Made by a program: the position numbers and the translations under genes
Shown here: piece after piece, positions 1 through 64,000 of the stretch
How positions within the stretch are numbered: position 1 is the stretch's first letter
Layout of the letters: each line of letters begins with the position of its first letter
The notes under the pieces: generated by a model
What the model was told of the DNA's origin: nothing
What the model saw: only the letters and a program-made list of their open reading frames with translations
The model's database searches: none
Assembly: GCA_028717685.1 (NCBI GenBank)
Contig: JAQUNI010000004.1
Coordinates: 8,599-72,598, forward strand
Origin: Patescibacteria group bacterium
GTDB taxonomy: Bacteria; Patescibacteriota; JAQUNI01
DNA length: 64,000 nt
Direction: 5' to 3'

Positions 1-11
1 CAATAAAGATA

Positions 12-155
12 TCATTTGCAGGTGTCTTGATGGCAAGAGCAATCCGGCGGACAAGTGCATTTTTCCACTGTTTCACCGCAATCGCAAGGACACATTTTTT
101 TTGATTTTTCTTCTGTTTTGTCCTCTTTTGGAGAACCGCAGGAACCACAAGTCAT
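12..155 (-). CDS. Small cysteine-rich peptide, 47 aa with 11 Cys (metallothionein-like or metal/redox peptide). Too short to appear in the supplied ORF track.
   Basis: Manual translation of the minus strand gives MTCGSCGSPKEDKTEEKSKKMCPCDCGETVEKCTCPPDCSCHQDTCK followed by a stop. It has CxxC, CxC and CxxxC motifs. No clear SD. It lies directly downstream of the glutaredoxin-like gene. Confidence 0.3.
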   Translation of the reverse strand: MTCGSCGSPKEDKTEEKSKKMCPCDCGETVEKCTCPPDCSCHQDTCK

Positions 156-283
156 AGGTTAATAGATAATAATTAAAATCATTTAAGATAGTTAAAATTC
201 CAAGCACCAAATTCTAAATAAATCTCAAATTGTAATTTTCAAAATTCAAAACCTTTCCGTTTTTGATCGAAGATTTTAAAATG

Positions 284-529
284 TTATTTTTCCAGGATTA
301 TTTTATCTATTTTTTCCTTATCAAATTCTGAAATAATTTCTTCTTTGCCATCTTTTTCCACAATAATTACGGGGACGCCCATCTGACCAGTTTTCTGGAT
401 CATTTCTTCGGCTGCTTTTTGATCTGCGGCAACATTGACTTCTTCAAAAACAATATTATGTTGTTTTAAATATTCTTTCGCAGTGACGCAATGAGGGCAG
501 GCAGGGGTGGAATAAATTTTGACTTTCAT
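284..529 (-). CDS. Glutaredoxin-like / NrdH-like small thioredoxin-fold protein
   Basis: 81 aa. N-terminal CPHC redox motif in an 'IYSTPACPHCVTAKEYL' context typical of glutaredoxin/NrdH. Confidence 0.7.
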   Translation of the reverse strand: MKVKIYSTPACPHCVTAKEYLKQHNIVFEEVNVAADQKAAEEMIQKTGQMGVPVIIVEKDGKEEIISEFDKEKIDKIILEK

Positions 530-924
530 AGTTTTAATATAATTAGAAGATTCCTAATTCTTTAATTTTTTCTAGTTGAATGGAAGAGAGCACTTTATGT
601 TTATACATCGCATTGATAATAATTTTGTAGAATTTTTGTCTTCTTTCATGTTGCCAAATATCCACCTTTTTTTCTAGACGGGATAAAATTAGCGCAAGGA
701 TATTATAGCATAACTTGATTTTGGCGGGAAGGGAAAGATATTTGGTAACCAGCGACCAATAACAAATAATTGGTAAGGATTGGGGATGGCAGGTAAAAGT
801 CAGTTATTTTCAATAATAGCTTTTTTCTAGTGTCAGTCCTTGTCGGATAAAAGCGGGAATTTTGAATTCCAAAATCAAAAAAACAAGAGTTTTTTTGTCC
901 TTTTTATGGTTTAAGAGCGACCAA

Positions 925-995
925 GGTGAAGCCGCAACTTTCCCCTTGACCCGCCTAGACTCGGCGAGGCTGGTAAGGGGGAGGGATATTGTCTT
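925..995. repeat. Degenerate copy of the GC-rich MITE family (CCCCTTGACC...GGGGGAGGG module)
   Basis: Shares the 'ccccttgacc(t/c)gc' and 'gggggag' modules with the copies at 12.5 kb and 46.9 kb. Lies in a 590-bp spacer with no credible ORF. Confidence 0.4.
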
Positions 996-1119
996 GCCAC
1001 ACTTTGAAGAAAAATTATTTAAGATAATAAAAAAGACCTCATACATTTCTATGTGAAGCCTGGAATTGTAAGCGTACAATATTCTAAAGAAAGAGCTAAC
1101 CCTTCCTTCGTCAGGACTT

Positions 1120-1626
1120 TCAGCTTGCGAGCAATGCCGCGGGGTCGCTCTCAATCCAGCCAACGTCAAACCAGAGGTAGCCCCAGCTCCACTTGTCGTC
1201 GCTGAAACAGAGGTAACGGACACAGAGGTTGCCTAAAGAGGAGCGTAAGATGGTCCCCCAGAAGAAGATGTAGTAATTATTATTCTTCCAGCCTTCAGGG
1301 ATGAGATTTGGATGCTCAAGCAGAGCATCCAAAATGTTGGGATGGAGTACAGGTTTTCCCGAAAGTTCTTTGTGAAGCTCATGCCCGCTTATCCGGCCAT
1401 GCTTCTGTCGTTCGGATAGATACAGAATGACCTTACGGTCATCTATATACAGTTCGTCCCTTCCGGAATCAGGACCTTTGGCCTCGCGTTTCTCGACCTT
1501 AACCCATCCGCTACCATTATTCTTTTCAATTTTCGCATCATCAGAGAGCAGTTTCGGTGGCGCGTCGAGATTGACGAGAATTTCGGTTTTGCTCATCATT
1601 TTAAATCGTTCTTCACTATTTTCCAT
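1120..1626 (-). CDS. Hypothetical protein
   Basis: 168-aa ORF. No motif recognized. The 3' portion may be extended into repeat sequence by the ORF caller. Confidence 0.35.
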   Translation of the reverse strand: MENSEERFKMMSKTEILVNLDAPPKLLSDDAKIEKNNGSGWVKVEKREAKGPDSGRDELYIDDRKVILYLSERQKHGRISGHELHKELSGKPVLHPNILDALLEHPNLIPEGWKNNNYYIFFWGTILRSSLGNLCVRYLCFSDDKWSWGYLWFDVGWIESDPAALLAS

Positions 1627-2008
1627 TATAATTCTCCTTTTTCTTTAATACAAAATAAACAAAACCAATTTAATTAAGTATTATCAACTTCTTATTGGTT
1701 TTTTCTCTAATAAATCCTACTCAGCATTTCGGCTAAAAGCCCAAAGCTCACCATTTGAAAACCAACAATTATTAGTTGTTGGGAGGTATTATATTGTGAA
1801 AGGTGCCTTTTGTCGGATGTATAGTTATATCATATTTTAAGAAAAAGGTCAATGATTTGGAAGTATTTTGGCTAAAATAAATGAAAAAATGGCTTACTTA
1901 AGCCATTTTACAATAGCTCTCCTTCCCCCGGTATTATAGAGGCAAGGGGTAAATCTAACCTCCCTTTCCTCCTGCGTCAGCCATGGGCGGACTTTTAGCG
2001 GGACACGG

Positions 2009-3037
2009 TTAGAGGGAATATTTTTCAAATAATTTTTTCGCCATTTCCCAGTAGGTACTATCTCCTTTTGTTTTAAGATAATACCACCATTCAACGCCCC
2101 AAAAATAGGCGGTATCGAAACCGCATTCTTTACTATAATCCACAATTTCTTGAAATTTTTCCGGACTCATTGTTTTAGCTATTATTTCGGGGGCAGCGTT
2201 TTTAATATCGCCGCCGTGGATCCATGGCTCGGCTTGTTGCTCCGAAACAATCACCGGTTTGTTCCCGAATAAGAATTTCATTAAAGCCACTTTGCGGTGG
2301 TAAAAAATCGCTGGGATTCGATATTTAGTATAGCCGGCAAAACGATTGTAAACATATTTGTAAAGCGATGTGCCAAAGATTTCAGCGCGGCGATATTCGC
2401 CGAGCCAAAGGGAGAATTCGCCCGATGAGGTAAGCATAATAGGACGGGAATCTCGCGCTCGCACAAAGATGATTTCTTCTTCAAAAAGTTTTTTATCCCT
2501 TTGGGGGCAATTTCCAAAGCTACGAAAGAAAAAGGGTTCATTTTCTACCTGCCAGATTTTAATATGGTCGTCATTTTTGTAGCGGTCGATAATTTTTCCA
2601 ATGAGCGATAAGAGATGCTTTTGCCTTTCTGCCGCGGGAAGAGAAAACGCCCAAGCGGGAATATGGCATTCAGGCCAGCGGGGGACTTTTTCCCCAAAGG
2701 CGAGGATAATTTCTCCATCCCTTTTGTCAATTTCCGCAATCTGCCAATCTAAATCCGAGAAGTCATATTCCCCTTCTGTTTTTTCCAGATCATCCCAGTA
2801 AGCCATCAAGCGGAATTTTTGCGCTCCCAAATCATCCAAAATCGCGTTCAGAGCGGCTTCCGGATCCAGATTATACTCTCGCATATTTTTTGCGGAAAAG
2901 TTGACCCCATATTCCACATTATTAGCCGGGTCAGAGATGCCGAGTAAAAAATAAATTAGAATTACTCCCAATAAGCCAATAATTACAGTTATGGATATTA
3001 TAAAAAATTTCTTCATAGAGTAATCCTTATAACGCAT
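2009..3037 (-). CDS. Membrane-anchored glycoside hydrolase, clan GH-A (GH5/GH42-like TIM barrel). The start may instead be at 3016 (MKKFF...).
   Basis: N-terminal TM/signal anchor. 'WQVENEP' has the NEP acid/base motif typical of clan GH-A. Aromatic-rich (Y/W) as in TIM-barrel glycosidases. Confidence 0.55.
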   Translation of the reverse strand: MRYKDYSMKKFFIISITVIIGLLGVILIYFLLGISDPANNVEYGVNFSAKNMREYNLDPEAALNAILDDLGAQKFRLMAYWDDLEKTEGEYDFSDLDWQIAEIDKRDGEIILAFGEKVPRWPECHIPAWAFSLPAAERQKHLLSLIGKIIDRYKNDDHIKIWQVENEPFFFRSFGNCPQRDKKLFEEEIIFVRARDSRPIMLTSSGEFSLWLGEYRRAEIFGTSLYKYVYNRFAGYTKYRIPAIFYHRKVALMKFLFGNKPVIVSEQQAEPWIHGGDIKNAAPEIIAKTMSPEKFQEIVDYSKECGFDTAYFWGVEWWYYLKTKGDSTYWEMAKKLFEKYSL

Positions 3038-3075
3038 TTTTAAGTTGCAAATTACACGTTACAAGTTGCGAGAAT

Positions 3076-3966
3076 TTATTTAAACGCCAAAATCGCCAAT
3101 CCAAAGGTAATCAGAACTACGGCGATAATTTTTTGCACTTTTTGATTTTTAAATTCCTCAGCAAAAAGGGCAGGAATTTTTTCCGACAGAATCAAGGCGA
3201 TGATCAGGAGAAAAATGTATTGGACCCCTTGAAGGGCGTTTACTATAATAACCGAGGAAAGAAAGATAGCATAATTCAGCATTATCGCGGCAAGGGCGGC
3301 AATAACACGAATACCAAGATAGCTTAAGCTTACCTTCGTTCCCGCTTTTTGAGGCGCTTTTTTAATTTTTTTACGCCAGAGAGGTACGAGAAAGATAGAC
3401 AATGCCAGAGCGAGGCTCCCTATTTTAATCCAAATAAACCCTACCCAGAACGGAGTCAGATTATAGACATATTTAGTAAGAATAAAGGAAGCCGCGAAAC
3501 AAAACGCGGCAGCCAAGCCATACATTACGCCTTGTCTGGAAAAAAGATTGCGGCGGCGGCGTTCGGCGGTAATCAATATGCCCCCTAATATTAAGAGATA
3601 AAAAGCAATAAATTGGTCTCGGTTTAATTTTTCCTGTAAGAAGATGGAGCTTAAAATGAAAGTAAAGAGCGGCACCATTGTGCCAATAAAAGGGATGATG
3701 CGAGAGGTTGGATTTTTTTCAATTGCCGAGAAAAAGAAAATGAGAGCAATAACAAAAAAAGCGCCTGCGGCAAGGGCGGCGACGATAACTTTCCCTCTCG
3801 GCATCTGCCAAGCGAGGGGAAATAAAAATATAGCCGATCCCCCCAAAAGGCCGTTATAGAAAGCGTAGGCTAAAGGGGATTTAACTTCGCGGGATAAAAT
3901 ATATTTGTCGCCCACGGAAACAATAGCATAAAGAAGATGAGCGGCAATAACTAAGAGAAGCCACAT
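3076..3966 (-). CDS. EamA/DMT-superfamily transporter (10 TM)
   Basis: 296 aa, two repeated 5-TM halves. The N-terminus 'LLYAIVSVGDKYIL' resembles EamA. Confidence 0.7.
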   Translation of the reverse strand: MWLLLVIAAHLLYAIVSVGDKYILSREVKSPLAYAFYNGLLGGSAIFLFPLAWQMPRGKVIVAALAAGAFFVIALIFFFSAIEKNPTSRIIPFIGTMVPLFTFILSSIFLQEKLNRDQFIAFYLLILGGILITAERRRRNLFSRQGVMYGLAAAFCFAASFILTKYVYNLTPFWVGFIWIKIGSLALALSIFLVPLWRKKIKKAPQKAGTKVSLSYLGIRVIAALAAIMLNYAIFLSSVIIVNALQGVQYIFLLIIALILSEKIPALFAEEFKNQKVQKIIAVVLITFGLAILAFK

Positions 3967-4118
3967 AATAAAATAATTTTTAATTTCTAATTTTTAATTT
4001 TCATTAAATTTTCAATGAATTAATTTTTAAACCGTTTGCTCCGTTTAGAGATTTTTCATTTCTAATTGGGTTTGAAAATTTCAAAATTAAAAATTTGATA
4101 GAAATTAGAAATTGAAAA
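3967..4118. repeat. AT-rich phased A/T-tract intergenic repeat (aaatt / ttaaa periodic motifs)
   Basis: Similar tracts recur at 5301-5438, 44785-44880 and 53369-53505, all at gene boundaries. Confidence 0.5.
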
Positions 4119-5300
4119 TTAGAAATTCTTGATGATGTCGGCATAAACGCGCGCTGATGGTCGGATGATTCGCTTTTGAGTGCGATAATCTATTTCAATT
4201 AAGCCAAAACGTGGTGAAAATCCGCGCGCCCATTCAAAATTGTCTATTAAAGACCAATGAAAATAACCGCGAACATCAATATTTTGAGCTATTGCCTTTT
4301 GGATCATCTCAATATGTTTAGTGATGAATTGGGCGCGGTATTTATCCTTTTGATCCGCCAAGCCATTTTCGGTGATATAAATGGGCAAATTAAACTTTTT
4401 TAATTCCCATAAAATCTGATATAAACCCTCGGGGTATATCTCCCATCCTAAATCCGAGGTTGTATTATTTTGTGCGCGAGAGATGGCATCTTTCATTTTG
4501 TAAAAAGGGGGCGCTAATTGAGCTTGAATTTTATAATGGAAATAATAGTTAATGCCCAGGAAATCGTGGCACCTTTTTGTTTTTTTATAAAAAACATTAT
4601 TCCAAAATTTTTTTGCTATCTTGCAAGCTAATTTGTCTAAGGGAGAGCTGGCGGCGTCAAAATAAATATAATTTTTCGCAATCCCGACTTGGGCTTCAGG
4701 GAGAAGCGCGTGAATTTTTTCATAGGCTTGCTTGTGGCATTCCGCAAGTCTGTTGATAACCCTTTTATATTGCCAGAAGCTTTTTTTACCCGGCGGCCAG
4801 TCGCCTGCTAGATAGCCGTGGCTAGCGAAAACATTTGGTTCATTGATGGTGATCCAAAAATCAACATAGCCAGAGAATTTTTTGACCGCTAATTCCGCAA
4901 GACGGGTGAAATAAAAAACACCTTTGGGATGCAAAAATCCCCCCTTTTTCGCGAGCCATAAAGGCAGGGTGAAATGATGGAGGGTAAGCATTACCTTGAA
5001 GCCTTTTTCTTTCAAGGCTTTGAATACCTGCAGGTAGTGATTGATTTCTTGGGTGTTAAAATTGCCTTCTTGAGGTTCAAGGCGGCTCCATTCAAGAGAT
5101 AAACGGTGGGCATTGTGATTCAAATTTTTTGCCCGCTCAAAATCTTCTTGAAATAGATTATAGTGATTACAGGCGAGCCCTGAAGATTTCAGCCCCCTTT
5201 TTTGTTCCCATTCCCACCAGTCGCTATTATAGTTATTACCTTCCACTTGATAAGCGCTTGTGGCAGCACCCCAGAGGAAGTTGGGAGGAAAACGAAACAT
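4119..5300 (-). CDS. Glycoside hydrolase family 1 beta-glucosidase
   Basis: N-terminal 'FLWGAATSAYQVEG' GH1 signature, catalytic 'TINEP' and 'ITENG' motifs. Confidence 0.85.
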   Translation of the reverse strand: MFRFPPNFLWGAATSAYQVEGNNYNSDWWEWEQKRGLKSSGLACNHYNLFQEDFERAKNLNHNAHRLSLEWSRLEPQEGNFNTQEINHYLQVFKALKEKGFKVMLTLHHFTLPLWLAKKGGFLHPKGVFYFTRLAELAVKKFSGYVDFWITINEPNVFASHGYLAGDWPPGKKSFWQYKRVINRLAECHKQAYEKIHALLPEAQVGIAKNYIYFDAASSPLDKLACKIAKKFWNNVFYKKTKRCHDFLGINYYFHYKIQAQLAPPFYKMKDAISRAQNNTTSDLGWEIYPEGLYQILWELKKFNLPIYITENGLADQKDKYRAQFITKHIEMIQKAIAQNIDVRGYFHWSLIDNFEWARGFSPRFGLIEIDYRTQKRIIRPSARVYADIIKNF

Positions 5301-5438
5301 AAAAATTCAAAATTTAAAATTAAAAATGTAAAATTGCAATGCAAAATTAAAAATTTTGAATTTTAAGTTGTCTCGCTTTGCGAGATCTTGCAAAGCGATG
5401 ATAATTTTTCATTTTGCATTTTTAATTTTTAATTTTAT

Positions 5439-5633
5439 CTAGATTCCCCGAAACAGCGCTCCTAAGATTAGAAGTAGTGGCGCTCCCATTAATGCCCACA
5501 TCCCTACTTCAAAATCTACTCTATAGAAAGGCAGGGGTAAAATAGTACCGAAAATTCCTGTCAGAAGCAAGCCTAAAGCAGCAATCATTGTAATTAAACG
5601 CGGGGGGCTTATTAATTTTTTCAGGCTTTTCAT
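5439..5633 (-). CDS. Small membrane protein (2 TM), hypothetical
   Basis: 64 aa, hydrophobic. Its start overlaps the upstream gene stop by 4 nt (ATGA), implying an operon with 5630..5875. Confidence 0.4.
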   Translation of the reverse strand: MKSLKKLISPPRLITMIAALGLLLTGIFGTILPLPFYRVDFEVGMWALMGAPLLLILGALFRGI

Positions 5634-5875
5634 ATTTTTTTCAATATTGATCCTAATAGAAGTATCACCGTAGAAATAATTAATAAAGAGATTATCAGAA
5701 TATCAGGAAAAGAGAATAAAAAATAGCCCCCTACTCCAGCAACCCAGAAGAGAATGCCGAAAATTAAGGTCAACAGTTTTGGAGGGTCAGGATGACTTTG
5801 GACCAAAACCCAAAAAATCCGCAGATTTTTTGGGACACTTCGGTATTTAGAGAATGAATTTTTTCTTTTTTTCAC
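5630..5875 (-). CDS. Small membrane protein, hypothetical
   Basis: 81 aa. Basic N-terminus followed by two hydrophobic segments. Confidence 0.4.
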   Translation of the reverse strand: MKKRKNSFSKYRSVPKNLRIFWVLVQSHPDPPKLLTLIFGILFWVAGVGGYFLFSFPDILIISLLIISTVILLLGSILKKI

Positions 5876-5881
5876 CAGATT

Positions 5882-6679
5882 TTAGAAAGTAAAACCAGTT
5901 TTCATTAATTCGTCTACTTCGGCTTTAATTTCGGCTGGATAATTTTTTAGTTTGTTTTTAACTTCTTCCGTGACAATAGAAGCGACCACGTCTGTATCTT
6001 CAGGCATTTTAAGATTGCTAAATTCGTTACCCGCGGTTTGAAAGTCGGTACCTAATTTAGTTAATGCTTTCATATCATTCTTACGAAGAGCGTCAGTCAT
6101 TTGCACTAAGATTTGATCAAGATTTTCCAACTTTTGGATCAGTTGAATATGAACATCCTTGTAAGTTTCCGGGGGACTTGTTTTCTTTAGTTTGTCTAAG
6201 CTTTCAGTTAATGTATTGTGCATCTTGTCAAAAAGAGCAATCGCTTCTGCGGCGGTATTGGCTTTGGAACTGCCCATGGATTGAAAAGAGGATCCAATGT
6301 CCATCCATATTTGTCCGTATTCTGTCCAAGTAATGATTTTTCCTGCGGTGTCGCGAGCTATCGTGAAATATTCTTTCGTTTTTGCTTCCAGGGCTTTTGC
6401 CTTTTTAGGCGCTTTCAGGGCGTTAAGCCGAGCCAATTGATTTTCGGAGTCAGTTTTAACGACCATTATCTCGGTCTGTATTTCTTTTGGGGTTGTATTT
6501 TCTGTTTTGACATCCAACTTTTCCGAGGTCCATTTACTGTTGCTATCTTTCATTATTAAACTTACTTGTTCAGCATAAGATCTGGTTTGTACTCCTTTTT
6601 GCCAGGCATAAGCTGTGACTCCTCCTCCGACCGCAAGGATGGCAGCAACAGCAATACCGACGACGAGAGGTTTTTTCAT
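5882..6679 (-). CDS. Secreted/membrane-anchored hypothetical protein
   Basis: 265 aa. N-terminal signal anchor 'KKPLVVGIAVAAILAVGGG', then a helical, Lys/Glu-rich sequence. Confidence 0.45.
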   Translation of the reverse strand: MKKPLVVGIAVAAILAVGGGVTAYAWQKGVQTRSYAEQVSLIMKDSNSKWTSEKLDVKTENTTPKEIQTEIMVVKTDSENQLARLNALKAPKKAKALEAKTKEYFTIARDTAGKIITWTEYGQIWMDIGSSFQSMGSSKANTAAEAIALFDKMHNTLTESLDKLKKTSPPETYKDVHIQLIQKLENLDQILVQMTDALRKNDMKALTKLGTDFQTAGNEFSNLKMPEDTDVVASIVTEEVKNKLKNYPAEIKAEVDELMKTGFTF

Positions 6680-6843
6680 TTTTTTTGTTTTAATTTATTA
6701 AATGTTTAATAATCAGAACTTAAAAATATTATTTGGCCTTCGCCGACCGTGATTGGTTTTGATTCTGATATAGGTCGGAGAAAGTTGCAAATAGGTTTAT
6801 GCTTTTTCTTCAACATTAAGTATAAAATTTTGAAAAAGTAATG

Positions 6844-7341
6844 TCAAGCCTCATCCCTCTTTACGATGGGATAGTTCACAGAATGACTGATTATTTCTCC
6901 TTCGGAATTGAAACTAAATTCCCCTTGTACATTTTTTCCCGCCAAGACTTCGGGAAGCCAGTAAGGATCATCAGACCACATTTGGGGGTATGGAATTGCA
7001 TTCATCGGTATCCACCGGGGTTTCATTTCATCTGATTCTTGGGGCTCGCCCTCCCATTTATAAATAAGAAAAACATGCACTTCTTGGTTCCAATCTTTAT
7101 GATCAGAAGCGAAAAATTTTAAAGTCGCTTTTTGCGCGTAGTTTAATGGTTTGACTCCGATTTCTTCTATTGTTTCGCGGACTAAGGCTTCTTCAATAGT
7201 TTCTCCATCTTTTTCTTTGACTTTACCGCCAAAACCATTAAATTTTCCTTGACCGAGGCCTCTTTTTTTCATTGCGAGGAGAATTTGGTCGCCCTTGATA
7301 AGATAAGCCAGAGTTGTTTTTTTTAAGTTTTGGTTGCTCAT
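6844..7341 (-). CDS. NUDIX hydrolase (MutT/8-oxo-dGTPase-like). True start at 7341 (MSNQNL...); the longer ORF overlaps pdaD.
   Basis: Nudix box 'GGKVKEKDGETIEEALVRETIEEIGV'. The ATG at 7339-7341 gives a 166-aa product without overlap. Confidence 0.75.
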   Translation of the reverse strand: MSNQNLKKTTLAYLIKGDQILLAMKKRGLGQGKFNGFGGKVKEKDGETIEEALVRETIEEIGVKPLNYAQKATLKFFASDHKDWNQEVHVFLIYKWEGEPQESDEMKPRWIPMNAIPYPQMWSDDPYWLPEVLAGKNVQGEFSFNSEGEIISHSVNYPIVKRDEA

Positions 7342-7361
7342 AAATTTGTCATATATACTAA

Positions 7362-7904
7362 TTAAATAATAAACACGGCGGCGGCAATAGCGGTTGTCCA
7401 AAGTCCGTCTTTATCGCCTTCCGCAGACTGCACGACATTGGTAGTTTTGAAAATTTTACCGCTCGCTTTATAAACTTGTTTCCTTTCATCCCACGCCATT
7501 GCCACGTTAAATTTCAATCCTAAAGTCGTGGCTAACATCGTCGCAGCTAAATCCTCGGCATAATCTCCCGCTTTCTTGGCTGTTTCGCCAAAAGAATGGT
7601 GCTCGGAAAGATAACCGTAGCCGGTCTGATTCATCGGGAGAGCTAAACCAACGGCGGAGGAAATCAGCCGATTGGGTTCATTAGTATCGCTGCGCGCCAT
7701 TACGACAAAAGTAATTTGACCGGGTTTCAGCATTGATAATCCTTTGGGCGTAGAAACCAGTTTGCAGTTAGGCGGGAAGATACTGGAAACATTCACGAGG
7801 TTGCATTTTTCAATCCCGCCTTTGCGGAGCGCCAGTTCAAAAGAAGCGAGGTGATCTTTGTGCACGCCGACGCCCTTGGTGAAAAAACAGTATTGAGGGA
7901 TCAT
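7362..7904 (-). CDS. pdaD: Pyruvoyl-dependent arginine decarboxylase
   Basis: 180 aa. '[11 protein letters not shown]' contains the Ser-Ser self-cleavage site. Overall collinear with the archaeal PdaD family. Confidence 0.75.
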
Positions 7905-7922
7905 ATTAATTTTTTGTGTATT

Positions 7923-8510
7923 TTAAATAAGGTGAACACCGAAATGTTCTAAACTTTGGGCAAGTTCTGACATGGGGAGTCCCACGACATTAGAATAATC
8001 TCCTTCAATCTTTTTAATTAAAAGTTCGCCCAATCCTTGAATAGCGTAAGCGCCTGCTTTATCTAAGGGTTTTTCAGATTGAATGTAGTTATTGATCTCT
8101 TCTTTGGAAAGTTTGCGGAAATAGACTTTTGTTTCCACAACTTTGGAAACAGTTTTTTTATTTTTAGTGTCCAGAATTGTAAAGCCAGTAAAGACCGAAT
8201 GCTTTTTATTGTTTAACAATTGAAGCATTCTGTAGGCGTGTTTTAAGGTTTTGGGTTTGCCTAAGATTTTGTTTTGATAAACAACCAGCGTGTCCGCGGC
8301 AATAATAATCGCGTTTGGATGTTTTTTAGCCGCCGCCTTTGCTTTTTCAAGCGACAAAAATTTTACCAGCTTTTTAGGTTCTAGTTCGGGATTGATTTTT
8401 TCCGCATAGCCGCTGTCTTCCGCCTCAAATTTCAGCCCGATTTTTTCTAAAAGCTCTCTGCGCCGCGGCGAATTGGAAGCAAGGATAATTTTGCGCATAT
8501 TTTTTGACAT
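7923..8510 (-). CDS. maf: Maf-like nucleoside triphosphate pyrophosphatase
   Basis: 195 aa. 'ILASNSPRRRELL' N-terminal Maf signature and 'AGAYAIQG' C-terminal motif. Confidence 0.85.
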   Translation of the reverse strand: MSKNMRKIILASNSPRRRELLEKIGLKFEAEDSGYAEKINPELEPKKLVKFLSLEKAKAAAKKHPNAIIIAADTLVVYQNKILGKPKTLKHAYRMLQLLNNKKHSVFTGFTILDTKNKKTVSKVVETKVYFRKLSKEEINNYIQSEKPLDKAGAYAIQGLGELLIKKIEGDYSNVVGLPMSELAQSLEHFGVHLI

Positions 8511-8610
8511 ATTCCTATTTTACTACAGAAATAGGGAAAAGGAAATAAAAAAAGCAAGCCTTAGGGCTTGCTATGGAGACTGCTTTTTTAGAAAAGAACT
8601 TTGGAATTTG

Positions 8611-9918
8611 TTAAATAGTAATTTGCAATTCTTCTGTGAGCAGCCGCTTTACTTCCGCTACGGGATCTTTGGCTTGAGTAATTTGTCTGCCCATCACCAG
8701 ATGATTTGAGCCGTCAGCGATCGTTTGAGCGGGCGTGCCCGTTCTTTTTTGATCATCTTTGCCGACCTCTGACGATCGGATGCCCGGCGTTACCAGTGTC
8801 ATATCAGAGTAGATTTCTCTTAATTCTTTCACTTCTTCGGGTGAGCAAACTAAGCCGTGAGCCCCGGCGCGTTTAGCAATCGCGGCTAGTATTTTTACTT
8901 CTTCTCGAGGTAACCGATTGTATATTTCTATACCGGTTTTTTCGTCTATGGAGGTAAGAACGGTGACCACAAGCACTTTTGTCGGAGTATCTTTAAGACC
9001 GTCCACTACCGTTTTAATCATCTCATCTCCGCCTGTACCATGGACAGTGACTGCCCAAGGAGGATTTTCCTGTAAATCTTTTACGATATTATCTGCAGTA
9101 TTCTTGATGTCGTGGATTTTAAGATCCGCCATCACCCTTCCATAAACCTGAAGGTTAGGAATAAGGCTGGCTATTCCAGTGTTGAGCAGTAGGTTGTTCA
9201 CCTTGAAAATGCACCCACTTGTGCGCAAGGGATCCATAATACTCAAGGCGGTTTCCCAGTCCATTCCGTCCAAAGCGATAATGAGCGGATTTTTTTCCTC
9301 TAGAGCAGGATCACAGCGCTGCATAATATTGTGCGTGATTAAATACTTACGCACATCGTGGAGCGTCATCCCAGACCAAACCTCCATTGGGATATTCTTA
9401 GCAGCAAATGTTTTTTTCCATCCCTCCTGGCGGTCCACCAGAACTACCATCGGCAGAATTTCAAGACCGCTAGCCAAACATTCCTCGTAGGGCATACTAG
9501 CCGAGCCGCCGGTAGTAATTACATCATCAATGACACACACGAGATCATTGTAATTAGCCTCTCCTATCACTTTTGCTTTGGCGACCCTTCCTTGTTTTGC
9601 TTCCTCTCTTATTGTTATATAGGGAATGCCAGTTTGAACCGCAAGTACTCCTGCGAGGCAACTTACCGAGTCTGGTACCTCCACAAAACGGTCAGGTTTT
9701 AAACGTCTCAAGGGATTGCTATAGACATTGCTGAGCCATAGTAATGCCTCGGGATTGCTCCTTGCCTCTCTTAGATTAATATAGACATCTGTTTTGCCAC
9801 CACTTTTAAGTGGGAGTTGCCTTTTATTGTCCCACTTAATCAGGTCAAAGCGAAGTAGCTCTGTACAAACTTCATCTTGTTCTAATGGCGTTAGCCAATG
9901 TGAATCAGAAATTTTCAT
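8611..9918 (-). CDS. Bifunctional orotate phosphoribosyltransferase / OMP decarboxylase (PyrE-PyrF fusion, UMP-synthase-like)
   Basis: N-terminal half has the PRTase motif 'VCVIDDVITTGGSA'. C-terminal half has OMP decarboxylase motifs: 'LIIALDG', 'KIHDIKNT', 'PGIR'. Confidence 0.75.
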   Translation of the reverse strand: MKISDSHWLTPLEQDEVCTELLRFDLIKWDNKRQLPLKSGGKTDVYINLREARSNPEALLWLSNVYSNPLRRLKPDRFVEVPDSVSCLAGVLAVQTGIPYITIREEAKQGRVAKAKVIGEANYNDLVCVIDDVITTGGSASMPYEECLASGLEILPMVVLVDRQEGWKKTFAAKNIPMEVWSGMTLHDVRKYLITHNIMQRCDPALEEKNPLIIALDGMDWETALSIMDPLRTSGCIFKVNNLLLNTGIASLIPNLQVYGRVMADLKIHDIKNTADNIVKDLQENPPWAVTVHGTGGDEMIKTVVDGLKDTPTKVLVVTVLTSIDEKTGIEIYNRLPREEVKILAAIAKRAGAHGLVCSPEEVKELREIYSDMTLVTPGIRSSEVGKDDQKRTGTPAQTIADGSNHLVMGRQITQAKDPVAEVKRLLTEELQITI

Positions 9919-9932
9919 TTTTTATTCTCCTT

Positions 9933-11783
9933 TCAACTCAATGCCGTACCGATAATTTCGTTAATGTCTTTGATCCCTTGTTCCTGCAAGTAATTTTCTA
10001 ATCCTTTAATCACCTCCTCCATCGTCTTTGAATTTGTAAAAGTGGCAGTGCCGATTTCTACTGCTTGGGCGCCAACTATTAAAAACTCTACTGCATCTTG
10101 CCAAGTCATAATCCCGCCGCAGCCGATAAGCGGCACTCCTAGCTTCGCTCGCGCTAATTCATAGATAAACCGCAGGGCGATGGGCTTAATACTTGGTCCA
10201 GATTGACCGCCAAGAATGATTTTGCCATTCACAAATCCTAAAGCGGGTATGGTGTTAATAGCCGAGAGAGCATTGGTCCCTGCTTCTGCGGCGGCTTCGG
10301 CGATTTGGACAATTGAGGCAACCGCGGGAGTGAGTTTCGTAATAAGAGGCAAAGAAGTTGCCTCTCTTACCGCGCTTACTACTTCAAAAGCCGTTCTCGG
10401 GTTTTGACCAAAAGCCATTCCGCCTCTTTCCGTGTTCGGGCACGAAATGTTTATTTCTATTGCGGCGATGCCTTCCACCACATCAAGGATTTTTGCTAGT
10501 TTTTGATACTCTTCCACCGTACTGCCGCAGATATTGACAATAATCGGCGGCTTTAGAGTTCTTAAGAAGGGCATCTTTTCAGCAACGAATTTTTTGACCC
10601 CCGGGTTTTGCAGACCGATACGGTTGATCATACCTTGAGGTATTTCACAGAGCCGAGGTTGATCCGCGCCATCTCTTGGTTCTAAAGTAATTCCTTTTGT
10701 AATTATGGCGCCCAGAGTATTGAGATCCACAAGATCAGTAAATTCTTTGCCGTAGCCAAACGTGCCCGAAGCCGGCATCACTGGATTTTTTAGTTCTATA
10801 TCGCCGATATTCACAGTAAGATTTACCCCGTTAGAGGAAGCCATTGACGAAGTTAGTAGCTTAAAGGCGCTGTTAATGGGGTCGGCGCATACCGTTAGAG
10901 AATTTTGTTCTGTAACGGGGTTGACATTTTTTTCTTTTTCAGTAGGACTAGTTGCGGGGCTAGTTATTGTAGTGTCCAGGATTTTTCGTTGAGGGTCATA
11001 TTTATCCCAGACCACCTTTGCGGCATCAAATACCGGACCCTTTTCACAAACCCTTTGGTTGCCAGAAGTTGTGGGAATTGCGCAGCCCAAGCACGCGCCT
11101 ACGCCGCAAACTATTATCGTCTCTAAACTTACTTCGCAAGGGATTTGATGCTCTTTTGCGATTTCGGCTACTACTTTTAGCATTGGGCGAGGTCCTACTG
11201 CATAGATCATTCTCATATCAGCTGGTAATTGTTTTGCGGAAAGAGTGTTTTCTAGAAGTTCTGTGACTGTTCCTCTATATCCCAGTGACCCATCTTCCGT
11301 GGTCATCCTGACCTTCATTATTTCGTATTCCACAGGCGGGCAGATAATTGAGGATTCATTTTTTGCCCCTATCAAAAATAGAGGTTTGGTATGTCCGAGA
11401 GAACAGAGAGATCTAGCCCAAAAAATTAAAGGCGCGATGCCCATTCCTCCGGCGACAAGGATAGGGTTCTTAATTTCAGGATTGATGGTAAAGCCATTGC
11501 CTCCTAGTGGTCCTCGGAGATCTACCGTGTCTCCTGCTTGTGCTTGCGCTAGCCACTCTGTACCCGGTCCGACTGTTTTATAAAATAAGGAAATAAAACA
11601 CCCTTCTTCCGCACCGGCAATGCTAAATGGTCGCCAAAACAATACTCCTCCCCCACATTTTACAGTGATAAATTGCCCTGGTTTTGCCTCTTTCGCAACT
11701 TCTGGACACTCAAGATTCATTTGGTAAATTAGAGGACCTATTTTTTGGTTCTTTAAGACAGTTGCCTTAATCTCGTAAATCAT
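9933..11783 (-). CDS. Fused dihydroorotate dehydrogenase, class 1B: electron-transfer subunit (PyrK) plus catalytic subunit (PyrD)
   Basis: N-terminal part has an FNR-like FAD/NAD fold plus a C-terminal Cys cluster 'CGVGACLGC'. C-terminal part has DHODH motifs 'NPVMPASGTFGYG', 'NISCPNT', 'GGI'. Confidence 0.8.
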   Translation of the reverse strand: MIYEIKATVLKNQKIGPLIYQMNLECPEVAKEAKPGQFITVKCGGGVLFWRPFSIAGAEEGCFISLFYKTVGPGTEWLAQAQAGDTVDLRGPLGGNGFTINPEIKNPILVAGGMGIAPLIFWARSLCSLGHTKPLFLIGAKNESSIICPPVEYEIMKVRMTTEDGSLGYRGTVTELLENTLSAKQLPADMRMIYAVGPRPMLKVVAEIAKEHQIPCEVSLETIIVCGVGACLGCAIPTTSGNQRVCEKGPVFDAAKVVWDKYDPQRKILDTTITSPATSPTEKEKNVNPVTEQNSLTVCADPINSAFKLLTSSMASSNGVNLTVNIGDIELKNPVMPASGTFGYGKEFTDLVDLNTLGAIITKGITLEPRDGADQPRLCEIPQGMINRIGLQNPGVKKFVAEKMPFLRTLKPPIIVNICGSTVEEYQKLAKILDVVEGIAAIEINISCPNTERGGMAFGQNPRTAFEVVSAVREATSLPLITKLTPAVASIVQIAEAAAEAGTNALSAINTIPALGFVNGKIILGGQSGPSIKPIALRFIYELARAKLGVPLIGCGGIMTWQDAVEFLIVGAQAVEIGTATFTNSKTMEEVIKGLENYLQEQGIKDINEIIGTALS

Positions 11784-11887
11784 TTATTCTCACCGCCTTG
11801 AACATCAATGTTTTTTTAAATGAGCCATCTAAAAAAGTCTAAAGAGACCTCCTCTTTAGACTTTGTAAAAAATGTCAATAAGTGTGA

Positions 11888-12475
11888 TCATTTGTGTTTT
11901 AATTCCGCGTTTTCTATTTTTACAAGAGAAAATTTTCCTGCCCGTTTTTCTAATTCTAATATAGCACAATCTCCAAGATGCGCCAATTCACCTGTTTTGA
12001 TAATTTCTCGCAGAACGCAACGGATAGGGCCGCCGTGAGTGATAATAGCAATGGTATTATAATTCATCGTTGCAATTTTTTGCCAAGTTCTGATCACTCT
12101 TTCTTTAAAGCGGGCATAGGTCTCGGCACCTTTGATGGCGTTGCGATAATCTTTTAGAAGCTCTATTTCTTTAGGGTACTTTTGAATTGCTTCTCCCTTG
12201 TTCATTCCCGTTAAAAAACCATAGTTATTTCTTTCGCGGAGGTCCTTAATAGTTTTTATTGGAATTCCTAAAGTATTTTTTAGAATCTTGGCGGTTTCGC
12301 TAGCGCGCAAGTAAGGGCTTCTGAAAATGATTTCAATTTTTTTGTCTGTAAGTTTTTTAGCCAATGCTTCGGCTTGCTCTTTACCCCTTTCTGTCAGATG
12401 ATCGTCATAATCGCCCCCAAAAAGATTTTTAACATCAGATTCACTCTCACCATGACGGATTAAATAAATTCGCAT
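11888..12475 (-). CDS. Histidine phosphatase family protein (phosphoglycerate-mutase-like)
   Basis: 'MRIYLIRHGESE' RHG catalytic motif, 195 aa. Confidence 0.7.
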   Translation of the reverse strand: MRIYLIRHGESESDVKNLFGGDYDDHLTERGKEQAEALAKKLTDKKIEIIFRSPYLRASETAKILKNTLGIPIKTIKDLRERNNYGFLTGMNKGEAIQKYPKEIELLKDYRNAIKGAETYARFKERVIRTWQKIATMNYNTIAIITHGGPIRCVLREIIKTGELAHLGDCAILELEKRAGKFSLVKIENAELKHK

Positions 12476-12485
12476 AGTTTATTGT

Positions 12486-12652
12486 GAATTACGAAATTTT
12501 CATAGAATCATAAAACATTCCTCACCTTGACCTGCGGAAGGGTTTAATAAATGACTATTCTCCCACCCCCTCCATCTCCCCCTCGGGCAGGGGGAGAGCC
12601 GCTCCCACCCCTCCTTTCTCCCCTTCTGGCGGGGGAAGTGAGTTGCGTAATT
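12486..12652. repeat. GC-rich MITE family A, copy 1, with TIRs (GAATTACG...CGTAATT) and CTCCCCCTCGGGCAGGGGGAG hairpin core
   Basis: Shared modules with copies at 24.57, 26.7, 33.3, 42.9, 45.65, 46.9 kb. Intergenic between the histidine phosphatase and surE. Confidence 0.7.
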
Positions 12653-12702
12653 TAAGAACAGTTAATATTTTTTAATGAATTTTAGTGTTTCTTCTATAGT
12701 TA

Positions 12703-13506
12703 TTATAATTCAATAGTGAAATTTTTGAGTTTTAAACAGACATCTTCTTCTGAAAAGGTTGTTTGGCAAGGGGTGATGGAGATATATCCTTTTCTAATCG
12801 CGTTGCCGTCAAATTCCACACTTTTTTCTTTGCTCGCGACCGTGACTGCTGAAGGATGGATATAATAATGCTCTTTGTGATTAATATTGACAGAGCAAGA
12901 ATAAAAATCGGTTACCGAAGGCAAGGGTTTGGTAAATTTTACTTCGTTACTTTTTAAGAGCGGCAGATTGATATTCAATAATTCATAGCCCCAGAAATTA
13001 TTTTTCAAAACCAAATCAATAATCTTTTTTACTTTTTGTCCTGGGTACTCGAGATAGGATTCAAGATCCATTTTAAGATCGCCATTTTCATACCAACGTT
13101 CGGGCGGACAGTTCCAGCTTACTGCCAGCCCCTTTTTCGCTATTGGCAAATTTAGGGCGCGGAAGGCGGCGGCATAAGTGCCGGAGGACATTATGGCTCC
13201 GGTCACATTGGCTCCTAAATTAATCCCTGAAATCACTAAATCAAATATTTCTTTAAAATAATTCCAGGCAAATTCCACCGCGTCGCAAGGAGTGCCGTCA
13301 ACCCAAATCGCTTTTATACCATTGACCGTAGTTTCGCCCCATCGCACTTTTTGATCAAAGGTTAGCTTGCCTCCTACGCCGCTTTGCTGTTTTTTGGTGC
13401 CTGCTATCGTGAGTTTATATTGGTCTTTTAGAAAATGAACCAGAAGTTTCGTACCGATGGAATTATACCCGTCATCGCCGGTAATCAAGATGTTTTTAAT
13501 TTTCAT
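12703..13506 (-). CDS. surE: 5'/3'-nucleotidase SurE. Start at 13506 (MKIKNILITGDDG).
   Basis: 'ILITGDDGYNSIG' SurE N-terminal motif. The longer ORF to 13575 reads into a palindromic repeat and is likely artifactual. Confidence 0.75.
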   Translation of the reverse strand: MKIKNILITGDDGYNSIGTKLLVHFLKDQYKLTIAGTKKQQSGVGGKLTFDQKVRWGETTVNGIKAIWVDGTPCDAVEFAWNYFKEIFDLVISGINLGANVTGAIMSSGTYAAAFRALNLPIAKKGLAVSWNCPPERWYENGDLKMDLESYLEYPGQKVKKIIDLVLKNNFWGYELLNINLPLLKSNEVKFTKPLPSVTDFYSCSVNINHKEHYYIHPSAVTVASKEKSVEFDGNAIRKGYISITPCQTTFSEEDVCLKLKNFTIEL

Positions 13507-13657
13507 ATTGTCATTGCGAGGAGAGCCTTTAGCCAGATCCCTCGCTTCCGCTCGGGACAGGCTTCGCAATCTCATCGAGCTATATTATACAGATTTATGA
13601 GATTGTTTCGGTCGGCATTAGATGCCTCCTTCGTTAATAGGCGATACATTTCATAAC

Positions 13658-14089
13658 TTAAGGTTTAATAAGACTAAGGAATGATTTCGTGGTAGGTAGA
13701 AAATCAAAATTGGCAATTTCGGATTTTTTAATCCATTTCAAGTCATGGATTTTAGGATCATTAAGGTGTAGTTTGCCATTTACGAAATGGCAGTGGTAGG
13801 CGTGAAGCGTAATGTGCAAAATATAATCCTGATGTTCCCAAATGGCAGAGATGGGTTTTTTTAACTTTTTTAAAATTTTCACATTAAGCCCTGTCTCCTC
13901 CGCGATTTCCCGCAAAAGCGCCTGCCTTGATGTTTCGCCTGTTTCTATCTTGCCGCCGGGCACATCCCACTTTAGATGGGCTTTGGGCACTTCGGGATTA
14001 AACCGTTGGCTAATTAAAATCTCCCCTCTTTCATTTTCAATAATCCCAATCACACCGGTTATTTTCACGATTTGTTTTGAGGTTTTCAT
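13658..14089 (-). CDS. NUDIX hydrolase
   Basis: Nudix box 'GGKIETGETSRQALLREIAEETGL'. Confidence 0.75.
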   Translation of the reverse strand: MKTSKQIVKITGVIGIIENERGEILISQRFNPEVPKAHLKWDVPGGKIETGETSRQALLREIAEETGLNVKILKKLKKPISAIWEHQDYILHITLHAYHCHFVNGKLHLNDPKIHDLKWIKKSEIANFDFLPTTKSFLSLIKP

Positions 14090-14140
14090 ATGATTACTTC
14101 TTTGATTTGAGAAAAGTTTAGAGACACTTTCGGAGCAGAA

Positions 14141-14698
14141 TCAATTTAAGCCATTTAATTTTTGAATAATTTTCCCTATCTTTTTATTTGCTTCCGCGCT
14201 ATTTTTAACTTCATTATTTTTTAAGGCTTGGAAATAGTATGCTTTTTCCGTTTTTATTTTATGCGCGGAGGCGAAATATTGCAGAGCTTCCCCTGCTACT
14301 CTTTGTGAATTTTTAATCTTACCGCCGCCCACAACAATAGAGAATATTCTTTTTCCTGCCAGCACGTCAGTTTCATAAAAAGGATTAGTGCGGTCTATAA
14401 AATTTTTTAAGAGTCCAGGGACATTGTCAAAATAATTCGGCGTCCCAATCACATAAATATCTGCCCAAGTCATTAGTTTATAAAGTGTATCCATATCATC
14501 GTGAAGCGCGCATTGATTGCTCTTGTCGCAGGCGAGACAACCTTTGCAATGGGTGATTTTTTGAATCCTTAATAAAATCAATCTTTTGCTTTTAGTTTTA
14601 AGACCTTGAAAAATTTTTTTCAAAATAAATTCTGTATTGCCGTACCGCGGACTGCCAGAGATTAAGAGAAATTTAGGCATAGGGTTGTTAATTAACAC
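14141..14698 (-). CDS. Iron-sulfur flavoprotein (Isf-like; NADPH-dependent FMN reductase fold)
   Basis: Flavodoxin-like N-terminus 'LLISGSPRYGNT'. Compact Cys motif 'CKGCLACDKSNQC' (CX2CX2CX5C) characteristic of Isf. Confidence 0.6.
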   Translation of the reverse strand: MLINNPMPKFLLISGSPRYGNTEFILKKIFQGLKTKSKRLILLRIQKITHCKGCLACDKSNQCALHDDMDTLYKLMTWADIYVIGTPNYFDNVPGLLKNFIDRTNPFYETDVLAGKRIFSIVVGGGKIKNSQRVAGEALQYFASAHKIKTEKAYYFQALKNNEVKNSAEANKKIGKIIQKLNGLN

Positions 14699-14750
14699 TA
14701 GAAATCGAAAGTAATTATAGATTATCTTTCTTTTATCTAAAGGTCAACCT

Positions 14751-15431
14751 TTAAAGCCGACATTTTAGAATCGTCCATAAACCCTTTAGACCATCCTGGA
14801 AACGAATTTTTTTGCCTTGGGCAAAGGTGCGCGGATAGTAATGAATAGGTATCTCTTTAATTTTGATTCCCCTTTTTAATATTTTTGCCGTGATTTCCGC
14901 TTCTATCTCAAAACCATTTGTTCGCAGATTTAGGGAGCGCGCTAAAGTAAGGGGCAGCAGCTTATAACACGTGTAGATATCCGTTAACTTTGCGCGAAAA
15001 AGAAGATTGGTAATGCCAGTTAGAATTTGCACTCCTAAAGAGCAGCACAGATAGCCTTCTTGTTTTGGTTTTAAATTGCGAGAGCCATAAACTACAGGCG
15101 TGTCTTTATTCCGAGATCGCAATAGCACTTTATAATCTTCAGGGTCATATTCTAAATCCGCATCTTGAATAAGAATGAGACTGCCCTCCGCTTTATTCAA
15201 CGCGGTTCTGATTGCCCTTCCTTTGCCTAGATTCTTGGAATGATGGATTAAGCGCAAAGGCAATTGATTTTTGAGTGTTTTTAATATTGTTAATGTGCGG
15301 TCAGAAGAGCCATCATCAATAATAATAATTTCTTTTTCATAATTTAAAGAAGATGCTTGCTGGACCTTTTCTAAAATTTTAGCAATCGTATTTTCTTCAT
15401 TAAAAACAGGAATGATAATAGAGAGTTTCAT
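14751..15431 (-). CDS. GT2 family glycosyltransferase (polyprenyl-phosphate sugar synthase / DPM1-like). Start at 15431 (MKLSIIIPVFNEE).
   Basis: 'SIIIPVFNEE' and 'IIIIDDGSSDRT' GT2 signatures, plus a 'QDADL' DxD region. The alternative upstream start at 15512 would overlap the next gene. Confidence 0.75.
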   Translation of the reverse strand: MKLSIIIPVFNEENTIAKILEKVQQASSLNYEKEIIIIDDGSSDRTLTILKTLKNQLPLRLIHHSKNLGKGRAIRTALNKAEGSLILIQDADLEYDPEDYKVLLRSRNKDTPVVYGSRNLKPKQEGYLCCSLGVQILTGITNLLFRAKLTDIYTCYKLLPLTLARSLNLRTNGFEIEAEITAKILKRGIKIKEIPIHYYPRTFAQGKKIRFQDGLKGLWTILKCRL

Positions 15432-15498
15432 ATGAAATTTATCTGTCTTTCGCGAGAAGGCGTTGCTTATGAGCCTTGGGTAGCGTCCATAAATTTTT

Positions 15499-17142
15499 TT
15501 ATTTAGCCTCAAAAATCAAAATCACATCCAGCCAAGAAGGCGCGCGCGGCGGCGCAGGCTCCTCAATTTCCATTAGACGAAAGTTAGCTTGTAATTTTTG
15601 GCGCAAGATTTCATTCAGGGGATTATCTGTTTTATAGAGTACCCAAATCTTGCGACCGGACACACTTTGCGTTTTTAGCTGCTGGACTAAATCTTCCGCC
15701 TCTTGCGCATATTTGTTTTCTTTCTTGAGCATATCCTTCAGATTTTTCCAACCAGTATGAATGCCCATCTCCGCGGGATAGTAAAACAAACTGAATTTTT
15801 TTTTGCCTTGATTCTCGCGGCTGAAATAATAATCAAAAGTGGCACCGGACAGGTCTGTGGCAATAACCATATCCTGATCACGTAAGCGGTTGAGTAAAGA
15901 GAGGCTTATGGTTTTGTCCGTGCTTTGATATTGGCGAATAAGATCTTGTTCTGCTACCACTTTTTTGGCAGCAAAGATTACAAGAGTAATGGTTAAAATC
16001 GCAAGCAGGAAACGGCTTCTGATTTGGGCAAAGAAATAAGCTAAGAGTAAAAGAAAGGCAGGCAAGACAATTATTTCATAGCGTCCCGCCACATAAATAG
16101 GTTTAAACTTTGAAACAGCGAAGGCCGCGATTAAGGGAAAAATAAAATATAGGACGAGACTGGTCCATACTACGGTTTTTAGCTGATGGTCGCGAGTAAG
16201 ATGCTTCTCGTCTAACTTCGGGCAGGATATTTGGAGTTCCCGCAGAAAAAATATATAAAAACCTGCAATAATCGCAAAAATAAGGTAAGGCCAAAAAACA
16301 CCGAAGGTGAAATATTTAAAACTTTGCCCTAAAATTTCAATTTTTACTTTACTTATCCAGGCATTTACTCCCATTTGGCTTTGATGGATGATGATTAGAA
16401 TATTCGGCACAATTAATAACAGGATCAGGCATATTGTTCCCAAGATTTTTTTAAAAGGCAAAGGATATTTTTTGAGACGAAAAATAAAAAGGCTTAAAAT
16501 TTGACTAGCCAGAATTAAAAAAATCCAAGGATGGGTATAGATGCCGGCAAGCGTGGAAAGAAGATAAAAAATGTAAGCGGAAATTTTATCCCTGCTCGCC
16601 GCCCTATGAGCTCGTGGAGCTTCACTTTCGCGCGTGATTTTCCAAAAAAAGTAAAAAGAGGCAAGGCCTAAAAAAGCAGCGAGAGTGTAGGGTCGAGTTT
16701 GGGCGCCAAACCAGAGCAGGAAATAGCTGGTGCTAGCGAGGATACTGGCCAGCAGGCCTGCTTTTGGACTTTGAAAAATTTCCTTGGCGACTTTAAAAAT
16801 GAACCCGATTAAAACCAAAGCCATACAGGCGGAGAAGCCGCGCAAAGCCGTCTCACTATTTCCCCAGATCAAACTCCAAATTTTCATTATATAGATGTAA
16901 AAAAGAGGGTGGCCATCCATAACTGCTCGGCTGTAAATTTGAGGAAAAGGCAGCGCGATAATTTTGGCTACCGCCGCTTCATCCAGCCAGAGAGCCCTTG
17001 CGCCGAGGTGGTCAAAAATAAAAAGCGCAGCCAGGACAAGGCAGGCGAGCAAGCCTAAAAGAGGCTTATTTTTTATTATTCTCAATTTTAAATCTTTCAC
17101 GCGGGAGGACAAATTGTTCAATAACTTTTTGATTTTGGGCAT
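15499..17142 (-). CDS. GT-C fold membrane glycosyltransferase (ArnT/PMT, GT39/GT83-like)
   Basis: Polytopic N-terminal membrane domain with a 'LWLDEAAVA' DE motif in the first loop, and a soluble C-terminal domain. Its first 77 nt overlap the upstream gene, so the start is uncertain. Confidence 0.55.
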   Translation of the reverse strand: MPKIKKLLNNLSSRVKDLKLRIIKNKPLLGLLACLVLAALFIFDHLGARALWLDEAAVAKIIALPFPQIYSRAVMDGHPLFYIYIMKIWSLIWGNSETALRGFSACMALVLIGFIFKVAKEIFQSPKAGLLASILASTSYFLLWFGAQTRPYTLAAFLGLASFYFFWKITRESEAPRAHRAASRDKISAYIFYLLSTLAGIYTHPWIFLILASQILSLFIFRLKKYPLPFKKILGTICLILLLIVPNILIIIHQSQMGVNAWISKVKIEILGQSFKYFTFGVFWPYLIFAIIAGFYIFFLRELQISCPKLDEKHLTRDHQLKTVVWTSLVLYFIFPLIAAFAVSKFKPIYVAGRYEIIVLPAFLLLLAYFFAQIRSRFLLAILTITLVIFAAKKVVAEQDLIRQYQSTDKTISLSLLNRLRDQDMVIATDLSGATFDYYFSRENQGKKKFSLFYYPAEMGIHTGWKNLKDMLKKENKYAQEAEDLVQQLKTQSVSGRKIWVLYKTDNPLNEILRQKLQANFRLMEIEEPAPPRAPSWLDVILIFEAK

Positions 17143-18766
17143 TGCGTTTTAAGAAAATAAGGGTGTAATCATCAACAAAGACTGGCGCCCAAGCAGGATC
17201 TTCAACGCGCTCGACTAAAAATTTTTGCGTCCAAGGAGTGAGGTCGTGATAAGCAAATACGATCGCGTTAAAGTTGTATTTTTGTTCTTGCGCTTGCCAG
17301 ATTTCTTCTTTTTCCTGCATAGGAATATAGACTTCTTTGAAGAAAGAAGCGGGATAAGCCTCTGGTCGGTTATCAACGAAGATACGTTCCCGCGGATAAA
17401 GGTGAAAGATTAAATAACTTCCAATATCGTAATTATTAAAAATAGGTCCTTTAATTTTTTCCTTTTGCAGAAATTCCGCCGCCGCGCTATTTCCTGGGGA
17501 AAGTCCTAAACGGACATTATAATTTATTTGGCATTTGGGGTCGGATAGAAAGAAAATCAAAATAAAAATAGCAGTGAGAACATATGCGATTTTAAAGGAC
17601 CAAGAATGAAATGAAATCCGAGAGGCAAGAATATTCTTTAAGTTAATCGCCAAGATAGGTAAAGTAAAAAGCCCAGAAAGCGTAAAATTGCGCAAAGCCC
17701 ACCAGCCCATAAAACTAAAAATCGCGGCAAGGCAGAAAAGGGGCAATGAAAATTTACCCTCCTTCGCCGAAAGCCACGGCTGTAAGCCCGTGGATATAGG
17801 CGAAGAGGGTACCCTTCCGTAGCTCCGAAGGAGCGAAGGAGGGTAGGCTTCGGAAGGGTTTCGTCGCTGAAAGATTAGTAAGAGAGCAAAGCTTAAAATA
17901 AGCAAGCCGAAGATGATTTCAAAGAGCAGGAGATTAGGATCTTGCAATCCGTATTTTTCTAAAAAAATCACGGATTTATTTTCTAAAATCTCATAGCCAT
18001 AATTTTGAAAAATTTTGAACGGATAGATCGCCCCTTTAGCAAAAAATGGGTTAATAAGGCTTGCAAGGCAAACCAAAATTAAGATGAGACCGATTTTTTT
18101 GATTTTTTGGGGGGAGAAAAAAACAAGCCTTTCTAATAAAAAAACAGCGATTAAAACCGGTCCTAGGAAAAAATAAATATGGGTGTTGACCCAAAGGATT
18201 TGGATGATCGGCAGGAGAAAAAGCCATTTAAAGGGAAGCCGACCATTTCGGTATTCCCAAAGCAGCCAAAAAAACAAACTTGCGAAAAGATAGGTGAAGA
18301 TTTCCGGCCGCGCTTCGCCGCGCTCCGCAATGAGGGGAAGGACTAAAAAAGAAACGATGCTCGCAAGTCCTAATCCCGCCTCTTTTTTAGTTAGAATGAA
18401 AAAGAGCGTGAAAACGATAAAGCTGGCAACAACATAGAAAAGATGTAGGCCAGTAAAACCCGTAAATTGCAAAACAAGGTAAAAGATTACCGCGCTGCCC
18501 CAATGGTGGTTTACAAAGGGGAAATCAGGATAAGTGTAAGAATAATAATTTTCAAAAAGATGTTGAAAATTGCCTTGCAGGATAAGCTCGCCATTTTTCA
18601 GGTGCCGCCCTAAGTCTGCCGTGGTTAAATCAATGGGGCGAATTAAAAAAAGAGAGTACCAAGTAAGCAAAAGAAATAAGACAAAAATAAATTTCTTTTT
18701 TTGAATAAAGAAATCTGTAATTTTGGGCATTGTTTTTGGACTTATATCTCTATCCCTATTGGGCAA
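17066..18766 (-). CDS. Polytopic membrane protein, probable GT-C-type glycosyltransferase. Contains an in-frame GC-rich palindromic insertion.
   Basis: 566 aa, more than 10 TM segments. Residues 'NPSEAYPPSLLRSYGRVPSSPISTGLQPWLSAKEG' are encoded by a GC-rich palindromic block (about 17755-17880) unlike the flanking AT-rich coding sequence. Confidence 0.5.
   Translation of the reverse strand: MPNRDRDISPKTMPKITDFFIQKKKFIFVLFLLLTWYSLFLIRPIDLTTADLGRHLKNGELILQGNFQHLFENYYSYTYPDFPFVNHHWGSAVIFYLVLQFTGFTGLHLFYVVASFIVFTLFFILTKKEAGLGLASIVSFLVLPLIAERGEARPEIFTYLFASLFFWLLWEYRNGRLPFKWLFLLPIIQILWVNTHIYFFLGPVLIAVFLLERLVFFSPQKIKKIGLILILVCLASLINPFFAKGAIYPFKIFQNYGYEILENKSVIFLEKYGLQDPNLLLFEIIFGLLILSFALLLIFQRRNPSEAYPPSLLRSYGRVPSSPISTGLQPWLSAKEGKFSLPLFCLAAIFSFMGWWALRNFTLSGLFTLPILAINLKNILASRISFHSWSFKIAYVLTAIFILIFFLSDPKCQINYNVRLGLSPGNSAAAEFLQKEKIKGPIFNNYDIGSYLIFHLYPRERIFVDNRPEAYPASFFKEVYIPMQEKEEIWQAQEQKYNFNAIVFAYHDLTPWTQKFLVERVEDPAWAPVFVDDYTLIFLKRNAQNQKVIEQFVLPRERFKIENNKK
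17755..17880. repeat. GC-rich palindromic element (family C-like, cttcgccgaa / ggcttcgg / cccttccg motifs) inserted in-frame within a CDS
   Basis: Nested inverted repeats 'ccacggctgtaagcccgtgg' and 'cccttccg...cggaaggg'. Composition contrasts with the surrounding gene. Related motifs occur at 21.4 kb and 43.1-43.5 kb. Confidence 0.5.
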
Positions 18767-19440
18767 TGATCCGAACCCATTACTTTAGGAAGGATGAAAG
18801 CTTTTTTTAAATGCGGAGCAAGCGGCTTAGAGATGAAGGCGTAATCAATCCGCCAGCCTAGGTTGCGAGAACGGGCGTTATAAAAATAGGGCCACCAAGT
18901 ATAATGGCCGCCTTTCTCGCGATGAAGTTTACGGAAAGTGTCTGTAAAACCTAGAGCGATGATTTTATCTATCTGTTTTCGCTCCAGGCTCGTGAACATA
19001 GTATTATTTTGGTTGTCTTTAGGTCGGGCAAGGTCAATTTCTTGATGCGCGATATTAAAATCGCCAATCAAGACCACCTTTTTATCCTTTAGTCGTTTTA
19101 GACGCCGCAAAAGGCATTGATAGACCTGAAGCTTGTAATCCAAATTTTCTTTTTGTCTTCCGCCGTGGGGGAGATATAGATTAATCAAAACAAACCCCGG
19201 ATAATGCAATTCAAGTATTCTCCCCTCCTCATCGAATTTTTTTAATCCCATCTTTGTATTTATCTTGTTCGGCTTTTGTTTGGTATAAACAAGAGTACCG
19301 GCATAGCCTTTGCGGCGCGCGGGATTGACATAGACGAGGTAATCGGCGGGGGTAAACAAATCCGGGGGGATTTGATCTTTTTGGGCTTTAATTTCCTGCA
19401 AGCAAACAATATCCGCTCGGCTTCGGGTTAGCCACCCCAA
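18742..19440 (-). pseudogene. xth: Exodeoxyribonuclease III (Xth) with a disrupted 5' end
   Basis: From 'ADIVCLQEIK' onward it is a collinear ExoIII homolog. The canonical start 'MKIISW' with an AAGGGA SD is at 19454 but hits a stop after 8 codons (MKIISWGG*). The ExoIII frame resumes in another frame (TTG start in the ORF track). About 13 codons including the conserved WNVNG Asn are missing. Confidence 0.6.
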
Positions 19441-19458
19441 GAAATAATTTTCATAAAA

Positions 19459-20151
19459 TTATCCCTTAAAAATTTTCAATAAATCTTTTAAAGAATAAAT
19501 CGTAAAATCAATAGTATTTTTTGGAATTTCTTCGCGCTGGTCCAAGTTATAAAATACAGTTGTCATTCCTAATTTTTTGGCAGTGGCTAAACTCCTTTCT
19601 ATATTATCGTCAATCATTGCCGATTCTTCGGGTTTGGCTTTTGCGTCGCGCAAGACAGTTTGAAAAAAAATAGGGTCGGGCTTGAATAAATTATATTCTT
19701 CCGAGATGCCTACATACTGAAAATAGGATAATAGTGCTCCTCCTGATAATTTTTCTTTTATTTCCGTTGCTTGATTGGCAATGATTCCGAGACGAAAGCG
19801 AGAAGATAATTTTTGCACCACAGGGAGGGCTTCGGGTCGGATGGGCGTAATTTGATAATATTCCATTTTCTCCTCGGCTCGCTTGGCTTTAAGCTCCTCG
19901 TAAGCTCTCTCGGCTTTCTTTTGGTTTTTTAATATTATTTGGAAAGTATTTAGGACTAAACTACCTGTTTTCCCACTTGCTTTGATACTAGCTCCGAGGA
20001 GTGCAATAGGCGTAATTTCTTGGTGATAACGTTGCAAAATCGTTAGCATATTTTTTATAAGCCAGTTCTCATAGCGAGTTTTGTCTATCAAAACACCGCC
20101 TACATCAAAGAAGAGCCAGTTTAATTTTTGTTTATTAGTTGTTTGGGGCAC
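19459..20151 (-). CDS. HAD-superfamily hydrolase
   Basis: 'WLFFDVGGVL' motif I (DxG), 'IIANQA' motif II, 'MIDDN' motif IV. Confidence 0.7.
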   Translation of the reverse strand: MPQTTNKQKLNWLFFDVGGVLIDKTRYENWLIKNMLTILQRYHQEITPIALLGASIKASGKTGSLVLNTFQIILKNQKKAERAYEELKAKRAEEKMEYYQITPIRPEALPVVQKLSSRFRLGIIANQATEIKEKLSGGALLSYFQYVGISEEYNLFKPDPIFFQTVLRDAKAKPEESAMIDDNIERSLATAKKLGMTTVFYNLDQREEIPKNTIDFTIYSLKDLLKIFKG

Positions 20152-20259
20152 GAAATTGTTAATAAAATGAGATTACAGATGGTCTATATCAGTGGTCCTG
20201 GAAAGGAACAAAAGAATAGACCCCTCCCAAACCTCCCCTTAGCAGGGGAGGAAAATAGT

Positions 20260-21342
20260 TTATGCGCCGTGTTTAATCTCAATCACATCGCCGTCTTGAA
20301 TAACATATTCTTTACCTTCGGTTCGGATTAGCCCTTTGGCGCGGGCTTCGGAAAAGCCGCCGGCGCTCACTAAATCCCGCCAATTAATCACCTCGGCGCG
20401 GATAAAGTTTTTTTCAAAGTCACTATGAATTACGCCGCCCGCTTGAGGGGCTTGAGCGCCTCGCACAGTAGTCCAAGCGCGCGTCTCATCTTCTCCGGTT
20501 GTCAGAAAGGTAATGAGATTTAAAAGCACGTAGGCTTTTTTGATTAAAATATCCATCTCCGATTCCTTGGGCAGTCCTAAAGCGGCGCGTTCCTCCGCGC
20601 TTAAATCCCCTGCTTCAAATTCATTTTTAATATTCATAATAAGATAAGGCCAGTTTTTCTCTTTAAACTTTTTTAATATTTCTAATGACACTTCTTTTGC
20701 TTCGCCGTTCAAAAGATACAGCCTGGGTTTCAGCGTCAGGAGCTGATATTCTTGGATGAAAGGTAATTCTTCCGGAGCAAAGCTTTGTTCGGTTAAGATT
20801 TTGCCCTGCTCAAGGAGATTTTTTATTTTTTGAAAAAAAATGTGTTTATTGACCGCCTCTTTACTTCCGGTTTTCGCTTCCCTGTCCGCTCTTTGTATAA
20901 TTTTATTTACTGTGTCTAAATCTTTTAAAATTAGCTCTAAATCTAGAATCTCCTTTTCTTTAATAGGGTCAATAATATTTTGCGTGTTTGCGACGTTTTC
21001 ATTCTTAAAAGCGCGCAGGATATAAATAATGGCGTCCACTTCGCGGATATGGGCTAAAAATTGATTGCCTAAACCTTCGCCTTTATGCGCGCCAGCGACT
21101 AAGCCGGCAATATCCACAAATTCAATTGTGGTATATATTTTTTTGGCGGAATGGGTAAGGTTGGCGAGTTTGTCTACCCGTTCATCGGGTACCACAACCA
21201 CGCCCACATTGGGATCAATGGTGCAGAAAGGGTAGTTCGCCCGATCTACTTCTTTTTTAGTTAAGGTTTGAAATAAAGTTGATTTGCCGACATTGGGCAA
21301 GCCAACAATGCCGATGGACAAAGACAATTTTATTATTGTCAT
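20260..21342 (-). CDS. ychF: Ribosome-binding ATPase YchF (Obg-family GTPase/ATPase)
   Basis: 'IGIVGLPNVGKSTLFQTLT' P-loop, a C-terminal TGS domain, 360 aa. Confidence 0.85.
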   Translation of the reverse strand: MTIIKLSLSIGIVGLPNVGKSTLFQTLTKKEVDRANYPFCTIDPNVGVVVVPDERVDKLANLTHSAKKIYTTIEFVDIAGLVAGAHKGEGLGNQFLAHIREVDAIIYILRAFKNENVANTQNIIDPIKEKEILDLELILKDLDTVNKIIQRADREAKTGSKEAVNKHIFFQKIKNLLEQGKILTEQSFAPEELPFIQEYQLLTLKPRLYLLNGEAKEVSLEILKKFKEKNWPYLIMNIKNEFEAGDLSAEERAALGLPKESEMDILIKKAYVLLNLITFLTTGEDETRAWTTVRGAQAPQAGGVIHSDFEKNFIRAEVINWRDLVSAGGFSEARAKGLIRTEGKEYVIQDGDVIEIKHGA

Positions 21343-21346
21343 TCCC

Positions 21347-21476
21347 GCCCCGTAATAAATATGGGATAAACTCCAGCGGGAATCCAGGATTAGTGCTATT
21401 AACCTGGATCCCCGAGCCTACTTCGCCGAAGCAGGGCTTCTGGCTGCGAAGGCTGAATCGGGTCGGGGATGACAGA
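21347..21476. repeat. Palindromic MITE-like element (family C) with terminal inverted repeats (tgtcattcccg...cggggatgaca)
   Basis: Two nested hairpins: cattcccgc/gcgggaatc, and atccccgagcc...ggtcggggat enclosing cttcgccgaag. Sits between ychF and the plus-strand kinase pair. Confidence 0.6.
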
Positions 21477-21486
21477 AGGTAAATAT

Positions 21487-21515
21487 TTTGACAGTTATCT
21501 ACTTTTAAAGTACAT
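21487..21515 (+). promoter_or_regulatory. Putative sigma70-like promoter (TTGACA, 17 nt spacer, TACATT) for the plus-strand ASKHA gene pair
   Basis: TTGACA at 21487-21492, a 17-nt spacer, then TACATT. Strong SD 'GAGGAGGT' at 21570-21577, 7 nt before the ATG at 21585. Confidence 0.35.
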
Positions 21516-21584
21516 TAAAATGATCGTTTTGGCTAGGTTCTTTAGATAATAAGTGGTCTCAATCTATTGTGAGGAGGTATTACA

Positions 21585-22955
21585 ATGGTTTTTAAAAGCG
21601 CGGTAACAATGGTGCTTGGAATGAGTGACGGTGGAACAATTTACAGGTTCGCGCCAGATGGGGTAAGACAACTGGCAAAAGCGGACATAAAGTGGGATTA
21701 TGATTCATATGGCAGATATTGGAGTAAACCTTGGCTTTTGAGTTTTTGCAATTTAGCTGCAAGTTATCAGGGTACAGATGGTTGTCTTGTTTCGGGGGTG
21801 CCGGGGGCAGATTTGGCAGTATGCCGTAGTGAAAGCGAAGAATGGAATCCAAGAATTCCGATGGTGTATGAATTCTTGAATTATACTTCAGTACCAGAGA
21901 AATCACTAAAAGAAATTCAAGATATTATACCGCCGCGTGAAATATACCTTGCGACAGGAGTGCATGTTGAAACTTTCCAACCCTGGGCACAAATTCAATA
22001 TATGTTGGATATGGGCTGGGATTTTGAGAGTGACCATATTGAGAGCATTGTGCCTTTGAGTGATTTGATCTCATCTTATTTAACAAATGGCGGGGCAATG
22101 ATGGGTGGTCCAAGTATGTATAAGTCTCAAGGTTTATTAGTCCACAGCATATTAGAGAGACTTTTCCCGAATTTTCACCAAAAAATCGCGCATTGGCCGC
22201 CGTGGGAATTAGGACAAAATTTTGCCGGTGTTTATCCTGGCGATCATGATTCAATCCTCTCCAGGTTGATTGGATTCCTTCTTTCGCCTTGGGTGTTATG
22301 GACCGGATCCTGGGTTGGCGTGGCGCGGTTTATGCAAGGACTTTTGGCAAAGCCGAGCAAGACAACTTTTGACGCGGGAATTGCTTTTGAAGGCGCGGGC
22401 TGGACCGAGGCAGCAATTACCAATACTGGTATGTATGGCATAATCTATAAGGAATTGTTAAGGCGAGCAGGTCTGAAATACTCTGAAGTACAAAATATTG
22501 TATCACAGAGAATTTGGGAAGAAGATAGCCGTATTCTTGATTTGAAAGGACTACCGAATAAAGCTGAAGAAGCGGTGGATTGGTTGGTAAAAAAATGCGC
22601 GGCAGGACTCAAGTCAAATTTAAGCGAAGATGATAAAAAAATAATTTCTCTACGTGTGGCTATCTTTAGTTTCATTAAATCAGTTGCTAAAGCCTGCGCG
22701 AATGATTTAAAGAATGTTGCCTACGCTCTTGGTTTGGATATGCCGACAAAAGTCGCTATTACCGGCGGTTGGGCGGAAAATGAATTCTTCAAGTTAGCCC
22801 TTGGTGAGTTGGGGATTGAAGTAATTGTTCCCTATTTCGCGCATAATGCGACGCACGCGGGGCTCGCGGCGTTCGGATTATCCGAAGGCAAGGGATTTCC
22901 GCAGTTCTGTGAAGCTGTGGAAATGATTGAATCTTGGGCAAGAAAATCTAAATAG
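21585..22955 (+). CDS. ASKHA-superfamily ATPase/sugar-kinase-like protein (BadF/BadG/BcrA/BcrD- or FGGY-like, divergent)
   Basis: N-terminal phosphate-1-like 'LGMSDGGTIYRF'. C-terminal adenosine motif 'VAITGGWAENEFFKL'. Strong RBS. Confidence 0.45.
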   Translation: MVFKSAVTMVLGMSDGGTIYRFAPDGVRQLAKADIKWDYDSYGRYWSKPWLLSFCNLAASYQGTDGCLVSGVPGADLAVCRSESEEWNPRIPMVYEFLNYTSVPEKSLKEIQDIIPPREIYLATGVHVETFQPWAQIQYMLDMGWDFESDHIESIVPLSDLISSYLTNGGAMMGGPSMYKSQGLLVHSILERLFPNFHQKIAHWPPWELGQNFAGVYPGDHDSILSRLIGFLLSPWVLWTGSWVGVARFMQGLLAKPSKTTFDAGIAFEGAGWTEAAITNTGMYGIIYKELLRRAGLKYSEVQNIVSQRIWEEDSRILDLKGLPNKAEEAVDWLVKKCAAGLKSNLSEDDKKIISLRVAIFSFIKSVAKACANDLKNVAYALGLDMPTKVAITGGWAENEFFKLALGELGIEVIVPYFAHNATHAGLAAFGLSEGKGFPQFCEAVEMIESWARKSK

Positions 22956-23124
22956 TTTTTTCCAAGATTGCTTTCTAATTTTTTAGAAAGCTTTTTTAAT
23001 AGTAAATAATCTTTGACAAAAGTCGCTAAGGTTTTTATACTGATTAGATTGGCGCGGTTGATATTTTGTGTTGATTAGTTGGTTCTTTATGTCGGGTATT
23101 TGAACAATAGGGAGGTAAAAGTTA

Positions 23125-24522
23125 ATGAATAAAGAAATTAAGTGGATTGGTTGGGATTTGAGCACAACAGCTTTGACTGCCGTTGGCAGGACGGAGAAGG
23201 GAGGAGAGGTTTTTGCTTCCGTGCCCACGGAAGGAAAGACAGATCTGCTGGGTCAACCGGCGCATAATTTAAATCTAGTTCCTTGGATGATGGACACAGT
23301 TTTAGAAAAGATTGAGGCGCAAGGATTCACCTTCACTAAGAAAGGGGCTACTTGTTTTTCCGTGCGCCAGCATGATCTTGTTTTGTTGGGTTGTAATAAT
23401 GAACCCATTGTTGATGCGTTAAGTTGGGAATTTGAACTTGATCCAAAGGCGGGGGTAGAAGAGTTACAGAGTTTTAGAGAAAGAGGCTACGAAAAAATAG
23501 TGGGTCCGACGAACAAGCGTTTTATCGCTGTTAAACTAAAATGGCTTATTAATAGTATACCTGATATAGCGCCGTTGATTCGGCAAGTAATGACCACGGG
23601 CGACGCCATTGGTTATTGGCTGACGGGAAATGCGCGTATCGGCACTTCCGATGGGATGAGCAACGCTATATTGGACAAGAATAAGAAACTGGCTCTGAAA
23701 GTTTTGCGAGGGCTTGGGTTTGAGACCTCTTGGTTTCCGGCACCGATTCAAAGCGGTATGTCCGTAGGAATTATTCAAGATCCTGGCAAAGGCGATGACT
23801 GGGATCCGATTAAAGAGCGCCTTGCCGGCTGGGATTACCGCGCGGGCTTAGGTGATAATGACGCCGGAGCAAGAGGTGCGGGTTTAGATGACTTTGTGAC
23901 CATTATAATGTCCTTTGGCAGCAGCGGGACAGTAACAAGAATTGCTCGGACTCTTGCCGCTCTAGCTGGAAATGCTCTCACCTTTGAGTATTTTCACCAT
24001 CGCCTTTTGCTTAATATGCTGGAGCATTGCGCGAATTGGTATAATAAATTCATACGCGACAACTCGGAAGCAAGCAAGTTGAGTTATGCAGAATTAAATA
24101 ATCTGGCGCAAAATGTTTCTTATGTTCATATAAGAGTCATCAAGCCAAATGAATATCCCGATGATTGGAATGATCGGACGCTTAACGAACAGATAGCTAC
24201 TATCCAGAAATCGATCGCTTTTAGGATGGTAGAAATGGTAGGGGGTATGCTCAAGGAAGTTAATGATCCCCAAGCGCCCAAGATTGAACGAGTGATACTG
24301 ACTGGCGGCTTGAAACAGTCGCCACTGATACAAATAACAATAAGGCACTTCCTTGAATTTTTTGGGTCATTTAAGATCTTTGTTAGCGCTTTGGAAGAGC
24401 CGTTCGCGAGCCAAAGCGCGGCGCGCGGCGCGCTCATTACAGCAATGATGCCCAGCTGGGATTTTGACGCTTACGCACGTCTTGCGAAAGAAATATGTCC
24501 TTTAAAGCCATTAGAGATTTAA
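23125..24522 (+). CDS. FGGY-family carbohydrate kinase-like protein (xylulokinase/gluconokinase-like, divergent)
   Basis: 'WIGWDLSTTALTAV' N-terminal motif, a 'GLGDNDAGARGAGL' GDNxAG motif as in xylulokinases, and C-terminal 'RVILTGGLKQSPLIQ'. SD 'GGGAGGT' upstream. Confidence 0.55.
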   Translation: MNKEIKWIGWDLSTTALTAVGRTEKGGEVFASVPTEGKTDLLGQPAHNLNLVPWMMDTVLEKIEAQGFTFTKKGATCFSVRQHDLVLLGCNNEPIVDALSWEFELDPKAGVEELQSFRERGYEKIVGPTNKRFIAVKLKWLINSIPDIAPLIRQVMTTGDAIGYWLTGNARIGTSDGMSNAILDKNKKLALKVLRGLGFETSWFPAPIQSGMSVGIIQDPGKGDDWDPIKERLAGWDYRAGLGDNDAGARGAGLDDFVTIIMSFGSSGTVTRIARTLAALAGNALTFEYFHHRLLLNMLEHCANWYNKFIRDNSEASKLSYAELNNLAQNVSYVHIRVIKPNEYPDDWNDRTLNEQIATIQKSIAFRMVEMVGGMLKEVNDPQAPKIERVILTGGLKQSPLIQITIRHFLEFFGSFKIFVSALEEPFASQSAARGALITAMMPSWDFDAYARLAKEICPLKPLEI

Positions 24523-24572
24523 ATTTATTTAGCTTTCTGCGAAATTTACAGAAAGCTTTTTTATTTCACCTT

Positions 24573-24658
24573 GAATTACGAAATGCATTGTCTATTAGCG
24601 AGGGATCTGACTAAAAAAGCCCTCCTCACTAATAGATGAAAAGGGATTTTTATAATTC
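24573..24658. repeat. Short variant of MITE family A (TIR GAATTACG...TATAATTC) lacking the GC core
   Basis: 'gaattacgaaatgcattgtctattagcgagg' is near-identical to the left arm of the 46.88 kb copy. Internal palindrome ctattagcgagg...cctcctcactaatag. Confidence 0.55.
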
Positions 24659-24674
24659 AAGTAAGTTAGAATAT

Positions 24675-25037
24675 TTAACAGGTCGTATGAATTAAAGCAT
24701 TTACCTTCCTGCCTTCTTTTGTTTTTTGTTCGTAAATTTGGATAATTTCAGATGTGGTGGCGGAAATTACCTCAATTTGATGTTGCCTAAAGTAATCCAC
24801 TAATTCTTTTTTCACTTTCATTACCCCGCTTTGCCCTGTGCCAATTAAAATTATTTCAGGATTGCCCTTGAGAAGCCTTTTTCTTTCCCAATCGCCAATT
24901 TCGTGGGTTGTGCCAAATAATGTTTCAAGCTGGTCCACTTGTCGCTCTTCTACTTCATTCCCAATAATCAAAACCTGATAGTATTTTTTGCCATCAATTA
25001 CTATTTCGCCAAATTTTGTGGAATTAATGTAAGGCAT
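24675..25037 (-). CDS. Mth938-like domain protein (DUF498 family). Start at 25037 (MPYINST...).
   Basis: Collinear with the archaeal MTH938 family: 'IVIDGKKY', 'IILIGTGQSG', C-terminal 'ALIHTTC'. Confidence 0.65.
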   Translation of the reverse strand: MPYINSTKFGEIVIDGKKYYQVLIIGNEVEERQVDQLETLFGTTHEIGDWERKRLLKGNPEIILIGTGQSGVMKVKKELVDYFRQHQIEVISATTSEIIQIYEQKTKEGRKVNALIHTTC

Positions 25038-25050
25038 AGGTTTCCTATTC

Positions 25051-25094
25051 TGGCTCCATAAGCCTCTCATTTCGCTCGGGGACTATGGAGCCAA
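25051..25094. repeat. Hairpin repeat family B (GGCTCCAYAG ... GGGACTATGGAGCC), copy 1
   Basis: Same inverted-repeat arms recur at 26566-26595, 26656-26696 and 51739-51778. Confidence 0.6.
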
Positions 25095-25115
25095 CAAATG
25101 ACGAGGTGAATATAA

Positions 25116-25904
25116 CTATTTATCTTTTAGTTCTTCCTTGAGGATTTTATAAAATTTTTCTTTTGCATTTTTTTCTAGCCAAGGGTGATGTCCGCATTTT
25201 TTTAGCAGGATAAATTTAAAATTTTTTAAAGTTCGTGATAATGGTTCTTTTACTCCTTGATACGGATGCGGATCATAATCGCCGTGAATTGCCACCACTT
25301 GACACTTAATTTGCCTTCCTAATTCTAAAAGCTTTCCATTTTTTCTGAATTTTGCCGCTTCTTCCCAGACATTTTGATAAATATCAAATTGAACTTTAAT
25401 AATTTCAGACTTGTTATTAATGGGATTATATGAGTCGGTCTTGTTAAATAATTTTCCAAATTGAGCAAAAATAGCATCTTTGTTTTTTATGCCCGGATCA
25501 TTAAGGGAATTTTCTAAAATTCGCAATTGCGCTTTTGCCTTCTTATTTAATCGCCTTAAGCGAGTTTCTGCAACTTGCTTCGCGTAATTTTCTTCAAATG
25601 GCCCGCTGCTCACCAGTATAAGTTTTTCTACCCATTCAGGATATTTAGCAGTAAATATATAGCTAAGCCAAGCGCCCCAAGACCAACCGACTAATTTGAT
25701 TGGCGAAGTTTTGTTTTGTTCCAATATTTCCCCTAATTCTTTTACCTGACCATCAATGGAGTTTTTCGTTTGAAACGGCTCCAACACGCCATGGTTTTTA
25801 GAAAGCTCTCTTGCTACAGGCGCCATTTCTCCGGGGGCGCCGGGACCGCCGTGAATGATTGCTATATTGAAAGGCGCGTTCCCGTATTTTTTGAGTTGTT
25901 TCAT
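25116..25904 (-). CDS. Alpha/beta-hydrolase fold protein (proline iminopeptidase/esterase-like)
   Basis: 'IAIIHGGPG' oxyanion region, 'GWSWG' nucleophile elbow, C-terminal His region. Confidence 0.7.
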   Translation of the reverse strand: MKQLKKYGNAPFNIAIIHGGPGAPGEMAPVARELSKNHGVLEPFQTKNSIDGQVKELGEILEQNKTSPIKLVGWSWGAWLSYIFTAKYPEWVEKLILVSSGPFEENYAKQVAETRLRRLNKKAKAQLRILENSLNDPGIKNKDAIFAQFGKLFNKTDSYNPINNKSEIIKVQFDIYQNVWEEAAKFRKNGKLLELGRQIKCQVVAIHGDYDPHPYQGVKEPLSRTLKNFKFILLKKCGHHPWLEKNAKEKFYKILKEELKDK

Positions 25905-25934
25905 GGTTTTATTTTTTACCTTTTTTAAAGAATT

Positions 25935-26546
25935 TCATTCTCTTCTTTTCGATGTCCAGAGATTTTGCCACCAACTGCTCGGGCGCTCCCTTTTCGCTTC
26001 CTTGGCAATTTGTTTGGCAAGTTTTGTATTCATTAGTTTTTCTTGTTGGCTGACCATATTTTTGCCTTGGTGACTTTCTTTTAGCCAAGATTGGGCTTCT
26101 TTATTTCCCTGCCAAGCGTATTCTCTTAAAAGAAAAATCTGGTCTAACAGATCCGCGTCTTTAGCAATTTTAGCTTCTAAGGTTTTTCTTTCCTGATATT
26201 CGTTGGAGATTTTGATTAACTCTTTACTGTGCGGCAGGTCTTTTAGTTGTTCCTCCCTAATTTCATTCTCAAAGATTTTGACATATCTTTTGCTGACCCA
26301 ATGGTGATCCATTGAACGCGACTCTTCCAAATCGTGAAGGAGACACATTTTGATTATCTTGTCCGTATCGGCTTTTAATTCGCGAGCGAGAAAATAACTT
26401 AAAAGCGTGACACGAAAGGAGTGGGAGGCGATATTGTCGGTTAAATCATAAGTCAGGAGCATTTGCTGATGCGCCCTTAAGACCTTTCTTAAACTGCCAA
26501 TTTCAAAGAAAAAGGCGGTTAGTTTTTTAATTTGGGCTGGTTTCAT
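25935..26546 (-). CDS. HD-domain phosphohydrolase (YfbR-like 5'-deoxynucleotidase). Start at 26546 (MKPAQIKK).
   Basis: 'HSFRVTLLSYF' and 'LLHDLEES' HD motifs. The upstream extension (MEPTNNISYVRN) is encoded by the family B repeat. Confidence 0.7.
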   Translation of the reverse strand: MKPAQIKKLTAFFFEIGSLRKVLRAHQQMLLTYDLTDNIASHSFRVTLLSYFLARELKADTDKIIKMCLLHDLEESRSMDHHWVSKRYVKIFENEIREEQLKDLPHSKELIKISNEYQERKTLEAKIAKDADLLDQIFLLREYAWQGNKEAQSWLKESHQGKNMVSQQEKLMNTKLAKQIAKEAKRERPSSWWQNLWTSKRRE

Positions 26547-26564
26547 ATTTCTAACATAAGATAT

Positions 26565-26850
26565 ATTGTTTGTTGGCTCCATAGTGGCGTTAGCCCTATG
26601 GAGCCAGGATGCAAGCCGTGAAAGTATGATCAGACTTTAATAACGTTTTGCATTGCGGCTCCACAGCCCTCATTTTGAGTTCGGGACTATGGAGCCAACA
26701 GCTCCCACCCCCTCCATCTCCCCCTCGGGCAGGGGGAGAGCCGCTCCCACCCCCTCTTGTCTCCCCCTTCCTCCTTCGTTTTACTTCCGGCGTAGCGGGT
26801 CCGCTACGCCAGAGCGTCAGCGAGGCGAGCAGGGGGAGTGTAATTAAGTT
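26565..26850. repeat. Composite repeat block: two family B hairpins followed by a MITE family A copy with an extended GC-rich tail ending GGGGGAGTGTAATTAAG
   Basis: ggctccatag/ctatggagcc (26566-26595), ggctccacag/gactatggagcc (26656-26696), then ctcccaccccctccatctccccctcgggcagggggag and the right TIR gtaatta. Several overlapping ORFs here are spurious. Confidence 0.65.
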
Positions 26851-27902
26851 TCCCGCACTTTTTGCCATTCTGCTTCAATTTCATCGGATGTTAACATGCC
26901 GCTTAAAATTTTAGAAAAAATTTCCTTTTTTGTTTCAGGGGGCCAAAGCTTATCAGGACCGCCGGGATTTTTGGCACTTTTCCAGATATTATATCCGTTC
27001 ATAAATTTATTAATAGGGATACTGACTAAAACAATATCTTCAATCATATTTTCCTTGCCCTGATCCTGCAGGCGTTTCTTAGCCTTCGCGACTTGTTTTT
27101 CTTTATCATAAATTTTAAGGGGATCTTTGATGGTGGTAAATTGAATGCCAATATCTTTTTTTTCTTTTTCCGCCCGAATACCAACACCGCGATAATGCTG
27201 GCGGCGGTGAATAATGAAATCTATTTTTTCGTTTACGTCCTGCGCCACGTCCGCCGGAATTATTTTAAATGAGACATCATAATCCAGAGAGATTTTTTTA
27301 AGAAAATTTTCAACCATTTTTTCCGCGATTAATCCAGGATGTCCTTCCCTATTCTGATTGTCTTTGAAAATTCTTTTGTAGGTGTCTTGCTTGAATGAGT
27401 CCAGTTTGGGGTTTACTCCTTCCGCAATAATAATTTGGTAATCATATAGAGCGCGGAGTTCATTTTCCGCCTGTTCAATTAGATATCTTTTGCGAATATT
27501 GCGCGGAACCGTTTTGGGATCCAGGGCGTAGATAATATCCCAAGAATCATCGGTGAGAATTTCGCCTAAAGTTATTTCCATTTCTTTTCCCTCATTGCGC
27601 TGCCAAAAAAGTTTTTCATCCTTTTGAACCACAAAACGACCCCTTCTTTTTTTTATTTCGGGATTTTTTTCTTCGGGTGCCTCATCCAGAGCGGCAAGTT
27701 CACGATGCAATCTTTTCATAATTCTTTGTTTTTCCACTTGAAGATGATAGATTGTTTTTGAAATATCTTTAATTTCATCAATTTCTTTTTCGGGAGGGCG
27801 TTGGAAAAATGGTTCATCAAGCAATAAAGCGGGCATTTCTTTGAGTTTTTCCTTGGCGGATTCGTTATATAGGCTTATATCTTCTTCAAAATTTTCGCGC
27901 AT
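26844..27902 (-). CDS. Hypothetical protein (352 aa, charged, no recognized domain)
   Basis: Long ORF with coding-like composition. Its TAA stop (26844-26846) is provided by the MITE terminal repeat. Confidence 0.45.
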   Translation of the reverse strand: MRENFEEDISLYNESAKEKLKEMPALLLDEPFFQRPPEKEIDEIKDISKTIYHLQVEKQRIMKRLHRELAALDEAPEEKNPEIKKRRGRFVVQKDEKLFWQRNEGKEMEITLGEILTDDSWDIIYALDPKTVPRNIRKRYLIEQAENELRALYDYQIIIAEGVNPKLDSFKQDTYKRIFKDNQNREGHPGLIAEKMVENFLKKISLDYDVSFKIIPADVAQDVNEKIDFIIHRRQHYRGVGIRAEKEKKDIGIQFTTIKDPLKIYDKEKQVAKAKKRLQDQGKENMIEDIVLVSIPINKFMNGYNIWKSAKNPGGPDKLWPPETKKEIFSKILSGMLTSDEIEAEWQKVRET

Positions 27903-28027
27903 ATGATTAAGGATAATAAGTGATAGCTTCTTCTTTATTTTAACTAAAAAGGCATCTTAAAGCAAACAAACAAAAAAAGCGGTAATGGTGCTGTGCCGTT
28001 TTTACCGCTTGGAATTAAGAAATAAAT

Positions 28028-29086
28028 TTAGGTTAACGCGCCAATATGCTCTCCTCTAAACTCTTTCCGCATCTTCTCGCTTCGCGTCTTTAGCTCTTTT
28101 ATGTTTTCTTTGGTGACGGCGGTGATTACTCCGCCGAAGATATTTTGCGGGGTGTTATAATGACAGTTTAAAGTGATGTCCCTTCCGTGTTCCGCAAAAT
28201 TCCTGGCTACTTGCAGAATAGCAGTGGCGGATTTTCCAATGAACATCAGGTCAGAAAGATCGCACACCCGCCCTTTGCCATTAAACGCCATTGTAAGACC
28301 TACTTTCTTTAACCACCGCATCACTCCTTCGTCAGTGATGCTGTCCCCGACATACATTACTTTTGCCTTCAGAAATTTCTTTTGTTGCCTAATCTCTTTT
28401 GCTGCTTCTATTTTTTGGGCTTGACCTATCGGACGCACGGTTCGCAATAGATTGCCTAGCGGCATATTATAGATTGTTTCCCAGACGAACTTCGTAATCG
28501 TATCGTAGCACTTTTGGTGATCGGGCGCGATTTCGCCGGTCTTATGATCATATTCAATTATTGGCGCCAGCGTGGCAGTATGTTCCATAAAGCGCAGGAG
28601 TAATGCGTGTTGTTCTTTTGTAATCAGGGTTTGTTCGTAATTTTCTACCCGAGTGCAATACGTATGATCAAATGGGAAGTCTACATAATCGCAGTATGCC
28701 TGGATAAACCAGTCATAACTTGTAGAAATCATCCAAACTTCATAGTGCCTCTGAAGAGCCGCGAGAACTTCTTTGATGTCTGGCACGACCCTTAAATTTT
28801 CCCGCGCAATCTGACACAGTTCTTTCTCTGTTGCCGCCATCGCTACAAAGAATGGCAGCATTACTTTCAGAGTGTGTCCGGGAGAGTATGATGGATCACA
28901 AGGGATTTTATGAAAAACGCCCCAGATGTCATCAATATTGCTGATTCGCTTGTAGAATTCTCTGCCGATTTCTTCGCCTAGACCGCAGAGTTTTGCCAGC
29001 TTTATTGTAGTTTCAAACGCAATGTCGCCTAAAGTTTGAGGACCTTCCACATCCAAGATAACTAAGATTTCACTATCATTTTTCAT
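28028..29086 (-). CDS. HAD-like hydrolase-fold protein (352 aa). Start at 29086 (MKNDSEILV).
   Basis: C-terminal 'KAKVMYVGDSITDEG' (K...GDxxxD, HAD motifs III/IV) and 'ILVILDVEGP' motif-I-like. Strong SD AAAGGAG 8 nt upstream of the ATG at 29086. Confidence 0.45.
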   Translation of the reverse strand: MKNDSEILVILDVEGPQTLGDIAFETTIKLAKLCGLGEEIGREFYKRISNIDDIWGVFHKIPCDPSYSPGHTLKVMLPFFVAMAATEKELCQIARENLRVVPDIKEVLAALQRHYEVWMISTSYDWFIQAYCDYVDFPFDHTYCTRVENYEQTLITKEQHALLLRFMEHTATLAPIIEYDHKTGEIAPDHQKCYDTITKFVWETIYNMPLGNLLRTVRPIGQAQKIEAAKEIRQQKKFLKAKVMYVGDSITDEGVMRWLKKVGLTMAFNGKGRVCDLSDLMFIGKSATAILQVARNFAEHGRDITLNCHYNTPQNIFGGVITAVTKENIKELKTRSEKMRKEFRGEHIGALT

Positions 29087-29108
29087 ATTCTGTCTCCTTT
29101 TTTTGTGT

Positions 29109-29312
29109 TCAAACCTCTTTGAGTTCATCCTTAATTTTTTGAGCCAAGGATGGACGATAATGACTTAAAAGTTTAAAAAGGGCTTCCTCCATCTCTTTTG
29201 TTACCCCTTTGGCTAAGTTGTAGAACTCAATTTTCGCAGCATCATTTGTCCACTGAACGTCCTGAAGTTTCTTTCTGAATGCTTCAATAACAGAACTATC
29301 AATATTACACAT
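29109..29312 (-). CDS. Small hypothetical protein (67 aa). Start at 29312 (MCNIDSS...).
   Basis: SD GAGGTG 6 nt upstream of the ATG at 29310-29312. The ORF-track start is a GTG inside the SD. Lies between the DUF2284 and HAD-like genes. Confidence 0.4.
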   Translation of the reverse strand: MCNIDSSVIEAFRKKLQDVQWTNDAAKIEFYNLAKGVTKEMEEALFKLLSHYRPSLAQKIKDELKEV

Positions 29313-29366
29313 TAAAATCACCTCTTCGCAATAGTTGTTTTAAAAATACCTTAAGGCAAAATTCGT

Positions 29367-29981
29367 TTAAAACATTAAAAGAGCGAAACTTTTAAAATGT
29401 TGATCTCTGCTTTTAATAACTTCAATTTCAAGATCAGCGGCGCGGACTGTCGCGTAGACATCAATCCCGCAACTTTCCATTGAAGGTCTAAGCTTTTCCG
29501 GGTGGCGGCATAATCTGGTATCAGCTATTGTGGCGTGTTCTATTTCCGCGGCTACGCATTTCTCACAAAGCCTGCAGGGTCCTCCCGCGTAAGAAAATGC
29601 CTTGTAATTACCAGCCAAAAAAGCCCTTTTTTCTAATTCAAGCATCACTTGCCGCGCTTGCTCTTGCCCTTCTCTGCTTGATAGGTTTGCAAATTCAAAC
29701 AATACAACGTTCTGATAGCAAGGGAGGATTAAATTCGTTTCCGCGTGCGTAGGGGTAAAGGGGGGACAGTTAAAGTGTTTGCCGAATTCAGGACATCCAA
29801 ATTGGCATTTTTGGCTCACCCAAGGCGCGACAACAATCTTTTTTATGGTTATGACTCGGATTGAGCCTTCATTTTCCGCGGCAATCGTTTTTAGAGTCTT
29901 GACTGCGGTTGCTCCGTTTTCTTCGGCGTATTTCGCCAGCTCGTTTATCATATCTTTCGGGTTGCAATCTGTTGCTTTCAT
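29367..29981 (-). CDS. Cys-rich predicted metal-binding protein (DUF2284-like)
   Basis: 204 aa with at least 11 Cys: 'CQFGCPEFGKHFNCPP' and 'CRLCEKC'. SD AAAGGAG upstream. First gene of a 3-gene operon. Confidence 0.45.
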   Translation of the reverse strand: MKATDCNPKDMINELAKYAEENGATAVKTLKTIAAENEGSIRVITIKKIVVAPWVSQKCQFGCPEFGKHFNCPPFTPTHAETNLILPCYQNVVLFEFANLSSREGQEQARQVMLELEKRAFLAGNYKAFSYAGGPCRLCEKCVAAEIEHATIADTRLCRHPEKLRPSMESCGIDVYATVRAADLEIEVIKSRDQHFKSFALLMF

Positions 29982-30411
29982 GCGGCGGTCTCCTTTCTTT
30001 TGAAATTTTAGTTTTCAGCCATTACAGTGATTACGGATAATAAATAACATAGTGAGCTTTATATGCCCTTGCCTTCCAGCCGGGACCATTGAATCAATGA
30101 ATTAATGTCTAGTAAAAAGAACGTTATAGATAATTCTGCATTATTTGTTTGGAAAAGTCAACAATCTTTTAATGAAGATTAACACTTTCTGCCAGAAAAA
30201 CAAACTAAATTGCTCGCCATACTCTTTCAATTAGTTATCATTGCGGGACAGGATTAATTTATCATATTTTACCCTAATTCACTATTTATCATATATATTA
30301 TATTTTTTACAAAAAGTGGAATTGACACCGTTTTTGCGACGCGCTATGCCAAACAAAAAAGCGCGTACCGATAAAATAGAAGGTAAGCGCCTGTAAAGTA
30401 TCACATTTTTC

Positions 30412-31383
30412 TTATAGTTCTTGAGCAGTCCGACCGCAGACTATGCCTAGCGCTAATGCCATATAGCTTTCGAGAATCATGATTTCGGAGTAATTAGAGA
30501 TCCCAAATGTTACCGGAAGCTCTAATGTTTCAACAGCGGCGTGGTAAAAAAAGTAAATTAATGCCGCCGCTCCGAAATACCACGCGCACGATTCTTTCGC
30601 AAAGATTTCACGAAATTCTGTTAGGCGGGAAAGGACTATGCCGAAGAACACCATAATCAAAAAAATGGGAATAATAATTGGGTGATGGACCCAGTATGGA
30701 TGGCTAATTTGACCGTGCAGCTGCGGCTCAATGACATAGGTGAGAATAATCGCCGTGAGCAATGCTAAATACCGCGGCTGATAGCTTGACGCAATCTCCG
30801 CTATAAACATAAAGACCACCGCGAAAATAATAGAGGCGACCGCTGTCTCTATAAACGCGATCCGACTTATTACCCAGGTTGCATCAAACCAATGCCAGTT
30901 GCCATCGTTGGGCACCCCAGAAAAAAAGAGCGAACCAAAGATAACCGTGCCGACCAATAATCCCACAAAAAAGAAAACGATTGGATTCCACGCCCGGCAT
31001 AAGGCAAGAAGACCCCAAAAAATAAGAAATAATATACCGAGTACGACCGCGGTGAACAGCGATGAAATAATTACTTCAGGGTCTCGCAGATTAAAAAGTT
31101 CGAGAGCAATATACCCACAGATTCCAATCAAACTCCATTTAAGAATAGTACGCACTCGCCTTTTTGAAATTTGGACAAGCCGTCCTACCACAAAGCCGGG
31201 AATGGCGCAAAACGCGAAAAGAAAAGGATCCAAGAAAAGATTCACGAACGCAAATCCCGCTAAAAGATACAAGTGCCACCGTTTGCCGGATTTTTGTCGG
31301 ACAACCACGCCAACAATTAAAAAGAGAAAAAAGTAAATCGGGATATTGAGCAGAAGAAACGCAATACCAAGCACAATGTCCAT
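30412..31383 (-). CDS. Polytopic integral membrane protein, hypothetical
   Basis: 323 aa, about 9 hydrophobic segments, no motif recognized. Confidence 0.45.
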   Translation of the reverse strand: MDIVLGIAFLLLNIPIYFFLFLIVGVVVRQKSGKRWHLYLLAGFAFVNLFLDPFLFAFCAIPGFVVGRLVQISKRRVRTILKWSLIGICGYIALELFNLRDPEVIISSLFTAVVLGILFLIFWGLLALCRAWNPIVFFFVGLLVGTVIFGSLFFSGVPNDGNWHWFDATWVISRIAFIETAVASIIFAVVFMFIAEIASSYQPRYLALLTAIILTYVIEPQLHGQISHPYWVHHPIIIPIFLIMVFFGIVLSRLTEFREIFAKESCAWYFGAAALIYFFYHAAVETLELPVTFGISNYSEIMILESYMALALGIVCGRTAQEL

Positions 31384-31559
31384 TATATACCATCCTTTCT
31401 GTTGAGAACTGATTAATATCTATTGCCGTGTATCTTATGCGGCTTTATACTGTAGCAGGGAGAGCGCTAAAGGGCAAGATTGCTGTCTTGCTTTAGGCGA
31501 AATTTTGGGGTCATATAATGCACCCTTTACCCCGTTAGAAATAAATTTTTAGACGGGGT

Positions 31560-32471
31560 TTATTTTATTTTAAAAATAATCGCCGTGGGCAAAAGCCTGC
31601 CTGGTCCCACTTTGTAAGCATTGTTCCAGTATAAAGCGGAGGAACCGCCGCCGTCTAAATTGAGGGCTGTAGTCACGCCGAGCGCTTCCATCACACTCGC
31701 CATATCCGGCACGGTCGCTCCCCGCGCGATCACCAAGGAGACGACTTTGCCTTTCACGCCAATCGCTCCGCGGTAACCCTTGGTATTCTTTTGTTTATCA
31801 TCCATTTTTTGCGTTGCGACAATGTTTTTGCCTTGAAAAATCAAAGTGGGAGAATTGGAAAGCAGCGCCTGCGCCTTAACACCATATTTATTTTCAAATT
31901 CAGTTAATCCCTTAAATTCCCGTCCATCCACAAAATAATAATGATTGTAATTTTGATCAAAAACTAAAATTGAACCTTGCAGCCATTTGATCTGTCCGCT
32001 ATTCATTAAAAATTTCCCGCGCGTATTATAAAAAGGATAGAAATAATAATTTATTTTTCCCTTGCAAGAGGCATAATCCGGCGGGCAAAAATAAGCGCCA
32101 TGCATGCCAGCAAAACCCTGGTTAACACTGATATAATCTTTTAAAGAACGCGCGGGACAATTATTCCAGCAGTCTCCACCGGCGGCGGTTTCAGTCAACA
32201 TATCAATCTTGTTTTTCCCTAAATCAATCACCGCTAAATCAATATTAAAAGTGCCGCGCTTGGTCTGGATATTTTTACGGGTATAAGAGGTAATGCCAGA
32301 GGGCGGAGAAAATGAAGCCATCCGCAGCGCCTGAAATTCCAGATCGGGAATGTCTTTAGAGTAAGACATAATTAAAACAGCCGTGATCAATGCCAAAAAC
32401 GCGATAATCCCCAGAAAAAGCAAACTTGTAACATTAAATTTTTTTGGATTTTTTTTGGTTGATTGAGGCAT
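31560..32471 (-). CDS. Phosphodiester glycosidase family protein (NAGPA-like), membrane-anchored
   Basis: N-terminal TM anchor. 'TTALNLDGGGSSALY' signature of the NAGPA/phosphodiester glycosidase domain. Confidence 0.6.
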   Translation of the reverse strand: MPQSTKKNPKKFNVTSLLFLGIIAFLALITAVLIMSYSKDIPDLEFQALRMASFSPPSGITSYTRKNIQTKRGTFNIDLAVIDLGKNKIDMLTETAAGGDCWNNCPARSLKDYISVNQGFAGMHGAYFCPPDYASCKGKINYYFYPFYNTRGKFLMNSGQIKWLQGSILVFDQNYNHYYFVDGREFKGLTEFENKYGVKAQALLSNSPTLIFQGKNIVATQKMDDKQKNTKGYRGAIGVKGKVVSLVIARGATVPDMASVMEALGVTTALNLDGGGSSALYWNNAYKVGPGRLLPTAIIFKIK

Positions 32472-32664
32472 GTTGGAGTAGATTTTTAAATTCTAAAGAA
32501 AATTTTTACGGGGACGGGCTTGTTGAGGTTGACGAAAAAGAGAGACTTAAATTTGACAATAATGTATCTTTGTGCTTAGATATAGTTAGTAAACCGTTGT
32601 TTAATTCAATGTATTGAAAGTTCTTTACAGGTTGATCTAGCCTATATAACCAAAAAGAGGAGAT

Positions 32665-33102
32665 TTGAAAATGCCACAACAAGGCTCTGAAGAAAAAAAG
32701 TCAGATATTTCTTTGCACTTGGATCAGCAAGCGCCACAATTCAAGGCGGCGATAGAGGCAATCAGTGATTCATACCAGAATCGATTGGATGCGTTGAGAG
32801 AATATAAAATTTTTTTTGAAGGGATTTATACAGGTTATAGCGTTCAAGATTATACAAGGGATATTGAAAACGGGAACAGGCAATATTATGGAGAACGATT
32901 AAGGAAAGCAAGATTAGCGATCACAGGCTATCTCAAGGGTATTGGACTTGGCTCCTCCATTGATCTTAAAGACATCCCTGACGAAGAAGCTGTTATTCAG
33001 ATAAGAGGGATTTTTGATAACTGGTATGTTAAAGAAGTGGCATCCTTGCAGAAGAGTCTTAAGGAAGATTTAGACAAATTGATCGATCGGATGAAAGCTT
33101 AA
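32665..33102 (+). CDS. Hypothetical protein (145 aa)
   Basis: Good SD AAGAGGAG 8 nt upstream, followed by an intrinsic terminator. One of the few plus-strand genes. Confidence 0.5.
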   Translation: MKMPQQGSEEKKSDISLHLDQQAPQFKAAIEAISDSYQNRLDALREYKIFFEGIYTGYSVQDYTRDIENGNRQYYGERLRKARLAITGYLKGIGLGSSIDLKDIPDEEAVIQIRGIFDNWYVKEVASLQKSLKEDLDKLIDRMKA

Positions 33103-33137
33103 AAAATTGCACGGGATCAAAAAACCAGAGATCCACA

Positions 33138-33166
33138 GAGACGCAAAATTTTGCGCCTCTTTTTTA
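33138..33166 (+). terminator. Rho-independent terminator (GAGACGCAAAATTTTGCGCCTC hairpin plus T-run)
   Basis: 11-bp stem with one mismatch, immediately followed by TTTTTTAAATTTTT, 35 nt after the stop of 32665..33102. Confidence 0.5.
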
Positions 33167-33235
33167 AATTTTTGAAGTTTGGGGGTCAAGTCATAATTCA
33201 AGACCTGAACCAAAATTTTTTATTTTGATCTATTC

Positions 33236-33341
33236 CATACGATGACTATTCTCCCACCCCCTCCCCGCCCGCCTCGCCTGAAGCGAAGCGATGGCGGGCA
33301 GGCATCTCCCCCTCGGGCAGGGGGAGTGAGTTCTGTAATTC
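33236..33341. repeat. MITE family A copy with the inserted module CCGCCCGCCTCGCCTGAAGCGAAGCGATGGCGGGCAGG
   Basis: gatgactattctcccaccccctcc...ctccccctcgggcagggggagtgagttctgtaatt. The same inserted module occurs at 44.9, 47.0 and 58.0 kb. Confidence 0.65.
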
Positions 33342-33347
33342 TGTGAT

Positions 33348-33743
33348 TCATTGCGGAGTTTTTCGCCTTCTCGCTTCGGCTTGGCGCACCTCCAGTTCGC
33401 TCATTCCGAAATGATGGGCGATTTCGTGCCAGACGGTATTTTTCACCATTTCTTTAATATCTTTCTCATTGCGAGCCGCCATTTCAATCGGCTTTTGAAA
33501 AATAGTTATTTTATCAGGAAGCACCGCGCTGTAGTTTATTCCCCGCCTTGCCTGCGGCACACCTTCATATAAGCCGAATAGTGTCCAGTTGGGATGGATG
33601 TTTAGTTTCTTTTTTTGGGCTGATGTCGGTTCCGCTTCAATAACGATCGCCACATTATCTAATTTCCGTAAAAATCTTTCCGGAATTGCCTTTATTCCTT
33701 CTTTTACAATTTTTTCAAACCCTGGACGATTTAACTTTCGCAT
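33348..33743 (-). CDS. Minimal zincin-like metallopeptidase (HExxH)
   Basis: 'VWHEIAHHFGMSE' HExxH motif in a 131-aa protein. Confidence 0.55.
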   Translation of the reverse strand: MRKLNRPGFEKIVKEGIKAIPERFLRKLDNVAIVIEAEPTSAQKKKLNIHPNWTLFGLYEGVPQARRGINYSAVLPDKITIFQKPIEMAARNEKDIKEMVKNTVWHEIAHHFGMSELEVRQAEARRRKTPQ

Positions 33744-33815
33744 AGATTATTTAGAACAACGCTCCGGTTAAATTTTAAAGAAAATTTTTACAGGGGCGCG
33801 CTAAATATAGTTGCT

Positions 33816-34430
33816 TCACTCACTTGGGATTATTTGAAAGGTGGCTAGGATTTGATCTCTTAAAGAATCTTCAATGCCGGAACTAACGGAAAGGTCAAAA
33901 ATATATTGGTGCGTGTTGTTAGGCAATGGATTCCCGGCAGTAAAAACATATCGGATCGCATACCCTTCTGTTTCGCGGGGAGTGGCGACCAGCGCTTCAT
34001 ATCCCGCGATTTCTTGATTGCCGGTTACCTCAAAATATTTGCCTGCTTCGCTAAACCATTCCTCGGCGGTTAAGCCGCCTTGGTTATATAGATATTTGAT
34101 TGTAATTATTTGCGGAAAACAATAACCCTCAACAATATCTTCAGGGCAGCTATTTGGAACTTCAAGGGTAACTTGGTGGGTCACCCCGCTTTGGGTGTCC
34201 GAGATTAAAGTAAAATTGCTCGGCACGCGGATGGAAAATAAATTTTGGGGATCTTGATAGGTTTGCCATTCTTCTTCGCCTGCAGGGCTTGGGTTAGGCG
34301 CTGGACTTGGCGACGGTAGCGCTGGATTATTACTCTTCTTTTGAATAATACAGCCGCTAAAAATCACCACCCATACTATTGGGATTAACAATAGAGTGAT
34401 GAGCTGAATGTTTTTTTTGATTTTGGGCAT
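33816..34430 (-). CDS. Putative lipoprotein, hypothetical
   Basis: Signal peptide with lipobox 'VIFSGC', then a Pro/Ser-rich linker 'PALPSPSPAPNPSPAG'. Confidence 0.5.
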   Translation of the reverse strand: MPKIKKNIQLITLLLIPIVWVVIFSGCIIQKKSNNPALPSPSPAPNPSPAGEEEWQTYQDPQNLFSIRVPSNFTLISDTQSGVTHQVTLEVPNSCPEDIVEGYCFPQIITIKYLYNQGGLTAEEWFSEAGKYFEVTGNQEIAGYEALVATPRETEGYAIRYVFTAGNPLPNNTHQYIFDLSVSSGIEDSLRDQILATFQIIPSE

Positions 34431-34514
34431 AGTTTTATTTTTTCAGCCCTAGGTCGTTCATACTCTGACGAGTCTTCAGACTCGAAGAGCTGATCCGCCT
34501 TGGGCGGAAATTCT

Positions 34515-35078
34515 TTATCTTAAATTTTTTGGTCTTTTATTTTTCAAAAGGAGACAAATATAGGACTTTTTTTTATTCCTATGCCATCTTATCAATTGCT
34601 TCAACATTTCTCTTCCATTTTTGAAAGCAATATTTTTCGGCAACTTGGAAATTTCAAACCATCGCAGTTCTTCAATATCATCACCTGGTTTTAGTTTTCC
34701 GCCAGTAACTGTTGCCGTATAGCATATGTTCATGGTCGGGAACGAGCCGTCATAAACGTCCATAAAAAATCCTATCATATCTGTGGGTTCAACTTTAAGA
34801 CCGGTTTCTTCACGGACTTCTCTCTTCATGCCTTTTTCGGGATGCTCTCCCGGCTCTAAAAATCCTCCAATAACATCCCACATGCCTTTTGAAGGATCTA
34901 TTTTTCTTTTTCCTAACAAAACTTTATCTCCGTCCAAAATCAAGGCGCTTGAAGTGGGTTTTGAGTTTTGGTGGAAAATGAACTTACATTTCCATTTCAA
35001 ACATTGCAATCTGGAGCGTCCGCCTATTATTTTTTCGGTTAGCAAATCTCCGCACTTTGGGCAATATTTATACAACAT
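34515..35078 (-). CDS. NUDIX hydrolase with N-terminal zinc ribbon
   Basis: 'CPKCGDLL...C..C' ribbon, then Nudix box 'GGFLEPGEHPEKGMKREVREETGL'. Confidence 0.7.
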   Translation of the reverse strand: MLYKYCPKCGDLLTEKIIGGRSRLQCLKWKCKFIFHQNSKPTSSALILDGDKVLLGKRKIDPSKGMWDVIGGFLEPGEHPEKGMKREVREETGLKVEPTDMIGFFMDVYDGSFPTMNICYTATVTGGKLKPGDDIEELRWFEISKLPKNIAFKNGREMLKQLIRWHRNKKKSYICLLLKNKRPKNLR

Positions 35079-35085
35079 TTCCCTG

Positions 35086-35667
35086 TTATTTTAATAGATT
35101 TTTTGATTTAGAATAAATTTCTTCCAGCTCTTTTATTATATCGTTATTTAACCTTCCTTTCAAAATTTTTAGAACCTCCCCGTAGTAACACATTTTTTTA
35201 TCTATTGGCGCATTAAAGTTATCAAATAGTTTTTCACCCTGTTCTTTATATGCTTCTGTTATAGACTTTAAATTATGAATTTTGTCTGCCGCGCAAACCA
35301 TCATTGCTTCAAAGCTATCGTTTTTTAAATTATCAAGATACTCCTTCTTTCTTTGCTCCCACGTCGCTTTTGCTTTTTCTGGGCTATCTTCTGGGTCTTT
35401 ATTTTCCGAAACCTCTTTTACTATTTGGGCTATTTTATCACCAAAATCTCTTTTTATATCTTCCATCGTACAACCCGGAACATCTTCTAAAACATCGTGT
35501 AACAACCCGGCAACAATTATATTTTCATCGTCTGTATAGTTTGTTAAAATAAAAGCAACGGAATAAGGATGAGTAATATAAGGCACATTCGCGTCTTTCC
35601 TTTTTTGTCCGAAATGAAGCACGCTTGATTTTACAATAGCTCTTTGAATTTTTGGCGTTAGCTTCAT
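35086..35667 (-). CDS. HD-domain (p)ppGpp hydrolase-like protein (RelA/SpoT hydrolase domain; small alarmone hydrolase-like)
   Basis: 'HFGQKRKDANVPYITHPYSVAFIL' and 'IIVAGLLHDVLEDV' match the SpoT/Mesh1 HD hydrolase motifs. Confidence 0.65.
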   Translation of the reverse strand: MKLTPKIQRAIVKSSVLHFGQKRKDANVPYITHPYSVAFILTNYTDDENIIVAGLLHDVLEDVPGCTMEDIKRDFGDKIAQIVKEVSENKDPEDSPEKAKATWEQRKKEYLDNLKNDSFEAMMVCAADKIHNLKSITEAYKEQGEKLFDNFNAPIDKKMCYYGEVLKILKGRLNNDIIKELEEIYSKSKNLLK

Positions 35668-35743
35668 ATTTTAAAAATATTCTATTTAAACCAGTTTCAA
35701 ATTTTTCCGAGGGCGCGCTTGATGGAGTTAACCCTATTTTTTT

Positions 35744-36052
35744 CTACTTTATCATTACTAAAAGCATTTTAAATCTTTTTAGCGCTTTTAAGGAATGGGG
35801 TTTATGGGCAGGAAGTTTAATTATTTGCCCTTCAATAAGCGTGTATGCTGTTTTTTCAATTTTAATTTGCGCTTCACCGTCTATAATATAAGCCAGCACA
35901 TTAAACGGGGCTGTGTGTTCGCTTAGCCCTTGACCTGCGCCAAAAGCAAAAATTGTTACTGTGCCATTTTTTGTTTTTAAAATTTCTTTGCTCACTACCG
36001 AACCTTGTTGATATTCAATATGTTCTTTCAATGTGATTATTTCTTTTTGCAT
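35744..36052 (-). CDS. Cupin-domain protein
   Basis: 102 aa. 'GQGLSEHTAPFNVLAYIIDGEA' cupin motif. Confidence 0.55.
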   Translation of the reverse strand: MQKEIITLKEHIEYQQGSVVSKEILKTKNGTVTIFAFGAGQGLSEHTAPFNVLAYIIDGEAQIKIEKTAYTLIEGQIIKLPAHKPHSLKALKRFKMLLVMIK

Positions 36053-36082
36053 AATTTTTTTACAATTTTCTTATTGGGTAAT

Positions 36083-36400
36083 TTAAAAAAGTTTGGTGTT
36101 ATAAATCTCGCCAATATTGAGCGACTTAAATAAATCATCATTCAAGATTTTTTCTATTTTGGCCAACAATGTTTTATCATTAGAACTTATTAGTTGGGAT
36201 ACTTCTTTGCTTTGGTTGTCTATAGCATATATTTTCAGACTATCCGTGTTTAATTCGGCCTTTTCTAAAAATATTTTATTCAAACCAGTTTCAAACTTGT
36301 CCATATCCGAGAAACCTCCTCCAAAGCTATTAGAAAAATTTATAAGTCCTGCACGTTTTAAATCATATAAAGTTTTTGTTTTAGAAGATTGTAATTCCAT
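36083..36400 (-). CDS. Hypothetical protein (105 aa), first gene of the AT-rich island
   Basis: ORF only. Lys/Asn/Ile-rich composition. Confidence 0.3.
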   Translation of the reverse strand: MELQSSKTKTLYDLKRAGLINFSNSFGGGFSDMDKFETGLNKIFLEKAELNTDSLKIYAIDNQSKEVSQLISSNDKTLLAKIEKILNDDLFKSLNIGEIYNTKLF

Positions 36401-36472
36401 ATTTTTTAAGCTCTTTGAGCCGATCTATAATTGGTTGTTCGACCAATGAATTTTCGTTAATTTTAATCATAT

Positions 36473-37732
36473 TTATACCAATTCTAGTTCATCTTTATTC
36501 GGAGGAATAAATCCCTTTGGCAAATCTTTTAGAATATTTAAATGACTATAAATTCTATACCTTATTACTTGTGGTATTCTATGCCATTTTTCATAAAGTA
36601 GGTCATTTTCTTTAATATATTCTAAATAAAAGCTCTCAAAAATTTTCTTAAATTTTTTTTCACCTAAAAAAGAAATAGCAACTAATTCGGCTATTCCAGC
36701 CGTAAAAAAACATATTGTATAAAGGTTTCTTTCCAAAAATAAAAGCAATCCACCTTGCTTTAATTTGGCGAGAGTCTCAATTCCCTGATAATTACTCCAA
36801 ACTCTAAATTTATACAAAATATCTAGAATGGTAAAGATATCTTTATTATTTGCTTTTGAAAAAAAAGTTCTTTTAAGATCATTACGATATTCATTTTCTA
36901 ATTGATATATATTTTTATTGCCTCTCGGACATTGAGCATATTTAAACCGCCACTCTCTTTTATTAATATCTAAAAAACTTTTTTTGATCAATCCTTTTTT
37001 ATAACAAATATTAAATGGAAATTTTAATATTATTTTTGAATATTTAGATAGCTGATGTCTATTAAAATATATCGATGACTTTCTATGTTCTTCGGTTTTT
37101 AAGCTTGGATTCTCGGTGAAAACAAAGGAAGTAAAATAAGAATAAATAGAATAATAATATTTGATGATTTTCCAAGAAGGAAATAATGAAATTCCAGCAT
37201 CATCATCTATATAATCCAAACTACTGCCAATATTAAAATCCTGTGAAAAGGGATAACCTCCTGCTATTTCATTATACCAGCCTTGCATTAAATGAAACTT
37301 AAATTTAGTCTCTGAAAAATTTTTACCGACTAAAACATTTTTAAATTTTAAATGATTATAATCCAAATCTTTAATAAATAATTGATATAATGTGTCGATT
37401 TTATATCTTCTGCTTTTCATCATTTCACGATCAGCAAATCTCATTTTCAACATCCAAGCAAATCTATCTACAATATCATGATATGATAGATATCCTTCCA
37501 ATTCTGGGTGATATTCATATAAGAAGTGTTTCGGTCCACTTAATATTTCTTTTTGGTATTCTTTATTTGACGAAAGAAGGTTTAATCTCGGGTATTGATA
37601 TGTAGGGATTAAATATCTTTTATCCTTCCCTAATGTATAATCTAATAAATCTGATTTTATTAGTTGTTTTAAATAGCTTTCTTTAAGATTAAATTTCTCG
37701 GAAATAAATTTTAACGTTTTTAGTTCTGTCAT
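36473..37732 (-). CDS. Hypothetical protein (419 aa) with an N-terminal excisionase/AlpA-like helix-turn-helix
   Basis: N-terminal 'LKFISEKFNLKESYLKQLIKSDLLDYTLGKDKRYLI' resembles HTH_17/Xis DNA-binding domains. The rest is uncharacterized. Very AT-rich codon usage. Confidence 0.4.
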   Translation of the reverse strand: MTELKTLKFISEKFNLKESYLKQLIKSDLLDYTLGKDKRYLIPTYQYPRLNLLSSNKEYQKEILSGPKHFLYEYHPELEGYLSYHDIVDRFAWMLKMRFADREMMKSRRYKIDTLYQLFIKDLDYNHLKFKNVLVGKNFSETKFKFHLMQGWYNEIAGGYPFSQDFNIGSSLDYIDDDAGISLFPSWKIIKYYYSIYSYFTSFVFTENPSLKTEEHRKSSIYFNRHQLSKYSKIILKFPFNICYKKGLIKKSFLDINKREWRFKYAQCPRGNKNIYQLENEYRNDLKRTFFSKANNKDIFTILDILYKFRVWSNYQGIETLAKLKQGGLLLFLERNLYTICFFTAGIAELVAISFLGEKKFKKIFESFYLEYIKENDLLYEKWHRIPQVIRYRIYSHLNILKDLPKGFIPPNKDELELV

Positions 37733-37866
37733 TTAAATAAAATGTCTTAGGGATTAACTTTATTTTTTTCACTCATTAACTTTGGTAAAAGTAGATCGCA
37801 AAGAAATGATAGAGTTTATCCGCCGCCGCCGAATTTCGCGCCAGCAAAAATGGCGTGTTGCCAGGA

Positions 37867-38307
37867 TTATTTTTTATAAACAACAAAATAAGGCAACTTA
37901 TCTAACCCAATATAATTAAACATCCAAAGTTCTCGGCCTGATTTTTTTATTGTAGTAAATCTTTTTCTCAAATTTACTTTTGGAATGAATGGATAAAATC
38001 TAATTTCTTGGCGTTTACCACCTTGCCCGTTCCATTTGAAATTTACTATTAATGGTGGGGTAATAAATCCTGATTTCAAAACTTTATCAATAATTTCCCA
38101 TCCCGCTCCAAAGATGATGGACTTTGGTTTGCATAGGTTTGTTTTTATTTGAGCGCGAAACGAACAAGCTGTACATTGCACGTCGTACAGAGGGTAGCTC
38201 TCCGGCAATAACATCAATTTTTTCTTACAATTTGGGCAAGATACTAAATTGACAACCTCCTGCTCTCCAAGATTGCCAGCATATTTGTTTCCGTGATTAT
38301 TTTTCAT
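37867..38307 (-). CDS. Small Zn-ribbon protein (about 147 aa), possible nuclease or accessory component of the R-M island
   Basis: 'CPNCKKK...CTAC' ribbon followed by 'DVQ...AQIK'. Immediately downstream of the beta-class methyltransferase. Start chosen at the MKNNHG Met to avoid a 50-nt overlap. Confidence 0.3.
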   Translation of the reverse strand: MKNNHGNKYAGNLGEQEVVNLVSCPNCKKKLMLLPESYPLYDVQCTACSFRAQIKTNLCKPKSIIFGAGWEIIDKVLKSGFITPPLIVNFKWNGQGGKRQEIRFYPFIPKVNLRKRFTTIKKSGRELWMFNYIGLDKLPYFVVYKK

Positions 38308-38311
38308 AATT

Positions 38312-39088
38312 CTATGTAATAGTTTCCATCCTATGTTTAGCCATTTTAGAATACTTGGCATTTTTTTCTATCCCTATCCACTTTCTGCCTAATTTTTTTG
38401 CAACTACAGCTGTGGTGCCGCTACCTAAAAATGGGTCTAAAACCAGATCGCCTTTATTTGAGGACGCAACGATGATCCTTTTTAGCATCTCTTCCGGTTT
38501 CTGTGTTGGGTGTAATGCTCTACCATCCTTTCCATGTAATCTTTCTTTTCCTTGTACTAAAGGCAATGACCAAACATCCCTCATTTGTTTGAGTGCCCCA
38601 TTTTTCTGTGTTTCAGGGTTTATTTTTTTTAATTCGACATAGTTAAAAATCCATTTTTTACCCTTAACCGCCCAAACGACAAATTCTGTTGAGTGAGTAA
38701 AAACTCTTTTTGTCATATTGGGCATCGCGTTTGTTTTTTGCCAAACAATGACATTATTAATTTTGAAATCGAACTGTTTCAGTACAATGATCACCTCTGC
38801 AAGATTGTGGTAGGTGCAAGAAATATAGATTGAGCCATTATCTTTCAATATTTTGTGGCAAGCACCAATCCATTTTTTCGTAAACTGTATATATTCTGGG
38901 GCGGTCATTTTATCCCATTCTTCGTTCACCATATACCAATCACCGCCAGTTTTATTTCCTTCCCATTTAAGACCATTGCCCGAAAGATTGTAGGGCGGAT
39001 CGGCAAAAATCAACTCAACTGACTTTTTATCAATTTTTTCATTCAATATTTTTATGCAATCGTCAGTGTAAATAGTGTTGAGCTTCAT
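38312..39088 (-). CDS. DNA methyltransferase, beta-class (N6-adenine or N4-cytosine)
   Basis: Motif IV 'FADPPYN' precedes motif I 'DPFLGSGTT' (beta permutation). Start [11 protein letters not shown]. Confidence 0.7.
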
Positions 39089-39090
39089 AA

Positions 39091-40923
39091 TTATTGCTTT
39101 GCTAAAATAGATTTTTGCCATTCAGTAATTGTTTCCGGTATTTGCTCAATCCACTTCTCGGAATGAGCAACACGATTCGTTAGACTGAGGATTTGTTCAT
39201 AAAGATTTAATAACTCATCGTGCGTAAATCGTTTTCCTTGTTTTCTGATTTCTAAAAGACTTTCAAGTAGTCTGACAAATTGCGCAATAGAGAGGGGAAC
39301 AATTTTTTGTGCAGTTCCTTTATAGCCGTATTTTATCGCCATCCAAAATGTCTCAACGGTATCTTGATGTAGTCGTGGAGCAATGAATAGGCAATAAGCT
39401 GTCTTGTCGGTATGGGATTCTTCAAAGTCGCGCACATGACGCATAACAGGTTGTCCCTCGTTGTACCACTGTGAACGATTCGTCAGCATTGTAACCTCGC
39501 ATACGGAATTAAACTGTTCATAAAAGCATTCTATATCCGGCTTATTGGCTGGCGCAGTAAAAGTAGGCTCGTTGTCATCTCCAACCGGATAGTTTGGTTT
39601 AATCTCTAGTGCGTCGTTAAGAGCGTTGAGTGCAAGCGTTGAGAGCCTTTCAAGTTCAATACTCTTTTTATTGTCTGACTGATAAATACCCCTAAGTGCG
39701 TTAATATATTCTTGAATTTTAGCGACATCTTGCGATTCAAAATGAGTTTCAAGCTCTTGTAGTTTTCTACGGTAACCTCGCAATTGCTCGATATACTCTT
39801 TTAGTTGATCCTCAATTAAGCTCTCAATCTTTTTAAAATGAAAGGGCGGTGCTGTTATTATTTTTGATTTCAGATCGATTACATATTCTTGCACATCCCG
39901 ACTCAATTTTTCTGCAATTTTTCCTAACTCCGATTTTGTTTCCCACGGCAAAACAGGTTGCTCAATATCGGCAAGATATTCTATGTATTTGTCGGCATTT
40001 TCGTATGCTAGAGGAGCGGCATTATCCGTAGAGAGTAATTTATCAATCTCGATAGACCTTCTTGGTTCCAAATTAACATAAAACCCGCCGCCCCGAATAT
40101 GTAGATATCTGGTTAATCTGAAATATCGAATCGCGTTGTCGCCATAATCCTTAAGGTTGTTAAGAAGTTTTTTAATTTCACTGCCTTTGTTTGTTCTTAA
40201 AAATGTTTTGGAAAAATTATTTCCAAACTTTTTTTTAAATTGCTTTCTTCTCTTGTCGTCTTTTTGTGAACGCAGCCCAACTCGATATTCAATTAGTTTT
40301 TCCGCTTGCTTTTTGATATTTTTGTAATCTATAAGCGTTGGTGCAAATAAAGAGAATTCATCTTTACTTATTCCGATAGGGTTATTTCCTAATTTTACCC
40401 ATCTCTTGTTCACTTCGTTTATAAGATGTAATGCTCCTATAAATGGTTTGATAGCAAATCCGTCATTTTCTGAAAATGTTGTACTTGCTGGGTTAGGAAG
40501 TTGCCATTTCAAAAAGTGTATAAAGAACAATTTACCCAAATCATAATTTTCAGAAAGAAGATATTCGCCTAGTGGGGTAATCTTAACGCCTTCGACTGAA
40601 TTTTTGGCTATACACAAACCCATTTTATTAAGTGGCGCAACAGAATTTCTGCCACGCATTGCCGGATCTTCGTAACCTTGTACATTAAAAATTTCTTTTG
40701 CAACAGAAAATGGCATTTCTGTTTCAATATCATCAAAATATTCTTGTTGTTCTCTGGTTAAATTAGTTGGTTTGTAAAACCTATTTTGAATGAGGAGAAT
40801 TTGGTATTTAATTTGATTCTCTGAATTAAAGGGTTGTCCCTCTAGTTCTTTCAGAACGCGCAAGAAATCCCGTAATCTATCGGGGTTTCTCACTGTTGTT
40901 GATATTGACCAAGGTTTTTTCAT
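39091..40923 (-). CDS. Putative Type IIS restriction endonuclease, AlwI/Nt.BstNBI family
   Basis: 610 aa. N-terminus '[23 protein letters not shown]' follows the W-x-V/I-S...R-x-P-E/D pattern I recall for the Nt.BstNBI/AlwI N-terminal region. Flanked by two methyltransferases in the same orientation. Confidence 0.5.
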
Positions 40924-40928
40924 AATTG

Positions 40929-42743
40929 TTATTTTATTACTTTACAATAAAAGATTCGTTCTGTGTGTCCATCAGTATCGCTTTTGCCTGTTGTAAATGC
41001 TTTATAATCCCTTTCAAAAATATCAACATTGCCACGAGTTTTTAATATATTTATAATTCGCTTATCACTAATGCGAGCATTTGATCTTCCGTCCTTAGAT
41101 TCGCCGGTGTTATTATAAGAAACCAAAATATGTTTACAGTTTGCGTTCGAAATTAAATCAGCAAATGCCCTCGATGCTGACTGTAGACAGTAATCACTTT
41201 TAATATGTGACCTATCCATCTTTTTTGCTTTGCCATACACTGATGGTTTTTCCCAAGTAGCAAGGTTTTCTAGAAGGTGATAGGCGTCAGAATACTGGCG
41301 AGAATTATAAGGTGGATCAATATATAAAACGTCACACCTTATTTTTTTGATAAGCTGATTTGCGTCTTTTTTATATATTTCATTATTTGAGTTATTTTCT
41401 GGCTCAAAATCCGGAACCAAAAGACGTAGTGGTTGGATTGTGTCTAGTTTTTTTCTGTATGCATCATAGTGGCCAACTGTATTTGCCACCTTATCAACTG
41501 CGTATAGTAATGTAGTAATCAAAACAGCTCTCTCATTATCGCTTTTTGCAATCTCGTCAATTTTTTCTCTGACAGCGCCGATTTTGCGAGCGTTCTCTAA
41601 GGTGAAAAAGGTATTGCCGAAATGTTCAGAAAAATAATTGTCATTGTGCACTTCTAAGTTATTGAGCAGCTCTATTTTCTTTTCTATTTCCTTAAAATCA
41701 ATTTTCGAAGTTCCCAAAAAAGATTTTAATGGTAGATAATTACTTACTAAAAAGTCGTTGGCAATAACTTTTATATCTTTTTCATTAAATCGTTCACCAA
41801 CAACACCAGTACCCGCAAAAATATCACAGAACACACCGAAGCCGTTGCATTTTTCGTTGACAATATCCTCAATAAGACCGAGCAGTTTATATTTATTTCC
41901 TAAAAATCTTCTATTTTGCAGCTGGAAACGCCCCGACTTAATTCTACTTTCAGGGTAAAAATATACCTTATGTATTTTTTTTATTTCTGGGGTATAAGTT
42001 GGTTGTGCAGTTTCTAATAGATCGAAAAGGGAATTTTGTACACCATCAGAAATATAATGCGTTACTTTACTATCCGAGCTTTGTATTTCAGAAAAAAAAC
42101 TGTGAGTGTCATTTTCACTAACAATAATAAAATCAATAACATTCACACCCATTATTTTACCTGCTTCGAGAATTTTATTCACGACTTCCATATCTTGTTT
42201 ACTGGGGGTAACATCTCCTGATGGGTGATTATGTAACAAAATGATCCCAGCCGCTCGTAACTCGACGGCGGGGCCAAAAATTTCTCGTGGATGAATAATG
42301 CTTTTATCTAATATACCGATAGATATAATTTCTTTTTTCAGTAGCGCATTTCTTGCGTTGAGATATAGACATACCAAATACTCTTTTTTCTTGTCTCGTA
42401 TGTCGGAAGTTAAAGAAATCGCATCTTGGGCGGATAAAACAATGTTATCTTTTGGTTCCAATTCTTCATAAAATCTTTTTATTAACGCCAGAGCAGAAAC
42501 AATTTGTAGGGCTTTTGCCTCTCCAATTCCAGAAATTTTCAAAAGATCATCAACTATTATGTCTAAAAATTTATTTCCGAATTTTCTGATTATCTGTTCG
42601 GAAAGTTGTTTAACATTTTTTCCCTTAATTCCGCTTCCAATAAGAATAGCCAAAAGCTCGCTTTTAGAAAGAGCATCTGGACCTTTTTCTAAAAACCTTT
42701 CGCGTGGCCTATTAATTTTTGGAATGTCTTTAAGCTTTCCCAT
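40929..42743 (-). CDS. Fusion protein: RadC-like JAB/MPN domain (N-terminal) plus Dam-like alpha-class N6-adenine DNA methyltransferase (C-terminal)
   Basis: RadC N-terminal HhH 'ELLAILIGSGIKG' and JAB motif 'IILLHNHPSGD'. Then Dam-family motifs 'FLGNKYKLL', 'FCDIFAGTG', 'VLYIDPPYN'. Confidence 0.7.
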   Translation of the reverse strand: MGKLKDIPKINRPRERFLEKGPDALSKSELLAILIGSGIKGKNVKQLSEQIIRKFGNKFLDIIVDDLLKISGIGEAKALQIVSALALIKRFYEELEPKDNIVLSAQDAISLTSDIRDKKKEYLVCLYLNARNALLKKEIISIGILDKSIIHPREIFGPAVELRAAGIILLHNHPSGDVTPSKQDMEVVNKILEAGKIMGVNVIDFIIVSENDTHSFFSEIQSSDSKVTHYISDGVQNSLFDLLETAQPTYTPEIKKIHKVYFYPESRIKSGRFQLQNRRFLGNKYKLLGLIEDIVNEKCNGFGVFCDIFAGTGVVGERFNEKDIKVIANDFLVSNYLPLKSFLGTSKIDFKEIEKKIELLNNLEVHNDNYFSEHFGNTFFTLENARKIGAVREKIDEIAKSDNERAVLITTLLYAVDKVANTVGHYDAYRKKLDTIQPLRLLVPDFEPENNSNNEIYKKDANQLIKKIRCDVLYIDPPYNSRQYSDAYHLLENLATWEKPSVYGKAKKMDRSHIKSDYCLQSASRAFADLISNANCKHILVSYNNTGESKDGRSNARISDKRIINILKTRGNVDIFERDYKAFTTGKSDTDGHTERIFYCKVIK

Positions 42744-42769
42744 TTTTATTTCATTAAACCATCCCTCAA

Positions 42770-42915
42770 GCCCTGTAGTGAGACTTCAGTCCCGAGGAAC
42801 ATTCAGTCCCGAGGGATTCTCTACTACGGGGCAAGAGCCCTCCTACGCTCTTTGGGCTACGGAGTATTTTTCTCCCACCCCCTCCATCTCCCCCTCGGGC
42901 AGGGGGAGTGTAATT
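42770..42915. repeat. MITE family A copy with a tandem ttcagtcccgagg duplication in the left arm
   Basis: ccctgtagtgagacttcagtcccgaggaacattcagtcccgaggg...ctcccaccccctccatctccccctcgggcagggggagtgtaattc. Confidence 0.6.
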
Positions 42916-43118
42916 CATCTTATAATTTCGGCACTTCGTCCCTTCTTCGTCGCTTCGCTCCTTAAGAGTTCCTCAGTGTCTTTAATTTTCATCTAACTAT
43001 ATAGTAGGTGGTCAAAGATAATACCCTTCTACTTCGCTACGCTCAGTATCAGGGACTTCTTCTTTTTTATATAGAGCCGGAGGCACTGATGAGCCTCCGT
43101 CTCAAAGGAGGCGAAGAA

Positions 43119-43132
43119 GTGCTGGGGAGGCA
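43119..43132. repeat. 14-nt exact direct repeat of the tRNA-Gln 3' end (att-like site)
   Basis: gctggggaggcagg is identical to 43505-43518, i.e. tRNA positions 61-74 in reverse complement. Brackets the GIY-YIG gene. Confidence 0.55.
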
Positions 43133-43177
43133 GGTGTCCTTCGCCTGCGGCTTCGGAGCACCTAATTACCTCCAAAA

Positions 43178-43438
43178 CTATTCCTTCTTCAAGGCTTCGG
43201 GAATAAGTCTTTTATATGTAAATGCTTTACCTGAACCAGTTTTTAAATATTTTTCAAACAACTTTGCCTTTTTAATTGTTGAAAATCCACAATACCAAAC
43301 AAGTTGCCAAGGAATAAAAGGTTTAGTTGATTTAGATAAGCCTTGGTTGTGTTCAGTATATCTTTTTTTGAGATTGTTTGTATAGCCAAAATAAAGCTTT
43401 TTTGATTTTAGACTATAAAGAATATAGCAATAATACAT
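43178..43438 (-). CDS. GIY-YIG nuclease domain protein (YhbQ/UPF0213-like)
   Basis: 'YYCYILYS...LYFGYTNNLKKRYTEHN' GIY-YIG motifs, 86 aa. Confidence 0.7.
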   Translation of the reverse strand: MYYCYILYSLKSKKLYFGYTNNLKKRYTEHNQGLSKSTKPFIPWQLVWYCGFSTIKKAKLFEKYLKTGSGKAFTYKRLIPEALKKE

Positions 43439-43502
43439 ATTTGCCTCTTATTAAACTTTATCAGATTTGAGGCGTAAGCCATTCCGAAGCCTTGGCGAAG
43501 GA

Positions 43503-43576
43503 TGGCTGGGGAGGCAGGATTCGGACCTGCGATGATAGGTTCAGAGCCTATTGCCTTACCGCTTGGCTACTCCCCA
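43503..43576 (-). tRNA. tRNA-Gln (anticodon CUG), CCA encoded
   Basis: UGGGGAG acceptor pairs with CUCCCCA. D-loop AGCGGUAA. Anticodon loop CUCUGAA. T-arm GCAGG-UCCGAAU-CCUGC. G73-CCA. Architecture matches E. coli tRNA-Gln. Confidence 0.85.
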
Positions 43577-43866
43577 ATGAAAAGTTAAATCTCAAAAGTA
43601 AAAAGTTAAAAGTAAAAAATATAATTTTAAAATTTTACGGAATAAGGAAATTGTGAATCATGAATTTCATTTTCTTCACTGCAAATTATACCAAATTTTT
43701 GCCTTAAAGTAAAGATTTCCCGAGCTGTTTTAGGGAATAAAATAGCCCTCTGGCGATTAAGAGGGCTTTACCCACTTTAGAGTTGGAATTTTAAGATTAT
43801 CTCTTTAATTAAACCCCTCTCTAATTTCCCCTTGTCAGGGGAGAGGTTTGATTCTCCATTTAAAGG

Positions 43867-44784
43867 TTATCTTTTTAAATATTTGCTTACGGCGATGGCG
43901 CTGGAGAGGACGCCTAATAGAACCCCTACCAGAATTTGCATAGCGACAATTTGTAAAAGGTGGCTCGTGAAATATTGGGTTAGATTGATACCATACCCTT
44001 GGAAATAAGCTTCAATTTTAGGAGAGGTCATTCGCGTCACGGGATAGAGAATCACGAGAGAAATAAAGGCGGCAATCAATCCATACAAAATCCCTTCAAC
44101 AATCATCGGCCAGCGCACATACCAATTGGTAGCGCCAACGATTTTCATAATTTCAATTTCTTGACTGCGCGAGTAAATAGACAGACGAATCGTGTTAAAC
44201 ATAACCAGAATGGCAATCCCCACGAAAACGCCGCTTACGATAATTCCTATTTTCGCTAACGAACCGGCTGTCGCCGTGAGGCGATTGATCATTGTTTGGT
44301 TGTCTTTGTAGTTGACTTTACGGATAAATTCCTGATAGCGCTCTTGTTCCAGCCTTTTGGCAATCTCCGGGTAGTCTTGAGGATCGTTAGCCTTAATAAT
44401 AAAAACAGCTTCCAGGGGATTATCTTTAAAATCTTTGAGAATTTCAGCGATCATGCGGTCATTTTGGTGTTTCTGGCGAAAATTTTCCAAGGCTTGCTCC
44501 GAAGAAATGTATTCCACGCTTTTTACGCCGTCAATCTCCGCGATGCTTTGCTTGAGAAGATCTGTTTTTTCCGCGTCGGGATTATTCTTTAAATAGATGG
44601 TAACGTCGATTTTTTCCTTGATATTTTGAATCGCCACATTGCCCATCAGATTTAAAATAAAAAGGATGCTAAAAGAGAGCAGGGTCAGTACCATTACCAA
44701 AGTAGTGGCGACGGATAGCCAAATATTTCGCCAGAAGTTCAAGACACCCATCTTAAAAATGCGAGATAAAGAATAAAGAGGCAC
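43867..44784 (-). CDS. ftsX: Cell-division ABC transporter permease FtsX
   Basis: 305 aa. N-terminal TM, a periplasmic domain, then 3 C-terminal TM segments. Directly downstream of ftsE. Confidence 0.8.
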   Translation of the reverse strand: MPLYSLSRIFKMGVLNFWRNIWLSVATTLVMVLTLLSFSILFILNLMGNVAIQNIKEKIDVTIYLKNNPDAEKTDLLKQSIAEIDGVKSVEYISSEQALENFRQKHQNDRMIAEILKDFKDNPLEAVFIIKANDPQDYPEIAKRLEQERYQEFIRKVNYKDNQTMINRLTATAGSLAKIGIIVSGVFVGIAILVMFNTIRLSIYSRSQEIEIMKIVGATNWYVRWPMIVEGILYGLIAAFISLVILYPVTRMTSPKIEAYFQGYGINLTQYFTSHLLQIVAMQILVGVLLGVLSSAIAVSKYLKR

Positions 44785-44883
44785 AATAATAAAATTAAAA
44801 ATTAAAAGTTCAAAATTAAAAATTGCAATTTAAAATTCAAAATTGAGGAATTGAATAATTTTAAAATTTTGCATTGTCATTTT

Positions 44884-44928
44884 ACCCGCCCGCCTCGCCT
44901 GAAGCGAAGCGATGGCGGGTAGGCATTT
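44884..44928. repeat. Partial MITE module (CCGCCCGCCTCGCCTGAAGCGAAGCGATGGCGGG) embedded in an AT-rich tract
   Basis: The same 35-nt module as in the 33.27 kb and 46.99 kb copies. Confidence 0.55.
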
Positions 44929-44947
44929 TGCATTTTACATTTTACAC

Positions 44948-45628
44948 TTATATCACGTACTGTCCGTGCTCCTGATCGCGGATTACGGCTCCTTTTTCCA
45001 GAGTAATCACCCTTTTATTTAAGGCATTGACCACTTCTTTGTCATGGCTCGCGAGAACGACAGTTGTTCCCAATTCGTTGATTTTTAAGAGTAATTTAAT
45101 AATATCCCAAGTCGCGAAGGTGTCCAAGTTGCCTGTCGGCTCGTCGGCAATCAAAAGCTCCGGTTCGTGAATCAGGGCGCGGGCGATCGCGATCCTTTGC
45201 TGTTCGCCGCCGGAAAGCTGGACTGGAAAACGGTCGGTTTTATCTTTTAAGCCCACAATATCCAGCATCTGCGGCACGCATTCATTAATTTCTTCTCTGG
45301 GGGTGCCCGAAACCTCCATCGCGAAAGCAAGATTCTCCGCGGCGGTTTTTTTGGGGAGGAGGCGGTAATTTTGAAAAACCACGCCGACATTACGGCGAAA
45401 GCGCGGCAGTTCGCGGTCTTTTAATTCGTTGACGCGCCACTCACCAACGACAATACTGCCCTCGCTTGGTTTTTCCTCTCCAATCATGAGCTTAATCAGA
45501 GTGGACTTGCCGGCGCCCGAAGCGCCAACCACGGAAACGAACTCCCCTTTTTTAATAAAAAGATTAACATGGTCCAAAGCCACTGTATCATGGTTGTAGA
45601 TTTTGGTAACGTTTTTGAAGTCGATCAT
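44948..45628 (-). CDS. ftsE: Cell-division ATP-binding protein FtsE
   Basis: Walker A 'GASGAGKST', ABC signature 'LSGGEQQR', Walker B 'LIADEPTGNLD'. Confidence 0.85.
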   Translation of the reverse strand: MIDFKNVTKIYNHDTVALDHVNLFIKKGEFVSVVGASGAGKSTLIKLMIGEEKPSEGSIVVGEWRVNELKDRELPRFRRNVGVVFQNYRLLPKKTAAENLAFAMEVSGTPREEINECVPQMLDIVGLKDKTDRFPVQLSGGEQQRIAIARALIHEPELLIADEPTGNLDTFATWDIIKLLLKINELGTTVVLASHDKEVVNALNKRVITLEKGAVIRDQEHGQYVI

Positions 45629-45648
45629 AGTTTGGAAGCAGGAATGAT

Positions 45649-45717
45649 GAATTACGATGACTATTCTCCCTCCCCCTCCACCTCCCCCTCGGGCAGGGGG
45701 AGTGAGTTTCCTAATTC
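45649..45717. repeat. Compact MITE family A copy (69 bp) occupying the prfB-ftsE spacer
   Basis: gaattacgatgactattctccctccccctccacctccccctcgggcagggggagtgagtttcctaattc. Its right end overlaps the prfB TAG stop. Confidence 0.65.
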
Positions 45718-46809
45718 ACGATTCGGCTCTTCAGCGCCATTTGAATAAAATTATCAATTTCACCATCCAAAACTTTGTCGGTATTTTTTACTTCATATTT
45801 GGTGCGGTGATCTTTAACCATTTTATAGGGATGAAGCACATAAGAACGGATTTGATTGCCCCAAGCGGCAGAAATATGTTCGCCGCGCGCTTCCAGAGTT
45901 TCTTTGTCCTTTTGTTCGCCGTAAAGCTTTTCCAGCTTCCCCCTTAAAATTTTCAGCGCCGTTTCTTTGTTTTGCAGCTGCGAACGTTCGTTTTGGCACT
46001 GCACTACCAAGCCAGTAGGCAGATGTTTAATTCTTATCGCGGAGCTCGTTTTATTGACCGATTGACCGCCGGCGCCGGCGGAACGAAAGGTTTCTATTTT
46101 TAATTCTTCATCTTGAATTTTAACATCTTTGGCTGATATTTCGGGTAAAACTTCAACCAAAGCAAAGGAAGTATGGCGCGCTTTATCCGCGTCAAAAGGA
46201 GAAAGCCGCACTAAACGGTGGACGCCGGCTTCGTTTTTTAAATAACCATAAGCGTAGTGCCCCATTGCTTCCAGGGTGACGCTTTTAATCCCCGCTTCGC
46301 CTCCTTCGGATTTATCCAAAATTTTGGCTCGCCAACCTTTCCTTTCAGAGTAGCGCAAATACATCCTTAAGAGCATTTCTGCCCAGTCTTGCGCGTCTAC
46401 GCCGCCCGCTCCCGCGTAAATAGACAAAATCGCGTTGCCAGCATCATATTTGCCAGCCAAAAGAGTTTTAAGTTTCAAAGCGTCTAAATGTTTATCGCAT
46501 TTTTTATACTTTTGCGCGAATTCTGTCGCGAGTTCTTTGTCATTTTCTTCTGCCAAGAGTTCGGCTAAAGTCTCTAATTTTCCCAAATATTTTTTAATTT
46601 CCTCCCATTCCTTGAATTTTTCTTTCTGCTGCGTCAGCTTCTGGATTGTCCTTTGTGCCTCTTCTTTATTTTGCCAGAAGCCAGATGCGGCGACTTCTTT
46701 TTCTAAATTTTTGATTCTTCTCTCTAACTTCTGTATTTCAAAGCCGGTCCGCTATCTCGCGGCTTTTATTTTCTAAAATAGCTATTTTTTCATTGCGCGT
46801 TTCGTTCAT
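45711..46809 (-). CDS. prfB: Peptide chain release factor 2 with programmed +1 ribosomal frameshift
   Basis: Frame 0 (46809..46741) gives MNETRNEKIAILENKSREIADRL and ends in CTT-TGA. The +1 frame from 46739 continues EIQKLERRIKNLEKE...SPF...GGQ to 45711. SPF and GGQ motifs mark RF2. Confidence 0.85.
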
Positions 46810-46881
46810 AATATTAGATATTATAACATAATTTTTTGCCTGCGCGCCAGCCCTTTTTTATGGAGTGATCTTTAGACCTTA

Positions 46882-47074
46882 AATTACGAAATTCATTTTT
46901 GTCTATTAGCGAGGAATTCTCCTCCCCTTGACCTGCGGGAGGTTTGGGAGGGGTCTAATAGATGAATATTCTCCCTCCCCCTCCCCGCCCGCCTCGCCTG
47001 AAGCGAAGCGATGGCGGGCAGGCATCTCCCCCTTCCGCCCAAGGCGGACAGGCAGGGCAGGGGGAGTGTAATCA
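46882..47074. repeat. MITE family A copy (full length, with the CGATGGCGGGCAGG module)
   Basis: aaattacgaaattcatttttgtctattagcgagg...ctccccttgacctgcggg...ccgcccgcctcgcctgaagcgaagcgatggcgggcagg...cagggggagtgtaatc. Confidence 0.65.
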
Positions 47075-47354
47075 AGCTTATCGCAATGACGAAGCATTTC
47101 GTAATCCAAGATTGGACAAAAAAAGTCTGGATAATGTTTTATAATCCAGACCTGTCTATTTAAAAAGGAATGAAAGTTTCTTGAGGCAGAAGTAGCAGAA
47201 GCGTAGAATCCTGCTGGCAATCCAAGCGAGGTAATGGGTTTTTATAATTTCGCTCAAGATTAATTTTTCATTCACCATATTTGCATCATCTCCTATCTTG
47301 TCCGAAGGATTTTTCAGAAAAGAACAATTAATTTTCCTGACTTAAAAGCGATTT

Positions 47355-49883
47355 TTAAAAATTATTTTTGTGCAAGCGGAAATAGGTTAATTTTACTCCT
47401 TCGCTCACAATAAAATATCCTATCACTAAAATACTGATGATCAATAGATGAGAAGCGCGAAGAGATGAAAATTGAAAAAACTTTTGCCCCAATTGGCTTA
47501 ATGGAAGCGCGAATGTGAAGAAGACGGCTAAAATGGCGAGGATCACCAACGGAATACTAGGCTTTCGGGCTTTCAGAAAAAATTTGTGGGTTCTAATGGA
47601 AAAGATGAGCACAATTTCCGCCAGCACGCTTTCCATAAACCAGAGGGTTTGAATGACGCCGGAACTACTATGGTAAAAAATGGCTAAAAAGATTACATCA
47701 AAAACCGTGGCTACGGCGCCCAGAAGAGCTACTAATAGAAACATCTTGCTAAATTGATACTTTTTCGGTCTTTTTAATTCGGCAAAGTCAACTCTGTCGG
47801 TAATCAGAGAAATTAAATAAAAGTCGGGCAGTAGATTGGCAAGCAGAATCTGCGCGGGGAGCATCGGTAAAAATGGCAAGAATAAAGAAATCAGGGCAAT
47901 GGAATAAAAATTACCAAAATTACTGGCTAAAACACATTTGATATATTTGTTAATATTCGCAAAAATGTGCCGTCCCTGTTGAATGCCCTGAATAATTACA
48001 TGGAGATTTTTTTCCAAAAGGATGATGTCGGCGTTTTCACGAGAGATATCAGCGGCTTGGCGCACCACGAGGGAAACATCGGCTGTTTTCAGGGCGGGAG
48101 CGTCATTCATCCCTTCTCCTAAAAAACCAACGGTATATTTTTTCTGCAGCGCCTGCACGATTTTAAATTTAGCGGTTGGAGAAATTCTGGCAAAAATACT
48201 GAATTTATCGCAAGCTTGTGAAAAATCGCGAGGGGAGAGGGAATTAAGCTCTGATCCTAAAATCACTTCTTTTTTCGCGTCCTGAATCAAACCTGCCTTC
48301 TTCCCCACTGCTCCCGCTACTTCAAAGCTATCCCCGGTTAAGATTTTTATTTTGACCCCGAGATCTTTAGCGAGCCCTAACGCTTGATAGGCTGATTTTT
48401 TCAAAGGATCGCTAAAGATGAAGTAGCCTAAAAAATTCAGTTCCTTTTCTTCTTTTTTCAGAGAAAGCTTTTTGGATATTTCTTTGTAGGCTACCACTAA
48501 AGCCCTCTGACCTTCCTGGCCTTTCTTTTGAATTTGTTTTTCAATTGTTTCTTTATTTAATTTTCCGGGAAAGGTCGCGCAAAGCTTGAGCACAGTTTCA
48601 GGCGCCCCATTCACAACAAGAAGATATTTATCGCTCCCTTTTTCTTTAAATAAACCGCTTTCCCGGAACCGAAAGGAATCAAAGGGCAGGGAAGTAATTT
48701 TTTTGAACTCTTTTAATTCCCGCGCCATCTTAATTTTAGAAGGAACTTTTTGATAAATCGCCCTGTCAAAAGAATTTTCTCCTTCCGCGTTCCCTTCCTG
48801 ATATGAGGAGAGAAGCAAAGCGTAAAGGAAACATTGATCCCGCTCTTTGGAAACAACATCTTGCAAAGTGAGTTTTCCTTCCGTAATGGTGCCTGTCTTA
48901 TCCGCGCAGAGCATTTCAATATTTCCCAAATCTTCAATCGCCGCCAATCTTTTGACAACCATATTTTTCTTGGCTAGTTTTAAAGCGCCGCGAGACAAAG
49001 CGAAAGTGGTAATGAGAGGCAAAGCTTCGGGAATAATACTGACGATCAAAGCGATGCAGAAAATGAGAAAATCAAAAAAATGATTTAGACCTCTTGAAAT
49101 AAGATAAACTAGAAATATGGCGGCGATGGTCGGCACAACGACTTTAATAATAGACTTGCTAAAATCAAATAACTTTTTTTCATAGATACTTTGTTTGGGT
49201 TTTTGGGTGCTTAATTTGGCAATCGCGCCCCAAAGGGTGTTTTTTCCCGTAGCCACTACCACTCCCCTTCCTTCACCCGAGATAACCTCTGTGCCGCAAA
49301 AAATAATGTTTTTAGCTTGGAAGATTTCTTCTGTTTTCATTTTTAAGGCAGTTGGATTTTTGGCAATTGGCGTCGCTTCGCCGCTTAAAACTTCCTCGTT
49401 GATCCAAAAATTTACCCCTTTGAGCATTCTTAAATCCGCCGGCGCGATATCTCCGGCGGCGAGGAGAATAATATCTCCCGGCACCAAGTATTTTTTGTCA
49501 AGGAGCATTTCTTTGCCGTCCCGCAGAACCTTAGATGTTTCAGGAATAAAACCTTGGAGAATTTTGGCGGCTTGGTTGGCGCGCAATTCTTGGATGAAGC
49601 CGAATAAAACATTTAAGACAATAAAAAACGCGATAACTATCCCTTCTGTGATTTCTTTAGTGAGGAAAGCGAAAACGGCGGCGAAAAATAAAAGATAAAA
49701 AAAGGCATATTTAAATTGCCTTAAAAAAACATCAAGAAGATTTGTCCTCTTGGTTTTAATTTCATTTAAACCAATCTCACCAAGGAGACCTGCCGCCTGC
49801 GCCTGGCTCAAGCCATTTTGAGAAGAATCCAACTCCTTGAAGACCTCACTAATTTTTTGATTTGTATATTGAAAGAATTGCAT
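47355..49883 (-). CDS. Cation-transporting P-type ATPase (type II/III; Mg2+/Ca2+-ATPase-like)
   Basis: 'CADKTGTITEG' phosphorylation site, 'GEGMNDAPALKTADVS' hinge motif, about 10 TM, 842 aa. Confidence 0.85.
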   Translation of the reverse strand: MQFFQYTNQKISEVFKELDSSQNGLSQAQAAGLLGEIGLNEIKTKRTNLLDVFLRQFKYAFFYLLFFAAVFAFLTKEITEGIVIAFFIVLNVLFGFIQELRANQAAKILQGFIPETSKVLRDGKEMLLDKKYLVPGDIILLAAGDIAPADLRMLKGVNFWINEEVLSGEATPIAKNPTALKMKTEEIFQAKNIIFCGTEVISGEGRGVVVATGKNTLWGAIAKLSTQKPKQSIYEKKLFDFSKSIIKVVVPTIAAIFLVYLISRGLNHFFDFLIFCIALIVSIIPEALPLITTFALSRGALKLAKKNMVVKRLAAIEDLGNIEMLCADKTGTITEGKLTLQDVVSKERDQCFLYALLLSSYQEGNAEGENSFDRAIYQKVPSKIKMARELKEFKKITSLPFDSFRFRESGLFKEKGSDKYLLVVNGAPETVLKLCATFPGKLNKETIEKQIQKKGQEGQRALVVAYKEISKKLSLKKEEKELNFLGYFIFSDPLKKSAYQALGLAKDLGVKIKILTGDSFEVAGAVGKKAGLIQDAKKEVILGSELNSLSPRDFSQACDKFSIFARISPTAKFKIVQALQKKYTVGFLGEGMNDAPALKTADVSLVVRQAADISRENADIILLEKNLHVIIQGIQQGRHIFANINKYIKCVLASNFGNFYSIALISLFLPFLPMLPAQILLANLLPDFYLISLITDRVDFAELKRPKKYQFSKMFLLVALLGAVATVFDVIFLAIFYHSSSGVIQTLWFMESVLAEIVLIFSIRTHKFFLKARKPSIPLVILAILAVFFTFALPLSQLGQKFFQFSSLRASHLLIISILVIGYFIVSEGVKLTYFRLHKNNF

Positions 49884-49902
49884 TAACCAAAGACAGAAAT
49901 GC

Positions 49903-50517
49903 TTACGTGTCTAAATATTTGTTTATAAACTTATTAATGTCATCCCGCACGCGGGTAATTATTTCTTCACCATTAATAATATGCAAATTTTTTTCTTTCT
50001 GCGCGATATCAAGATAATTTTTTCTTACCTTTTCCAATATCGCTTTGCGTTCAAATAATTCAACATTGTAGCGGATTTTTTTCATTCGTTCCATGGCTGT
50101 CTCCGCGGTCACGTCAATTAAGAAAGTCAGATCCGGTCTTCTGAATTTCTTATTAATTTTGTAAATCCATTCTTGGTCGCAATCAATAGAGCCATACGCG
50201 ATAGAAGACAGGTAGTAACGATCGCAAATTACAATGTAGTGGTCGCGAAGCGCCGGTTCTATTACCTGGCTTAAATGATGGGCGCGGTCGGCGGCGAATA
50301 ATAGCTGTAAACCGTCCGGCGTTGTTTTCCAATCGCCGGTTAAGCAACCGCGGATGAGCCCCCCGATAATATTATTAGTCGGCTCTTTGGTGATTAAAAT
50401 TTTTTGCTCCGGCTTTTCATTGCGCAGATAGCCCGCCAATAAATCTACCTGCGTGGTGGTGCCCGCTCCGTCTAGCCCTTCAAAGACGATAAAAAGAGAT
50501 TTTTTTTCTTGAGGCAT
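49903..50517 (-). CDS. tmk: Thymidylate kinase
   Basis: 'IVFEGLDGAGTTTQ' P-loop and a 'DRY' motif. Confidence 0.85.
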   Translation of the reverse strand: MPQEKKSLFIVFEGLDGAGTTTQVDLLAGYLRNEKPEQKILITKEPTNNIIGGLIRGCLTGDWKTTPDGLQLLFAADRAHHLSQVIEPALRDHYIVICDRYYLSSIAYGSIDCDQEWIYKINKKFRRPDLTFLIDVTAETAMERMKKIRYNVELFERKAILEKVRKNYLDIAQKEKNLHIINGEEIITRVRDDINKFINKYLDT

Positions 50518-50534
50518 ATTATTTGAAAAAATTA

Positions 50535-51059
50535 TTACCAGTTTCTATAGCCAGCCGTATAGCTTGCCCATGCCCAACAAATTCTTACAGGATCAATAAT
50601 GTTTTTGTACACAGGGTTAGAACAATTTTCCGGAACATGGATAAGGAGTTTGTAGTCAGTGCCATTAGAGGCATATAAATAATCCCTGCCCACAGAACAA
50701 TCCCCTTGAGGATCGGAGGGTAAGGCGGGGATGAATTCGGGGGCTAAGCCGGGAATCCAATTAGGGCTCGCGGGACCATAACAGCCTAGTTTGCTTGTCC
50801 AAGCGGTAGCTACGGGATAGGCATTATATTTATCATAATACATTTCCAAAGCAGTGGTGAGATTTTTGAGATCCGAAGACCTTTTTACATCTCTTGCTTT
50901 TGCTCTGGCGCTGTTTACTGAAACGGCGACAATGGTTGCTAAGAGTCCAATTATGGCAATAACAACTAAAAGTTCAATTAGGGTGAACCCAGTTGGAAAT
51001 TTATACTTTTTAAAATGACGTTTTTTACTTCCTATTATTCCTAACGGGGATGATAGCAT
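50535..51059 (-). CDS. Type IV pilin / pseudopilin (prepilin with class III signal peptide)
   Basis: 'G|FTLIELLVVIAIIGLLA' prepilin cleavage/methylation motif. Confidence 0.75.
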   Translation of the reverse strand: MLSSPLGIIGSKKRHFKKYKFPTGFTLIELLVVIAIIGLLATIVAVSVNSARAKARDVKRSSDLKNLTTALEMYYDKYNAYPVATAWTSKLGCYGPASPNWIPGLAPEFIPALPSDPQGDCSVGRDYLYASNGTDYKLLIHVPENCSNPVYKNIIDPVRICWAWASYTAGYRNW

Positions 51060-51164
51060 AAATTATTTTTGTAATTATAATAATTCATTTTTAATACCGA
51101 ATTTTCAGTTATTTTTTGGCTGGCGGCACGGAATTCAATACAGCGCAAAAGATTGAATAGAATA

Positions 51165-51713
51165 CTACCAAGAACTGCAAGCAGGCTCCCCGCTACACAA
51201 CATCCATGCCCAAGTAGGGCGTATGGGATCGTAAAATGGCTGGCCTACGCTTGGGAAACTTTCCGGTCCATTTGCATGAGAAAGTAGTTTGTAATTTGTT
51301 CCATTCGAGGCGTAGAGATACCCAGACCAACCACTGGTATCTCCCCGCGGATCAATGGGTAAAACAGAAATGTAGGTAGGAGTTAATCCTGGTATATATG
51401 CGTTCGCGCCGCTTGTAGCTCGGCTTCCGCCATTCGCACTTACGCCCCACCAGTTACCGCCAGTCGATGGATACGCATTATTGCTATCAAAATATAATTC
51501 TAAAGCAGTTTGCAGTTGTTTCAGATCAGCTTTGCGTTTGGTATCTCTTGCTTTTGCTCTGGCGCTGTTTACTGAAACGGCGACAATGGTTGCTAAGAGT
51601 CCAATTATGGCAATAACAACTAAAAGTTCAATTAGGGTGAACCCCCTCAAAGAATATTTGACATCTGACTTCTGACATTTGACACTAAAAGGAGATTTTA
51701 TCAGCTTATTCAT
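51165..51713 (-). CDS. Type IV pilin / pseudopilin paralog
   Basis: Same 'GFTLIELLVVIAIIGLLATIVAVSVNSARAKARD' N-terminal domain. 102 nt are nucleotide-identical to 50889-50990. Confidence 0.75.
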   Translation of the reverse strand: MNKLIKSPFSVKCQKSDVKYSLRGFTLIELLVVIAIIGLLATIVAVSVNSARAKARDTKRKADLKQLQTALELYFDSNNAYPSTGGNWWGVSANGGSRATSGANAYIPGLTPTYISVLPIDPRGDTSGWSGYLYASNGTNYKLLSHANGPESFPSVGQPFYDPIRPTWAWMLCSGEPACSSW

Positions 51714-51738
51714 AAATTGATTTTTTTATTTTTTTTGT

Positions 51739-51778
51739 GGGCTCCACAGCCCTCCCTTCGGTCGGGACTATGGAGTCC
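51739..51778. repeat. Hairpin repeat family B copy
   Basis: gggctccacagccctcccttcggtcgggactatggagtcc. Confidence 0.55.
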
Positions 51779-51805
51779 ACAGAGAATTAAAAAATAAAAA
51801 AATAC

Positions 51806-52057
51806 TTAGAGCAGGCCTTCATAAGCCGAGGAAAAACTTTTTAGCATAAAAGGAATCGCAATCAAAAGACCAATCAGCGGCAAAACAACCATCCCCACCT
51901 GGATAATTGTGTTCCAAAGGATGTATTTGCGGGTTTTCTCCGCTGCTTCCGCCGCCCTCTTGCTATACATTAGGATTTGGTCTATCTTGTCTTGCGGGCT
52001 TTGCGGAAGCCTATTTTCTATTTCTTTTTTTATTTCTGAACCTAAGATTGTGGGCAT
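51806..52057 (-). CDS. Small membrane protein, hypothetical
   Basis: 83 aa. C-terminal hydrophobic segment 'IIQVGMVVLPLIGLLIAIPFML'. Confidence 0.4.
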   Translation of the reverse strand: MPTILGSEIKKEIENRLPQSPQDKIDQILMYSKRAAEAAEKTRKYILWNTIIQVGMVVLPLIGLLIAIPFMLKSFSSAYEGLL

Positions 52058-52084
52058 AATATAAAGCTAAAAGCGAAAAGTAAG

Positions 52085-53368
52085 TTAAAATAATTTTTCT
52101 TGGATTTTCTTTTTTACTTTAGGGCTTTGGACTTTAATCTTGCCATATATGCCGTCATAACCAGGAATAACCTCCACTTTCCCCAGCCGGGTGTTAATAA
52201 TCGCTTGGGCAATTTCGGGAGTGGTGGCGCGGAGCAAGCCTTCCGCATTCACATTAAGTAAAATCGCAAATTCATTACGATGTTCGCGGATTAACGCGAA
52301 ATATTTTTCATTTACCCCCCGCGTGCCTACTCCGATTCCTATCGCATCCGCAATGATTTCCTCCAAGGGAATAAGATTTTTGAAAGGAATGCTGTTTTCG
52401 GGTATAAAACCTTGGGGGCGATCCGCTAAATCGTCCACGCGATGCAGGACGCCAATCGTGAGCGGCCGATGGCAAACAGGACAGATATTATTTTTTGCTT
52501 TAGAATCTTGGGGATTTAAAGAAACATCACAAGCCGCGTGACCATCGTAATGGTACTTGCCTTCCTCGGGAAAAAATTCCACTGTGAATAAAAATTGGTT
52601 TTTATCTTTGGTTTCCAGCGCCTTCTTAATTTCATTATAACTCATTTTACAATTTAACGCATTAGCCTCTCTGCCGATCTTGCGCGGCGAATGGGAATCC
52701 GAATTAGAAATGATAGCAATTTTGTCTAAGGCGGATAATCTCCAATTCATCGCGGGATCGCTTGATAAACCACTTTCTATCGCGTGAATATAGGGAGAAT
52801 ACTCTTCAAAACATTCTTCTAACCGATCAAAGCCGGAACGGGATCCAAAAAGCGAAAACCAAGGCGTCCAAATATGAGCGGGGACGATCATACAATCCTT
52901 AGAAATCGCCATTATCCGTCCCGCTAAATCCTTCGCGTCTAAGCCCAGGATCGGGCGACCGTCCGACTTTAAATTAAATTCCCAAGCTAGATTTGTATTA
53001 ATCTCTTCCGCGACTTCCAGGGAAGGAGCAAAAATAATATTGTGAATGCGGTAGGTTTTGCCGTGTTTCCCGTAAATTGAGGAAAGCTCGGTTGTTAGAA
53101 TAAAGCGGGTGGATGCAGGGTGCGGAAGCGCATAGGGCACTCCTTCCATTTGGCTCTTTTGATATTTGTCTTTTAAAACGAAAAGACCGGGCTCTGCTGG
53201 TTCCAGTTTTAGAGCTAGCTCGCGAAACCACTCGGGATGGGTAAAATCGCCCGTGGAAATCACATTGATTCCTTTCACCTTTGCCCAATAATTTAAATGC
53301 TCTAAATCCATATCGCGCGATGTGGCGCGGGAATATTTGGAATGGATATGAAAATCGGCGAGAAACAT
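52085..53368 (-). CDS. PHP-domain nuclease, endonuclease Q-like
   Basis: N-terminal 'ADFHIHSKYSRATS...VISTGDFTHPEW' PHP metal motifs. Zn-finger 'CPVCHRPLT' near the C-terminus, as in archaeal EndoQ. Confidence 0.5.
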   Translation of the reverse strand: MFLADFHIHSKYSRATSRDMDLEHLNYWAKVKGINVISTGDFTHPEWFRELALKLEPAEPGLFVLKDKYQKSQMEGVPYALPHPASTRFILTTELSSIYGKHGKTYRIHNIIFAPSLEVAEEINTNLAWEFNLKSDGRPILGLDAKDLAGRIMAISKDCMIVPAHIWTPWFSLFGSRSGFDRLEECFEEYSPYIHAIESGLSSDPAMNWRLSALDKIAIISNSDSHSPRKIGREANALNCKMSYNEIKKALETKDKNQFLFTVEFFPEEGKYHYDGHAACDVSLNPQDSKAKNNICPVCHRPLTIGVLHRVDDLADRPQGFIPENSIPFKNLIPLEEIIADAIGIGVGTRGVNEKYFALIREHRNEFAILLNVNAEGLLRATTPEIAQAIINTRLGKVEVIPGYDGIYGKIKVQSPKVKKKIQEKLF

Positions 53369-53505
53369 AAACCAATTTTTAATTTTAAATTCTAAATTTT
53401 AAATCAAATCCAAATTTTAAATTCTTAATTTTAAAACTTTTTTTCTTTGTTTTAAAATTTAAAATTCAAGCATTTAAAATGGACTTAAAATTAAAAATTT
53501 AGAAT

Positions 53506-54822
53506 TTAAAATTTTTTAACCTCCGGATTTAATTTTTCCTTTATGTTTTTTTCCAATCCCCTCTCCGTTGGCTTATAGAAGACTGTTCCTGTAATTTCAT
53601 CAGGCAAATGCTGCTGGGAAATTTCCGCGTCCGGAAAATTATGGGCGTAGCGATAACCCTTGCCATAACCCCATTTTTTCATTAAATGCGTGGGCGCGTT
53701 GCGGATCACCAAAGGGACAGCCAGGGCACCTGTGTCTTTGATTGTTTTTTTTACCTTTTGGTAGGCAGAATATAAAGCATTGGACTTAGGAGCGCAGGCT
53801 AGATGCACGACAGCTTGCGCGAGCGCCAACTCACATTCGGGCATCCCCACAAAATGGCAGGCTTCCTTGGCGGCGACAGCCACGAGAAGCGCGTGAGGGT
53901 CGGCTATACCCACATCTTCAGACGCGAAACGGATCAAGCGCCGCGCGATATATAAAGGGTCTTCGCCCGCTTCCAACATTCTTCCGAGCCAGTAGAGTCC
54001 GGCTTGGGGATCAGAATCACGCAGGGATTTATGGAGAGCGGAAATAATATTATAGTGTTCTTCTCCGTCTTTATCATATAATAACAATTTTTGTTGCAGG
54101 GCATTCTGGACGGTTTTGAGATTAATTTCGCGCATGCCGCCTTTTTTCAAAGTAGCCACTTTAAAGCTTAGTTCCAAGGTGTTTAAGGCAATACGGGCAT
54201 CGCCCTGCGCTTCTTTAGCAAGATATGCTAAAGCTTCCGGCAAGATTTTAATCTTAAATCTGCCTAACCCTTTTTCTTTATCAGCCAGAGCCTGTTCTAA
54301 AATAAATTTAATATTACTATCGGACAATGGCTTTAAGATATAAACTTGAGAACGGGAAAGCAAGGGATTGATTACTTCAAAGGAAGGATTTTCGGTGGTG
54401 GCGCCAATTAAAGTAATCGTGCCATTCTCCACATGCGGCAAAAAGGCATCTTGCTGCGCTTTATTAAAACGGTGGATTTCGTCCACAAAGACGATAGTTT
54501 TGCATTTGCGAAAATTCCAATCATCCTTGGCTTTACGGATTACCACTCTTAAATCTTTAATGCTGCTTGTTACCGCGGGAAAGGGAACAAAATTGGCGCG
54601 CGTTTTATGGGCGATAATTTTGGCTAAAGTGGTCTTACCGGATCCAGGTGGACCCCAGAAAATCAGGGAACTTAAATTATCCGCCACTATAGCGCGGCGC
54701 AGGGTTTTACCTCTGCCCACAATCTCCTCCTGACCGACAAAATAATCTAAATCTTGAGGCCGCATCCGCTCTGCCAAAGGCATAGTCACGTTATTTTCTC
54801 CTTGATGGTTGAATAAATCCAT
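53506..54822 (-). CDS. rarA: Replication-associated recombination protein A (AAA+ ATPase)
   Basis: 'FWGPPGSGKTTLAKIIA' Walker A, 'IVFVDEIHRFNKAQQD' Walker B/sensor, MgsA C-terminal domain. Confidence 0.85.
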   Translation of the reverse strand: MDLFNHQGENNVTMPLAERMRPQDLDYFVGQEEIVGRGKTLRRAIVADNLSSLIFWGPPGSGKTTLAKIIAHKTRANFVPFPAVTSSIKDLRVVIRKAKDDWNFRKCKTIVFVDEIHRFNKAQQDAFLPHVENGTITLIGATTENPSFEVINPLLSRSQVYILKPLSDSNIKFILEQALADKEKGLGRFKIKILPEALAYLAKEAQGDARIALNTLELSFKVATLKKGGMREINLKTVQNALQQKLLLYDKDGEEHYNIISALHKSLRDSDPQAGLYWLGRMLEAGEDPLYIARRLIRFASEDVGIADPHALLVAVAAKEACHFVGMPECELALAQAVVHLACAPKSNALYSAYQKVKKTIKDTGALAVPLVIRNAPTHLMKKWGYGKGYRYAHNFPDAEISQQHLPDEITGTVFYKPTERGLEKNIKEKLNPEVKKF

Positions 54823-54982
54823 TATATTTATATAATACAGTTTTAAGCTCGCTTTTCTCTTATTTTAGAACATTTATCAGGAAATTTCAACGTTAAGATA
54901 ATAAAAATCCAAATTATATTAGAAATAAAGATTTTATGCTATGATAAGATTAAAATATTCTTTTTTATTGGTGAGATAAATT

Positions 54983-55900
54983 ATGCGGCGAAAGAACAAA
55001 ATTATTATTCTTGCGGCTGTTTTGATAGTCATCCTTTTTGGGTTTTGGGAATTTTTGGCACGCGATCAAGGAGTTAATTTTATTATAGAAGGCAAGCGGG
55101 AGACAGTGCATTTGCCCCGTTTTCCAGGAATGCAATTAATTTCCTCCCAAAAAGGCGAGTGCTCTTTTGAGGCGAGCTATGCTTATCGCTTTTATAAAGG
55201 CAGAAATTTGTCTAAATACGTGATTGATTCTTTGAAAGAAGGTTTTATTCTGAAAAGTTGGGAAATGAAAGATGCGCGAGATGAAGAAGGGTTCAATGTC
55301 TTTGAATTTTATAAAGAAAAAGATGGGAAATTGGAAACAGTAGAGCTTAAGATTGGTTTTCAAGAAAACAAAGGAACTGTTGTTTTTTTAAATTACAAAC
55401 GACCGCCTTGCTCGGAAAGTAAAAAGGAGAGAGCGACAAACAAAATAATCTTGCAACTCTATTTTAATAATAGTAATTTTAATCCCAATCTGGAGGATTG
55501 CCGCAAGGTTTATCCGGTGACGCGGGAATTTGATAAAATACCGGAAAATATAGCCCTGCAGTCTCTTACAGAACTTTTGAAAGGACCTTCTCCCGAGGAG
55601 ATTTCTCAAGGTTACATCTCATTTTTTTCGGAAAAAACTAAACTTATTTTAAAAGAATTGAAAATAAAAGACGAAACGGCTTATGTCAATTTTTACGATT
55701 TTCGGAGTATTATTCCCAATGTCAGCGCTAGCTGCGGCAGCGCGGAATTTATGGCTGAGATAGAGACTACTTTAAAGCAATTCCCCAATATCAAAAAAGT
55801 TATTTTTGCCATTGAAGGCAAACCAGCAGTATTTTATGAATGGGTACAGCTAGGCTGCACTGAAGAAAATAATAACTGCGACGGAAGACCGTTTCAATAA
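54983..55900 (+). CDS. GerMN-domain secreted/membrane-anchored protein
   Basis: N-terminal TM anchor. 'LTELLKGPSPEEISQGYISFFS...AYVNF' matches the GerMN domain pattern. Confidence 0.5.
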   Translation: MRRKNKIIILAAVLIVILFGFWEFLARDQGVNFIIEGKRETVHLPRFPGMQLISSQKGECSFEASYAYRFYKGRNLSKYVIDSLKEGFILKSWEMKDARDEEGFNVFEFYKEKDGKLETVELKIGFQENKGTVVFLNYKRPPCSESKKERATNKIILQLYFNNSNFNPNLEDCRKVYPVTREFDKIPENIALQSLTELLKGPSPEEISQGYISFFSEKTKLILKELKIKDETAYVNFYDFRSIIPNVSASCGSAEFMAEIETTLKQFPNIKKVIFAIEGKPAVFYEWVQLGCTEENNNCDGRPFQ

Positions 55901-56125
55901 TATATAGCCTCTTAAACAAAGGCTGGGTATTTTGGGGTAAAAACTAAAAAGGCTAGATTAATGGTCATCTTAGCCTTTTTATTTTCAGAATAGTTCGGTT
56001 TGTCTATATTTTATTTTGGATTATTTTATTCCGTCTATTGTTTTATTTCATTCTATACCAAAATAAACGGCAAGTATAATCTTGTTTTTATATTTTCTTA
56101 TCCGAAAGGATTCTTCAGAAAATTA

Positions 56126-56263
56126 TTATTGTGGCGGGGTGGGCATTGTAGGACCGGCGCCTTCGCCACCGCCTCCTTTATTGCCTTTTTTCTTCACAAT
56201 CCAAATAATAATCAGAATGACCACAATGGCGATTAAAATCCATAATATCCAAGTGAGAGACAT
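56126..56263 (-). CDS. Small single-TM protein (45 aa), not in the ORF track
   Basis: MSLTWILWILIAIVVILIIIWIVKKKGNKGGGGEGAGPTMPTPPQ. Strong SD GGAGGTGA 7 nt upstream of the ATG. Confidence 0.4.
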   Translation of the reverse strand: MSLTWILWILIAIVVILIIIWIVKKKGNKGGGGEGAGPTMPTPPQ

Positions 56264-56318
56264 ATAATCACCTCCTCTCTAAAGTATGAATAAGGAATTA
56301 GGAATATTTTATTTTTAT

Positions 56319-57251
56319 TCATAATTCATTATTCCTGATTCGATTATTTATTTTCCATCTTTTCTGCAAAAAGTAAGTAAGATGGGGTTTAAATTTATGA
56401 ATATTATTTTTTAAACTGGTATTGCCTTTGATTTTGATTTGAGCGAAATCCATATTTCCTAACTTTAGTTTATCACAATAATACAAATAGCCAATATCTT
56501 TAGGGTTAAAGCCCATTATTCTTGCCATTACACTATCCGCCGCCAAGAAATCACAGGAAGCGAGGGCTAGATGCAGAGGAACAATATTGCCGGCAGAAGG
56601 TCCGTTTCCTTCCATAGCGTGAAATCCATCAATCACCGCGAGATGGGGAGGAATGATTTTCGCTAAATAAGCAATAGTTAAATGAAGAGCTTTAGGACCT
56701 TGATGAAAATTGCGGTTGCCGGTTTTATATTTCTCCTTGAGCGCCCCTATTACCATATTTTTCAGGCTCAAGGTTAAAATTACCGCGTCGTGGGTTTTGG
56801 GCGGTCCGACCGCAATACGAAAATCGCTGTCTAGAAAAGCTCTAAAAATATGCTGGGTAAGATCCCGCTTTAAAGATTTAGAATAAATTTTGATTGCCGC
56901 TCCCTCATCATTATCCAAAGCCCTTAATTCAAGATCATATAGGCGAGGCAAATCTAAATAACCAAAGTTTTTGAAAGCCTCGGCTGTATCGCCCACTCCG
57001 GAGTCCTCGCCAACGATTACCCGCGCTTCTTTATCTTTGACCGCAAAAATAAAATCCAAAACCGCACGCAGGGCGTCAACATGGGTTACTGCTTCGGTAC
57101 GATCAGCGCGAATGGCGACACAATTCGGTTTCACTAAAATTTTTCTCTTGTCTTGGATTTTGGTTTTAATTTCCGGCTCTAAAATAGCAAGGGATCTTTT
57201 TATGTTTTCGTAACGATTGTTGCCTTTGATGAGACTTACTATACTTTTCAT
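56319..57251 (-). CDS. DUF362-domain protein
   Basis: 'KILVKPNCVAIRADRTEAVTHVDALRAVLDFI' resembles the DUF362 N-terminal region. 310 aa. Confidence 0.5.
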   Translation of the reverse strand: MKSIVSLIKGNNRYENIKRSLAILEPEIKTKIQDKRKILVKPNCVAIRADRTEAVTHVDALRAVLDFIFAVKDKEARVIVGEDSGVGDTAEAFKNFGYLDLPRLYDLELRALDNDEGAAIKIYSKSLKRDLTQHIFRAFLDSDFRIAVGPPKTHDAVILTLSLKNMVIGALKEKYKTGNRNFHQGPKALHLTIAYLAKIIPPHLAVIDGFHAMEGNGPSAGNIVPLHLALASCDFLAADSVMARIMGFNPKDIGYLYYCDKLKLGNMDFAQIKIKGNTSLKNNIHKFKPHLTYFLQKRWKINNRIRNNEL

Positions 57252-57381
57252 ATGGGCAGTATTTTTGAATTAGTCCGAGCTCCAGTAGTAAAGTAAAGTT
57301 TATTACTGCAGGGTTTAACAATTTCCAACTTTTTACTGTGCACGTCCGTAGCTTTAGCGGAGGAGTAGCGGCAACAGTTAT

Positions 57382-57894
57382 CTACCGAAAAAAAGATGTA
57401 ATTGATTGGATAAAGGCCGGTGCTTCAGAAAATGGGTATAAGCTTTTAAACCAACCACCGAATGCGTATAAACCAATGGCACCACCACCAACCGCATAGC
57501 CACCGATTGCCAATCCTCCGATAGCTATGATCCCGACGGCGAGACCGCCAAAAGCAATAACGCCAATTGACAAACCACCAATGGAGAACAGTAATCCCAA
57601 GCTCAACCCGCCAAAAGAGATAAGGCCAGCGCTCAAACTGCCTATGGAAAGTAAACCAACTGTAAATAAGCCGATAGCAATCTTGCCTTTTGCAAAAATA
57701 CCAATCGCAATACTGCCCTTTGCCTTCAGCCCAATATTAATGAAACCTTTGTCAGCGATAGAGACAGTACCGTCATCATTTCTGCCCCAGCAAATGTGAT
57801 AAGTCGGCTTCCCGAAGATTTGAGAGGAACTTACTTTTTCAAATTTCATTTGGCGAGGTTGACTATTAGAAGGGTCCATATGTTTTTTAGACAA
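57382..57894 (-). CDS. Glycine-zipper hexapeptide-repeat protein (putative membrane protein)
   Basis: About 17 tandem G-x-h-S/A-I-G hexapeptides ('IGGLSIGVIAFGGLAVGIIAIGGLAIGG...') encoded by an 18-nt periodic DNA repeat (57430-57740). Confidence 0.5.
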   Translation of the reverse strand: MSKKHMDPSNSQPRQMKFEKVSSSQIFGKPTYHICWGRNDDGTVSIADKGFINIGLKAKGSIAIGIFAKGKIAIGLFTVGLLSIGSLSAGLISFGGLSLGLLFSIGGLSIGVIAFGGLAVGIIAIGGLAIGGYAVGGGAIGLYAFGGWFKSLYPFSEAPAFIQSITSFFR

Positions 57895-57912
57895 ACATTA
57901 TTTTTTCGACTG

Positions 57913-57985
57913 AGCCCACGGTCGGATTTGAACCGACAACCTACGGTTTACGATACCGTTGCTCTACCAGTTGAGCTACATGGGC
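57913..57985 (-). tRNA. tRNA-Thr (anticodon CGU), no encoded CCA
   Basis: GCCCAUG/CGUGGGC acceptor. D-arm GCUC-AACUGGUA-GAGC. Anticodon loop AUCGUAA. T-arm GUCGG-UUCAAAU-CCGAC. Discriminator U. Confidence 0.8.
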
Positions 57986-58198
57986 TTGAGAGCGATGGCG
58001 GGCAGGCCGCGTCCGCCTCGCCTGAACGAGCTACTTAGGCTCGCGATGGCGGGGGGGGCGATACTGTTATTTTATATCAGTTTATGGAGTATATTTACGA
58101 CTTCGCTTGGGCTCATTTTATCAGAAATTCCTGATGAAAACCAGTGCCCGCCGCCACAGGCGGCGGGCAGAAAAACCCGACGGCTCGCAGGCAAAAAA

Positions 58199-58272
58199 TG
58201 GAGCGGAGTACGGGAGTCGAACCCGTCTTTCAACCTTGGGAAGGTTACGTTGAGCCGCTCAACTAACTCCGC
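58199..58272 (-). tRNA. tRNA-Gly (anticodon CCC), CCA encoded
   Basis: GCGGAGU/ACUCCGC acceptor. D-arm GUUG-AGCGGCU-CAAC. Anticodon loop UUCCCAA. T-arm ACGGG-UUCGACU-CCCGU. U73-CCA. Confidence 0.8.
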
Positions 58273-58584
58273 AAAATTGATATGGAACTTCGGGAAGTCC
58301 CGAAAAATTCAAAATCTTTGATTTTGCAAATTTTTCGCGATCCCGTTATGTCCAAGTGGTTGAGGAAATTAAATAGCTTCTAAACTGATAGATTTTGAAT
58401 TCACGGGATCCTCGAAAATGTTACCAAGTAAAACTTGGACATTTTTGGGACAAGTGCACTACCACTGTGCTACTCTCGCAATATGTCATCATATCCCTAT
58501 TGATGATTAAATTTGTGCGCCAAAAACTTAATCAACCCATCCGCTGGAGCGAGATTAATATTGATTTTTAAAATTATTGAAATA

Positions 58585-59658
58585 TTATTCAGTGCTGCCT
58601 AAGTCAATAAACTTATAAATCTTCATTTTTGCCTTTTGTTCTTCCAGCCATTTTTGGAACCATTCTGTGGGGTCAACGGTGCGGATAAGGATATGACGGG
58701 CATGAACTTGTTCTTCGCCAGTATCTAATTTGCCTTTATCTTCCACTTTAATGATATGATAGCCATATTCTGTCTGGATTAAATCACTTATTTCCCCTTT
58801 ATTCAACGCAAAGGCGGCATCTTCAAAAGCGGGCATCATTGCGCCGCGACCAAACGTTCCTAAATCCCCGCCTTGTTCGCTGCTAGAAGGATCTTCGGAA
58901 TATTCACGCGCTAAATCTTCAAAATTAGCGCCTTTCGCTTTTACTTTGGCTAGGACTTCTAGGGCTTTTTTTTGGACTTCCTCATTTTCTTGATCGGCGT
59001 TAAACACATTCTCCAATAATTTTGTCTGTTCCAAATACGGCACGATTACCTGCTGTTTAAAGTCATCCATACTCCACCCATACATTTCCTGAACCATTTT
59101 TGCGATTTCATCCGAACCACCAAAAGTGGTCTCTGCTTGTTTTAACTCCGCTTCTATATCTTTGTCCTCAATGACAATATTTTTGTCTCGCGCCAGGTCG
59201 GAAACAATCTTGTCCATAATCATTTTCTCTAAAACCGCGCTTTGCAAACTCTTTAATTGTTCCTGACCATCGGAGGTAGTGAAGTCCATTCCTTCCTTTT
59301 CATAATACTTTTTTAAAGCCTCCACATTTGACTCCCAATTTTTAATTGGAATAAAGCGGAAGGCAAAAATTCCTTGCGGATTTAAGAAGTTATACTGTTC
59401 AATGTTGGTGGCGGCGATAGGAAAAGGAAAATTACCAATCGCCGCGCTTAAAATTTTCTGTTGCCAACCATCTTTATTCACGGAAAGTCCTTCGGATTGC
59501 CAAGGATATTTATAGACGCCCAATCCCAGGACAACCAAAGAACCCAAGACTAAAATAATGAGACCGCCGCCTGTTATCCATAAAAAAAACTTTTTACCAT
59601 ATTGCGTTTTCTTTTTTATATCCTCCGCGGGTTCATTTTTCTGTTTTTCTTCTTGCAT
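58585..59658 (-). CDS. Parvulin-type peptidyl-prolyl cis-trans isomerase (PrsA/SurA-like), membrane-anchored. Start at 59658 (MQEEKQ).
   Basis: 'EQGGDLGTFGRGAMMPAFEDAAFAL...YGYHIIKVED' PpiC domain. The upstream ORF extension overlaps ftsB-like gene. Confidence 0.7.
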   Translation of the reverse strand: MQEEKQKNEPAEDIKKKTQYGKKFFLWITGGGLIILVLGSLVVLGLGVYKYPWQSEGLSVNKDGWQQKILSAAIGNFPFPIAATNIEQYNFLNPQGIFAFRFIPIKNWESNVEALKKYYEKEGMDFTTSDGQEQLKSLQSAVLEKMIMDKIVSDLARDKNIVIEDKDIEAELKQAETTFGGSDEIAKMVQEMYGWSMDDFKQQVIVPYLEQTKLLENVFNADQENEEVQKKALEVLAKVKAKGANFEDLAREYSEDPSSSEQGGDLGTFGRGAMMPAFEDAAFALNKGEISDLIQTEYGYHIIKVEDKGKLDTGEEQVHARHILIRTVDPTEWFQKWLEEQKAKMKIYKFIDLGSTE

Positions 59659-59719
59659 TTTGAGTGTGTAGCGAATTGCCTTCCTTAATTTACAAAGCAA
59701 GGAACGCGAATTCGCAAAG

Positions 59720-60151
59720 TTATTGATTAGAAAAAAAATAATACCACCATTTGCGGGGATTGTCCCTGCCTGCGTCCACTTTCTCGCCAGTGGAATTTTG
59801 CTGGATATCATTCGTTCCTAAAATCGTCGCATCCTCTGTTTTCTTTTTGACAGGAATGGCGACCACTGTTTCTCCCTCTCTTTGCAAATTTAGTTTCTGG
59901 CGGGCCATTTTTTCCTTAAAGGCATCGGTGGAAAAATAGCCGATTAACCCCGATAATTCTTTGTTTTTGCCTTCAGCCTTTTCAATTTCTTGACGGATTG
60001 CTTGAATTTCCTGCTGAATAGCGTGGCGGCGATAGATCGCCTTGCCCAGGGCGATGGAAATAAAGATTAATAAAATCAAACTGCCTACTAAAATCAGCTT
60101 GGAACTCAAAATTCTCTTCAATGTGGTGACTTGTTTATCGTGATGTTTCAC
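59720..60151 (-). CDS. ftsB: Septum formation initiator family protein (FtsB/DivIC-like)
   Basis: Single TM plus coiled-coil 'IQQEIQAIRQEIEKAEGKNKEL' and a 'REGETVVAIP' C-terminal motif. Confidence 0.55.
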   Translation of the reverse strand: MKHHDKQVTTLKRILSSKLILVGSLILLIFISIALGKAIYRRHAIQQEIQAIRQEIEKAEGKNKELSGLIGYFSTDAFKEKMARQKLNLQREGETVVAIPVKKKTEDATILGTNDIQQNSTGEKVDAGRDNPRKWWYYFFSNQ

Positions 60152-60304
60152 ATTAGAACTTAAAATCTCAAATAAGGTAGAACGTAAAATGCAACCATTG
60201 ATAGGCTGACAATCACAACAATAATGGTGGCTAAAATTCTTTTTTTACCTTTTAAACGCATAGAATTCAAGTAAAAGGTTAAAAGTTAAATCTGATAGAT
60301 CAAG

Positions 60305-62098
60305 TTATTCTCTTTTTAGTATAGCTAAAAAGGCTTCGGAAGGCAACTCTATCCGTCCAATTTTTTTCATTTTTTTCTTGCCTTTTTTTTGTTTTTCCAG
60401 AAGTTTATCTTTACGCGTGCGGTCACCGCCATAAAGCTTTGCGGTAACATCTTTACGAAAAGCGCCTAATGTCTCGCGGGCGATAATTTTACCGCCGATT
60501 GCCGCCTGAATTGCCACTTCAAACATTTGGCGGGGAATGATTTTTTTTAATCTCCCTGTCATCGCGCGACCAATGCCGAAAGCCTCATCCGGATATACGA
60601 GCATGGAGAGAGCGTCGATTTTGTCTCCGGCGATTAAAAAATCCAAAAGGATAATTTCTGTTTTTTGATAACCGGCTAATTTATAACTTAAAGAGGCGTA
60701 GCCTGAAGAAACGCTTTTGAGGTTATCATAAAAATCCAAAATAATTTTGACCAGCGGAATTTTATAGGTTAAAACCGTAATGCCAGACGTTAAATACTGC
60801 TGATTAAGATATTCCCCCTTCCGTTTTTGCACCAACTCCATCACCTGCCCCAGGTATTGAACAGGTGTAATAATGTCCATTGCGACGTATGGCTCTTCAA
60901 TATAGTCAATTTCTGATAGCGGGGGCAATTCCGCGGGGTTATTTAAAAACGTCATTTCTCCGCTCCTTGGATAGATTTTGTAATTTACGGTCGGCGCCGT
61001 CAGAACTAAATTAACATTATACTCTCTTTCCAAACGTTCGCGGATAATGTCCATATGCAGAAGGCCTAAAAATCCGCAGCGAAAACCGAAACCCAAAGCT
61101 TGCGAGGAAACCGGTTCATAAGAGAGCGAAGCGTCGTTTAATTTTAATTTACCAAGAGCGGCTTTTAATTTATTGTATTCGTTGCTGTCCACGCAAAAGA
61201 TCTGGCTAAACACCATTGGTGTAATTTCCTTATAGCCGGGCAAGGGAGTGATTCCTAATTCCTGATTCATGCTTACTAATTCCGTTATAGTATCGCCAAC
61301 GCGGCACCTCGCCACCTCTTTTAACCCTGTGGCAATATAACCTACTTCACCCGCTTGCAATTTTTCAGTTTTTTTTCTCCCTGGAATAAAGTAACCAATT
61401 TCTAACGCTTCCGCTTGCGTCTCGGTGCCGATTATTTTTATTTTTGCCTCGTGGGTGATTTCTCCATCCACAATTCTTACCATGGCCACCACGCCTTGAT
61501 AGGTATTATAGAAAGAATCGAAAATTAAAGCGCGTAATGTCAGTTGGGGGTTCCCTGATGGCGCGGGGACAATGTTAATAACCTTGTCTAAGATATCCGC
61601 TACTCCCTCTCCTGTTTTGCCAGAGGCTAGCAGAATTTCCTCGGTTGATATCCGCAATAGACCTGCTAAATCTTGGCGCACTTTTTCCGTTTCGGCATTT
61701 ACCAAGTCAATTTTATTTACAACAGGGACAATTTTTAAATTCTGTTCGCGCGCTAAATTATAATTTGCCAAAGTCTGCGCCTGAATCCCTTGAGTCGCGT
61801 CCACAAGTAAAATCGCGCCTTCGCAAGCGGCAAGACTGCGTGAAACTTCATAAGTAAAATCAACATGGCCGGGCGTGTCAATTAAGTTCAAAATATGACC
61901 CTTCCACTCCATGCGCACAGGCTGCAATTTAATCGTAATCCCCCTTTCCCGCTCCAGATCCATAGTGTCCAGGGTTTGTTCTTTTAATTTTCGTTTTTCC
62001 ACTGTGCCGGTTAATTCCAAAAAACGGTCAGCGAGCGTGGATTTGCCGTGATCAATATGGGCGATAATGCAAAAGTTGCGGATTTCGCTTTGATTCAT
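60305..62098 (-). CDS. lepA: Elongation factor 4 (LepA). Start at 62098 (MNQSEIRNF).
   Basis: 'IIAHIDHGKSTLADR' G1, 'DTPGHVDF' G3, 'NKID' G4, LepA C-terminal domain. Confidence 0.9.
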   Translation of the reverse strand: MNQSEIRNFCIIAHIDHGKSTLADRFLELTGTVEKRKLKEQTLDTMDLERERGITIKLQPVRMEWKGHILNLIDTPGHVDFTYEVSRSLAACEGAILLVDATQGIQAQTLANYNLAREQNLKIVPVVNKIDLVNAETEKVRQDLAGLLRISTEEILLASGKTGEGVADILDKVINIVPAPSGNPQLTLRALIFDSFYNTYQGVVAMVRIVDGEITHEAKIKIIGTETQAEALEIGYFIPGRKKTEKLQAGEVGYIATGLKEVARCRVGDTITELVSMNQELGITPLPGYKEITPMVFSQIFCVDSNEYNKLKAALGKLKLNDASLSYEPVSSQALGFGFRCGFLGLLHMDIIRERLEREYNVNLVLTAPTVNYKIYPRSGEMTFLNNPAELPPLSEIDYIEEPYVAMDIITPVQYLGQVMELVQKRKGEYLNQQYLTSGITVLTYKIPLVKIILDFYDNLKSVSSGYASLSYKLAGYQKTEIILLDFLIAGDKIDALSMLVYPDEAFGIGRAMTGRLKKIIPRQMFEVAIQAAIGGKIIARETLGAFRKDVTAKLYGGDRTRKDKLLEKQKKGKKKMKKIGRIELPSEAFLAILKRE

Positions 62099-62197
62099 AT
62101 CTCTCGGGCTTAACGGAATATTATAAATAATAAAAAAAGAGTATGAACTGCCCTTTCGCCGCAATATCTAAACAAGCAAAAACGAATAGGACAAACT

Positions 62198-62998
62198 TTA
62201 TTTGTGCAGCATTATCCCTTCGCGGTCAAATTTTTCCTTAACATTTTTCAGCGCTAAAGATTTAACCGAAAGGATTTCGCCTTCCTCTTGCCAATGCGTC
62301 CACCAAAAAAAGAATCTAAGCGCGATATATCCCCTTTCAATTTTATTGATCCAAACTTGAGGCGCTGGCTTCTCTAAAATTCCCGGAGTTTGGATAAGAG
62401 CCTCTATCCCTTTTTCTATCGCCCTTTTAATACTGTTATCGTCCTTGATACAGAAAATAAAATCACTTCTCCTTTTTGGAAAAGAGGTAGTGCAAACAAT
62501 GATTTGGTTTGAAATTATTTGATTGGGAATAAGGACATCATTGCCATCAAAAGTGCGCAAGACGGTATAACGGGCTTTGATTTCCTTGACCTTGCCGGAA
62601 TAACGATCCACCCGAATCTGGTCTCCAACTCGAAACGGCTTTTGGATTAAAATCATCGCTCCGCCCACGAAATTTTTGATCACATCCTGAAGCGCGAAAC
62701 CTACCACTAAACCAGTTAAACCAACACCGGTAATCAGAGCCGTCAGATTAATTCCCAAGATGCCTAGCGCTATCACTACCCCCATAGCGATGACGAGCAA
62801 GTTAGCAATATAACCTATGAGAAATTTTTCTTGAGTTTGCAATTTGATTTTATTCCCCAGACGATTAAAAAAAGAGCGGGTGATTTTCGCAATAACCACA
62901 AAAATCAAAAAGACCAAAAGGGCAATAATGAGAATCGGCATTTTATAGAGAGTAATTTGCCAATAGTTATCAAAGGCTCTGCTGATTTGGTCTAACAT
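62198..62998 (-). CDS. Small-conductance mechanosensitive channel (MscS family)
   Basis: 3 TM, then 'GLVVGFALQDVIKNFVGGAMILIQKPFRVGDQIRV' MscS pore/beta-domain signature. Confidence 0.8.
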   Translation of the reverse strand: MLDQISRAFDNYWQITLYKMPILIIALLVFLIFVVIAKITRSFFNRLGNKIKLQTQEKFLIGYIANLLVIAMGVVIALGILGINLTALITGVGLTGLVVGFALQDVIKNFVGGAMILIQKPFRVGDQIRVDRYSGKVKEIKARYTVLRTFDGNDVLIPNQIISNQIIVCTTSFPKRRSDFIFCIKDDNSIKRAIEKGIEALIQTPGILEKPAPQVWINKIERGYIALRFFFWWTHWQEEGEILSVKSLALKNVKEKFDREGIMLHK

Positions 62999-64000
62999 TT
63001 ATTTTCTTAATTTTTTCAAGAATTAACTTAATTTCTGCACATTTTAGAAGTAAAGTCAAGAAAAAATAGGTCGCTGTGCCAATGATCGTCGCGCCCATAG
63101 CTTGCACCAAAACGCCCCAAAATCTATGCATATCCACAAGAGGCGCGATTAAGTATAAAGAGCCATAAACCGCGCCACCCATCAGAATAGTCGCCAAAAT
63201 AACTTTTAAACCGCATTTGATAATTTTAGTATCGTCTAAATTTTCTAATTTCAACCTTAAGATGATCAAGAGAGCCAACATATCCATAAAACTCGCAATG
63301 GAAAAAGCTAAGGAGAGCCCAGCGACGCCTATTCTTTTGGATAAAAATACGCTCAAGACGATGTTGATTAAAAGTGAAATTACGCTTACGATGACTGGCG
63401 TTTTAGTGTCTTTTAAAGCAAAAAAGGCGCGAGCAAGAAGAAGGATTAAACTCTGGGCAAAAATCGAAATGGAAAAGAATCCTAAAGTAGCCGCCGTCCT
63501 TATAGTGCTAGACCAATCAAATTCACCCGTGCCTAAAACTAAACGCACAATTTGGGCGCGTAAAAGGAGAAAAATAACGCTCACTGGAACGGTTAAATAA
63601 ATAATCTGGCAAAAAGAACGAGACAATGTTTGAATAAATTGTTTTTTCCCCTGACCATTGCTAAAAGAAGCTAGGTCAGGAAAAGTGGCGGTCGCGATAG
63701 AGACGCCGAATAAACTGATGGGTAAAAATTGAAGATTATTAGCAAAATAATACACAGACACAGCGCCAACTCCTAAAGTAAAGGCAATAATTTTATTAAT
63801 CCAAAAACCCGCCTGTTGAGCCACTAAACCGAAGGTGCGCGGGATCGCCAGCTTTATCACTCTTCTTACCTCCATAGAAAACCCCCATTTTGGTTTGAAA
63901 CGGAACCCGGCAGTAGCCAAGGAAGGCAATTGAATTGCCAAATGGAGAAAAGAACCCGCAAGGACACCGAAAGCCACGCCGTAGATTCCCCAAAAGGGAG
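62970..64000 (-). CDS. murJ: Lipid II flippase MurJ (C-terminal about 340 aa). The N-terminus lies beyond the window edge.
   Basis: Polytopic, MurJ/MviN-like 'RAFFALKDTKTPV' and 'GLSLAFSIASF' motifs. The reading frame is open through position 64000 (ORF-track start is an internal GTG). Confidence 0.7.
   Translation of the reverse strand, partial: PFWGIYGVAFGVLAGSFLHLAIQLPSLATAGFRFKPKWGFSMEVRRVIKLAIPRTFGLVAQQAGFWINKIIAFTLGVGAVSVYYFANNLQFLPISLFGVSIATATFPDLASFSNGQGKKQFIQTLSRSFCQIIYLTVPVSVIFLLLRAQIVRLVLGTGEFDWSSTIRTAATLGFFSISIFAQSLILLLARAFFALKDTKTPVIVSVISLLINIVLSVFLSKRIGVAGLSLAFSIASFMDMLALLIILRLKLENLDDTKIIKCGLKVILATILMGGAVYGSLYLIAPLVDMHRFWGVLVQAMGATIIGTATYFFLTLLLKCAEIKLILEKIKKINVRPNQQSL

Follow-up and report, generated by a model that had tools for sequence, protein, structure and literature searches.

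The window analysed here, a stretch of 64,000 nucleotides from a Patescibacteria contig (JAQUNI010000004.1), carries a set of short GC-rich repeats, and every copy in it falls between real genes. As originally predicted, these elements are strongly GC-rich (66-72%, against 27-47% per kb for the window). Their modules are a 37-42-nt unit of box plus hairpin (A), a hairpin of 39 nt (B) and a further triplex module (C). A units occur singly or nested with B and C, and some lie within a true element with terminal inverted repeats (TIRs). The loci are as follows.

941..981, plus strand: C-like fragment, loosely related with weak similarity, CCCCTT..27-nt insert..AAGGGGGAGGG
12486..12660, plus strand: composite copy with weak outer inverted ends (12487-12496 / 12643-12652); C-type module 12520-12541; A box 12560-12572, turn CAT, hairpin 12576-12596; linker AGCCG; diverged second A unit with box 12602-12614 and hairpin CTCCCCTTCTGGCGGGGGAAG at 12618-12638
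20219..20251, plus strand: solo C-type triplex module from the strict triplex-motif scan, ACCCCTCC-caaa-CCTCCCCT-tagc-AGGGGAGG, G strand on minus
24570..24661, plus strand: short TIR element without an A unit; outer arms CTTGAATTACGAAA / TTTTATAATTCAAG, inner arms TCTATTAGCGAGG / CCTCACTAATAGA
26702..26848, plus strand: tandem pair of A units, then a TGTAATTAAG tail; unit 1 with box 26702-26714 and hairpin 26718-26738; unit 2 with box 26744-26756, hairpin arms 26761-26768 / 26830-26838 and a 61-nt loop insert
33251..33341, plus strand: A unit with a B hairpin (33264-33302) in its turn, canonical hairpin 33306-33326, tail TGAGTTCTGTAATTC
42872..42916, plus strand: minimal A unit (box, CAT, hairpin 42888-42908), then TGTAATTC
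44885..44923, plus strand: solo 39-nt B hairpin between ftsX and ftsE, a near-perfect palindrome
45649..45716, plus strand: A unit in the 82-nt prfB-ftsE spacer; box 45666-45678, hairpin 45682-45702, flanks GAATTACG.. and ..CCTAATTC
46878..47110, plus strand: full TIR element of 233 nt; left TIR CTTAAATTACGAAAT plus TGTCTATTAGCGAGG, right TIR ATTTCGTAATCCAAG; C module 46921-46953 (G strand on plus), A box 46971-46983, B hairpin 46984-47022 in the turn, A hairpin arms 47026-47033 / 47058-47066 with a 24-nt loop insert
57986..58060, plus strand: B-like fragments beside tRNA-Thr, CGATGGCGGG twice and GCCTCGCCTGAA

Overall, the repetition is real. The 21-mer CTCCCCCTCGGGCAGGGGGAG occurs exactly five times on the plus strand (12576, 26718, 33306, 42888 and 45682) and never in shuffled sequence, and the box CTCCCACCCCCTC, with up to two mismatches, gave eight matches, 8/8 on the plus strand, against 0.47 expected. 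The optional modules that had been proposed were recovered as well, the B hairpin (CCCGCCCGCC..GGCGGGCAGG) at 33264, 44885 and 46984 and the CCTCCCCTTGACCTGCGGGAGG module at 12520 and 46921. As single-stranded DNA, the solo B hairpin has a predicted fold of -15.3 kcal/mol (z = -3.9). The original prediction had gathered at least eight copies into one MITE family with a shared hairpin core. What we found is a mosaic of several modules rather than one element, because the 24.6 kb copy has TIRs without the hairpin core and that at 44.9 kb consists of a 39-nt hairpin alone; the exact core is common to five sites. The fragments at 0.95 and 58.0 kb are loosely related, C-like and B-like respectively. 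The module at 20219-20251 had been missed. Of the spurious ORFs that the family was said to generate, three examples, 810-1223, 42559-42996 and 43008-43385, gave no Pfam match.

The TIRs, which had been assigned to all copies, proved to be unevenly distributed. Real inverted termini were present at 24570-24583/24648-24661 and 46878-46892/47096-47110, and weak ones at 12487-12496/12643-12652. At 45.65 kb, a repeat finder returned none of 10 nt or more, and part of the presumed TIR there (GAATTAGGAA..) is ancestral flank: it is present in the relative L121, where AT-rich sequence replaces the A unit. By direct reading only, the copies at 26.7, 33.3 and 42.9 kb have just a right-hand ..GTAATT(C) end. 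The sequence GAATTACG by itself was not significant in the window (4 matches, 2.0 expected). TIRs also occur in L015 and L115, and the TIR element, of 100-230 nt, is limited to the window's own Doudnabacteria lineage, where A units are embedded in it or adjoin it.

Beyond the window, the exact core was found in at least 120 stretches of ~50 assemblies, mostly Patescibacteria, in a sample that comes from an exact-match search and is biased toward identical, perhaps young, copies. When 366 kb of ftsE neighbourhoods were taken without that bias, only close relatives had the A unit. Across genomes, it is the 37-42-nt box plus hairpin alone that is conserved, not a core tied to TIRs: information content is at background immediately outside it (left flank at most 0.15 bit), and the flanks hold no conserved target. 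The claim that all copies are intergenic holds for the window, whereas in other Patescibacteria ~70% of copies lie in-frame within genes, for example those for CysRS, MnmA, PheT and SMC. ORFs contain 78-96 of the ~121 copies (78 host peptides are listed), and an open frame of at least 150 nt on either side spans 84/121 copies, the figure for random positions being 68%. Genic copies without a TIR have no inverted termini. Identical 37-nt units with sharp boundaries sit in unrelated genes of many classes. For CysRS and MnmA, solved homologues align on each side of 10-11 additional residues, and the orthologues L060 and L067 carry the unit in different loops. Five of the six reading frames are used (SPPARGG.., LPLPEGE.., PTPS.SPSGRGR, SHPL.LPLGQGE and LPPP..PPRAGGE), and the unit survives inside genes because it is stop-free in these frames and the reading frame runs on through it. 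Genic copies are translated and lie in both orientations (53/43). Intergenic copies between co-directional genes, on the other hand, favour one orientation relative to transcription (14 vs 4), and all window copies agree with it.

The A unit reads CTCCCACCCCCTC, a turn of 3 or 5 nt, CTCCCCCT-cgggc-AGGGGGAG and finally a weak ARA. Its G strand is the minus strand of the window, and the order on the G strand is the pyrimidine arm CTCCCCCT, a loop, the purine arm AGGGGGAG, a 3- or 5-nt turn, the block GAGGGGGT and GGGAG. The block GAGGGGGT mirrors the purine arm of the stem, a symmetry by which the unit belongs with the BoxC/PIT type of intrastrand triplex motif. The original prediction had overlooked this mirror relation. 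In terms of the ITxF definition (stem of 6-15 nt with at most one mismatch, loops of 1-6 nt; PMC4666352), the unit is of the class II purine type, with a pyrimidine block, a complementary purine block and an antiparallel third block; its stem is 8 nt and its first loop 5 nt. The second loop measures 3 nt in 64 copies, 5 nt in 32 and 4 nt in three, and 21 more copies, with turns expanded to 12-61 nt, exceed the definition and hold additional hairpins. Inserts fall solely in the two loops (for example 26769-26829 and 47034-47057).

The purine-motif triads (G.GC, A.AT and T.AT) were valid at 8/8 positions in 113 of the 121 distinct A copies. The only common polymorphisms of the box, at position 6 (A in 108, T in 12) and position 12 (T in 114, A in 4), are A-T swaps at the two triads opposite A.T pairs, which is exactly what the triad code permits. 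Mirror and direct readings are indistinguishable where the arm is the canonical AGGGGGAG (24 vs 23). In other module families of the same genomes, the box is a mirror of the purine arm 72 times and a direct copy 10 times, and an upstream control never showed the relation. The strict triplex-motif scan returned five window loci against none in 100 shuffles. Stem changes in L011 and L082 are compensatory, and in the variant L011 the box and both arms are altered together. Judged from its sequence, the single strand of an A unit can fold as a hairpin with the third segment running back along the purine arm; ViennaRNA predicts the hairpin alone.

Turnover was examined by comparing the window with a Doudnabacteria genome that is ~88% identical. 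The 39-nt B hairpin is present or absent to the nucleotide at two sites. The solo B at 44885..44923 is missing from L122/L123 (empty site caaaatg|taaaatg), and the L013 orthologue of the 12486..12660 copy has an additional B exactly between box and CAT; neither insert is accompanied by a target duplication. Copies of B are identical at unrelated sites and in both orientations, and the one at 33264-33302 occupies the same position as that of L013 in the opposite orientation. A 168-nt MITE in the relative L115 is missing to the nucleotide at window position 27907, where the empty site reads CCTTA|ATCATATG with a duplication of at most 1 nt and none that is clean, and the 233-nt element at 46878-47110 is missing from the relatives L121 and L122 at the same locus. 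The predicted modular, non-coding, GC-rich family with rapid turnover is borne out, and the 168-nt copy is a genuine TIR element. Several "empty" sites, such as the 45.65 kb locus, are replacements and not clean insertions. At the 42872..42916 locus, L121 has two variant units around a 1.7-kb gene cassette missing from the window, and cassettes flanked by A units vary among relatives. A units mark sites of insertion/deletion difference between close relatives.

Target-site duplications and an autonomous partner sharing the TIR had been suggested as checks. Duplications of k = 2-5 over 120 A copies did not rise above the shuffled maximum. Among window ORFs of 120 aa or more, none encoded a transposase domain, and the TIR matches in the examined loci never flanked a transposase. 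A motif scan of ~1.2 Mb of carrier DNA returned no RAYT-like ORF and a single IS200-type TnpA, in a close relative (L034 8-451), whose LE hairpin, CCGACGTAGTCGG, is unrelated to the A unit. We found neither an enzyme nor an excision product or a donor, and the repeats had no match among Rfam families.

The reading that we favour, with a probability of roughly 0.6 as a whole, is that the repeats are short, non-coding, high-copy triplex-hairpin modules, gained and lost without target duplication, tolerant of inserts in their loops and able to survive in genes, and that a G/C-rich intrastrand triplex motif probably has the hairpin core as its Watson-Crick part. Spread and loss of the A unit may take place in the form of folded single-stranded DNA, at replication forks or in gaps, and either a trans-acting enzyme or host repair might carry out the insertion. 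A folded unit could also stall polymerases, so that indels and the gain or loss of gene cassettes would be concentrated at its sites.

If the entire GC-rich block were instead a classical MITE, that is, a non-autonomous derivative of a DDE transposon with TIRs GAATTACG..CGTAATTC, a transposase elsewhere and the hairpin core as a passenger, the real inverted repeats (outer arms of ~15 nt and inner arms of 13 nt, in the 24.6 and 46.9 kb copies, L015 and L115), the exact absence of the 168-nt copy and the intergenic position of all window copies would be expected. We consider this unlikely, as box and hairpin occur without any TIR in ~50 other assemblies, also within genes, and the TIR is limited to one lineage; inverted termini of 10 nt or more are absent at 45.65 kb, the copies at 26.7, 33.3 and 42.9 kb show one end by direct reading, a clean target duplication is absent both at the filled/empty pair and statistically, and the window has no transposase. 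Recognition of the hairpin as single-stranded DNA by a once-per-genome HUH tyrosine transposase (RAYT or TnpA), as for REP/REPIN-like or IS200/IS605-derived repeats, would account for the missing target duplication and for the strand bias (8/8 alike in the window). A TnpA does exist in a close relative, and REPINs cluster and nest too (PMC3116915). Yet a 5' tetranucleotide or flanking target is not conserved, unlike in IS200/IS605, the hairpin of the sole TnpA is unrelated, the carrier DNA scanned yielded no RAYT-like ORF, and most copies are genic, which REPs are not; this origin appears distinctly unlikely.

Two further explanations do without selfish transposition. Under one, the units would not be mobile: they would form and lengthen locally, through replication slippage or fold-back synthesis on GC-rich tracts, or be passed on only by homologous recombination following uptake of DNA (a drive like that of uptake sequences). 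This would suit turn hairpins that vary in sequence from copy to copy as if grown locally, orthologous inserts that change by small indels and the many "empty" sites that are replacements. The explanation is very unlikely, given identical 37-nt units with sharp boundaries in unrelated genes of many classes and identical B copies at unrelated sites in both orientations. Least probable of all is a host-serving cis element in RNA, such as an mRNA 3' stabiliser, a terminator or a small structured RNA, kept by selection. The intergenic orientation bias, which includes all window copies, and the compensatory stem changes point in its direction, but genic copies are translated and run both ways, the hairpin is not followed by a U/T run, Rfam gave no match, and close relatives differ in presence at the same operon junctions. 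Moreover, RNA forms no purine-motif triplexes, and the E. coli PIT/TM motifs showed no promoter or terminator activity (PMC4666352).

Returning to triplex-hairpin modules, a bolder proposal is that the A unit is mobile DNA of a new kind, with the self-folding single-stranded triplex-hairpin serving as its recognition feature. Taken jointly with its four corollaries, this proposal is doubtful. Insertion would proceed without target duplication into transiently single-stranded genes, spacers and loops of other units, and no dedicated partner-encoded transposase would be required. Selection would have made the unit stop-free and frame-preserving, enabling it to colonise essential genes of the streamlined Patescibacteria genomes, and it would be a source of protein-loop innovation and of gene-cassette gain and loss.

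Among known systems, the intrastrand triplex repeats BoxC/PIT/TM_ECO occur in E. coli and further Proteobacteria, and cyanobacteria have related G/C-rich motifs (Holder et al. 2015, PMC4666352, which cites Hoyne and Maher 2000). This architecture has been described with a 37-nt consensus, triplex formation in vitro and a link to instability, and for TM_ECO of E. coli a triplex was not detected in vivo (PMC4666352). These repeats share with the A unit the block order (C-rich arm, 3-6-nt loop, G-rich arm, ~3-nt loop, mirror G-rich arm), the total length of ~37 nt, near-identical copies, stems more conserved than loops, no known link to a transposon, phage or plasmid, and carrier loci that are unusually rearranged among close relatives. 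The arms differ, and the BoxC/TM_ECO pattern CCCTCNCCC N3-6 GGGNGAGGG N3 GGGNGAGGG had no match in the window. The A unit also has a stem of 8 rather than 9 nt, the additional GGGAG/CTCCC, a patescibacterial host, nesting in a TIR element and nested hairpins of its own. In E. coli MG1655, BoxC/TM_ECO is always intergenic without strand bias, whereas the A unit is ~70% in-frame genic and lies on one strand in 8/8 window copies.

The cyanobacterial small dispersed repeats (SDR; Elhai et al. 2008, cited in PMC3116915) are reportedly hairpin-type repeats of 21-27 nt nested in MITE-like sequences. They resemble the A unit as very small nested hairpin repeats whose mobilising mechanism is not known, and they differ from it in sequence; we know of no report of their in-frame spread in genes. 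Rickettsia palindromic elements are, like the A unit, palindromic selfish repeats that persist in-frame in unrelated and frequently essential genes, where they contribute a peptide to tolerated regions, with no known transposition machinery (PMC10969869). They are ~100-150 bp long, AT-richer, restricted to Rickettsia and read in one frame with a conserved peptide, in contrast to the 37-42 nt, five of six frames and triplex-type symmetry of the A unit. REP, BIME and REPIN sequences are likewise short GC-rich hairpin repeats that cluster and nest without target duplications (PMC3116915), but REPs are extragenic, with a conserved 5' tetranucleotide of GTAG type and a RAYT gene between them; the A unit showed none of these features, as regards RAYT in the ~1.2 Mb of carrier DNA scanned. 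Finally, the 92-233-nt TIR copies (24.6 kb, 46.9 kb and L115) resemble prokaryotic MITEs in general, Nezha, Correia and ERIC among them (PMC10969869), in being small, non-coding and polymorphic between relatives, and differ from them in that a target duplication and a partner IS were not found. Unlike in those MITEs, the widely conserved part is the internal 37-nt module and not the TIRs.

The 21-mer CTCCCCCTCGGGCAGGGGGAG occurs in five exact copies in the window, all on the plus strand (12576, 26718, 33306, 42888 and 45682), and never in 100 shuffles. The box CTCCCACCCCCTC directly precedes every one of them. With at most two mismatches allowed, the box has eight matches in the window, all on the plus strand, where 0.47 would be expected. 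The three additional boxes belong to variant A units (A unit: box, turn and hairpin, 37-42 nt), one with a diverged hairpin (12618-12638) and two whose hairpin loops hold large inserts (26761-26838 and 47026-47066). The pieces of the listed copies are as follows.

Repeat pieces in the window
A unit (box plus hairpin), one of four pieces in the listed copies
33264, 44885 and 46984: B, a 39-nt palindromic hairpin
12520, 46921 and a solo copy at 20219-20251: C module, a second triplex module
24.6 kb: TIR scaffold (terminal inverted repeats), which can exist without any A unit
24570-24583/24648-24661: inverted termini, real, by repeat finder
46878-46892/47096-47110: inverted termini, real, by repeat finder
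12487-12496/12643-12652: inverted termini, weak, by repeat finder

Overall, these repeats are genuine, and they are biologically active over evolutionary time scales; identity among copies is high. As in the original prediction, the blocks are intergenic and GC-rich (66-72%, against 27-47% per kb of the window), all lying between genes with Pfam domains. The termini that the copies were said to share are present at 24.6 and 46.9 kb and weakly at 12.5 kb, but at 45.65 kb the repeat finder gave no inverted termini of at least 10 nt. At 26.7, 33.3 and 42.9 kb, where the copies were read directly rather than with the repeat finder, only the right-hand ..GTAATT(C) end is seen. The 8-mer of the termini, with 4 matches against 2.0 expected, is not significant by itself. 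Because inverted termini occur in some copies only and the modules are separable, what had been described as one family is a mosaic of A, B, C and TIR scaffold. The MITE label suits the lineage-specific outer scaffold but not the core, which is an intrastrand triplex motif repeat. The C module at 20219-20251 had been missing from the original list of copies.

Among the matches listed, 126 instances of the A unit follow one order: a 13-nt box, a turn, a 21-nt hairpin and a weak ARA. The turn measures 3 nt in 64, 5 nt in 32, 4 nt in 3 and 6 nt in 1; in 21 copies a turn of 12-61 nt holds an extra hairpin, and the box is absent from 5 of the 126. Information content in these matches is at background just left of the box and 3 bases right of the hairpin. 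The 37-nt G strand, CTCTCCCCCTGCCCGAGGGGGAGCTGGAGGGGGTGGGAG, is laid out as CTCCCCCT-gcccg-AGGGGGAG-(turn)-GAGGGGGT-GGGAG. Past the turn, the strand repeats the purine arm in mirror image, not as a direct or inverted copy. This is how a class II purine-motif intrastrand triplex is defined: a third strand lies antiparallel along the purine arm, in triads of G.GC, A.AT or T.AT. All eight of eight triads are valid in 113 of the 121 distinct copies among the matches listed. A strict scan of the window for G/C-rich motifs of this architecture returned five loci (12565, 20220, 26707, 42877 and 45671), with the G strand on the minus strand in every case, and none in 100 dinucleotide shuffles.

For the canonical arm AGGGGGAG the mirror and direct-copy readings are indistinguishable. 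In other Y/R hairpin families at the same loci, full matches of the downstream box were to the arm's mirror in 72 cases and to its direct copy in 10 (mirror examples are arm GAGGAGGGG with box GGGGTGGTG and arm AAGGAGGGG with box GGGGAGGTT), while an upstream control box matched neither in any case. These patterns speak for a genuine mirror symmetry under selection. Among the matches listed, the box varies frequently only by A<->T swaps at two positions facing A.T pairs (A 108 and T 12 at position 6; T 114 and A 4 at position 12), where the triad rules permit both bases. Secondary inserts are confined to the hairpin loop or the turn, the two loops of the proposed fold, and in the variant at L011, a locus outside the window, the box and both arms are altered together, to CCCCCCC / CCCCCCC / GGGGGGG. 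The A/T-only polymorphism at A-facing triads and the loop-confined inserts are natural sequence evidence for the fold, and suggest selection on the three-segment fold itself. Purine-motif triplexes are not formed in RNA (PMC4666352), which argues that the A/T pattern of the box reflects DNA.

An exact-match scan for the 21-mer, with one genome per species, returned at least 120 stretches. Those listed come from about 50 assemblies, nearly all Patescibacteria MAGs, with carriers among Doudna-, Andersen-, Magasanik-, Uhr-, Falkow-, Buchanan-, Kaiser-, Cerri- and Portnoybacteria; among the rest are TPA bins that carry a Gammaproteobacteria or Saccharibacteria label. Three Kitasatospora matches are missing the box and are apparently chance hits in high-GC DNA. 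Full A units also stand in bins with other labels, at L014 and L084 (a Bacteroidaceae MAG), L097 (a Nitrospinota MAG) and L076 and L081 (labelled Bdellovibrionales), which could be contamination, mislabelling or horizontal transfer. In an unbiased sample of 366 kb around ftsE from 67 metagenomic contigs, the A unit was seen only in the window's close relatives, so its density is lineage-specific.

Outside the window's genome, the flanks of the A unit are coding sequence. A stop-free frame of at least 150 nt on both sides surrounds 84 of 121 copies among the matches listed, compared with 68% of random positions in the same loci. The genic copies listed occur in both orientations (53 vs 43) and use five of the six reading frames, the frame encoding SPCPRGSWRGWE only once. 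Host proteins include CysRS, MnmA, PheT, IleRS-like enzymes, LeuRS, SMC, Tgt, Fpg and a PD-(D/E)XK nuclease. The unit adds loops of 13-14 residues to enzymes such as CysRS, MnmA, PheT, SMC, Tgt and Fpg. Alignments of CysRS and MnmA with solved structures continue on either side of 10-11 extra residues at the unit. Two Doudnabacteria orthologues of the WecB/TagA glycosyltransferase (L060 and L067) carry it in different loops, each being empty at the other's site; of 60 homologues, some have differing GC-module peptides in the two loops and others have none. In-frame persistence is also seen in other orthologous pairs: the inserts of L005/L063 have acquired further frame-keeping indels (+9 and +42 nt), those of L064/L106 differ by compensating, frame-keeping changes, and the Fpg orthologues L030/L098 have the unit in the same loop in opposite orientations. 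For genic A units there are protein-level pairs only (L060/L067, L006/L071 and the WecB/TagA family), with no nucleotide-precise empty site; for the subfamily with a 3-nt turn, the candidate inserted lengths are thus 37 nt plus 2 or 5. Taken together, the open frames, structure alignments and orthologue pairs indicate that the unit is translated, not spliced, and tolerated in surface loops.

Between close relatives the repeats turn over. Three loci of Candidatus Doudnabacteria isolate SO_2017_SWC_9 (L013, L115 and L121) share synteny with the window, L013 at 88.5% identity over its 8 kb, which puts the window in a related Doudnabacteria genome. The L013 orthologue of the 12.5 kb copy has an extra 39-nt B precisely between box and CAT; at 33264 the window has B in the same position but in the opposite orientation. 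The solo B at 44885 is missing from two further loci, L122 and L123, leaving the empty site caaaatg|taaaatg for an insert of 39 nt. A 168-nt TIR element with A and C modules fills L115 1132-1299, and the window is empty at 27907 (CCTTA|ATCATATG; possible duplication at most 1 nt). The TIR element at 46878-47110 is missing from L121 and L122. Clean empty sites were not obtained at 45.65 and 46.9 kb, where relatives hold different sequence rather than a simple gap. Gains and losses of this kind occur without target duplication, and they are associated with indels and cassette differences. L115 carries an extra 242-aa ORF without a Pfam match between two TIR-element copies (2676-3404, minus), and its counterpart in the window, 26568-26744, consists of repeat modules only. 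Likewise, a 1.7-kb cassette with one long ORF in L121 (599-2330, reverse complement) has a variant A unit on either side, both with the duplicated segment CTCCCCCTTCCTCCTTCGTTTCACTTCGGCGGACAGG; the cassette is missing at window 42885, where one A unit stands (42872). In the regions compared, the repeat family accounts for most structural differences between two genomes about 88% identical.

Other features of the window were seen as well. A 99-nt (33-codon) in-frame insert with inverted ends ACCCCGTTA..TAACGGGGT at 10825-10923, in the linker of a PyrK-PyrD fusion (9933-11783, minus), is missing to the nucleotide in L013. A 105-nt GC-rich double palindrome at 17755-17859, with a 13-bp stem TACCCTCCTTCGC/GCGAAGGAGGGTA, lies in-frame within a 566-aa membrane-protein ORF (17066-18766, minus) and encodes NPSEAYPPSLLRSYGRVPSSPISTGLQPWLSAKEG. 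Another family of intergenic hairpins, formed from TGGCTCCATAG..CTATGGAGCCA (25051-25093, 26574-26606, 26657-26696 and ~51736-51769), has no sequence relationship to the A, B or C modules. A further family, ..TGTCATTGCGAGGAG..CGACGAAGCAATCTC.., at 13504-13646 recurs in intergenic spacers of several relatives, including downstream/upstream of ftsE in L124 and L127, and differs between the window and L013. The prfB (RF2) ORF at 45711-46586 (region upstream to ~46800) begins only at position 51 of the PCRF domain profile, with the N-terminal part upstream and in a different frame, perhaps through the usual programmed frameshift. A low-GC island at 36000-42743 (27% GC at 36-38 kb) adjoins a restriction-modification cluster.

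Restriction-modification cluster
37867-38361: DpnI-like ORF
38312-39121: N6/N4 methylase
39091-40923: AlwI-family endonuclease
40929-42743: RadC-Dam methylase fusion, no match in L121

Several explanations for the repeats were considered. For a MITE family one would look for target-site duplications and an autonomous partner with a transposase. At k = 2-5 and all offsets, 120 copies among the matches listed gave nothing above shuffled pairs, and Pfam scans of essentially all window ORFs of at least 120 aa revealed no transposase. The only HUH transposase seen near any copy is an IS200/IS605-type TnpA in a close relative (L034 8-451, minus; motifs YHVIWVTKYR.., HVHL and YIQRQ), whose upstream end hairpin CCGACGTAGTCGG is unrelated to the repeat modules. 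Against a phage vector, 2.9 million viral contigs contain neither the exact core nor the B hairpin; the single viral match to the box pattern lies in a gene for a Gly-rich tail fibre and has no hairpin. Membership of a structured RNA family fares no better: matches to miRNA and packaging-signal families are weak and are noise, and only tRNAs reach the gathering score. A sequencing or assembly artefact is ruled out by assemblies from many groups, divergence between orthologues and the open reading frames kept.

We favour, at a probability of roughly 0.6, a triplex-motif repeat that is unstable or mobile and nested in a lineage-specific MITE. Orientation in the window is uniform, with the G strand of every one of the eight A units on the minus strand. 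That strand is also sense for 52 of the 56 real genes, and its GC skew fits leading-strand sequence, i.e. lagging-strand template. The G strand may fold while single-stranded, in replication or transcription, and the folded strand could stall polymerases and lead to slippage, template switching and repair; such stalling would explain the local instability. More tentatively, new copies might arise through the joining of folded single-stranded DNA into gaps, which would account for insertion without duplication and for the preference for loops of folded units. We regard this specific insertion step as doubtful.

The genomes of Patescibacteria are tiny, and few mobile elements have been recognised in them. 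In practice these repeats create spurious ORFs, can mislead protein alignments and break assemblies; one metagenomic contig ends exactly within an A unit (L125 4809-4845), suggesting that the repeats break short-read assemblies.

Among known repeats, the closest is BoxC/PIT/TM_ECO of E. coli, with the pattern CCCTCNCCC N3-6 GGGNGAGGG N3 GGGNGAGGG and a 37-nt consensus whose copies are near-identical with variable loops (PMC4666352). It is always intergenic, without strand bias, has no link to transposons, phages or plasmids and no promoter or terminator activity, and its loci are more rearranged than controls (PMC4666352). Its single strand forms a stable triplex in vitro that was undetected in vivo (PMC4666352). 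The A unit has the same architecture but differs in arms, host phylum, genic location and strand bias, and the BoxC/TM_ECO pattern has no match in the window. Rickettsia palindromic elements also colonise genes in-frame (PMC10969869), although the A unit is three times smaller and read in five frames. The defining features of REP/RAYT systems were not found for the A unit family, the RAYT gene being sought by a motif scan of about 1.2 Mb of carrier DNA, and its likeness to MITEs is partial: some copies have TIRs, with no target duplication or partner IS found. Our literature search found no paper with this sequence or on Patescibacteria MITEs. The little-studied intrastrand-triplex repeats of the BoxC/PIT type thus extend from Proteobacteria to the candidate phyla radiation, and with a new behaviour: the core is a new, Patescibacteria-wide form of the intrastrand triplex motif repeats, unusual in living in-frame in genes.

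Follow-up and report, generated by a model that had tools for sequence, protein, structure and literature searches.

A GC-rich palindromic block lying within a membrane protein gene raises the question of whether the gene has always contained this segment or was invaded by a mobile element that left its reading frame intact. The block in question resides in a 64,000-nucleotide stretch of DNA (the whole stretch analysed, hereafter the window) from a relative of Ca. Doudnabacteria, and a first-pass annotation likened it to the Rickettsia palindromic elements (RPE) that colonize coding sequences. Judging from comparison of related sequences, this reading is supported, and positions 17756–17860 would represent an RPE-like insertion: alleles devoid of the block exist, and copies of it are found both at unrelated loci and inside other genes.

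The enclosing open reading frame (17066–18766, minus strand; 566 aa) stays open through the insert. Because orthologs begin at MPKIT, we take the gene to span 17066–18730 (minus strand) and to encode a polytopic membrane protein of 554 aa, homologs of which number more than 2500 in Patescibacteria. The annotation had called this gene ‘glycosyltransferase-like’, a label that is justified at the level of structure but not of family: the protein matches no Pfam or NCBIfam entry, whereas its AF2 model (pTM 0.82) retrieves STT3, AglB, PglB, DPY19 and ArnT in Foldseek (E 5e-7 to 1e-3) and displays the polytopic fold with a C-terminal soluble domain that typifies GT-C enzymes. The adjoining genes belong to PMT_2 and GT2 (Pfam/NCBIfam). 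A promoter/terminator scan of the gene yielded nothing above chance.

DNA alignment with empty-site orthologs (L001–L003) delimits the inserted element to 17756–17860 (plus strand), that is, 105 nt or 35 codons of the minus-strand gene, with edges ambiguous by ≤2 nt because of AA microhomology at the junction. The nested inverted repeats are located where the annotation placed them; its right edge, at 17880, lies about 20 nt too far. The element sits in a short inter-helix loop, flanked by codons for Arg and Lys (AAA), and encodes NPSEAYPPSLLRSYGRVPSSPISTGLQPWLSAKEG, a peptide of 35 residues, including 6 Pro and 7 Ser (residues 302–336 in the numbering of the 566-aa frame), between two predicted transmembrane helices. 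The predicted in-frame placement and the addition of some 35 Pro/Ser-rich residues between hydrophobic segments are thus both borne out. In the AF2 model, pLDDT falls below 50 at residues 302–337, flanked by helices at 277–301 and 341–356; as with RPE, the insertion is in frame and compatible with the protein fold, and other genes carry copies as well.

The comparison with orthologs that the annotation had proposed reveals a clean insertion. Exactly these 35 codons are missing from a ~94% identical sister lineage (P0002; Ca. Doudnabacteria, three independent assemblies) and from every one of the ~10 distant homologs aligned. The filled allele is present in two independent, mutually diverged assemblies, the window and L004. 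A homologous segment in relatives had been named as evidence against an insertion, and one ortholog, 73–76% identical (P0003), does carry 13 codons at the same site, but these are a short form of the element, matching the core of the window copy over 35 nt with 100% identity, and not an ancestral loop. About 1 kb from the focal site, L001 and L004 carry a second element, placed precisely at the stop codon of the exoIII-like gene upstream, that the window lacks; this polymorphism indicates recent activity of the family in the vicinity of the host gene.

The window element belongs to a non-autonomous family of modular, GC-rich palindromic DNA, whose members are scattered over Ca. Doudnabacteria and many further lineages of CPR/Patescibacteria. 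Its GC content is ~0.63, compared with 0.40 for the whole window, and it is 93.6–95.5% identical to full forms located at unrelated loci in related genomes (94.5% to L019 and 95.5% to L043). The family comprises long forms, built of hairpins A, B and C, and short forms of ~36 nt. In the full form (~170 nt), hairpin A occupies one end, hairpin B with the core the middle and unit C the other end; the terminal stem-loop of C resembles that of A, and the terminal stems of the two covary within one element, most clearly in L037. The window copy consists of modules A and B and is probably immobile, since unit C is missing. The core of 34–35 nt recurs in numerous lineages of CPR and, in one instance, in Acidobacteria; over 35 nt it is 100% identical in L005–L008, and a 19-mer from it turned up in 12 genome contigs and 17 metagenome contigs, predominantly CPR, with 9 CPR genomes among its carriers. 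A covariance model of the element recovered 14 strong copies in the loci found by the 19-mer and 3 in the loci of element-bearing proteins. Viral contigs gave zero matches to two element patterns. A peptide census, which is too insensitive for inserts of 12–35 aa, returned 7 matches at E up to 1 with a concatenated six-frame query, and the 40-aa peptide of the window, compared with 1.84 billion representatives, retrieved 7 short ORFs that are probably spurious.

Within the window, the same model finds only one strong copy, the focal one (17755–17863; 130.6 bits), along with weak matches at 43.44, 46.99 and 44.84 kb, and blastn detects no further copy. Intergenic elements at 21.4 and 43.1–43.5 kb had been considered akin to the block in composition and palindromic nature; a short hairpin signature is indeed common to them, but the similarity hardly extends beyond it. 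The signature, CCG[A/T]AG-hairpin-CGAAGG, has 6 matches in the window versus 0.35 expected (regex scan against shuffles), including intergenic modules at 21426–21452 (plus strand; CCGAAG...CGAAGG), at 43138–43156 (minus strand), flanking a small GIY-YIG ORF on one side, and at 43484–43501 (plus strand), directly 3' of tRNA-Gln. The covariance model scores 43440–43524 at 18.7 bits, and the 21.4-kb module, which is absent from the 30 matches listed (E up to 10), is related to the focal element at the level of the motif only. A possible hammerhead at 43.09 kb (CTGATGAG...CGAA) was rejected: its strand topology is that of a simple hairpin and Rfam gives no match.

Copies of the element also reside in other genes, namely, those for alanyl-tRNA synthetase (AlaRS), a NUDIX hydrolase, a PD-(D/E)XK protein and TM1506; a further candidate for a single gene with an insert is a 693-aa membrane ORF of L032, which has no PDB or Pfam match. 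In AlaRS, a clean 12-codon insert is present at the same site in 2 of 120 homologs from two separate clades, and a third carrier, on metagenome contig L027, groups with one of these clades; the insert is identical across the three hosts. Recombination tracts around the AlaRS insert were sought and ruled out, the flanks of the insert-bearing genes being no closer to each other than those of filled and empty pairs. That diverged orthologs of the GT-C and AlaRS genes are occupied at the same site could reflect old insertions followed by repeated precise loss, or recombination, instead of repeated insertion. All gene-embedded copies share one polarity, with a nearly stop-free strand as sense: frames without stops amount to 37 of 42 on the gene-read strand and 11 of 42 on the opposite one. 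With the gene-read strand almost stop-free in all frames, copies with a length that is a multiple of three can persist in a gene-dense genome.

The junctions point to the way in which copies might spread. At its ACCC end the window element abuts a T-run (17753–17755, plus strand), which on the gene strand is the Lys codon AAA and is present in the empty allele. Of 16 family copies, 14 have TTT directly before the ACCC end, against a background of 4.7% (p = 3e-17), and the T-run is already there in the empty sites of the GT-C gene, AlaRS and the exoIII-like gene. A short specific target without duplication and, in full forms, similar subterminal hairpins at both ends (the window copy is devoid of the C end) are both features of elements of the IS200/IS605/REP type. 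The element would move as DNA, by means of an enzyme provided in trans, the ACCC end perhaps joining a pre-existing T-run with no target duplication of fixed length, and the similar end hairpins would be consistent with transposition of single strands by ‘peel-and-paste’, as in the IS200/IS605 or REP-RAYT systems. IS200/IS605-like transposition is only a lead as to the mobilizer. Within 4 kb of any of 18 copies there is no transposase-like ORF or recurrent neighbour protein, the items shared in an all-versus-all comparison of ORFs being element-derived pseudo-ORFs and YchF only; tblastn with two Y1 TnpA sequences (IS200 and IS608) gave no match in the window and loci (384 kb). The GIY-YIG ORF at 43.2–43.4 kb was dismissed as a mobilizer, being absent near every other copy. 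By a reading of the GC skew, which is weak in the window, the orientation of the focal copy would, tentatively, be opposite to the IS608 rule.

We consider it probable that the element is an RPE-like, selfish modular palindrome, translated as a disordered loop and moved in trans. More speculatively, it might typify a class of hairpin DNA in CPR that has yet to be described, seamless and site-selective (‘homing-like’), with nested modules, a core conserved across lineages of phylum rank, a strand open in all frames, repeated entry into essential genes (such as AlaRS) at the same position in separate lineages and a mover that is an enzyme or repair pathway outside the known transposon families; we regard this as possible, if doubtful.

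It is rather unlikely that the family consists of classical miniature inverted-repeat elements, with terminal inverted repeats and a TA-rich target duplication, mobilized by a DDE transposase through double-strand cut-and-paste. The ends are imperfect inverted repeats (ACCCTCCTTCG versus the reverse complement of the other end, ACCCTTCCG), the short form in L005 is bordered on both flanks by TAAA, which is single in the empty site, and duplication of AA is possible at the window junction. However, the filled and empty AlaRS alleles (TTGC-insert-AAAAA versus TTGC-AAAAA) differ by the insert without any duplication, and the apparent target duplication, instead of having the constant length of classical MITE, varies from 0 nt in AlaRS to ≤2 nt (AA) in the window and ≤4 nt in L005 and is always the A-run itself; moreover, the 384 kb of sequence at hand yielded no parent IS whose ends match.

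The fold of the element, in turn, brings up a functional nucleic-acid structure, such as an RNA motif bound by proteins, a control element for translation or mRNA stability, or an antisense RNA, of which the gene copy would be a co-opted instance. The palindromic nature claimed for the block is confirmed by folding of both strands, which beats shuffled sequences (z = -4.9 and -4.7; 0 of 200 shuffles equal), and by inverted repeats at 17762–17779/17788–17805 (18 nt, 83%), 17755–17767/17833–17845 (13 nt, 100%) and 17811–17823/17847–17859 (13 nt, 92%). Repeats and folds together define hairpin A (17756–17810, plus strand), with an outer stem ACCCTCC(T)TCGCC/GGCGAAGAGGGT, a purine-rich internal loop and an inner stem CCACGG/CCGTGG. 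Hairpin B (17811–17859, plus strand), defined by an inverted repeat, has the outer stem ACCCTTCCG/CGGAAGGGT and contains the near-invariant core (17811–17844, plus strand; ACCCTTCCGTAGCTCCGAAGGAGCGAAGGAGGGT), which is able to fold alone; its features are a GAA triloop and a symmetric internal loop (GAA/GAA or GUA/GAA). GAA-type internal loops and triloops are stable motifs of RNA and DNA that are recognized by proteins. A structural function is further suggested by the near-invariance of the 34-nt core in very distant lineages, by compensatory changes (9 of 9 double-sided changes fall in the two helices of hairpin A, matched by 0 of 500 shuffles), by a perfect Shine–Dalgarno-like AAGGAGG at the junction on the gene-sense strand and by low synonymous change (pS 0.07 in the insert versus 0.20 in the rest of the gene). 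Yet the insert of L004 has accumulated 6 substitutions, including two that disrupt stem pairs; the gene lacks the insert in close relatives, copies turn up in numerous contexts unrelated to each other, and wobble pairs show no preference for a folding strand (G-U versus A-C, 12 versus 7; p = 0.36). In Rfam searches of the window and 8 loci, only tRNAs reach the gathering threshold, and a full-length copy, searched at E up to 10, has sub-threshold matches alone, far below gathering scores. Overall, a role of this kind appears quite improbable, and the preferred reading remains that of a selfish palindrome.

According to that reading, the element would be transcribed and translated along with the host gene, as the frame and stop-codon data suggest, and the protein would tolerate the added 35-residue, Pro/Ser-rich, disordered loop. 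Selection on the encoded peptide itself seems slight, with a pN/pS of 0.75 for the insert and 0.13 for the rest of the gene, a contrast that is not significant (p = 0.18). The opposite view, namely, that the insert is excised from the transcript or skipped by the translating ribosome in the manner of the ‘byp’ GC clusters of Magnusiomyces mitochondria, would draw on the great stability of the hairpins and, by analogy, on the bypassing of some mitochondrial GC clusters in translation (PMC8811140). We deem it highly improbable. All four copies within genes whose length could be gauged from an empty site (105, 39, 36 and 36 nt) are multiples of three, and every gene-embedded copy found leaves the host frame open and is inserted in the nearly stop-free orientation, neither of which would be necessary if the insert were removed or bypassed; furthermore, no ribozyme or intron family and no curated covariance model of structured or self-splicing RNA matches the element. 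As for an ancestral, lineage-specific protein loop, to which the extra residues of P0003 at exactly the same position might lend credence, or an assembly artefact, both are ruled out by the precisely empty sister allele, by the 93–95% identical copies in non-coding or other placements and by the recurrence of the filled allele in two diverged assemblies.

It is a textbook rarity for selfish palindromes to persist within protein-coding genes, the known cases being the RPE of Rickettsia and the GC clusters of mitochondria. The existence of a presumably unrelated family in CPR implies that such palindromes recur in small, gene-dense, AT-rich genomes. The family described here is new and of a kind known from Rickettsia, in another group of bacteria; a full-text literature search found no description of such repeat elements in CPR genomes. 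It accounts for some of the puzzling low-complexity insertions in CPR proteins and calls for caution in annotation, given that spurious ORFs are called over the elements. Presence/absence of copies, including two polymorphic insertions within 1 kb here, could provide markers for strain-level population genetics, and the core, the T-run junction and the recurrence at the same site in AlaRS frame the question of the mobilizing enzyme.

RPE are palindromic repeats of ~100–150 bp without an ORF of their own, found between genes and in frame within unrelated housekeeping genes, where they are translated as fold-compatible loops (Ogata et al., 2000, 2002; summarized in PMC10969869). Our element, 105 nt long and composed of two adjoining hairpins, corresponds to them in length and palindromic build, in the lack of its own ORF, in being both intergenic and in frame within genes, in the extra protein loop and in a mobilizer that is unnamed in both cases. 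Because the host is a relative of Ca. Doudnabacteria, we treat the element as analogous to RPE, on the basis of features, rather than as a member. It differs in its host group (CPR/Patescibacteria versus Rickettsia), in being GC-rich within an AT-rich genome and in its build from nested hairpin modules that can be exchanged, including a 34-nt core common to very distant lineages. The GC clusters of yeast and fungal mitochondria, some of which are in frame in var1 or behave as ‘byp’ elements (PMC8811140), are likewise short, GC-rich, modular and shuffled palindromes of AT-rich compact genomes, mostly intergenic and sometimes in frame, with presence/absence polymorphism, same-site recurrence and conversion-like spread. 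In contrast to these, our element has a bacterial host and joins a T/A-run with no constant duplication, whereas yeast clusters have AG/TAG flanks that are read as target duplications; translational bypass of the ‘byp’ kind has no support here.

Miniature elements derived from IS200/IS605, as well as REP/BIME elements, are mobilized by the Y1 HUH enzymes TnpA and RAYT (PMC5027513, PMC6006769), and the full form resembles them in the similar hairpins near both ends, in joining a short conserved target without duplication and in seamless presence/absence alleles that fit precise excision. As in REP, GTAG adjoins the hairpin in the core, although many copies have GAAG instead; unlike the extragenic REP, copies here lie inside genes, their number is low (one in 64 kb) and no TnpA or RAYT gene was found in the window and loci. 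Finally, the element shares with classical bacterial MITE (Correia/NEMIS, ERIC, BOX and RUP; PMC10969869) its small size, non-autonomy, inverted-repeat ends, transcript hairpins and occasional in-frame fusions, but it lacks a constant target-site duplication and, within 384 kb, a parent IS, and is set apart by its nested modular build and by a strand nearly free of stops in three frames.

The palindromic element (105 nt, window 17756-17860) is a real, well-delimited, in-frame insertion belonging to a previously undescribed family of CPR palindromic elements. Three inverted-repeat pairs lie in window 17740-17880 (17762-17779/17788-17805, 17755-17767/17833-17845 and 17811-17823/17847-17859), and this 141-nt stretch folds far better than dinucleotide shuffles on both strands (z = -4.9 and -4.7; as good in 0/200). 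The palindromic block has a GC content of ~63%, compared with 39.9% for the window, and lies inside ORF 17066-18766 (-), whose reading frame it leaves unbroken; the nested repeats and open frame described in the first-pass annotation are thus both real. Alignment with orthologs delimits a clean insertion of 35 residues, shared by P0001 (locus L004, 94% identical) and missing, exactly, from the equally close P0002, which is represented by three independent assemblies (L001-L003), as well as from each of the ten more distant homologs in the alignment. The DNA of the empty allele runs from AAT CGC CAT straight into AAA TTC, whereas the window has CAG CGA CGA, the 105 nt and AAA TTT. A further ortholog, P0003 (73-76% identical), carries a 39-nt short form at the exact codon boundary of the window element; its core matches that of the window at 35/35 positions, whereas the 94% identical ortholog in L004 differs at four of them.

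The host ORF has no match in Pfam or NCBIfam, and its more than 2500 homologs are essentially all from Patescibacteria/CPR; the window shares ~89% identity over ~20 kb with contigs binned as Ca. Doudnabacteria. The earlier designation as a membrane glycosyltransferase-like gene is justified by the GT-C fold of an AlphaFold model (13 sequences; pTM 0.82), for which Foldseek retrieved STT3, AglB, PglB, DPY19, ArnT and AftA (E 5e-7 to 1e-3), and by the downstream genes, one for a PMT_2-type protein and one for a GT2 glycosyltransferase. The insert occupies residues 302-336, and the model falls below pLDDT 50 at 302-337, flanked by helices 277-301 and 341-356. Alignment of the window with L004 shows four non-synonymous and two synonymous changes in the insert (pN/pS 0.75), compared with 32 and 66, respectively, in the remainder of the gene (pN/pS 0.13), a contrast that is not significant (p = 0.18) and would fit an inserted peptide under little constraint.

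The element is one member of a dispersed family. A 19-mer of the core, GAAGGAGCGAAGGAGGGTA, scanned through one genome per species, metagenome contigs and viral contigs, matched 12 genome contigs (nine of them CPR) and 17 metagenome contigs, with no match among the viral contigs. As read from the sequence contexts of the copies, the full form spans ~165-250 nt and consists of three parts: hairpin A, which begins with ACCCTCCTYCGC directly after TTT, hairpin B, which holds the core ACCCTTCCG[T/A]AGCTCCGAAGGAGCGAAGGAGGGT, and unit C, which finishes in CCACGGGCGTAAGCCCGTGGAGCTTCAC; smaller modules (CCG[A/T]AG-stem-loop-CGAAGG) are nested within some copies (L022, L026, L030). The window copy comprises modules A and B only. 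A covariance model built on these two modules gave it 130.6 bits, identified 14 strong copies among the loci fetched and found nothing convincing elsewhere in the 64 kb; Rfam contains no matching family. Two full forms at unrelated loci, one adjoining an S8 peptidase gene (L019, in a Doudnabacteria MAG whose source metagenome also yielded the empty-site contig L002) and one forming the C-terminus of a TM1506 protein (L043), match the window copy over A+B at 94.5% and 95.5% identity, respectively, and each other at 93.6%. Compensatory changes support hairpin A, as all nine pairs altered on both sides fall within its two helices (0/500 shuffles reach nine); hairpin B is nearly invariant across copies, and covariation therefore speaks neither for nor against its structure. 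An identical 28-nt core, CCGTAGCTCCGAAGGAGCGAAGGAGGGTA, is also present in Vicinamibacterales (Acidobacteria; GC 0.61-0.64; L016 5100-5179 and L024 35-155), where it sits in a short intergenic spacer, reflecting horizontal spread or else a distribution wider than expected.

Family copies were also found in other coding sequences, namely those of AlaRS, a NUDIX hydrolase (as an internal segment), a PD-(D/E)XK protein (as its C-terminus) and the TM1506 protein, and one contributes ~70 residues to a membrane ORF of 693 aa. For AlaRS of Paceibacteria-type CPR, 2/120 homologs and a further carrier from the metagenome scan (L027) have a clean insert of 12 residues, SPVRSSEGAKEG. The underlying DNA is a 36-nt short form, TCGCCCGTCCGTAGCTCCGAAGGAGCGAAGGAGGGT, lodged between TTGC and AAAAA with no bases duplicated; its sequence is the same in all three hosts, the flanks of which show synonymous differences. 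With the insert columns excluded, a neighbour-joining tree places the carriers in two separate clades, each with insert-free sisters, and the surroundings of the insert show no trace of a recombination tract. The Asn codon directly following the insert is AAT in filled loci (L013, L027, L040) and AAC in empty ones (L038, L039); coincidence, a contribution of the element end or a conversion tract of very short length could each account for this. On a Peregrinibacteria contig (L009 330-490), a duplicate of the 5' half of tRNA-Ile lies beside the intact tRNA-Ile, and two short-form modules break up the D-arm of this duplicate; the elements therefore also enter non-coding RNA genes or pseudogenes.

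A second polymorphic site lies 1 kb upstream of the focal one, where L001 (9867-9994), L002, L003 and L004 carry a ~128-nt family mosaic of unit C and other modules exactly at the stop codon of an exoIII-like gene located upstream of the GT-C gene; the window lacks this mosaic and has the matching empty site at ~18742. The focal site is filled in the window and L004 and empty in L001, and the upstream site is filled in L004 and L001 and empty in the window. At ~94% identity, the three genes are equally distant from one another (informative sites 18/14/24). No single tree fits both polymorphisms, and the pattern requires recombination, sorting of ancestral polymorphism, precise loss or parallel gain.

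The copies show several regularities. All gene-embedded copies are read on the strand complementary to the A-B-C sequence as given here, and the downstream gene-strand junction is therefore GCGAAGGAGGGT followed directly by AAA, read A-K-E-G and then K. Across 14 copies, 37/42 frames are stop-free on the gene-read strand, as opposed to 11/42 on the other, near the ~31% estimated for this composition; the near absence of stops on the gene-read strand explains which insertions survive. TTT precedes the ACCC end in 14/16 copies (background 4.7%, p = 3e-17), and the run pre-exists in all three cases having an empty allele. At the three sites, the candidate duplications are 0, at most 2 and at most 4 bases long, which sets the element apart from classical MITEs with their duplications of constant length. 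The terminal stem-loops of A and C are alike and vary in concert; in L037, A has CCGACCAAC...GTTGGTCGG and C has CCGACCAGC...GCTGGTCGG. At three independent loci (L014 1289, L019 3664, L022 1272/L032 6995), the end of a full form coincides exactly with the stop codon of a convergent gene, whose TGA is provided by the TCA of the terminal CTTCAC.

The first-pass annotation had linked the focal element to intergenic elements at 21.4 and 43.1-43.5 kb. These share only a CCG[A/T]AG...CGAAGG signature with it (six matches in the window against 0.35 expected, four of the six convincing) and, judging from the covariance model, do not represent further copies of it. A second, more abundant family of intergenic GC-rich repeats, (A)TTCTCCC[A/T]CCCCCTCC...CTCCCCCTCGGGCAGGGGGAGTG, has copies at 12560, 26702, 33251, 42872, 45666 and 46971, all six on the plus strand and opposite to the genes; some contain a nested module, GCCCGCCTCGCCTGAAGCGAAGCGATGGCGGGC (33267 and 46987), and the sister genome has related fragments (L001 16390-16544). 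Within 43100-43580, an 86-aa GIY-YIG nuclease ORF (43178-43438, -) is flanked by two CCGAAG...CGAAGG hairpin modules, with tRNA-Gln (43503-43576, -) on one side and a 13-nt duplicate of its 3' end, CTGGGGAGGCAGG, near 43121 on the other. The ORF and modules look like a tiny cassette integrated at a tRNA end; no GIY-YIG gene was found near other element copies. A single 604-aa ORF (40929-42743, -) fuses a RadC-like JAB domain to a D12-class N6-adenine DNA methyltransferase. The hairpin at 43083-43122 (GGCAC-CTGATGAG-CCTCC...GGAGG-CGAAGAA-GTGC) includes core words reminiscent of a hammerhead or a C-box. A hammerhead reading was rejected, since the strands form a simple hairpin interrupted by a purine-rich internal loop and Rfam has no matching family.

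The focal element is repeat-family DNA, seamlessly inserted beside an A/T-run; it is in frame, leaves the frame open and falls in a predicted disordered loop. It would be translated with the gene and tolerated, with no function of its own; more weakly, we infer that its mobility may depend on an enzyme that is supplied in trans and acts on hairpin DNA. Single-strand transposition of the IS200/IS605 or REP/RAYT type is a tentative proposal, made more plausible by the similar end hairpins, short target, lack of duplication and seamless empty alleles, features shared by the IS200/IS605 'peel and paste' and REP/RAYT systems (PMC5027513, PMC6006769). Searches with IS200 and IS608 TnpA sequences detected no Y1 enzyme in 384 kb of window and loci, ORFs within 4 kb of 18 copies included no recurrent neighbour, and wobble-pair asymmetry favoured neither strand.

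We consider the general reading, a selfish palindromic repeat carried and tolerated in a gene in the manner of Rickettsia palindromic elements, to be probable. This likeness, suggested in the first-pass annotation, is one of behaviour, that of an analogue in a different host (PMC10969869), and is borne out by family copies in other coding sequences. Within the library searched, full-text searches found no paper on such elements in CPR/Patescibacteria, which is absence of evidence only. An even closer behavioural match, again in a different host, is provided by the GC clusters of yeast mitochondria, which form polymorphic in-frame insertions in var1 (PMC8811140) and, like the CPR element, are GC-rich modular palindromes in an AT-rich genome. 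Selfish palindromes inside genes are a kind already known, of which the CPR family is a new member.

Follow-up and report, generated by a model that had tools for sequence, protein, structure and literature searches.

Gene content of the locus and its restriction-modification operon

The window analysed here is a 64,000-nt stretch of an uncultured Patescibacteria genome, in which a run of minus-strand genes encodes a restriction-modification (R-M) operon and two further proteins. The features of the locus are as follows.

36069..42741, no strand: variable block of 6.67 kb, whose place is taken by other defence genes in the closest relative
36083..36400, minus strand: p105, an orphan ORF of 105 aa at the block's left edge
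36473..37732, minus strand: p419, 419 aa, with an N-terminal MerR/excisionase-type wHTH and a large helical HEPN-like domain
37867..38307, minus strand: DpnI-like nuclease, 146 aa, starting 4 nt after M2
38312..39121, minus strand: M2, a beta-class (N6_N4) DNA methyltransferase whose first 31 nt overlap the end of R
39091..40923, minus strand: R, 610 aa, a Type IIS endonuclease or nickase of the AlwI/Nt.BstNBI-BspD6I family
40929..42743, minus strand: RadC~M1, a 604-aa ORF and the first gene of the operon
42742..42981, no strand: GC-rich non-coding spacer of 240 bp upstream of the operon
42982..43686, no strand: second replaced segment, with a tRNA-Gln 3′ fragment, the GIY-YIG gene and tRNA-Gln(CTG)
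43178-43438, minus strand: GIY-YIG gene (Pfam 9.6e-17)
43503-43576, minus strand: tRNA-Gln(CTG), non-orthologous

All five minus-strand ORFs of the original prediction were recovered, together with a sixth, p105 (36083-36400). Four of them form a tightly packed operon (37867-42743, minus strand) in the order RadC~M1, R, M2 and DpnI-like nuclease, with gaps of 5, -31 and 4 nt; 134 nt then lead to p419 and 72 nt to p105. A promoter and terminator scan revealed no operon signals above chance (32, compared to 31.9 in shuffled sequences).

R matches the Pfam RE_AlwI model over positions 2-441 of 441 (PF09491, E 1.1e-85) and the PADLOC REase_II ‘Type II nicking endonuclease’ model over positions 2-622 of 624 (PDLC03393, 2.3e-147). 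Among PDB sequences it aligns with Nt.BspD6I (2ewf) at 2.8e-31 over residues 85-590, its catalytic segment falling opposite PDMEIIYEDFIVLGEVT; a second match, of its C-terminal domain, is to the BspD6I small subunit (4e-8). The catalytic motif PD-x13-EVT, at residue 462, lies in a single C-terminal PD-(D/E)XK-type domain homologous to that of Nt.BspD6I. R belongs to the same AlwI family as the enzymes of the BstNBI/BspD6I, MlyI and PleI (GAGTC) and AlwI (GGATC) systems, but similarity to BspD6I reaches only about E 1e-31, and the plasmid-borne AlwI-family genes found are only 21-34% identical (21-27% for plasmid genes of cultured bacteria).

The two methyltransferases are of different classes, and both motif sets are intact. 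M1, the C-terminal half of RadC~M1 (aa ~270-604), is a D12-class N6-adenine DNA methyltransferase with FAGTG...DPPY in alpha order (PADLOC MTase_II, 1.4e-118). M2 has the beta order DPPY...FLGSG and matches Pfam N6_N4_Mtase at 8.4e-64. Its nearest solved relative is CcrM (6pbd, 8.4e-61, compared to 4e-35 for MboIIA and 2e-30 for DpnA), and it is closest to the GANTC enzymes of the CcrM/HinfI type. The NCBIfam CcrM model is matched at 1.2e-77 over positions 2-250 of 350 only, the 261 bits falling below the equivalog cutoff of 830, and M2 does not qualify as an equivalog-level CcrM that includes the CcrM C-terminal domain.

The claim of a Type IIS system, consisting of a beta-class methyltransferase, an AlwI/Nt.BstNBI-like endonuclease and a RadC-methyltransferase fusion, is therefore upheld at the level of family membership, by Pfam matches to RE_AlwI, N6_N4_Mtase, RadC and MethyltransfD12, a full-length AlwI/Nt.BspD6I-family R, two intact m6A methyltransferases and a packed operon. 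Type IIS systems in general have m6A methyltransferases alongside, as here; MlyI has a single GASTC methyltransferase and AlwI a fused pair (PMC4081073), whereas here two separate methyltransferases of different classes are present. In our reading, M1 and M2 would place N6-methyladenine on either strand of a short asymmetric site, the asymmetry being inferred from the family of R; the N-terminal domains of R would bind the unmethylated site, and R would cut a few bases to one side through its single C-terminal PD...EVT site. Word counts show mild depletion of GANTC (GAATC 0.73; GAGTC 0.76, z -1.5) and none of GGATC (1.05), which, together with the closeness of M2 to CcrM, weakly favours a GAGTC-type target. 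As an R-M system it adds a routine new example to the AlwI family.

Boundaries of the variable block and its probable arrival

Comparison with the closest relative allowed us to delimit the block. Flanking DNA there is about 90% identical, and both FtsX-tRNA-Gln and cupin-HD are retained, while the equivalent slot between tRNA-Gln and cupin holds an unrelated defence island of about 14.9 kb (AAA_14/DUF4143, PLD-SNF2, RhuM, an Eco57I/MmeI-like enzyme, DUF559, SocA and PDDEXK_1). The synteny check proposed for the island thus came out in its favour, with other genes replacing the block at the equivalent locus. Homology to contig Ga0265296_1000821 stops at 36068 (breakpoint 36068/36069), so the predicted start of 36060 was nearly exact. 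On the right, homology returns at 42742, exactly at the first gene's start codon in both genomes; the predicted end of 43135 overshoots, the variable block stopping at 42741/42742. Variable content adjoins a tRNA gene among close relatives, and tRNA-Gln is indeed nearby as had been noted, but the island does not abut it, as the GIY-YIG gene and a tRNA 3′ fragment intervene.

Composition tells less about these limits. GC averages 0.418 (sd 0.043) over the other genes of the window. The lowest value, 0.260 (z -3.7), makes p419 the most AT-rich of all, and GC is about 0.30 in the p105 region. For the genes of the operon the drop is only moderate, to 0.335-0.365 (z -1.2 to -1.9). Because the conserved HD (0.326) and cupin (0.343) genes are equally low, composition alone cannot delimit the island. 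The earlier description of very AT-rich genes standing apart from their flanks holds only in part, best for p419 and the p105 region.

The operon recurs in other lineages. Jacksonbacteria and Saccharibacteria carry the identical four-gene order in unrelated surroundings, with identities of 62-65% for RadC, 67-68% for M1, 51-53% for R, 75% for M2 and 76-79% for the DpnI-like protein, and in every host the cassette has a lower GC content than the sequence on either side (0.34-0.42 versus 0.39-0.53). A second cassette type, at loci L008 and L014, has the order M1-M2-R-DpnI-like with an R only 22-26% identical. The presence of different defence genes between matching flanks in the relative, together with this recurrence in other CPR classes, agrees with the island originally proposed; these sequence comparisons support 36069-42741 as a horizontally acquired composite defence island in a replaceable chromosomal slot.

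The spacer upstream of the operon is kept in the relative, but it is interrupted there by insertion of a 1.8-kb AAA_14 gene (blastn: L094 6464-6558 corresponds to window 42981-42896, and L094 8361-8488 to window 42885-42742). A REP-like element lies within it, with further copies at 12559, 26702, 33303 and 45665. We also considered a known RNA in the spacer and rejected it, as an Rfam scan of 30-50 kb matched tRNA alone.

There are two possible explanations for how the block arrived. In a classical tRNA-targeted island, a site-specific recombinase would have used the 3′ end of tRNA-Gln as its target, and the island would later have decayed. The block does lie downstream of that 3′ end, a 25-nt direct repeat of which is found at 43110-43134 (the other copy being at 43494-43518), and homologs of p419 at other loci lie next to integrases and serine recombinases. 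However, there are no recombinase genes between 35.6 and 43.9 kb, and the tRNA-end repeat, found only at 43122 and 43506, brackets just the 384-bp GIY-YIG segment, with no copy near 36069. Moreover, the 240-bp spacer conserved in the relative separates the tRNA side from the operon, and the right breakpoint is a start codon rather than a position in the tRNA. We consider such an integration highly improbable. Since searches for an integrase, a transposase or island-flanking repeats found none for the variable block, replacement of a cassette at a hotspot is a better fit than integration directed by the tRNA. On the tRNA side, tRNA-Gln(CTG) is unlike that of 7 of 7 relatives, a non-orthologous replacement, and 19-nt inverted repeats (43182-43200 and 43484-43502) are present there.

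Our main reading, to which we give a probability of roughly three in four, is that a composite island (Type IIS operon, DpnI-like nuclease and p419/p105 module) arrived by cassette replacement in a slot between the conserved FtsX/tRNA-Gln and cupin/HD sides of a Doudnabacteria-like Patescibacteria chromosome. The block would probably have entered by recombination through the conserved flanks rather than by means of a tRNA-targeting integrase. The pneumococcal DpnI/DpnII locus and the E. coli immigration control region are hotspots of this kind, at which alternative restriction systems likewise occupy one slot between conserved flanks; a further parallel is that a nuclease, here one that may be modification-dependent, stands next to classical R-M genes. 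Here, in contrast to those loci, only two slot alleles were observed and the recombination mechanism is inferred. The locus would represent a hotspot in very small CPR genomes where defence cassettes are exchanged behind one shared upstream spacer, with an island that carries no recombinase gene.

A RadC-methyltransferase fusion at the head of the operon

The first gene of the operon joins M1 to a full-length RadC (UPF0758_N HhH plus JAB; aa 1-~235, about 42039-42743). Pfam finds RadC (1.3e-34), UPF0758_N (2.4e-21) and MethyltransfD12 (2e-31) in the one ORF, and the RadC half exceeds both NCBIfam cutoffs (NF000642, PRK00024, 207 bits against 180; TIGR00608, 191 bits against 134) and matches the PDB RadC 2qlc at 5e-25. 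The JAB metal motif HxHx7Sx2D is intact (HNHPSGDVTPSKQD at residue 171).

One possible hypothesis is that this fusion is meaningless: a housekeeping radC would have been joined to the cassette's first gene by accidental read-through, or by an error of assembly or annotation. Stand-alone RadC is widespread, most D12 homologs have no RadC, and some annotations of the Jacksonbacteria homolog (L002, L005) give only a 405-aa methyltransferase. Yet RadC~M1 is a single uninterrupted ORF with intact JAB, FxGxG and DPPY motifs, and its halves are alike in GC (0.345 and 0.341). The RadC-D12 fusion is also kept in at least four independent assemblies and lineages (the fusion being found at L001/L009, L010 and L008 as well), and fusions to C5 and N6_N4 methyltransferases are found in other phyla, one of which heads an HpaII-type operon. 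An accident or artefact thus appears very unlikely. A native host origin of the RadC half was rejected on the equal GC, the lack of radC at the relative's locus and the conservation of the fusion elsewhere. As radC is missing from the locus in the relative, RadC travels with the cassette.

A functional explanation is that RadC could be a working partner of R-M methyltransferases, with a specific RadC subclade (HhH plus intact JAB) repeatedly fused N-terminally and the methyltransferase exchanged among D12, C5 and N6_N4. We put this forward tentatively, as an idea that is possible but on balance doubtful. After decades of dispute over what RadC does, this would, if true, be the first time that it is placed in a concrete functional context; RadC might aim methylation at incoming or single-stranded DNA, or process DNA damaged by the cognate endonuclease. 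Fusion partners described for RadC (UPF0758, JAB-domain) in the excerpts of PMC3239186 and PMC5512222 consulted include HhH, ArdC, DnaG and DinG. The present protein shares with them the full RadC architecture (HhH plus JAB), with its metal motif intact, and a DNA-related and conflict-related context, but differs in that the partner here is a modification methyltransferase of an R-M operon; fusions to D12, C5 or N6_N4 methyltransferases are not mentioned in the same excerpts. Searches of the literature available to us likewise found no account of RadC-methyltransferase fusions. The N-terminal RadC also sets M1 apart from the known AlwI-family systems. Recurrent fusion to three unrelated methyltransferase classes makes the long-standing question of RadC function directly testable.

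As a separate observation, RadC-methyltransferase fusions recur with three methyltransferase classes (D12, C5 and N6_N4) and stand at the head of an R-M operon wherever the context was seen. The fusions seen in context are from CPR bacteria, and such proteins are also known from Campylobacterales, Ca. Thioglobus and Armatimonadota.

The DpnI-like protein and the p419/p105 module

The gene after M2 had been described as a 147-aa Zn-ribbon protein. It does carry a Cys4 zinc site, but the protein is a homolog of the DpnI catalytic domain, as indicated by both profile and structure comparisons; it has the PD-(D/E)XK domain and zinc site of DpnI without the winged-helix domain. The Pfam DpnI match (PF06044) scores 22.9 bits, below the gathering cutoff of 26.7, many homologs have a precomputed PF06044 match, and the top PDB match of the family profile is DpnI 4esj (E 0.017). 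An AF2 model (pLDDT 88.7) returns 4kyw and 4esj as its top Foldseek matches (4kyw: E 1.4e-6, TMq 0.75), and CPNC...CTAC aligns with the DpnI zinc site CPNC...CNHC. The match spans only DpnI residues 27-152, and at 146 aa the protein stops short of the C-terminal winged-helix, m6A-reading domain. The putative active site is E15...D42-x10-Q53-x-K55, of which D42-x10-Q53-x-K55 is invariant in 31 sequences. Nuclease activity is plausible because Q-for-E variants of the PD-(D/E)XK site exist, for example in BtgZI (PMC4081073). In comparison with R.DpnI (Type IIM, Gm6ATC-dependent; 4esj, 4kyw), the catalytic fold, CxxC...CxxC zinc site and D...xK positions are the same. In contrast to R.DpnI, the protein has 146 rather than 254 aa and no winged-helix domain, a family-invariant Gln takes the place of the Glu of (D/E)XK, and the family is almost confined to CPR genomes, with no copy among PLSDB plasmids.

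The family, widespread in CPR, comprises 1302 homologs, with related genes confirmed in 195 genomes of a one-genome-per-species collection; a search of plasmids in PLSDB found none. An AlwI-family gene is present at 5 of 80 genome loci of DpnI-like genes, and elsewhere these genes follow Type I, Type IIG and ResIII/SNF2 restriction genes. A single 7-member clade, marked by a distinctive C-terminal segment, holds all five of the AlwI-linked copies, so that a functional connection with R is conceivable. That this RFTT-type subclade always accompanies AlwI genes was rejected, as three more members adjoin Type I or Type IIG systems.

Such a link could take the form of a heterodimeric Class III/Type IIT Type IIS enzyme, in which R nicks the top strand like Nt.BspD6I and recruits the DpnI-fold protein to cut the bottom one; that protein would stand in for the BspD6I small subunit without being homologous to it. 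Along its whole length R matches the PADLOC nicking endonuclease model, and it also matches Nt.BspD6I; the BstNBI/BspD6I partner is a small protein from the adjacent downstream ORF (PMC3017599), and no BspD6I-type paralog of R residues 426-610 was found in the whole window. At L008 and L014 the DpnI-like gene directly follows or overlaps R, despite an R identity of 22-26%, and the single clade of the five AlwI-linked copies points the same way. Against this, 75 of the 80 loci have no AlwI-family gene, close RFTT-type members follow Type I or Type IIG systems that need no extra subunit, and one (L011) lies among housekeeping genes. The DpnI-like protein is also 73-79% identical where R falls to 22-53%, unlike an interface partner, and M2 stands between the two genes in the window, as do two further genes in L010. 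We regard the heterodimer as unlikely. A BspD6I-type small subunit by sequence was rejected, with no match to 2p14; in contrast to BstNBI/BspD6I, the adjacent small nuclease adopts a DpnI fold instead of repeating the catalytic domain of R.

The DpnI-like protein is most likely an autonomous nuclease module; in CPR genomes members of its family often lie immediately downstream of m6A R-M operons (Type I, Type IIG and Type IIS). By analogy with DpnI or Mrr it is probably modification-dependent, and one possibility is that the QxK, DpnI-domain-only family constitutes an m6A-reading nuclease attached to these operons. A family so highly conserved and almost confined to CPR could provide a practically useful modification-dependent or nicking enzyme. 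An m6A-dependent nuclease beside m6A methyltransferases needs non-overlapping specificities; a GGATC site would make a Gm6ATC-specific enzyme self-toxic.

The 419-aa protein and the DpnI-like protein had both been left without an assignable function; they can now be described as an HTH-HEPN-like protein and a DpnI-like nuclease. No match to p419 was found in Pfam, NCBIfam, PADLOC, PHROGs or PDB sequences. The predicted Xis/AlpA-like HTH is nonetheless supported, distant homologs carrying HTH_17/MerR and the structure model having a MerR/Xis-type wHTH. Aligned homologs share FRVWSNY (R310, N314, Y315) and H216, with no Rx4-6H evident, and adjoin integrases and serine recombinases in mobile elements. 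In our reading p419 and p105 make up a module of their own, richer in AT, that was acquired separately and derives from a mobile element. It could act in abortive infection or regulation, which is the least secure of our proposals. For p105, no match was found in Pfam, NCBIfam, PADLOC or PHROGs and no counterpart in the closest relative or at p419 loci; we also considered that it might equal a 102-aa ORF lying between cupin and HD in the relative, and rejected this. A 40-nt piece of p105 is repeated at 35669-35708.

Gene content and base composition of the island

The window is part of a metagenome-assembled Patescibacteria genome, and the genes from tRNA-Gln to the HD-domain gene are arranged as follows.

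43503-43576, minus strand, tRNA-Gln(CTG)
43178-43438, minus strand, GIY-YIG gene (86 aa)
about 42744-43177, GC-rich non-coding stretch between the GIY-YIG gene and RadC~M1
40929-42743, minus strand, RadC~M1 (RadC fused to a D12-class methyltransferase, M1)
39091-40923, minus strand, R (AlwI/Nt.BspD6I-family endonuclease)
38312-39121, minus strand, M2 (beta-class methyltransferase)
37867-38307, minus strand, DpnI-like gene (146 aa)
36473-37732, minus strand, p419 (419-aa ORF)
36083-36400, minus strand, p105 (105-aa ORF)
35744-36052, minus strand, cupin gene
35086-35667, minus strand, HD-domain gene

Since the gaps within RadC~M1, R, M2 and the DpnI-like gene are only 5, -31 and 4 nt, these four genes are read as one operon; p419 and p105 come after larger gaps of 134 and 72 nt. 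NCBI entries PHW01_05085 and PHW01_05080 match the DpnI-like protein and p419, respectively, at 100% identity. HMM searches confirmed the AlwI-like endonuclease, beta-class methyltransferase and RadC-Dam fusion of the original prediction, with Pfam matches of R to RE_AlwI (E 1.1e-85), of M2 to N6_N4_Mtase (8.4e-64) and of a single 604-aa ORF to UPF0758_N, RadC and MethyltransfD12. R is also a full-length match to the PADLOC model ‘Type II nicking endonuclease’ (2.3e-147), and its residues 85-590 align to the solved nickase Nt.BspD6I with the PD...EVT motif kept. The N-terminal half of RadC~M1 exceeds the NCBIfam RadC cutoff and retains an intact JAB motif, HNHPSGDVTPSKQD. Both methyltransferases match PADLOC Type II methyltransferase models and, as had been proposed, belong to different classes, the motif order being FAGTG then DPPY in M1 and DPPY then FLGSG in M2. 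The element is of an ordinary kind: domain calls, operon packing and the comparison with a relative support reading it as a restriction-modification island of Type IIS that occupies a defence hotspot. Its two unusual and testable features are the RadC fusion and a putative nuclease consisting of a DpnI domain only.

The nearest NCBIfam model to M2 is CcrM, but at a score far under the equivalog cutoff; M2 is much nearer CcrM (8.4e-61) than MboIIA or DpnA. Observed/expected ratios in the window are 0.73 for GAATC/GATTC (rank 5 of 512 words) and 0.76 for GAGTC/GACTC, against 1.05 for GGATC. Because of the proximity of M2 to CcrM and these lower ratios for GANTC-type words, the predicted recognition site is weakly favoured to be of the GAGTC type, as in MlyI, PleI and BstNBI. 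Unrelated to the operon, the whole window strongly avoids GGCC (0.20), TCGA (0.34), CATG (0.40) and CTCAG/CTGAG (0.17), which suggests that other restriction systems exert, or once exerted, pressure on it.

The five genes had been described as very AT-rich. Measured against the other genes of the window (mean GC 0.418, sd 0.043), this holds for p419 (0.260, z -3.7), but the four operon genes reach only 0.335-0.365 (z -1.2 to -1.9), and the HD and cupin genes of the conserved flank are as low (0.326 and 0.343). The cassette, meaning the operon and its counterparts in other genomes, is AT-richer than its flanks in all five hosts (GC 0.358 versus 0.533 at L008, one of the comparison loci). The p419 family is rare, with 23 matches, and its homologs adjoin large serine recombinases, a tyrosine integrase, TraG-like proteins and GIY-YIG genes. 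Given these neighbours and the much lower GC, p419 and p105 are best regarded as a module in their own right that derives from mobile elements. The Xis/AlpA-like HTH proposed for p419 is borne out to the extent that distant family members carry HTH_17/MerR; its function is still a guess, an abortive-infection or regulatory role being our suggestion for both ORFs.

The slot in related genomes

When metagenomes were scanned with the FtsX protein encoded nearby, eight loci were returned, and tRNA-Gln directly follows FtsX in all seven that extend far enough downstream. The nearest relative found carries the label Candidatus Doudnabacteria. The closest relative, contig Ga0265296_1000821, shares 97% protein identity in FtsX and about 90% DNA identity in the flanks. 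Read from both sides (loci L094 and L102), its homology to the window reaches as far as tRNA-Gln on the FtsX side and picks up on the cupin side at position 36068 of the window, 16 nt before the start codon of the cupin gene. Between these flanks lie about 14.9 kb of other genes (L094 6451-16155 and L102 1-8600), encoding an AAA_14/DUF4143 ATPase, a 1062-aa PLD(NgoFVII-like)-SNF2 protein, RhuM, an Eco57I/MmeI-like 1093-aa enzyme, a TnsD-like HTH protein, DUF559, SocA/Panacea and PDDEXK_1. This slot contains none of the six island genes of the window, in agreement with the predicted insertion, and the relative's content is a different multi-system defence island. A GC-rich 240-bp spacer (42742-42981) is common to both genomes, the relative's copy being split by the AAA_14 gene, and in each of them the spacer ends right at the start codon of the gene that opens the cassette. 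At the more distant locus L096, an unrelated N6_N4 methyltransferase directly follows tRNA-Gln. Because an ORF and Pfam survey of the island region found no recombinase gene, and no repeats bracketing the variable block were found, the evidence favours replacement of a cassette at a hotspot over tRNA-directed integration as the mode of arrival.

Gene-level turnover between the window genome and its closest relative is high. A Zn-ribbon-NUDIX gene (window 34515-35078, between the HD gene and a 204-aa gene) is missing from the relative, whose own extra genes lie elsewhere: TPR and beta-propeller genes, and a 102-aa ORF in its cupin/HD interval. Part of the p105 coding sequence (36263-36302) recurs with 88% identity at 35669-35708, in the 76-nt cupin/HD gap; this 40-nt direct repeat may be a recombination scar. 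A REP-like GC-rich element of about 40 nt (CTCCCCCTGCCCGAGGGGGAG...) lies at 12559-12596, 26702-26738, 33303-33328, 42867-42908 and 45665-45702; it is intergenic, occurs also in relatives, and gives rise to spurious Pro/Gly-rich ORFs.

The window's tRNA-Gln(CTG) (43503-43576) has the acceptor stem TGGGGAG...CTCCCCA with an encoded CCA, whereas that of all seven relatives has TGCCGGG...CCCGGCA and lacks CCA, so that the two are not orthologs despite flanks about 90% identical. A 705-bp segment bearing the tRNA (42982-43686) stands in place of 118 bp in the relative. Its GIY-YIG gene is flanked by 19-nt inverted repeats (43182-43200 and 43484-43502) and by 25-nt direct repeats (43110-43134 and 43494-43518) that contain the last 16 nt of the tRNA. 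The gene with its repeats resembles a small mobile insertion by which the 3′ end of the tRNA was duplicated. GIY-YIG genes are again found near p419 homologs at L088 and L090.

The cassette in other hosts and RadC-methyltransferase fusions

The same four genes occur in the same order, in unrelated surroundings, in Jacksonbacteria (L001-L005, L009) and Saccharibacteria (L010). At L008 and L014, [RadC~]M1 is followed by a second D12 methyltransferase, then by a shorter R of the AlwI family and finally by the DpnI-like gene.

Identity of cassette components to those of the window at four comparison loci
Component; L009; L010; L008; L014
RadC; 65%; 62%; 63%; not fused (M1 alone)
M1; 68%; 67%; 44%; 41%
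R; 51%; 53%; 26%; 22%
M2; 75%; 75%; second D12 enzyme instead; second D12 enzyme instead
DpnI-like; 79%; 76%; 78%; 73%

By these identities and the gene order at L008 and L014, the cassette ends are far better conserved than its core. At L030 (9055-10423), a DpnI-like gene is immediately preceded by a stand-alone RadC (36% identical), and no restriction-modification genes separate the two. This pair, together with the conserved ends of divergent cassettes (L008 versus the window), hints that RadC and DpnI-like genes may bound a slot into which restriction-modification cores fit.

A search of the 604-aa RadC~M1 against 1.84 billion representative proteins returned two further full-length RadC-D12 clusters. 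RadC is also fused to C5 cytosine methyltransferases (P0162, P0201, P0238, P0175) and to an N6_N4 methyltransferase (P0248). Such fusions (loci L103-L105) are found in other phyla, and their sources include Campylobacterales, Ca. Thioglobus and Armatimonadota. In three C5 fusions the RadC half is closer to the window RadC (51-63% identity; 46% for P0238) than are the stand-alone RadCs among the matches listed (at most 48%). One operon headed by a C5 fusion comprises an HTH controller, RadC~M, RE_HpaII, Vsr, a 460-aa protein and a D12 methyltransferase. Excerpts of PMC3239186 and PMC5512222 report RadC fusions to HhH, ArdC, DnaG and DinG and a proposed nucleic-acid-processing role; no description of RadC-methyltransferase fusions was found in the literature searched, these excerpts included.

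The DpnI-like protein

The small protein at the operon end, originally described as a 147-aa Zn-ribbon protein of no assignable function, is now a predicted DpnI catalytic domain on profile and structure matches. The Pfam DpnI score is slightly under threshold; DpnI is the top PDB match of a 31-sequence family profile, and the predicted structure (pLDDT 88.7) also matches it best (E 1.4e-6, TM 0.75). In the alignment, CPNC...CxxC falls on the zinc site of DpnI, and D42 and K55 fall on D53 and K66. Unlike DpnI, the protein lacks the winged-helix domain, and its family has an invariant Gln at the Glu position of (D/E)XK; BtgZI is reported to have a Q-for-E variant of the PD-(D/E)XK site (PMC4081073).

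The family has 1302 database matches, and a one-genome-per-species scan confirmed 195 related genes, from which 80 loci, nearly all CPR, were kept. An AlwI-family gene is present at just five of these 80, and the five linked copies fall in one 7-member clade. Three more close members lie behind a Type IIG enzyme, behind a complete Type I operon and beside Type I M and S genes, and one is set among housekeeping genes. Restriction genes are over-represented just upstream of the family members (ResIII 9, SWI2_SNF2 6, Type I R 3, N6_N4 3, HNH 3, Eco57I 2). As the genomic context varies in this way, we favour the reading of a predicted autonomous nuclease, possibly modification-dependent, that is commonly found downstream of m6A restriction-modification operons. 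The protein could instead serve R as a small subunit in the style of BspD6I; that subunit duplicates the catalytic domain of its large partner (PMC3017599), whereas no copy of the R catalytic domain is present here, and we consider this weaker reading unlikely. In one Patescibacteria genome (L006/L036, 5069-8432), the DpnI-like gene is preceded by genes for 974-aa and 256-aa proteins, neither with a Pfam domain, which could be an unrecognised partner system.
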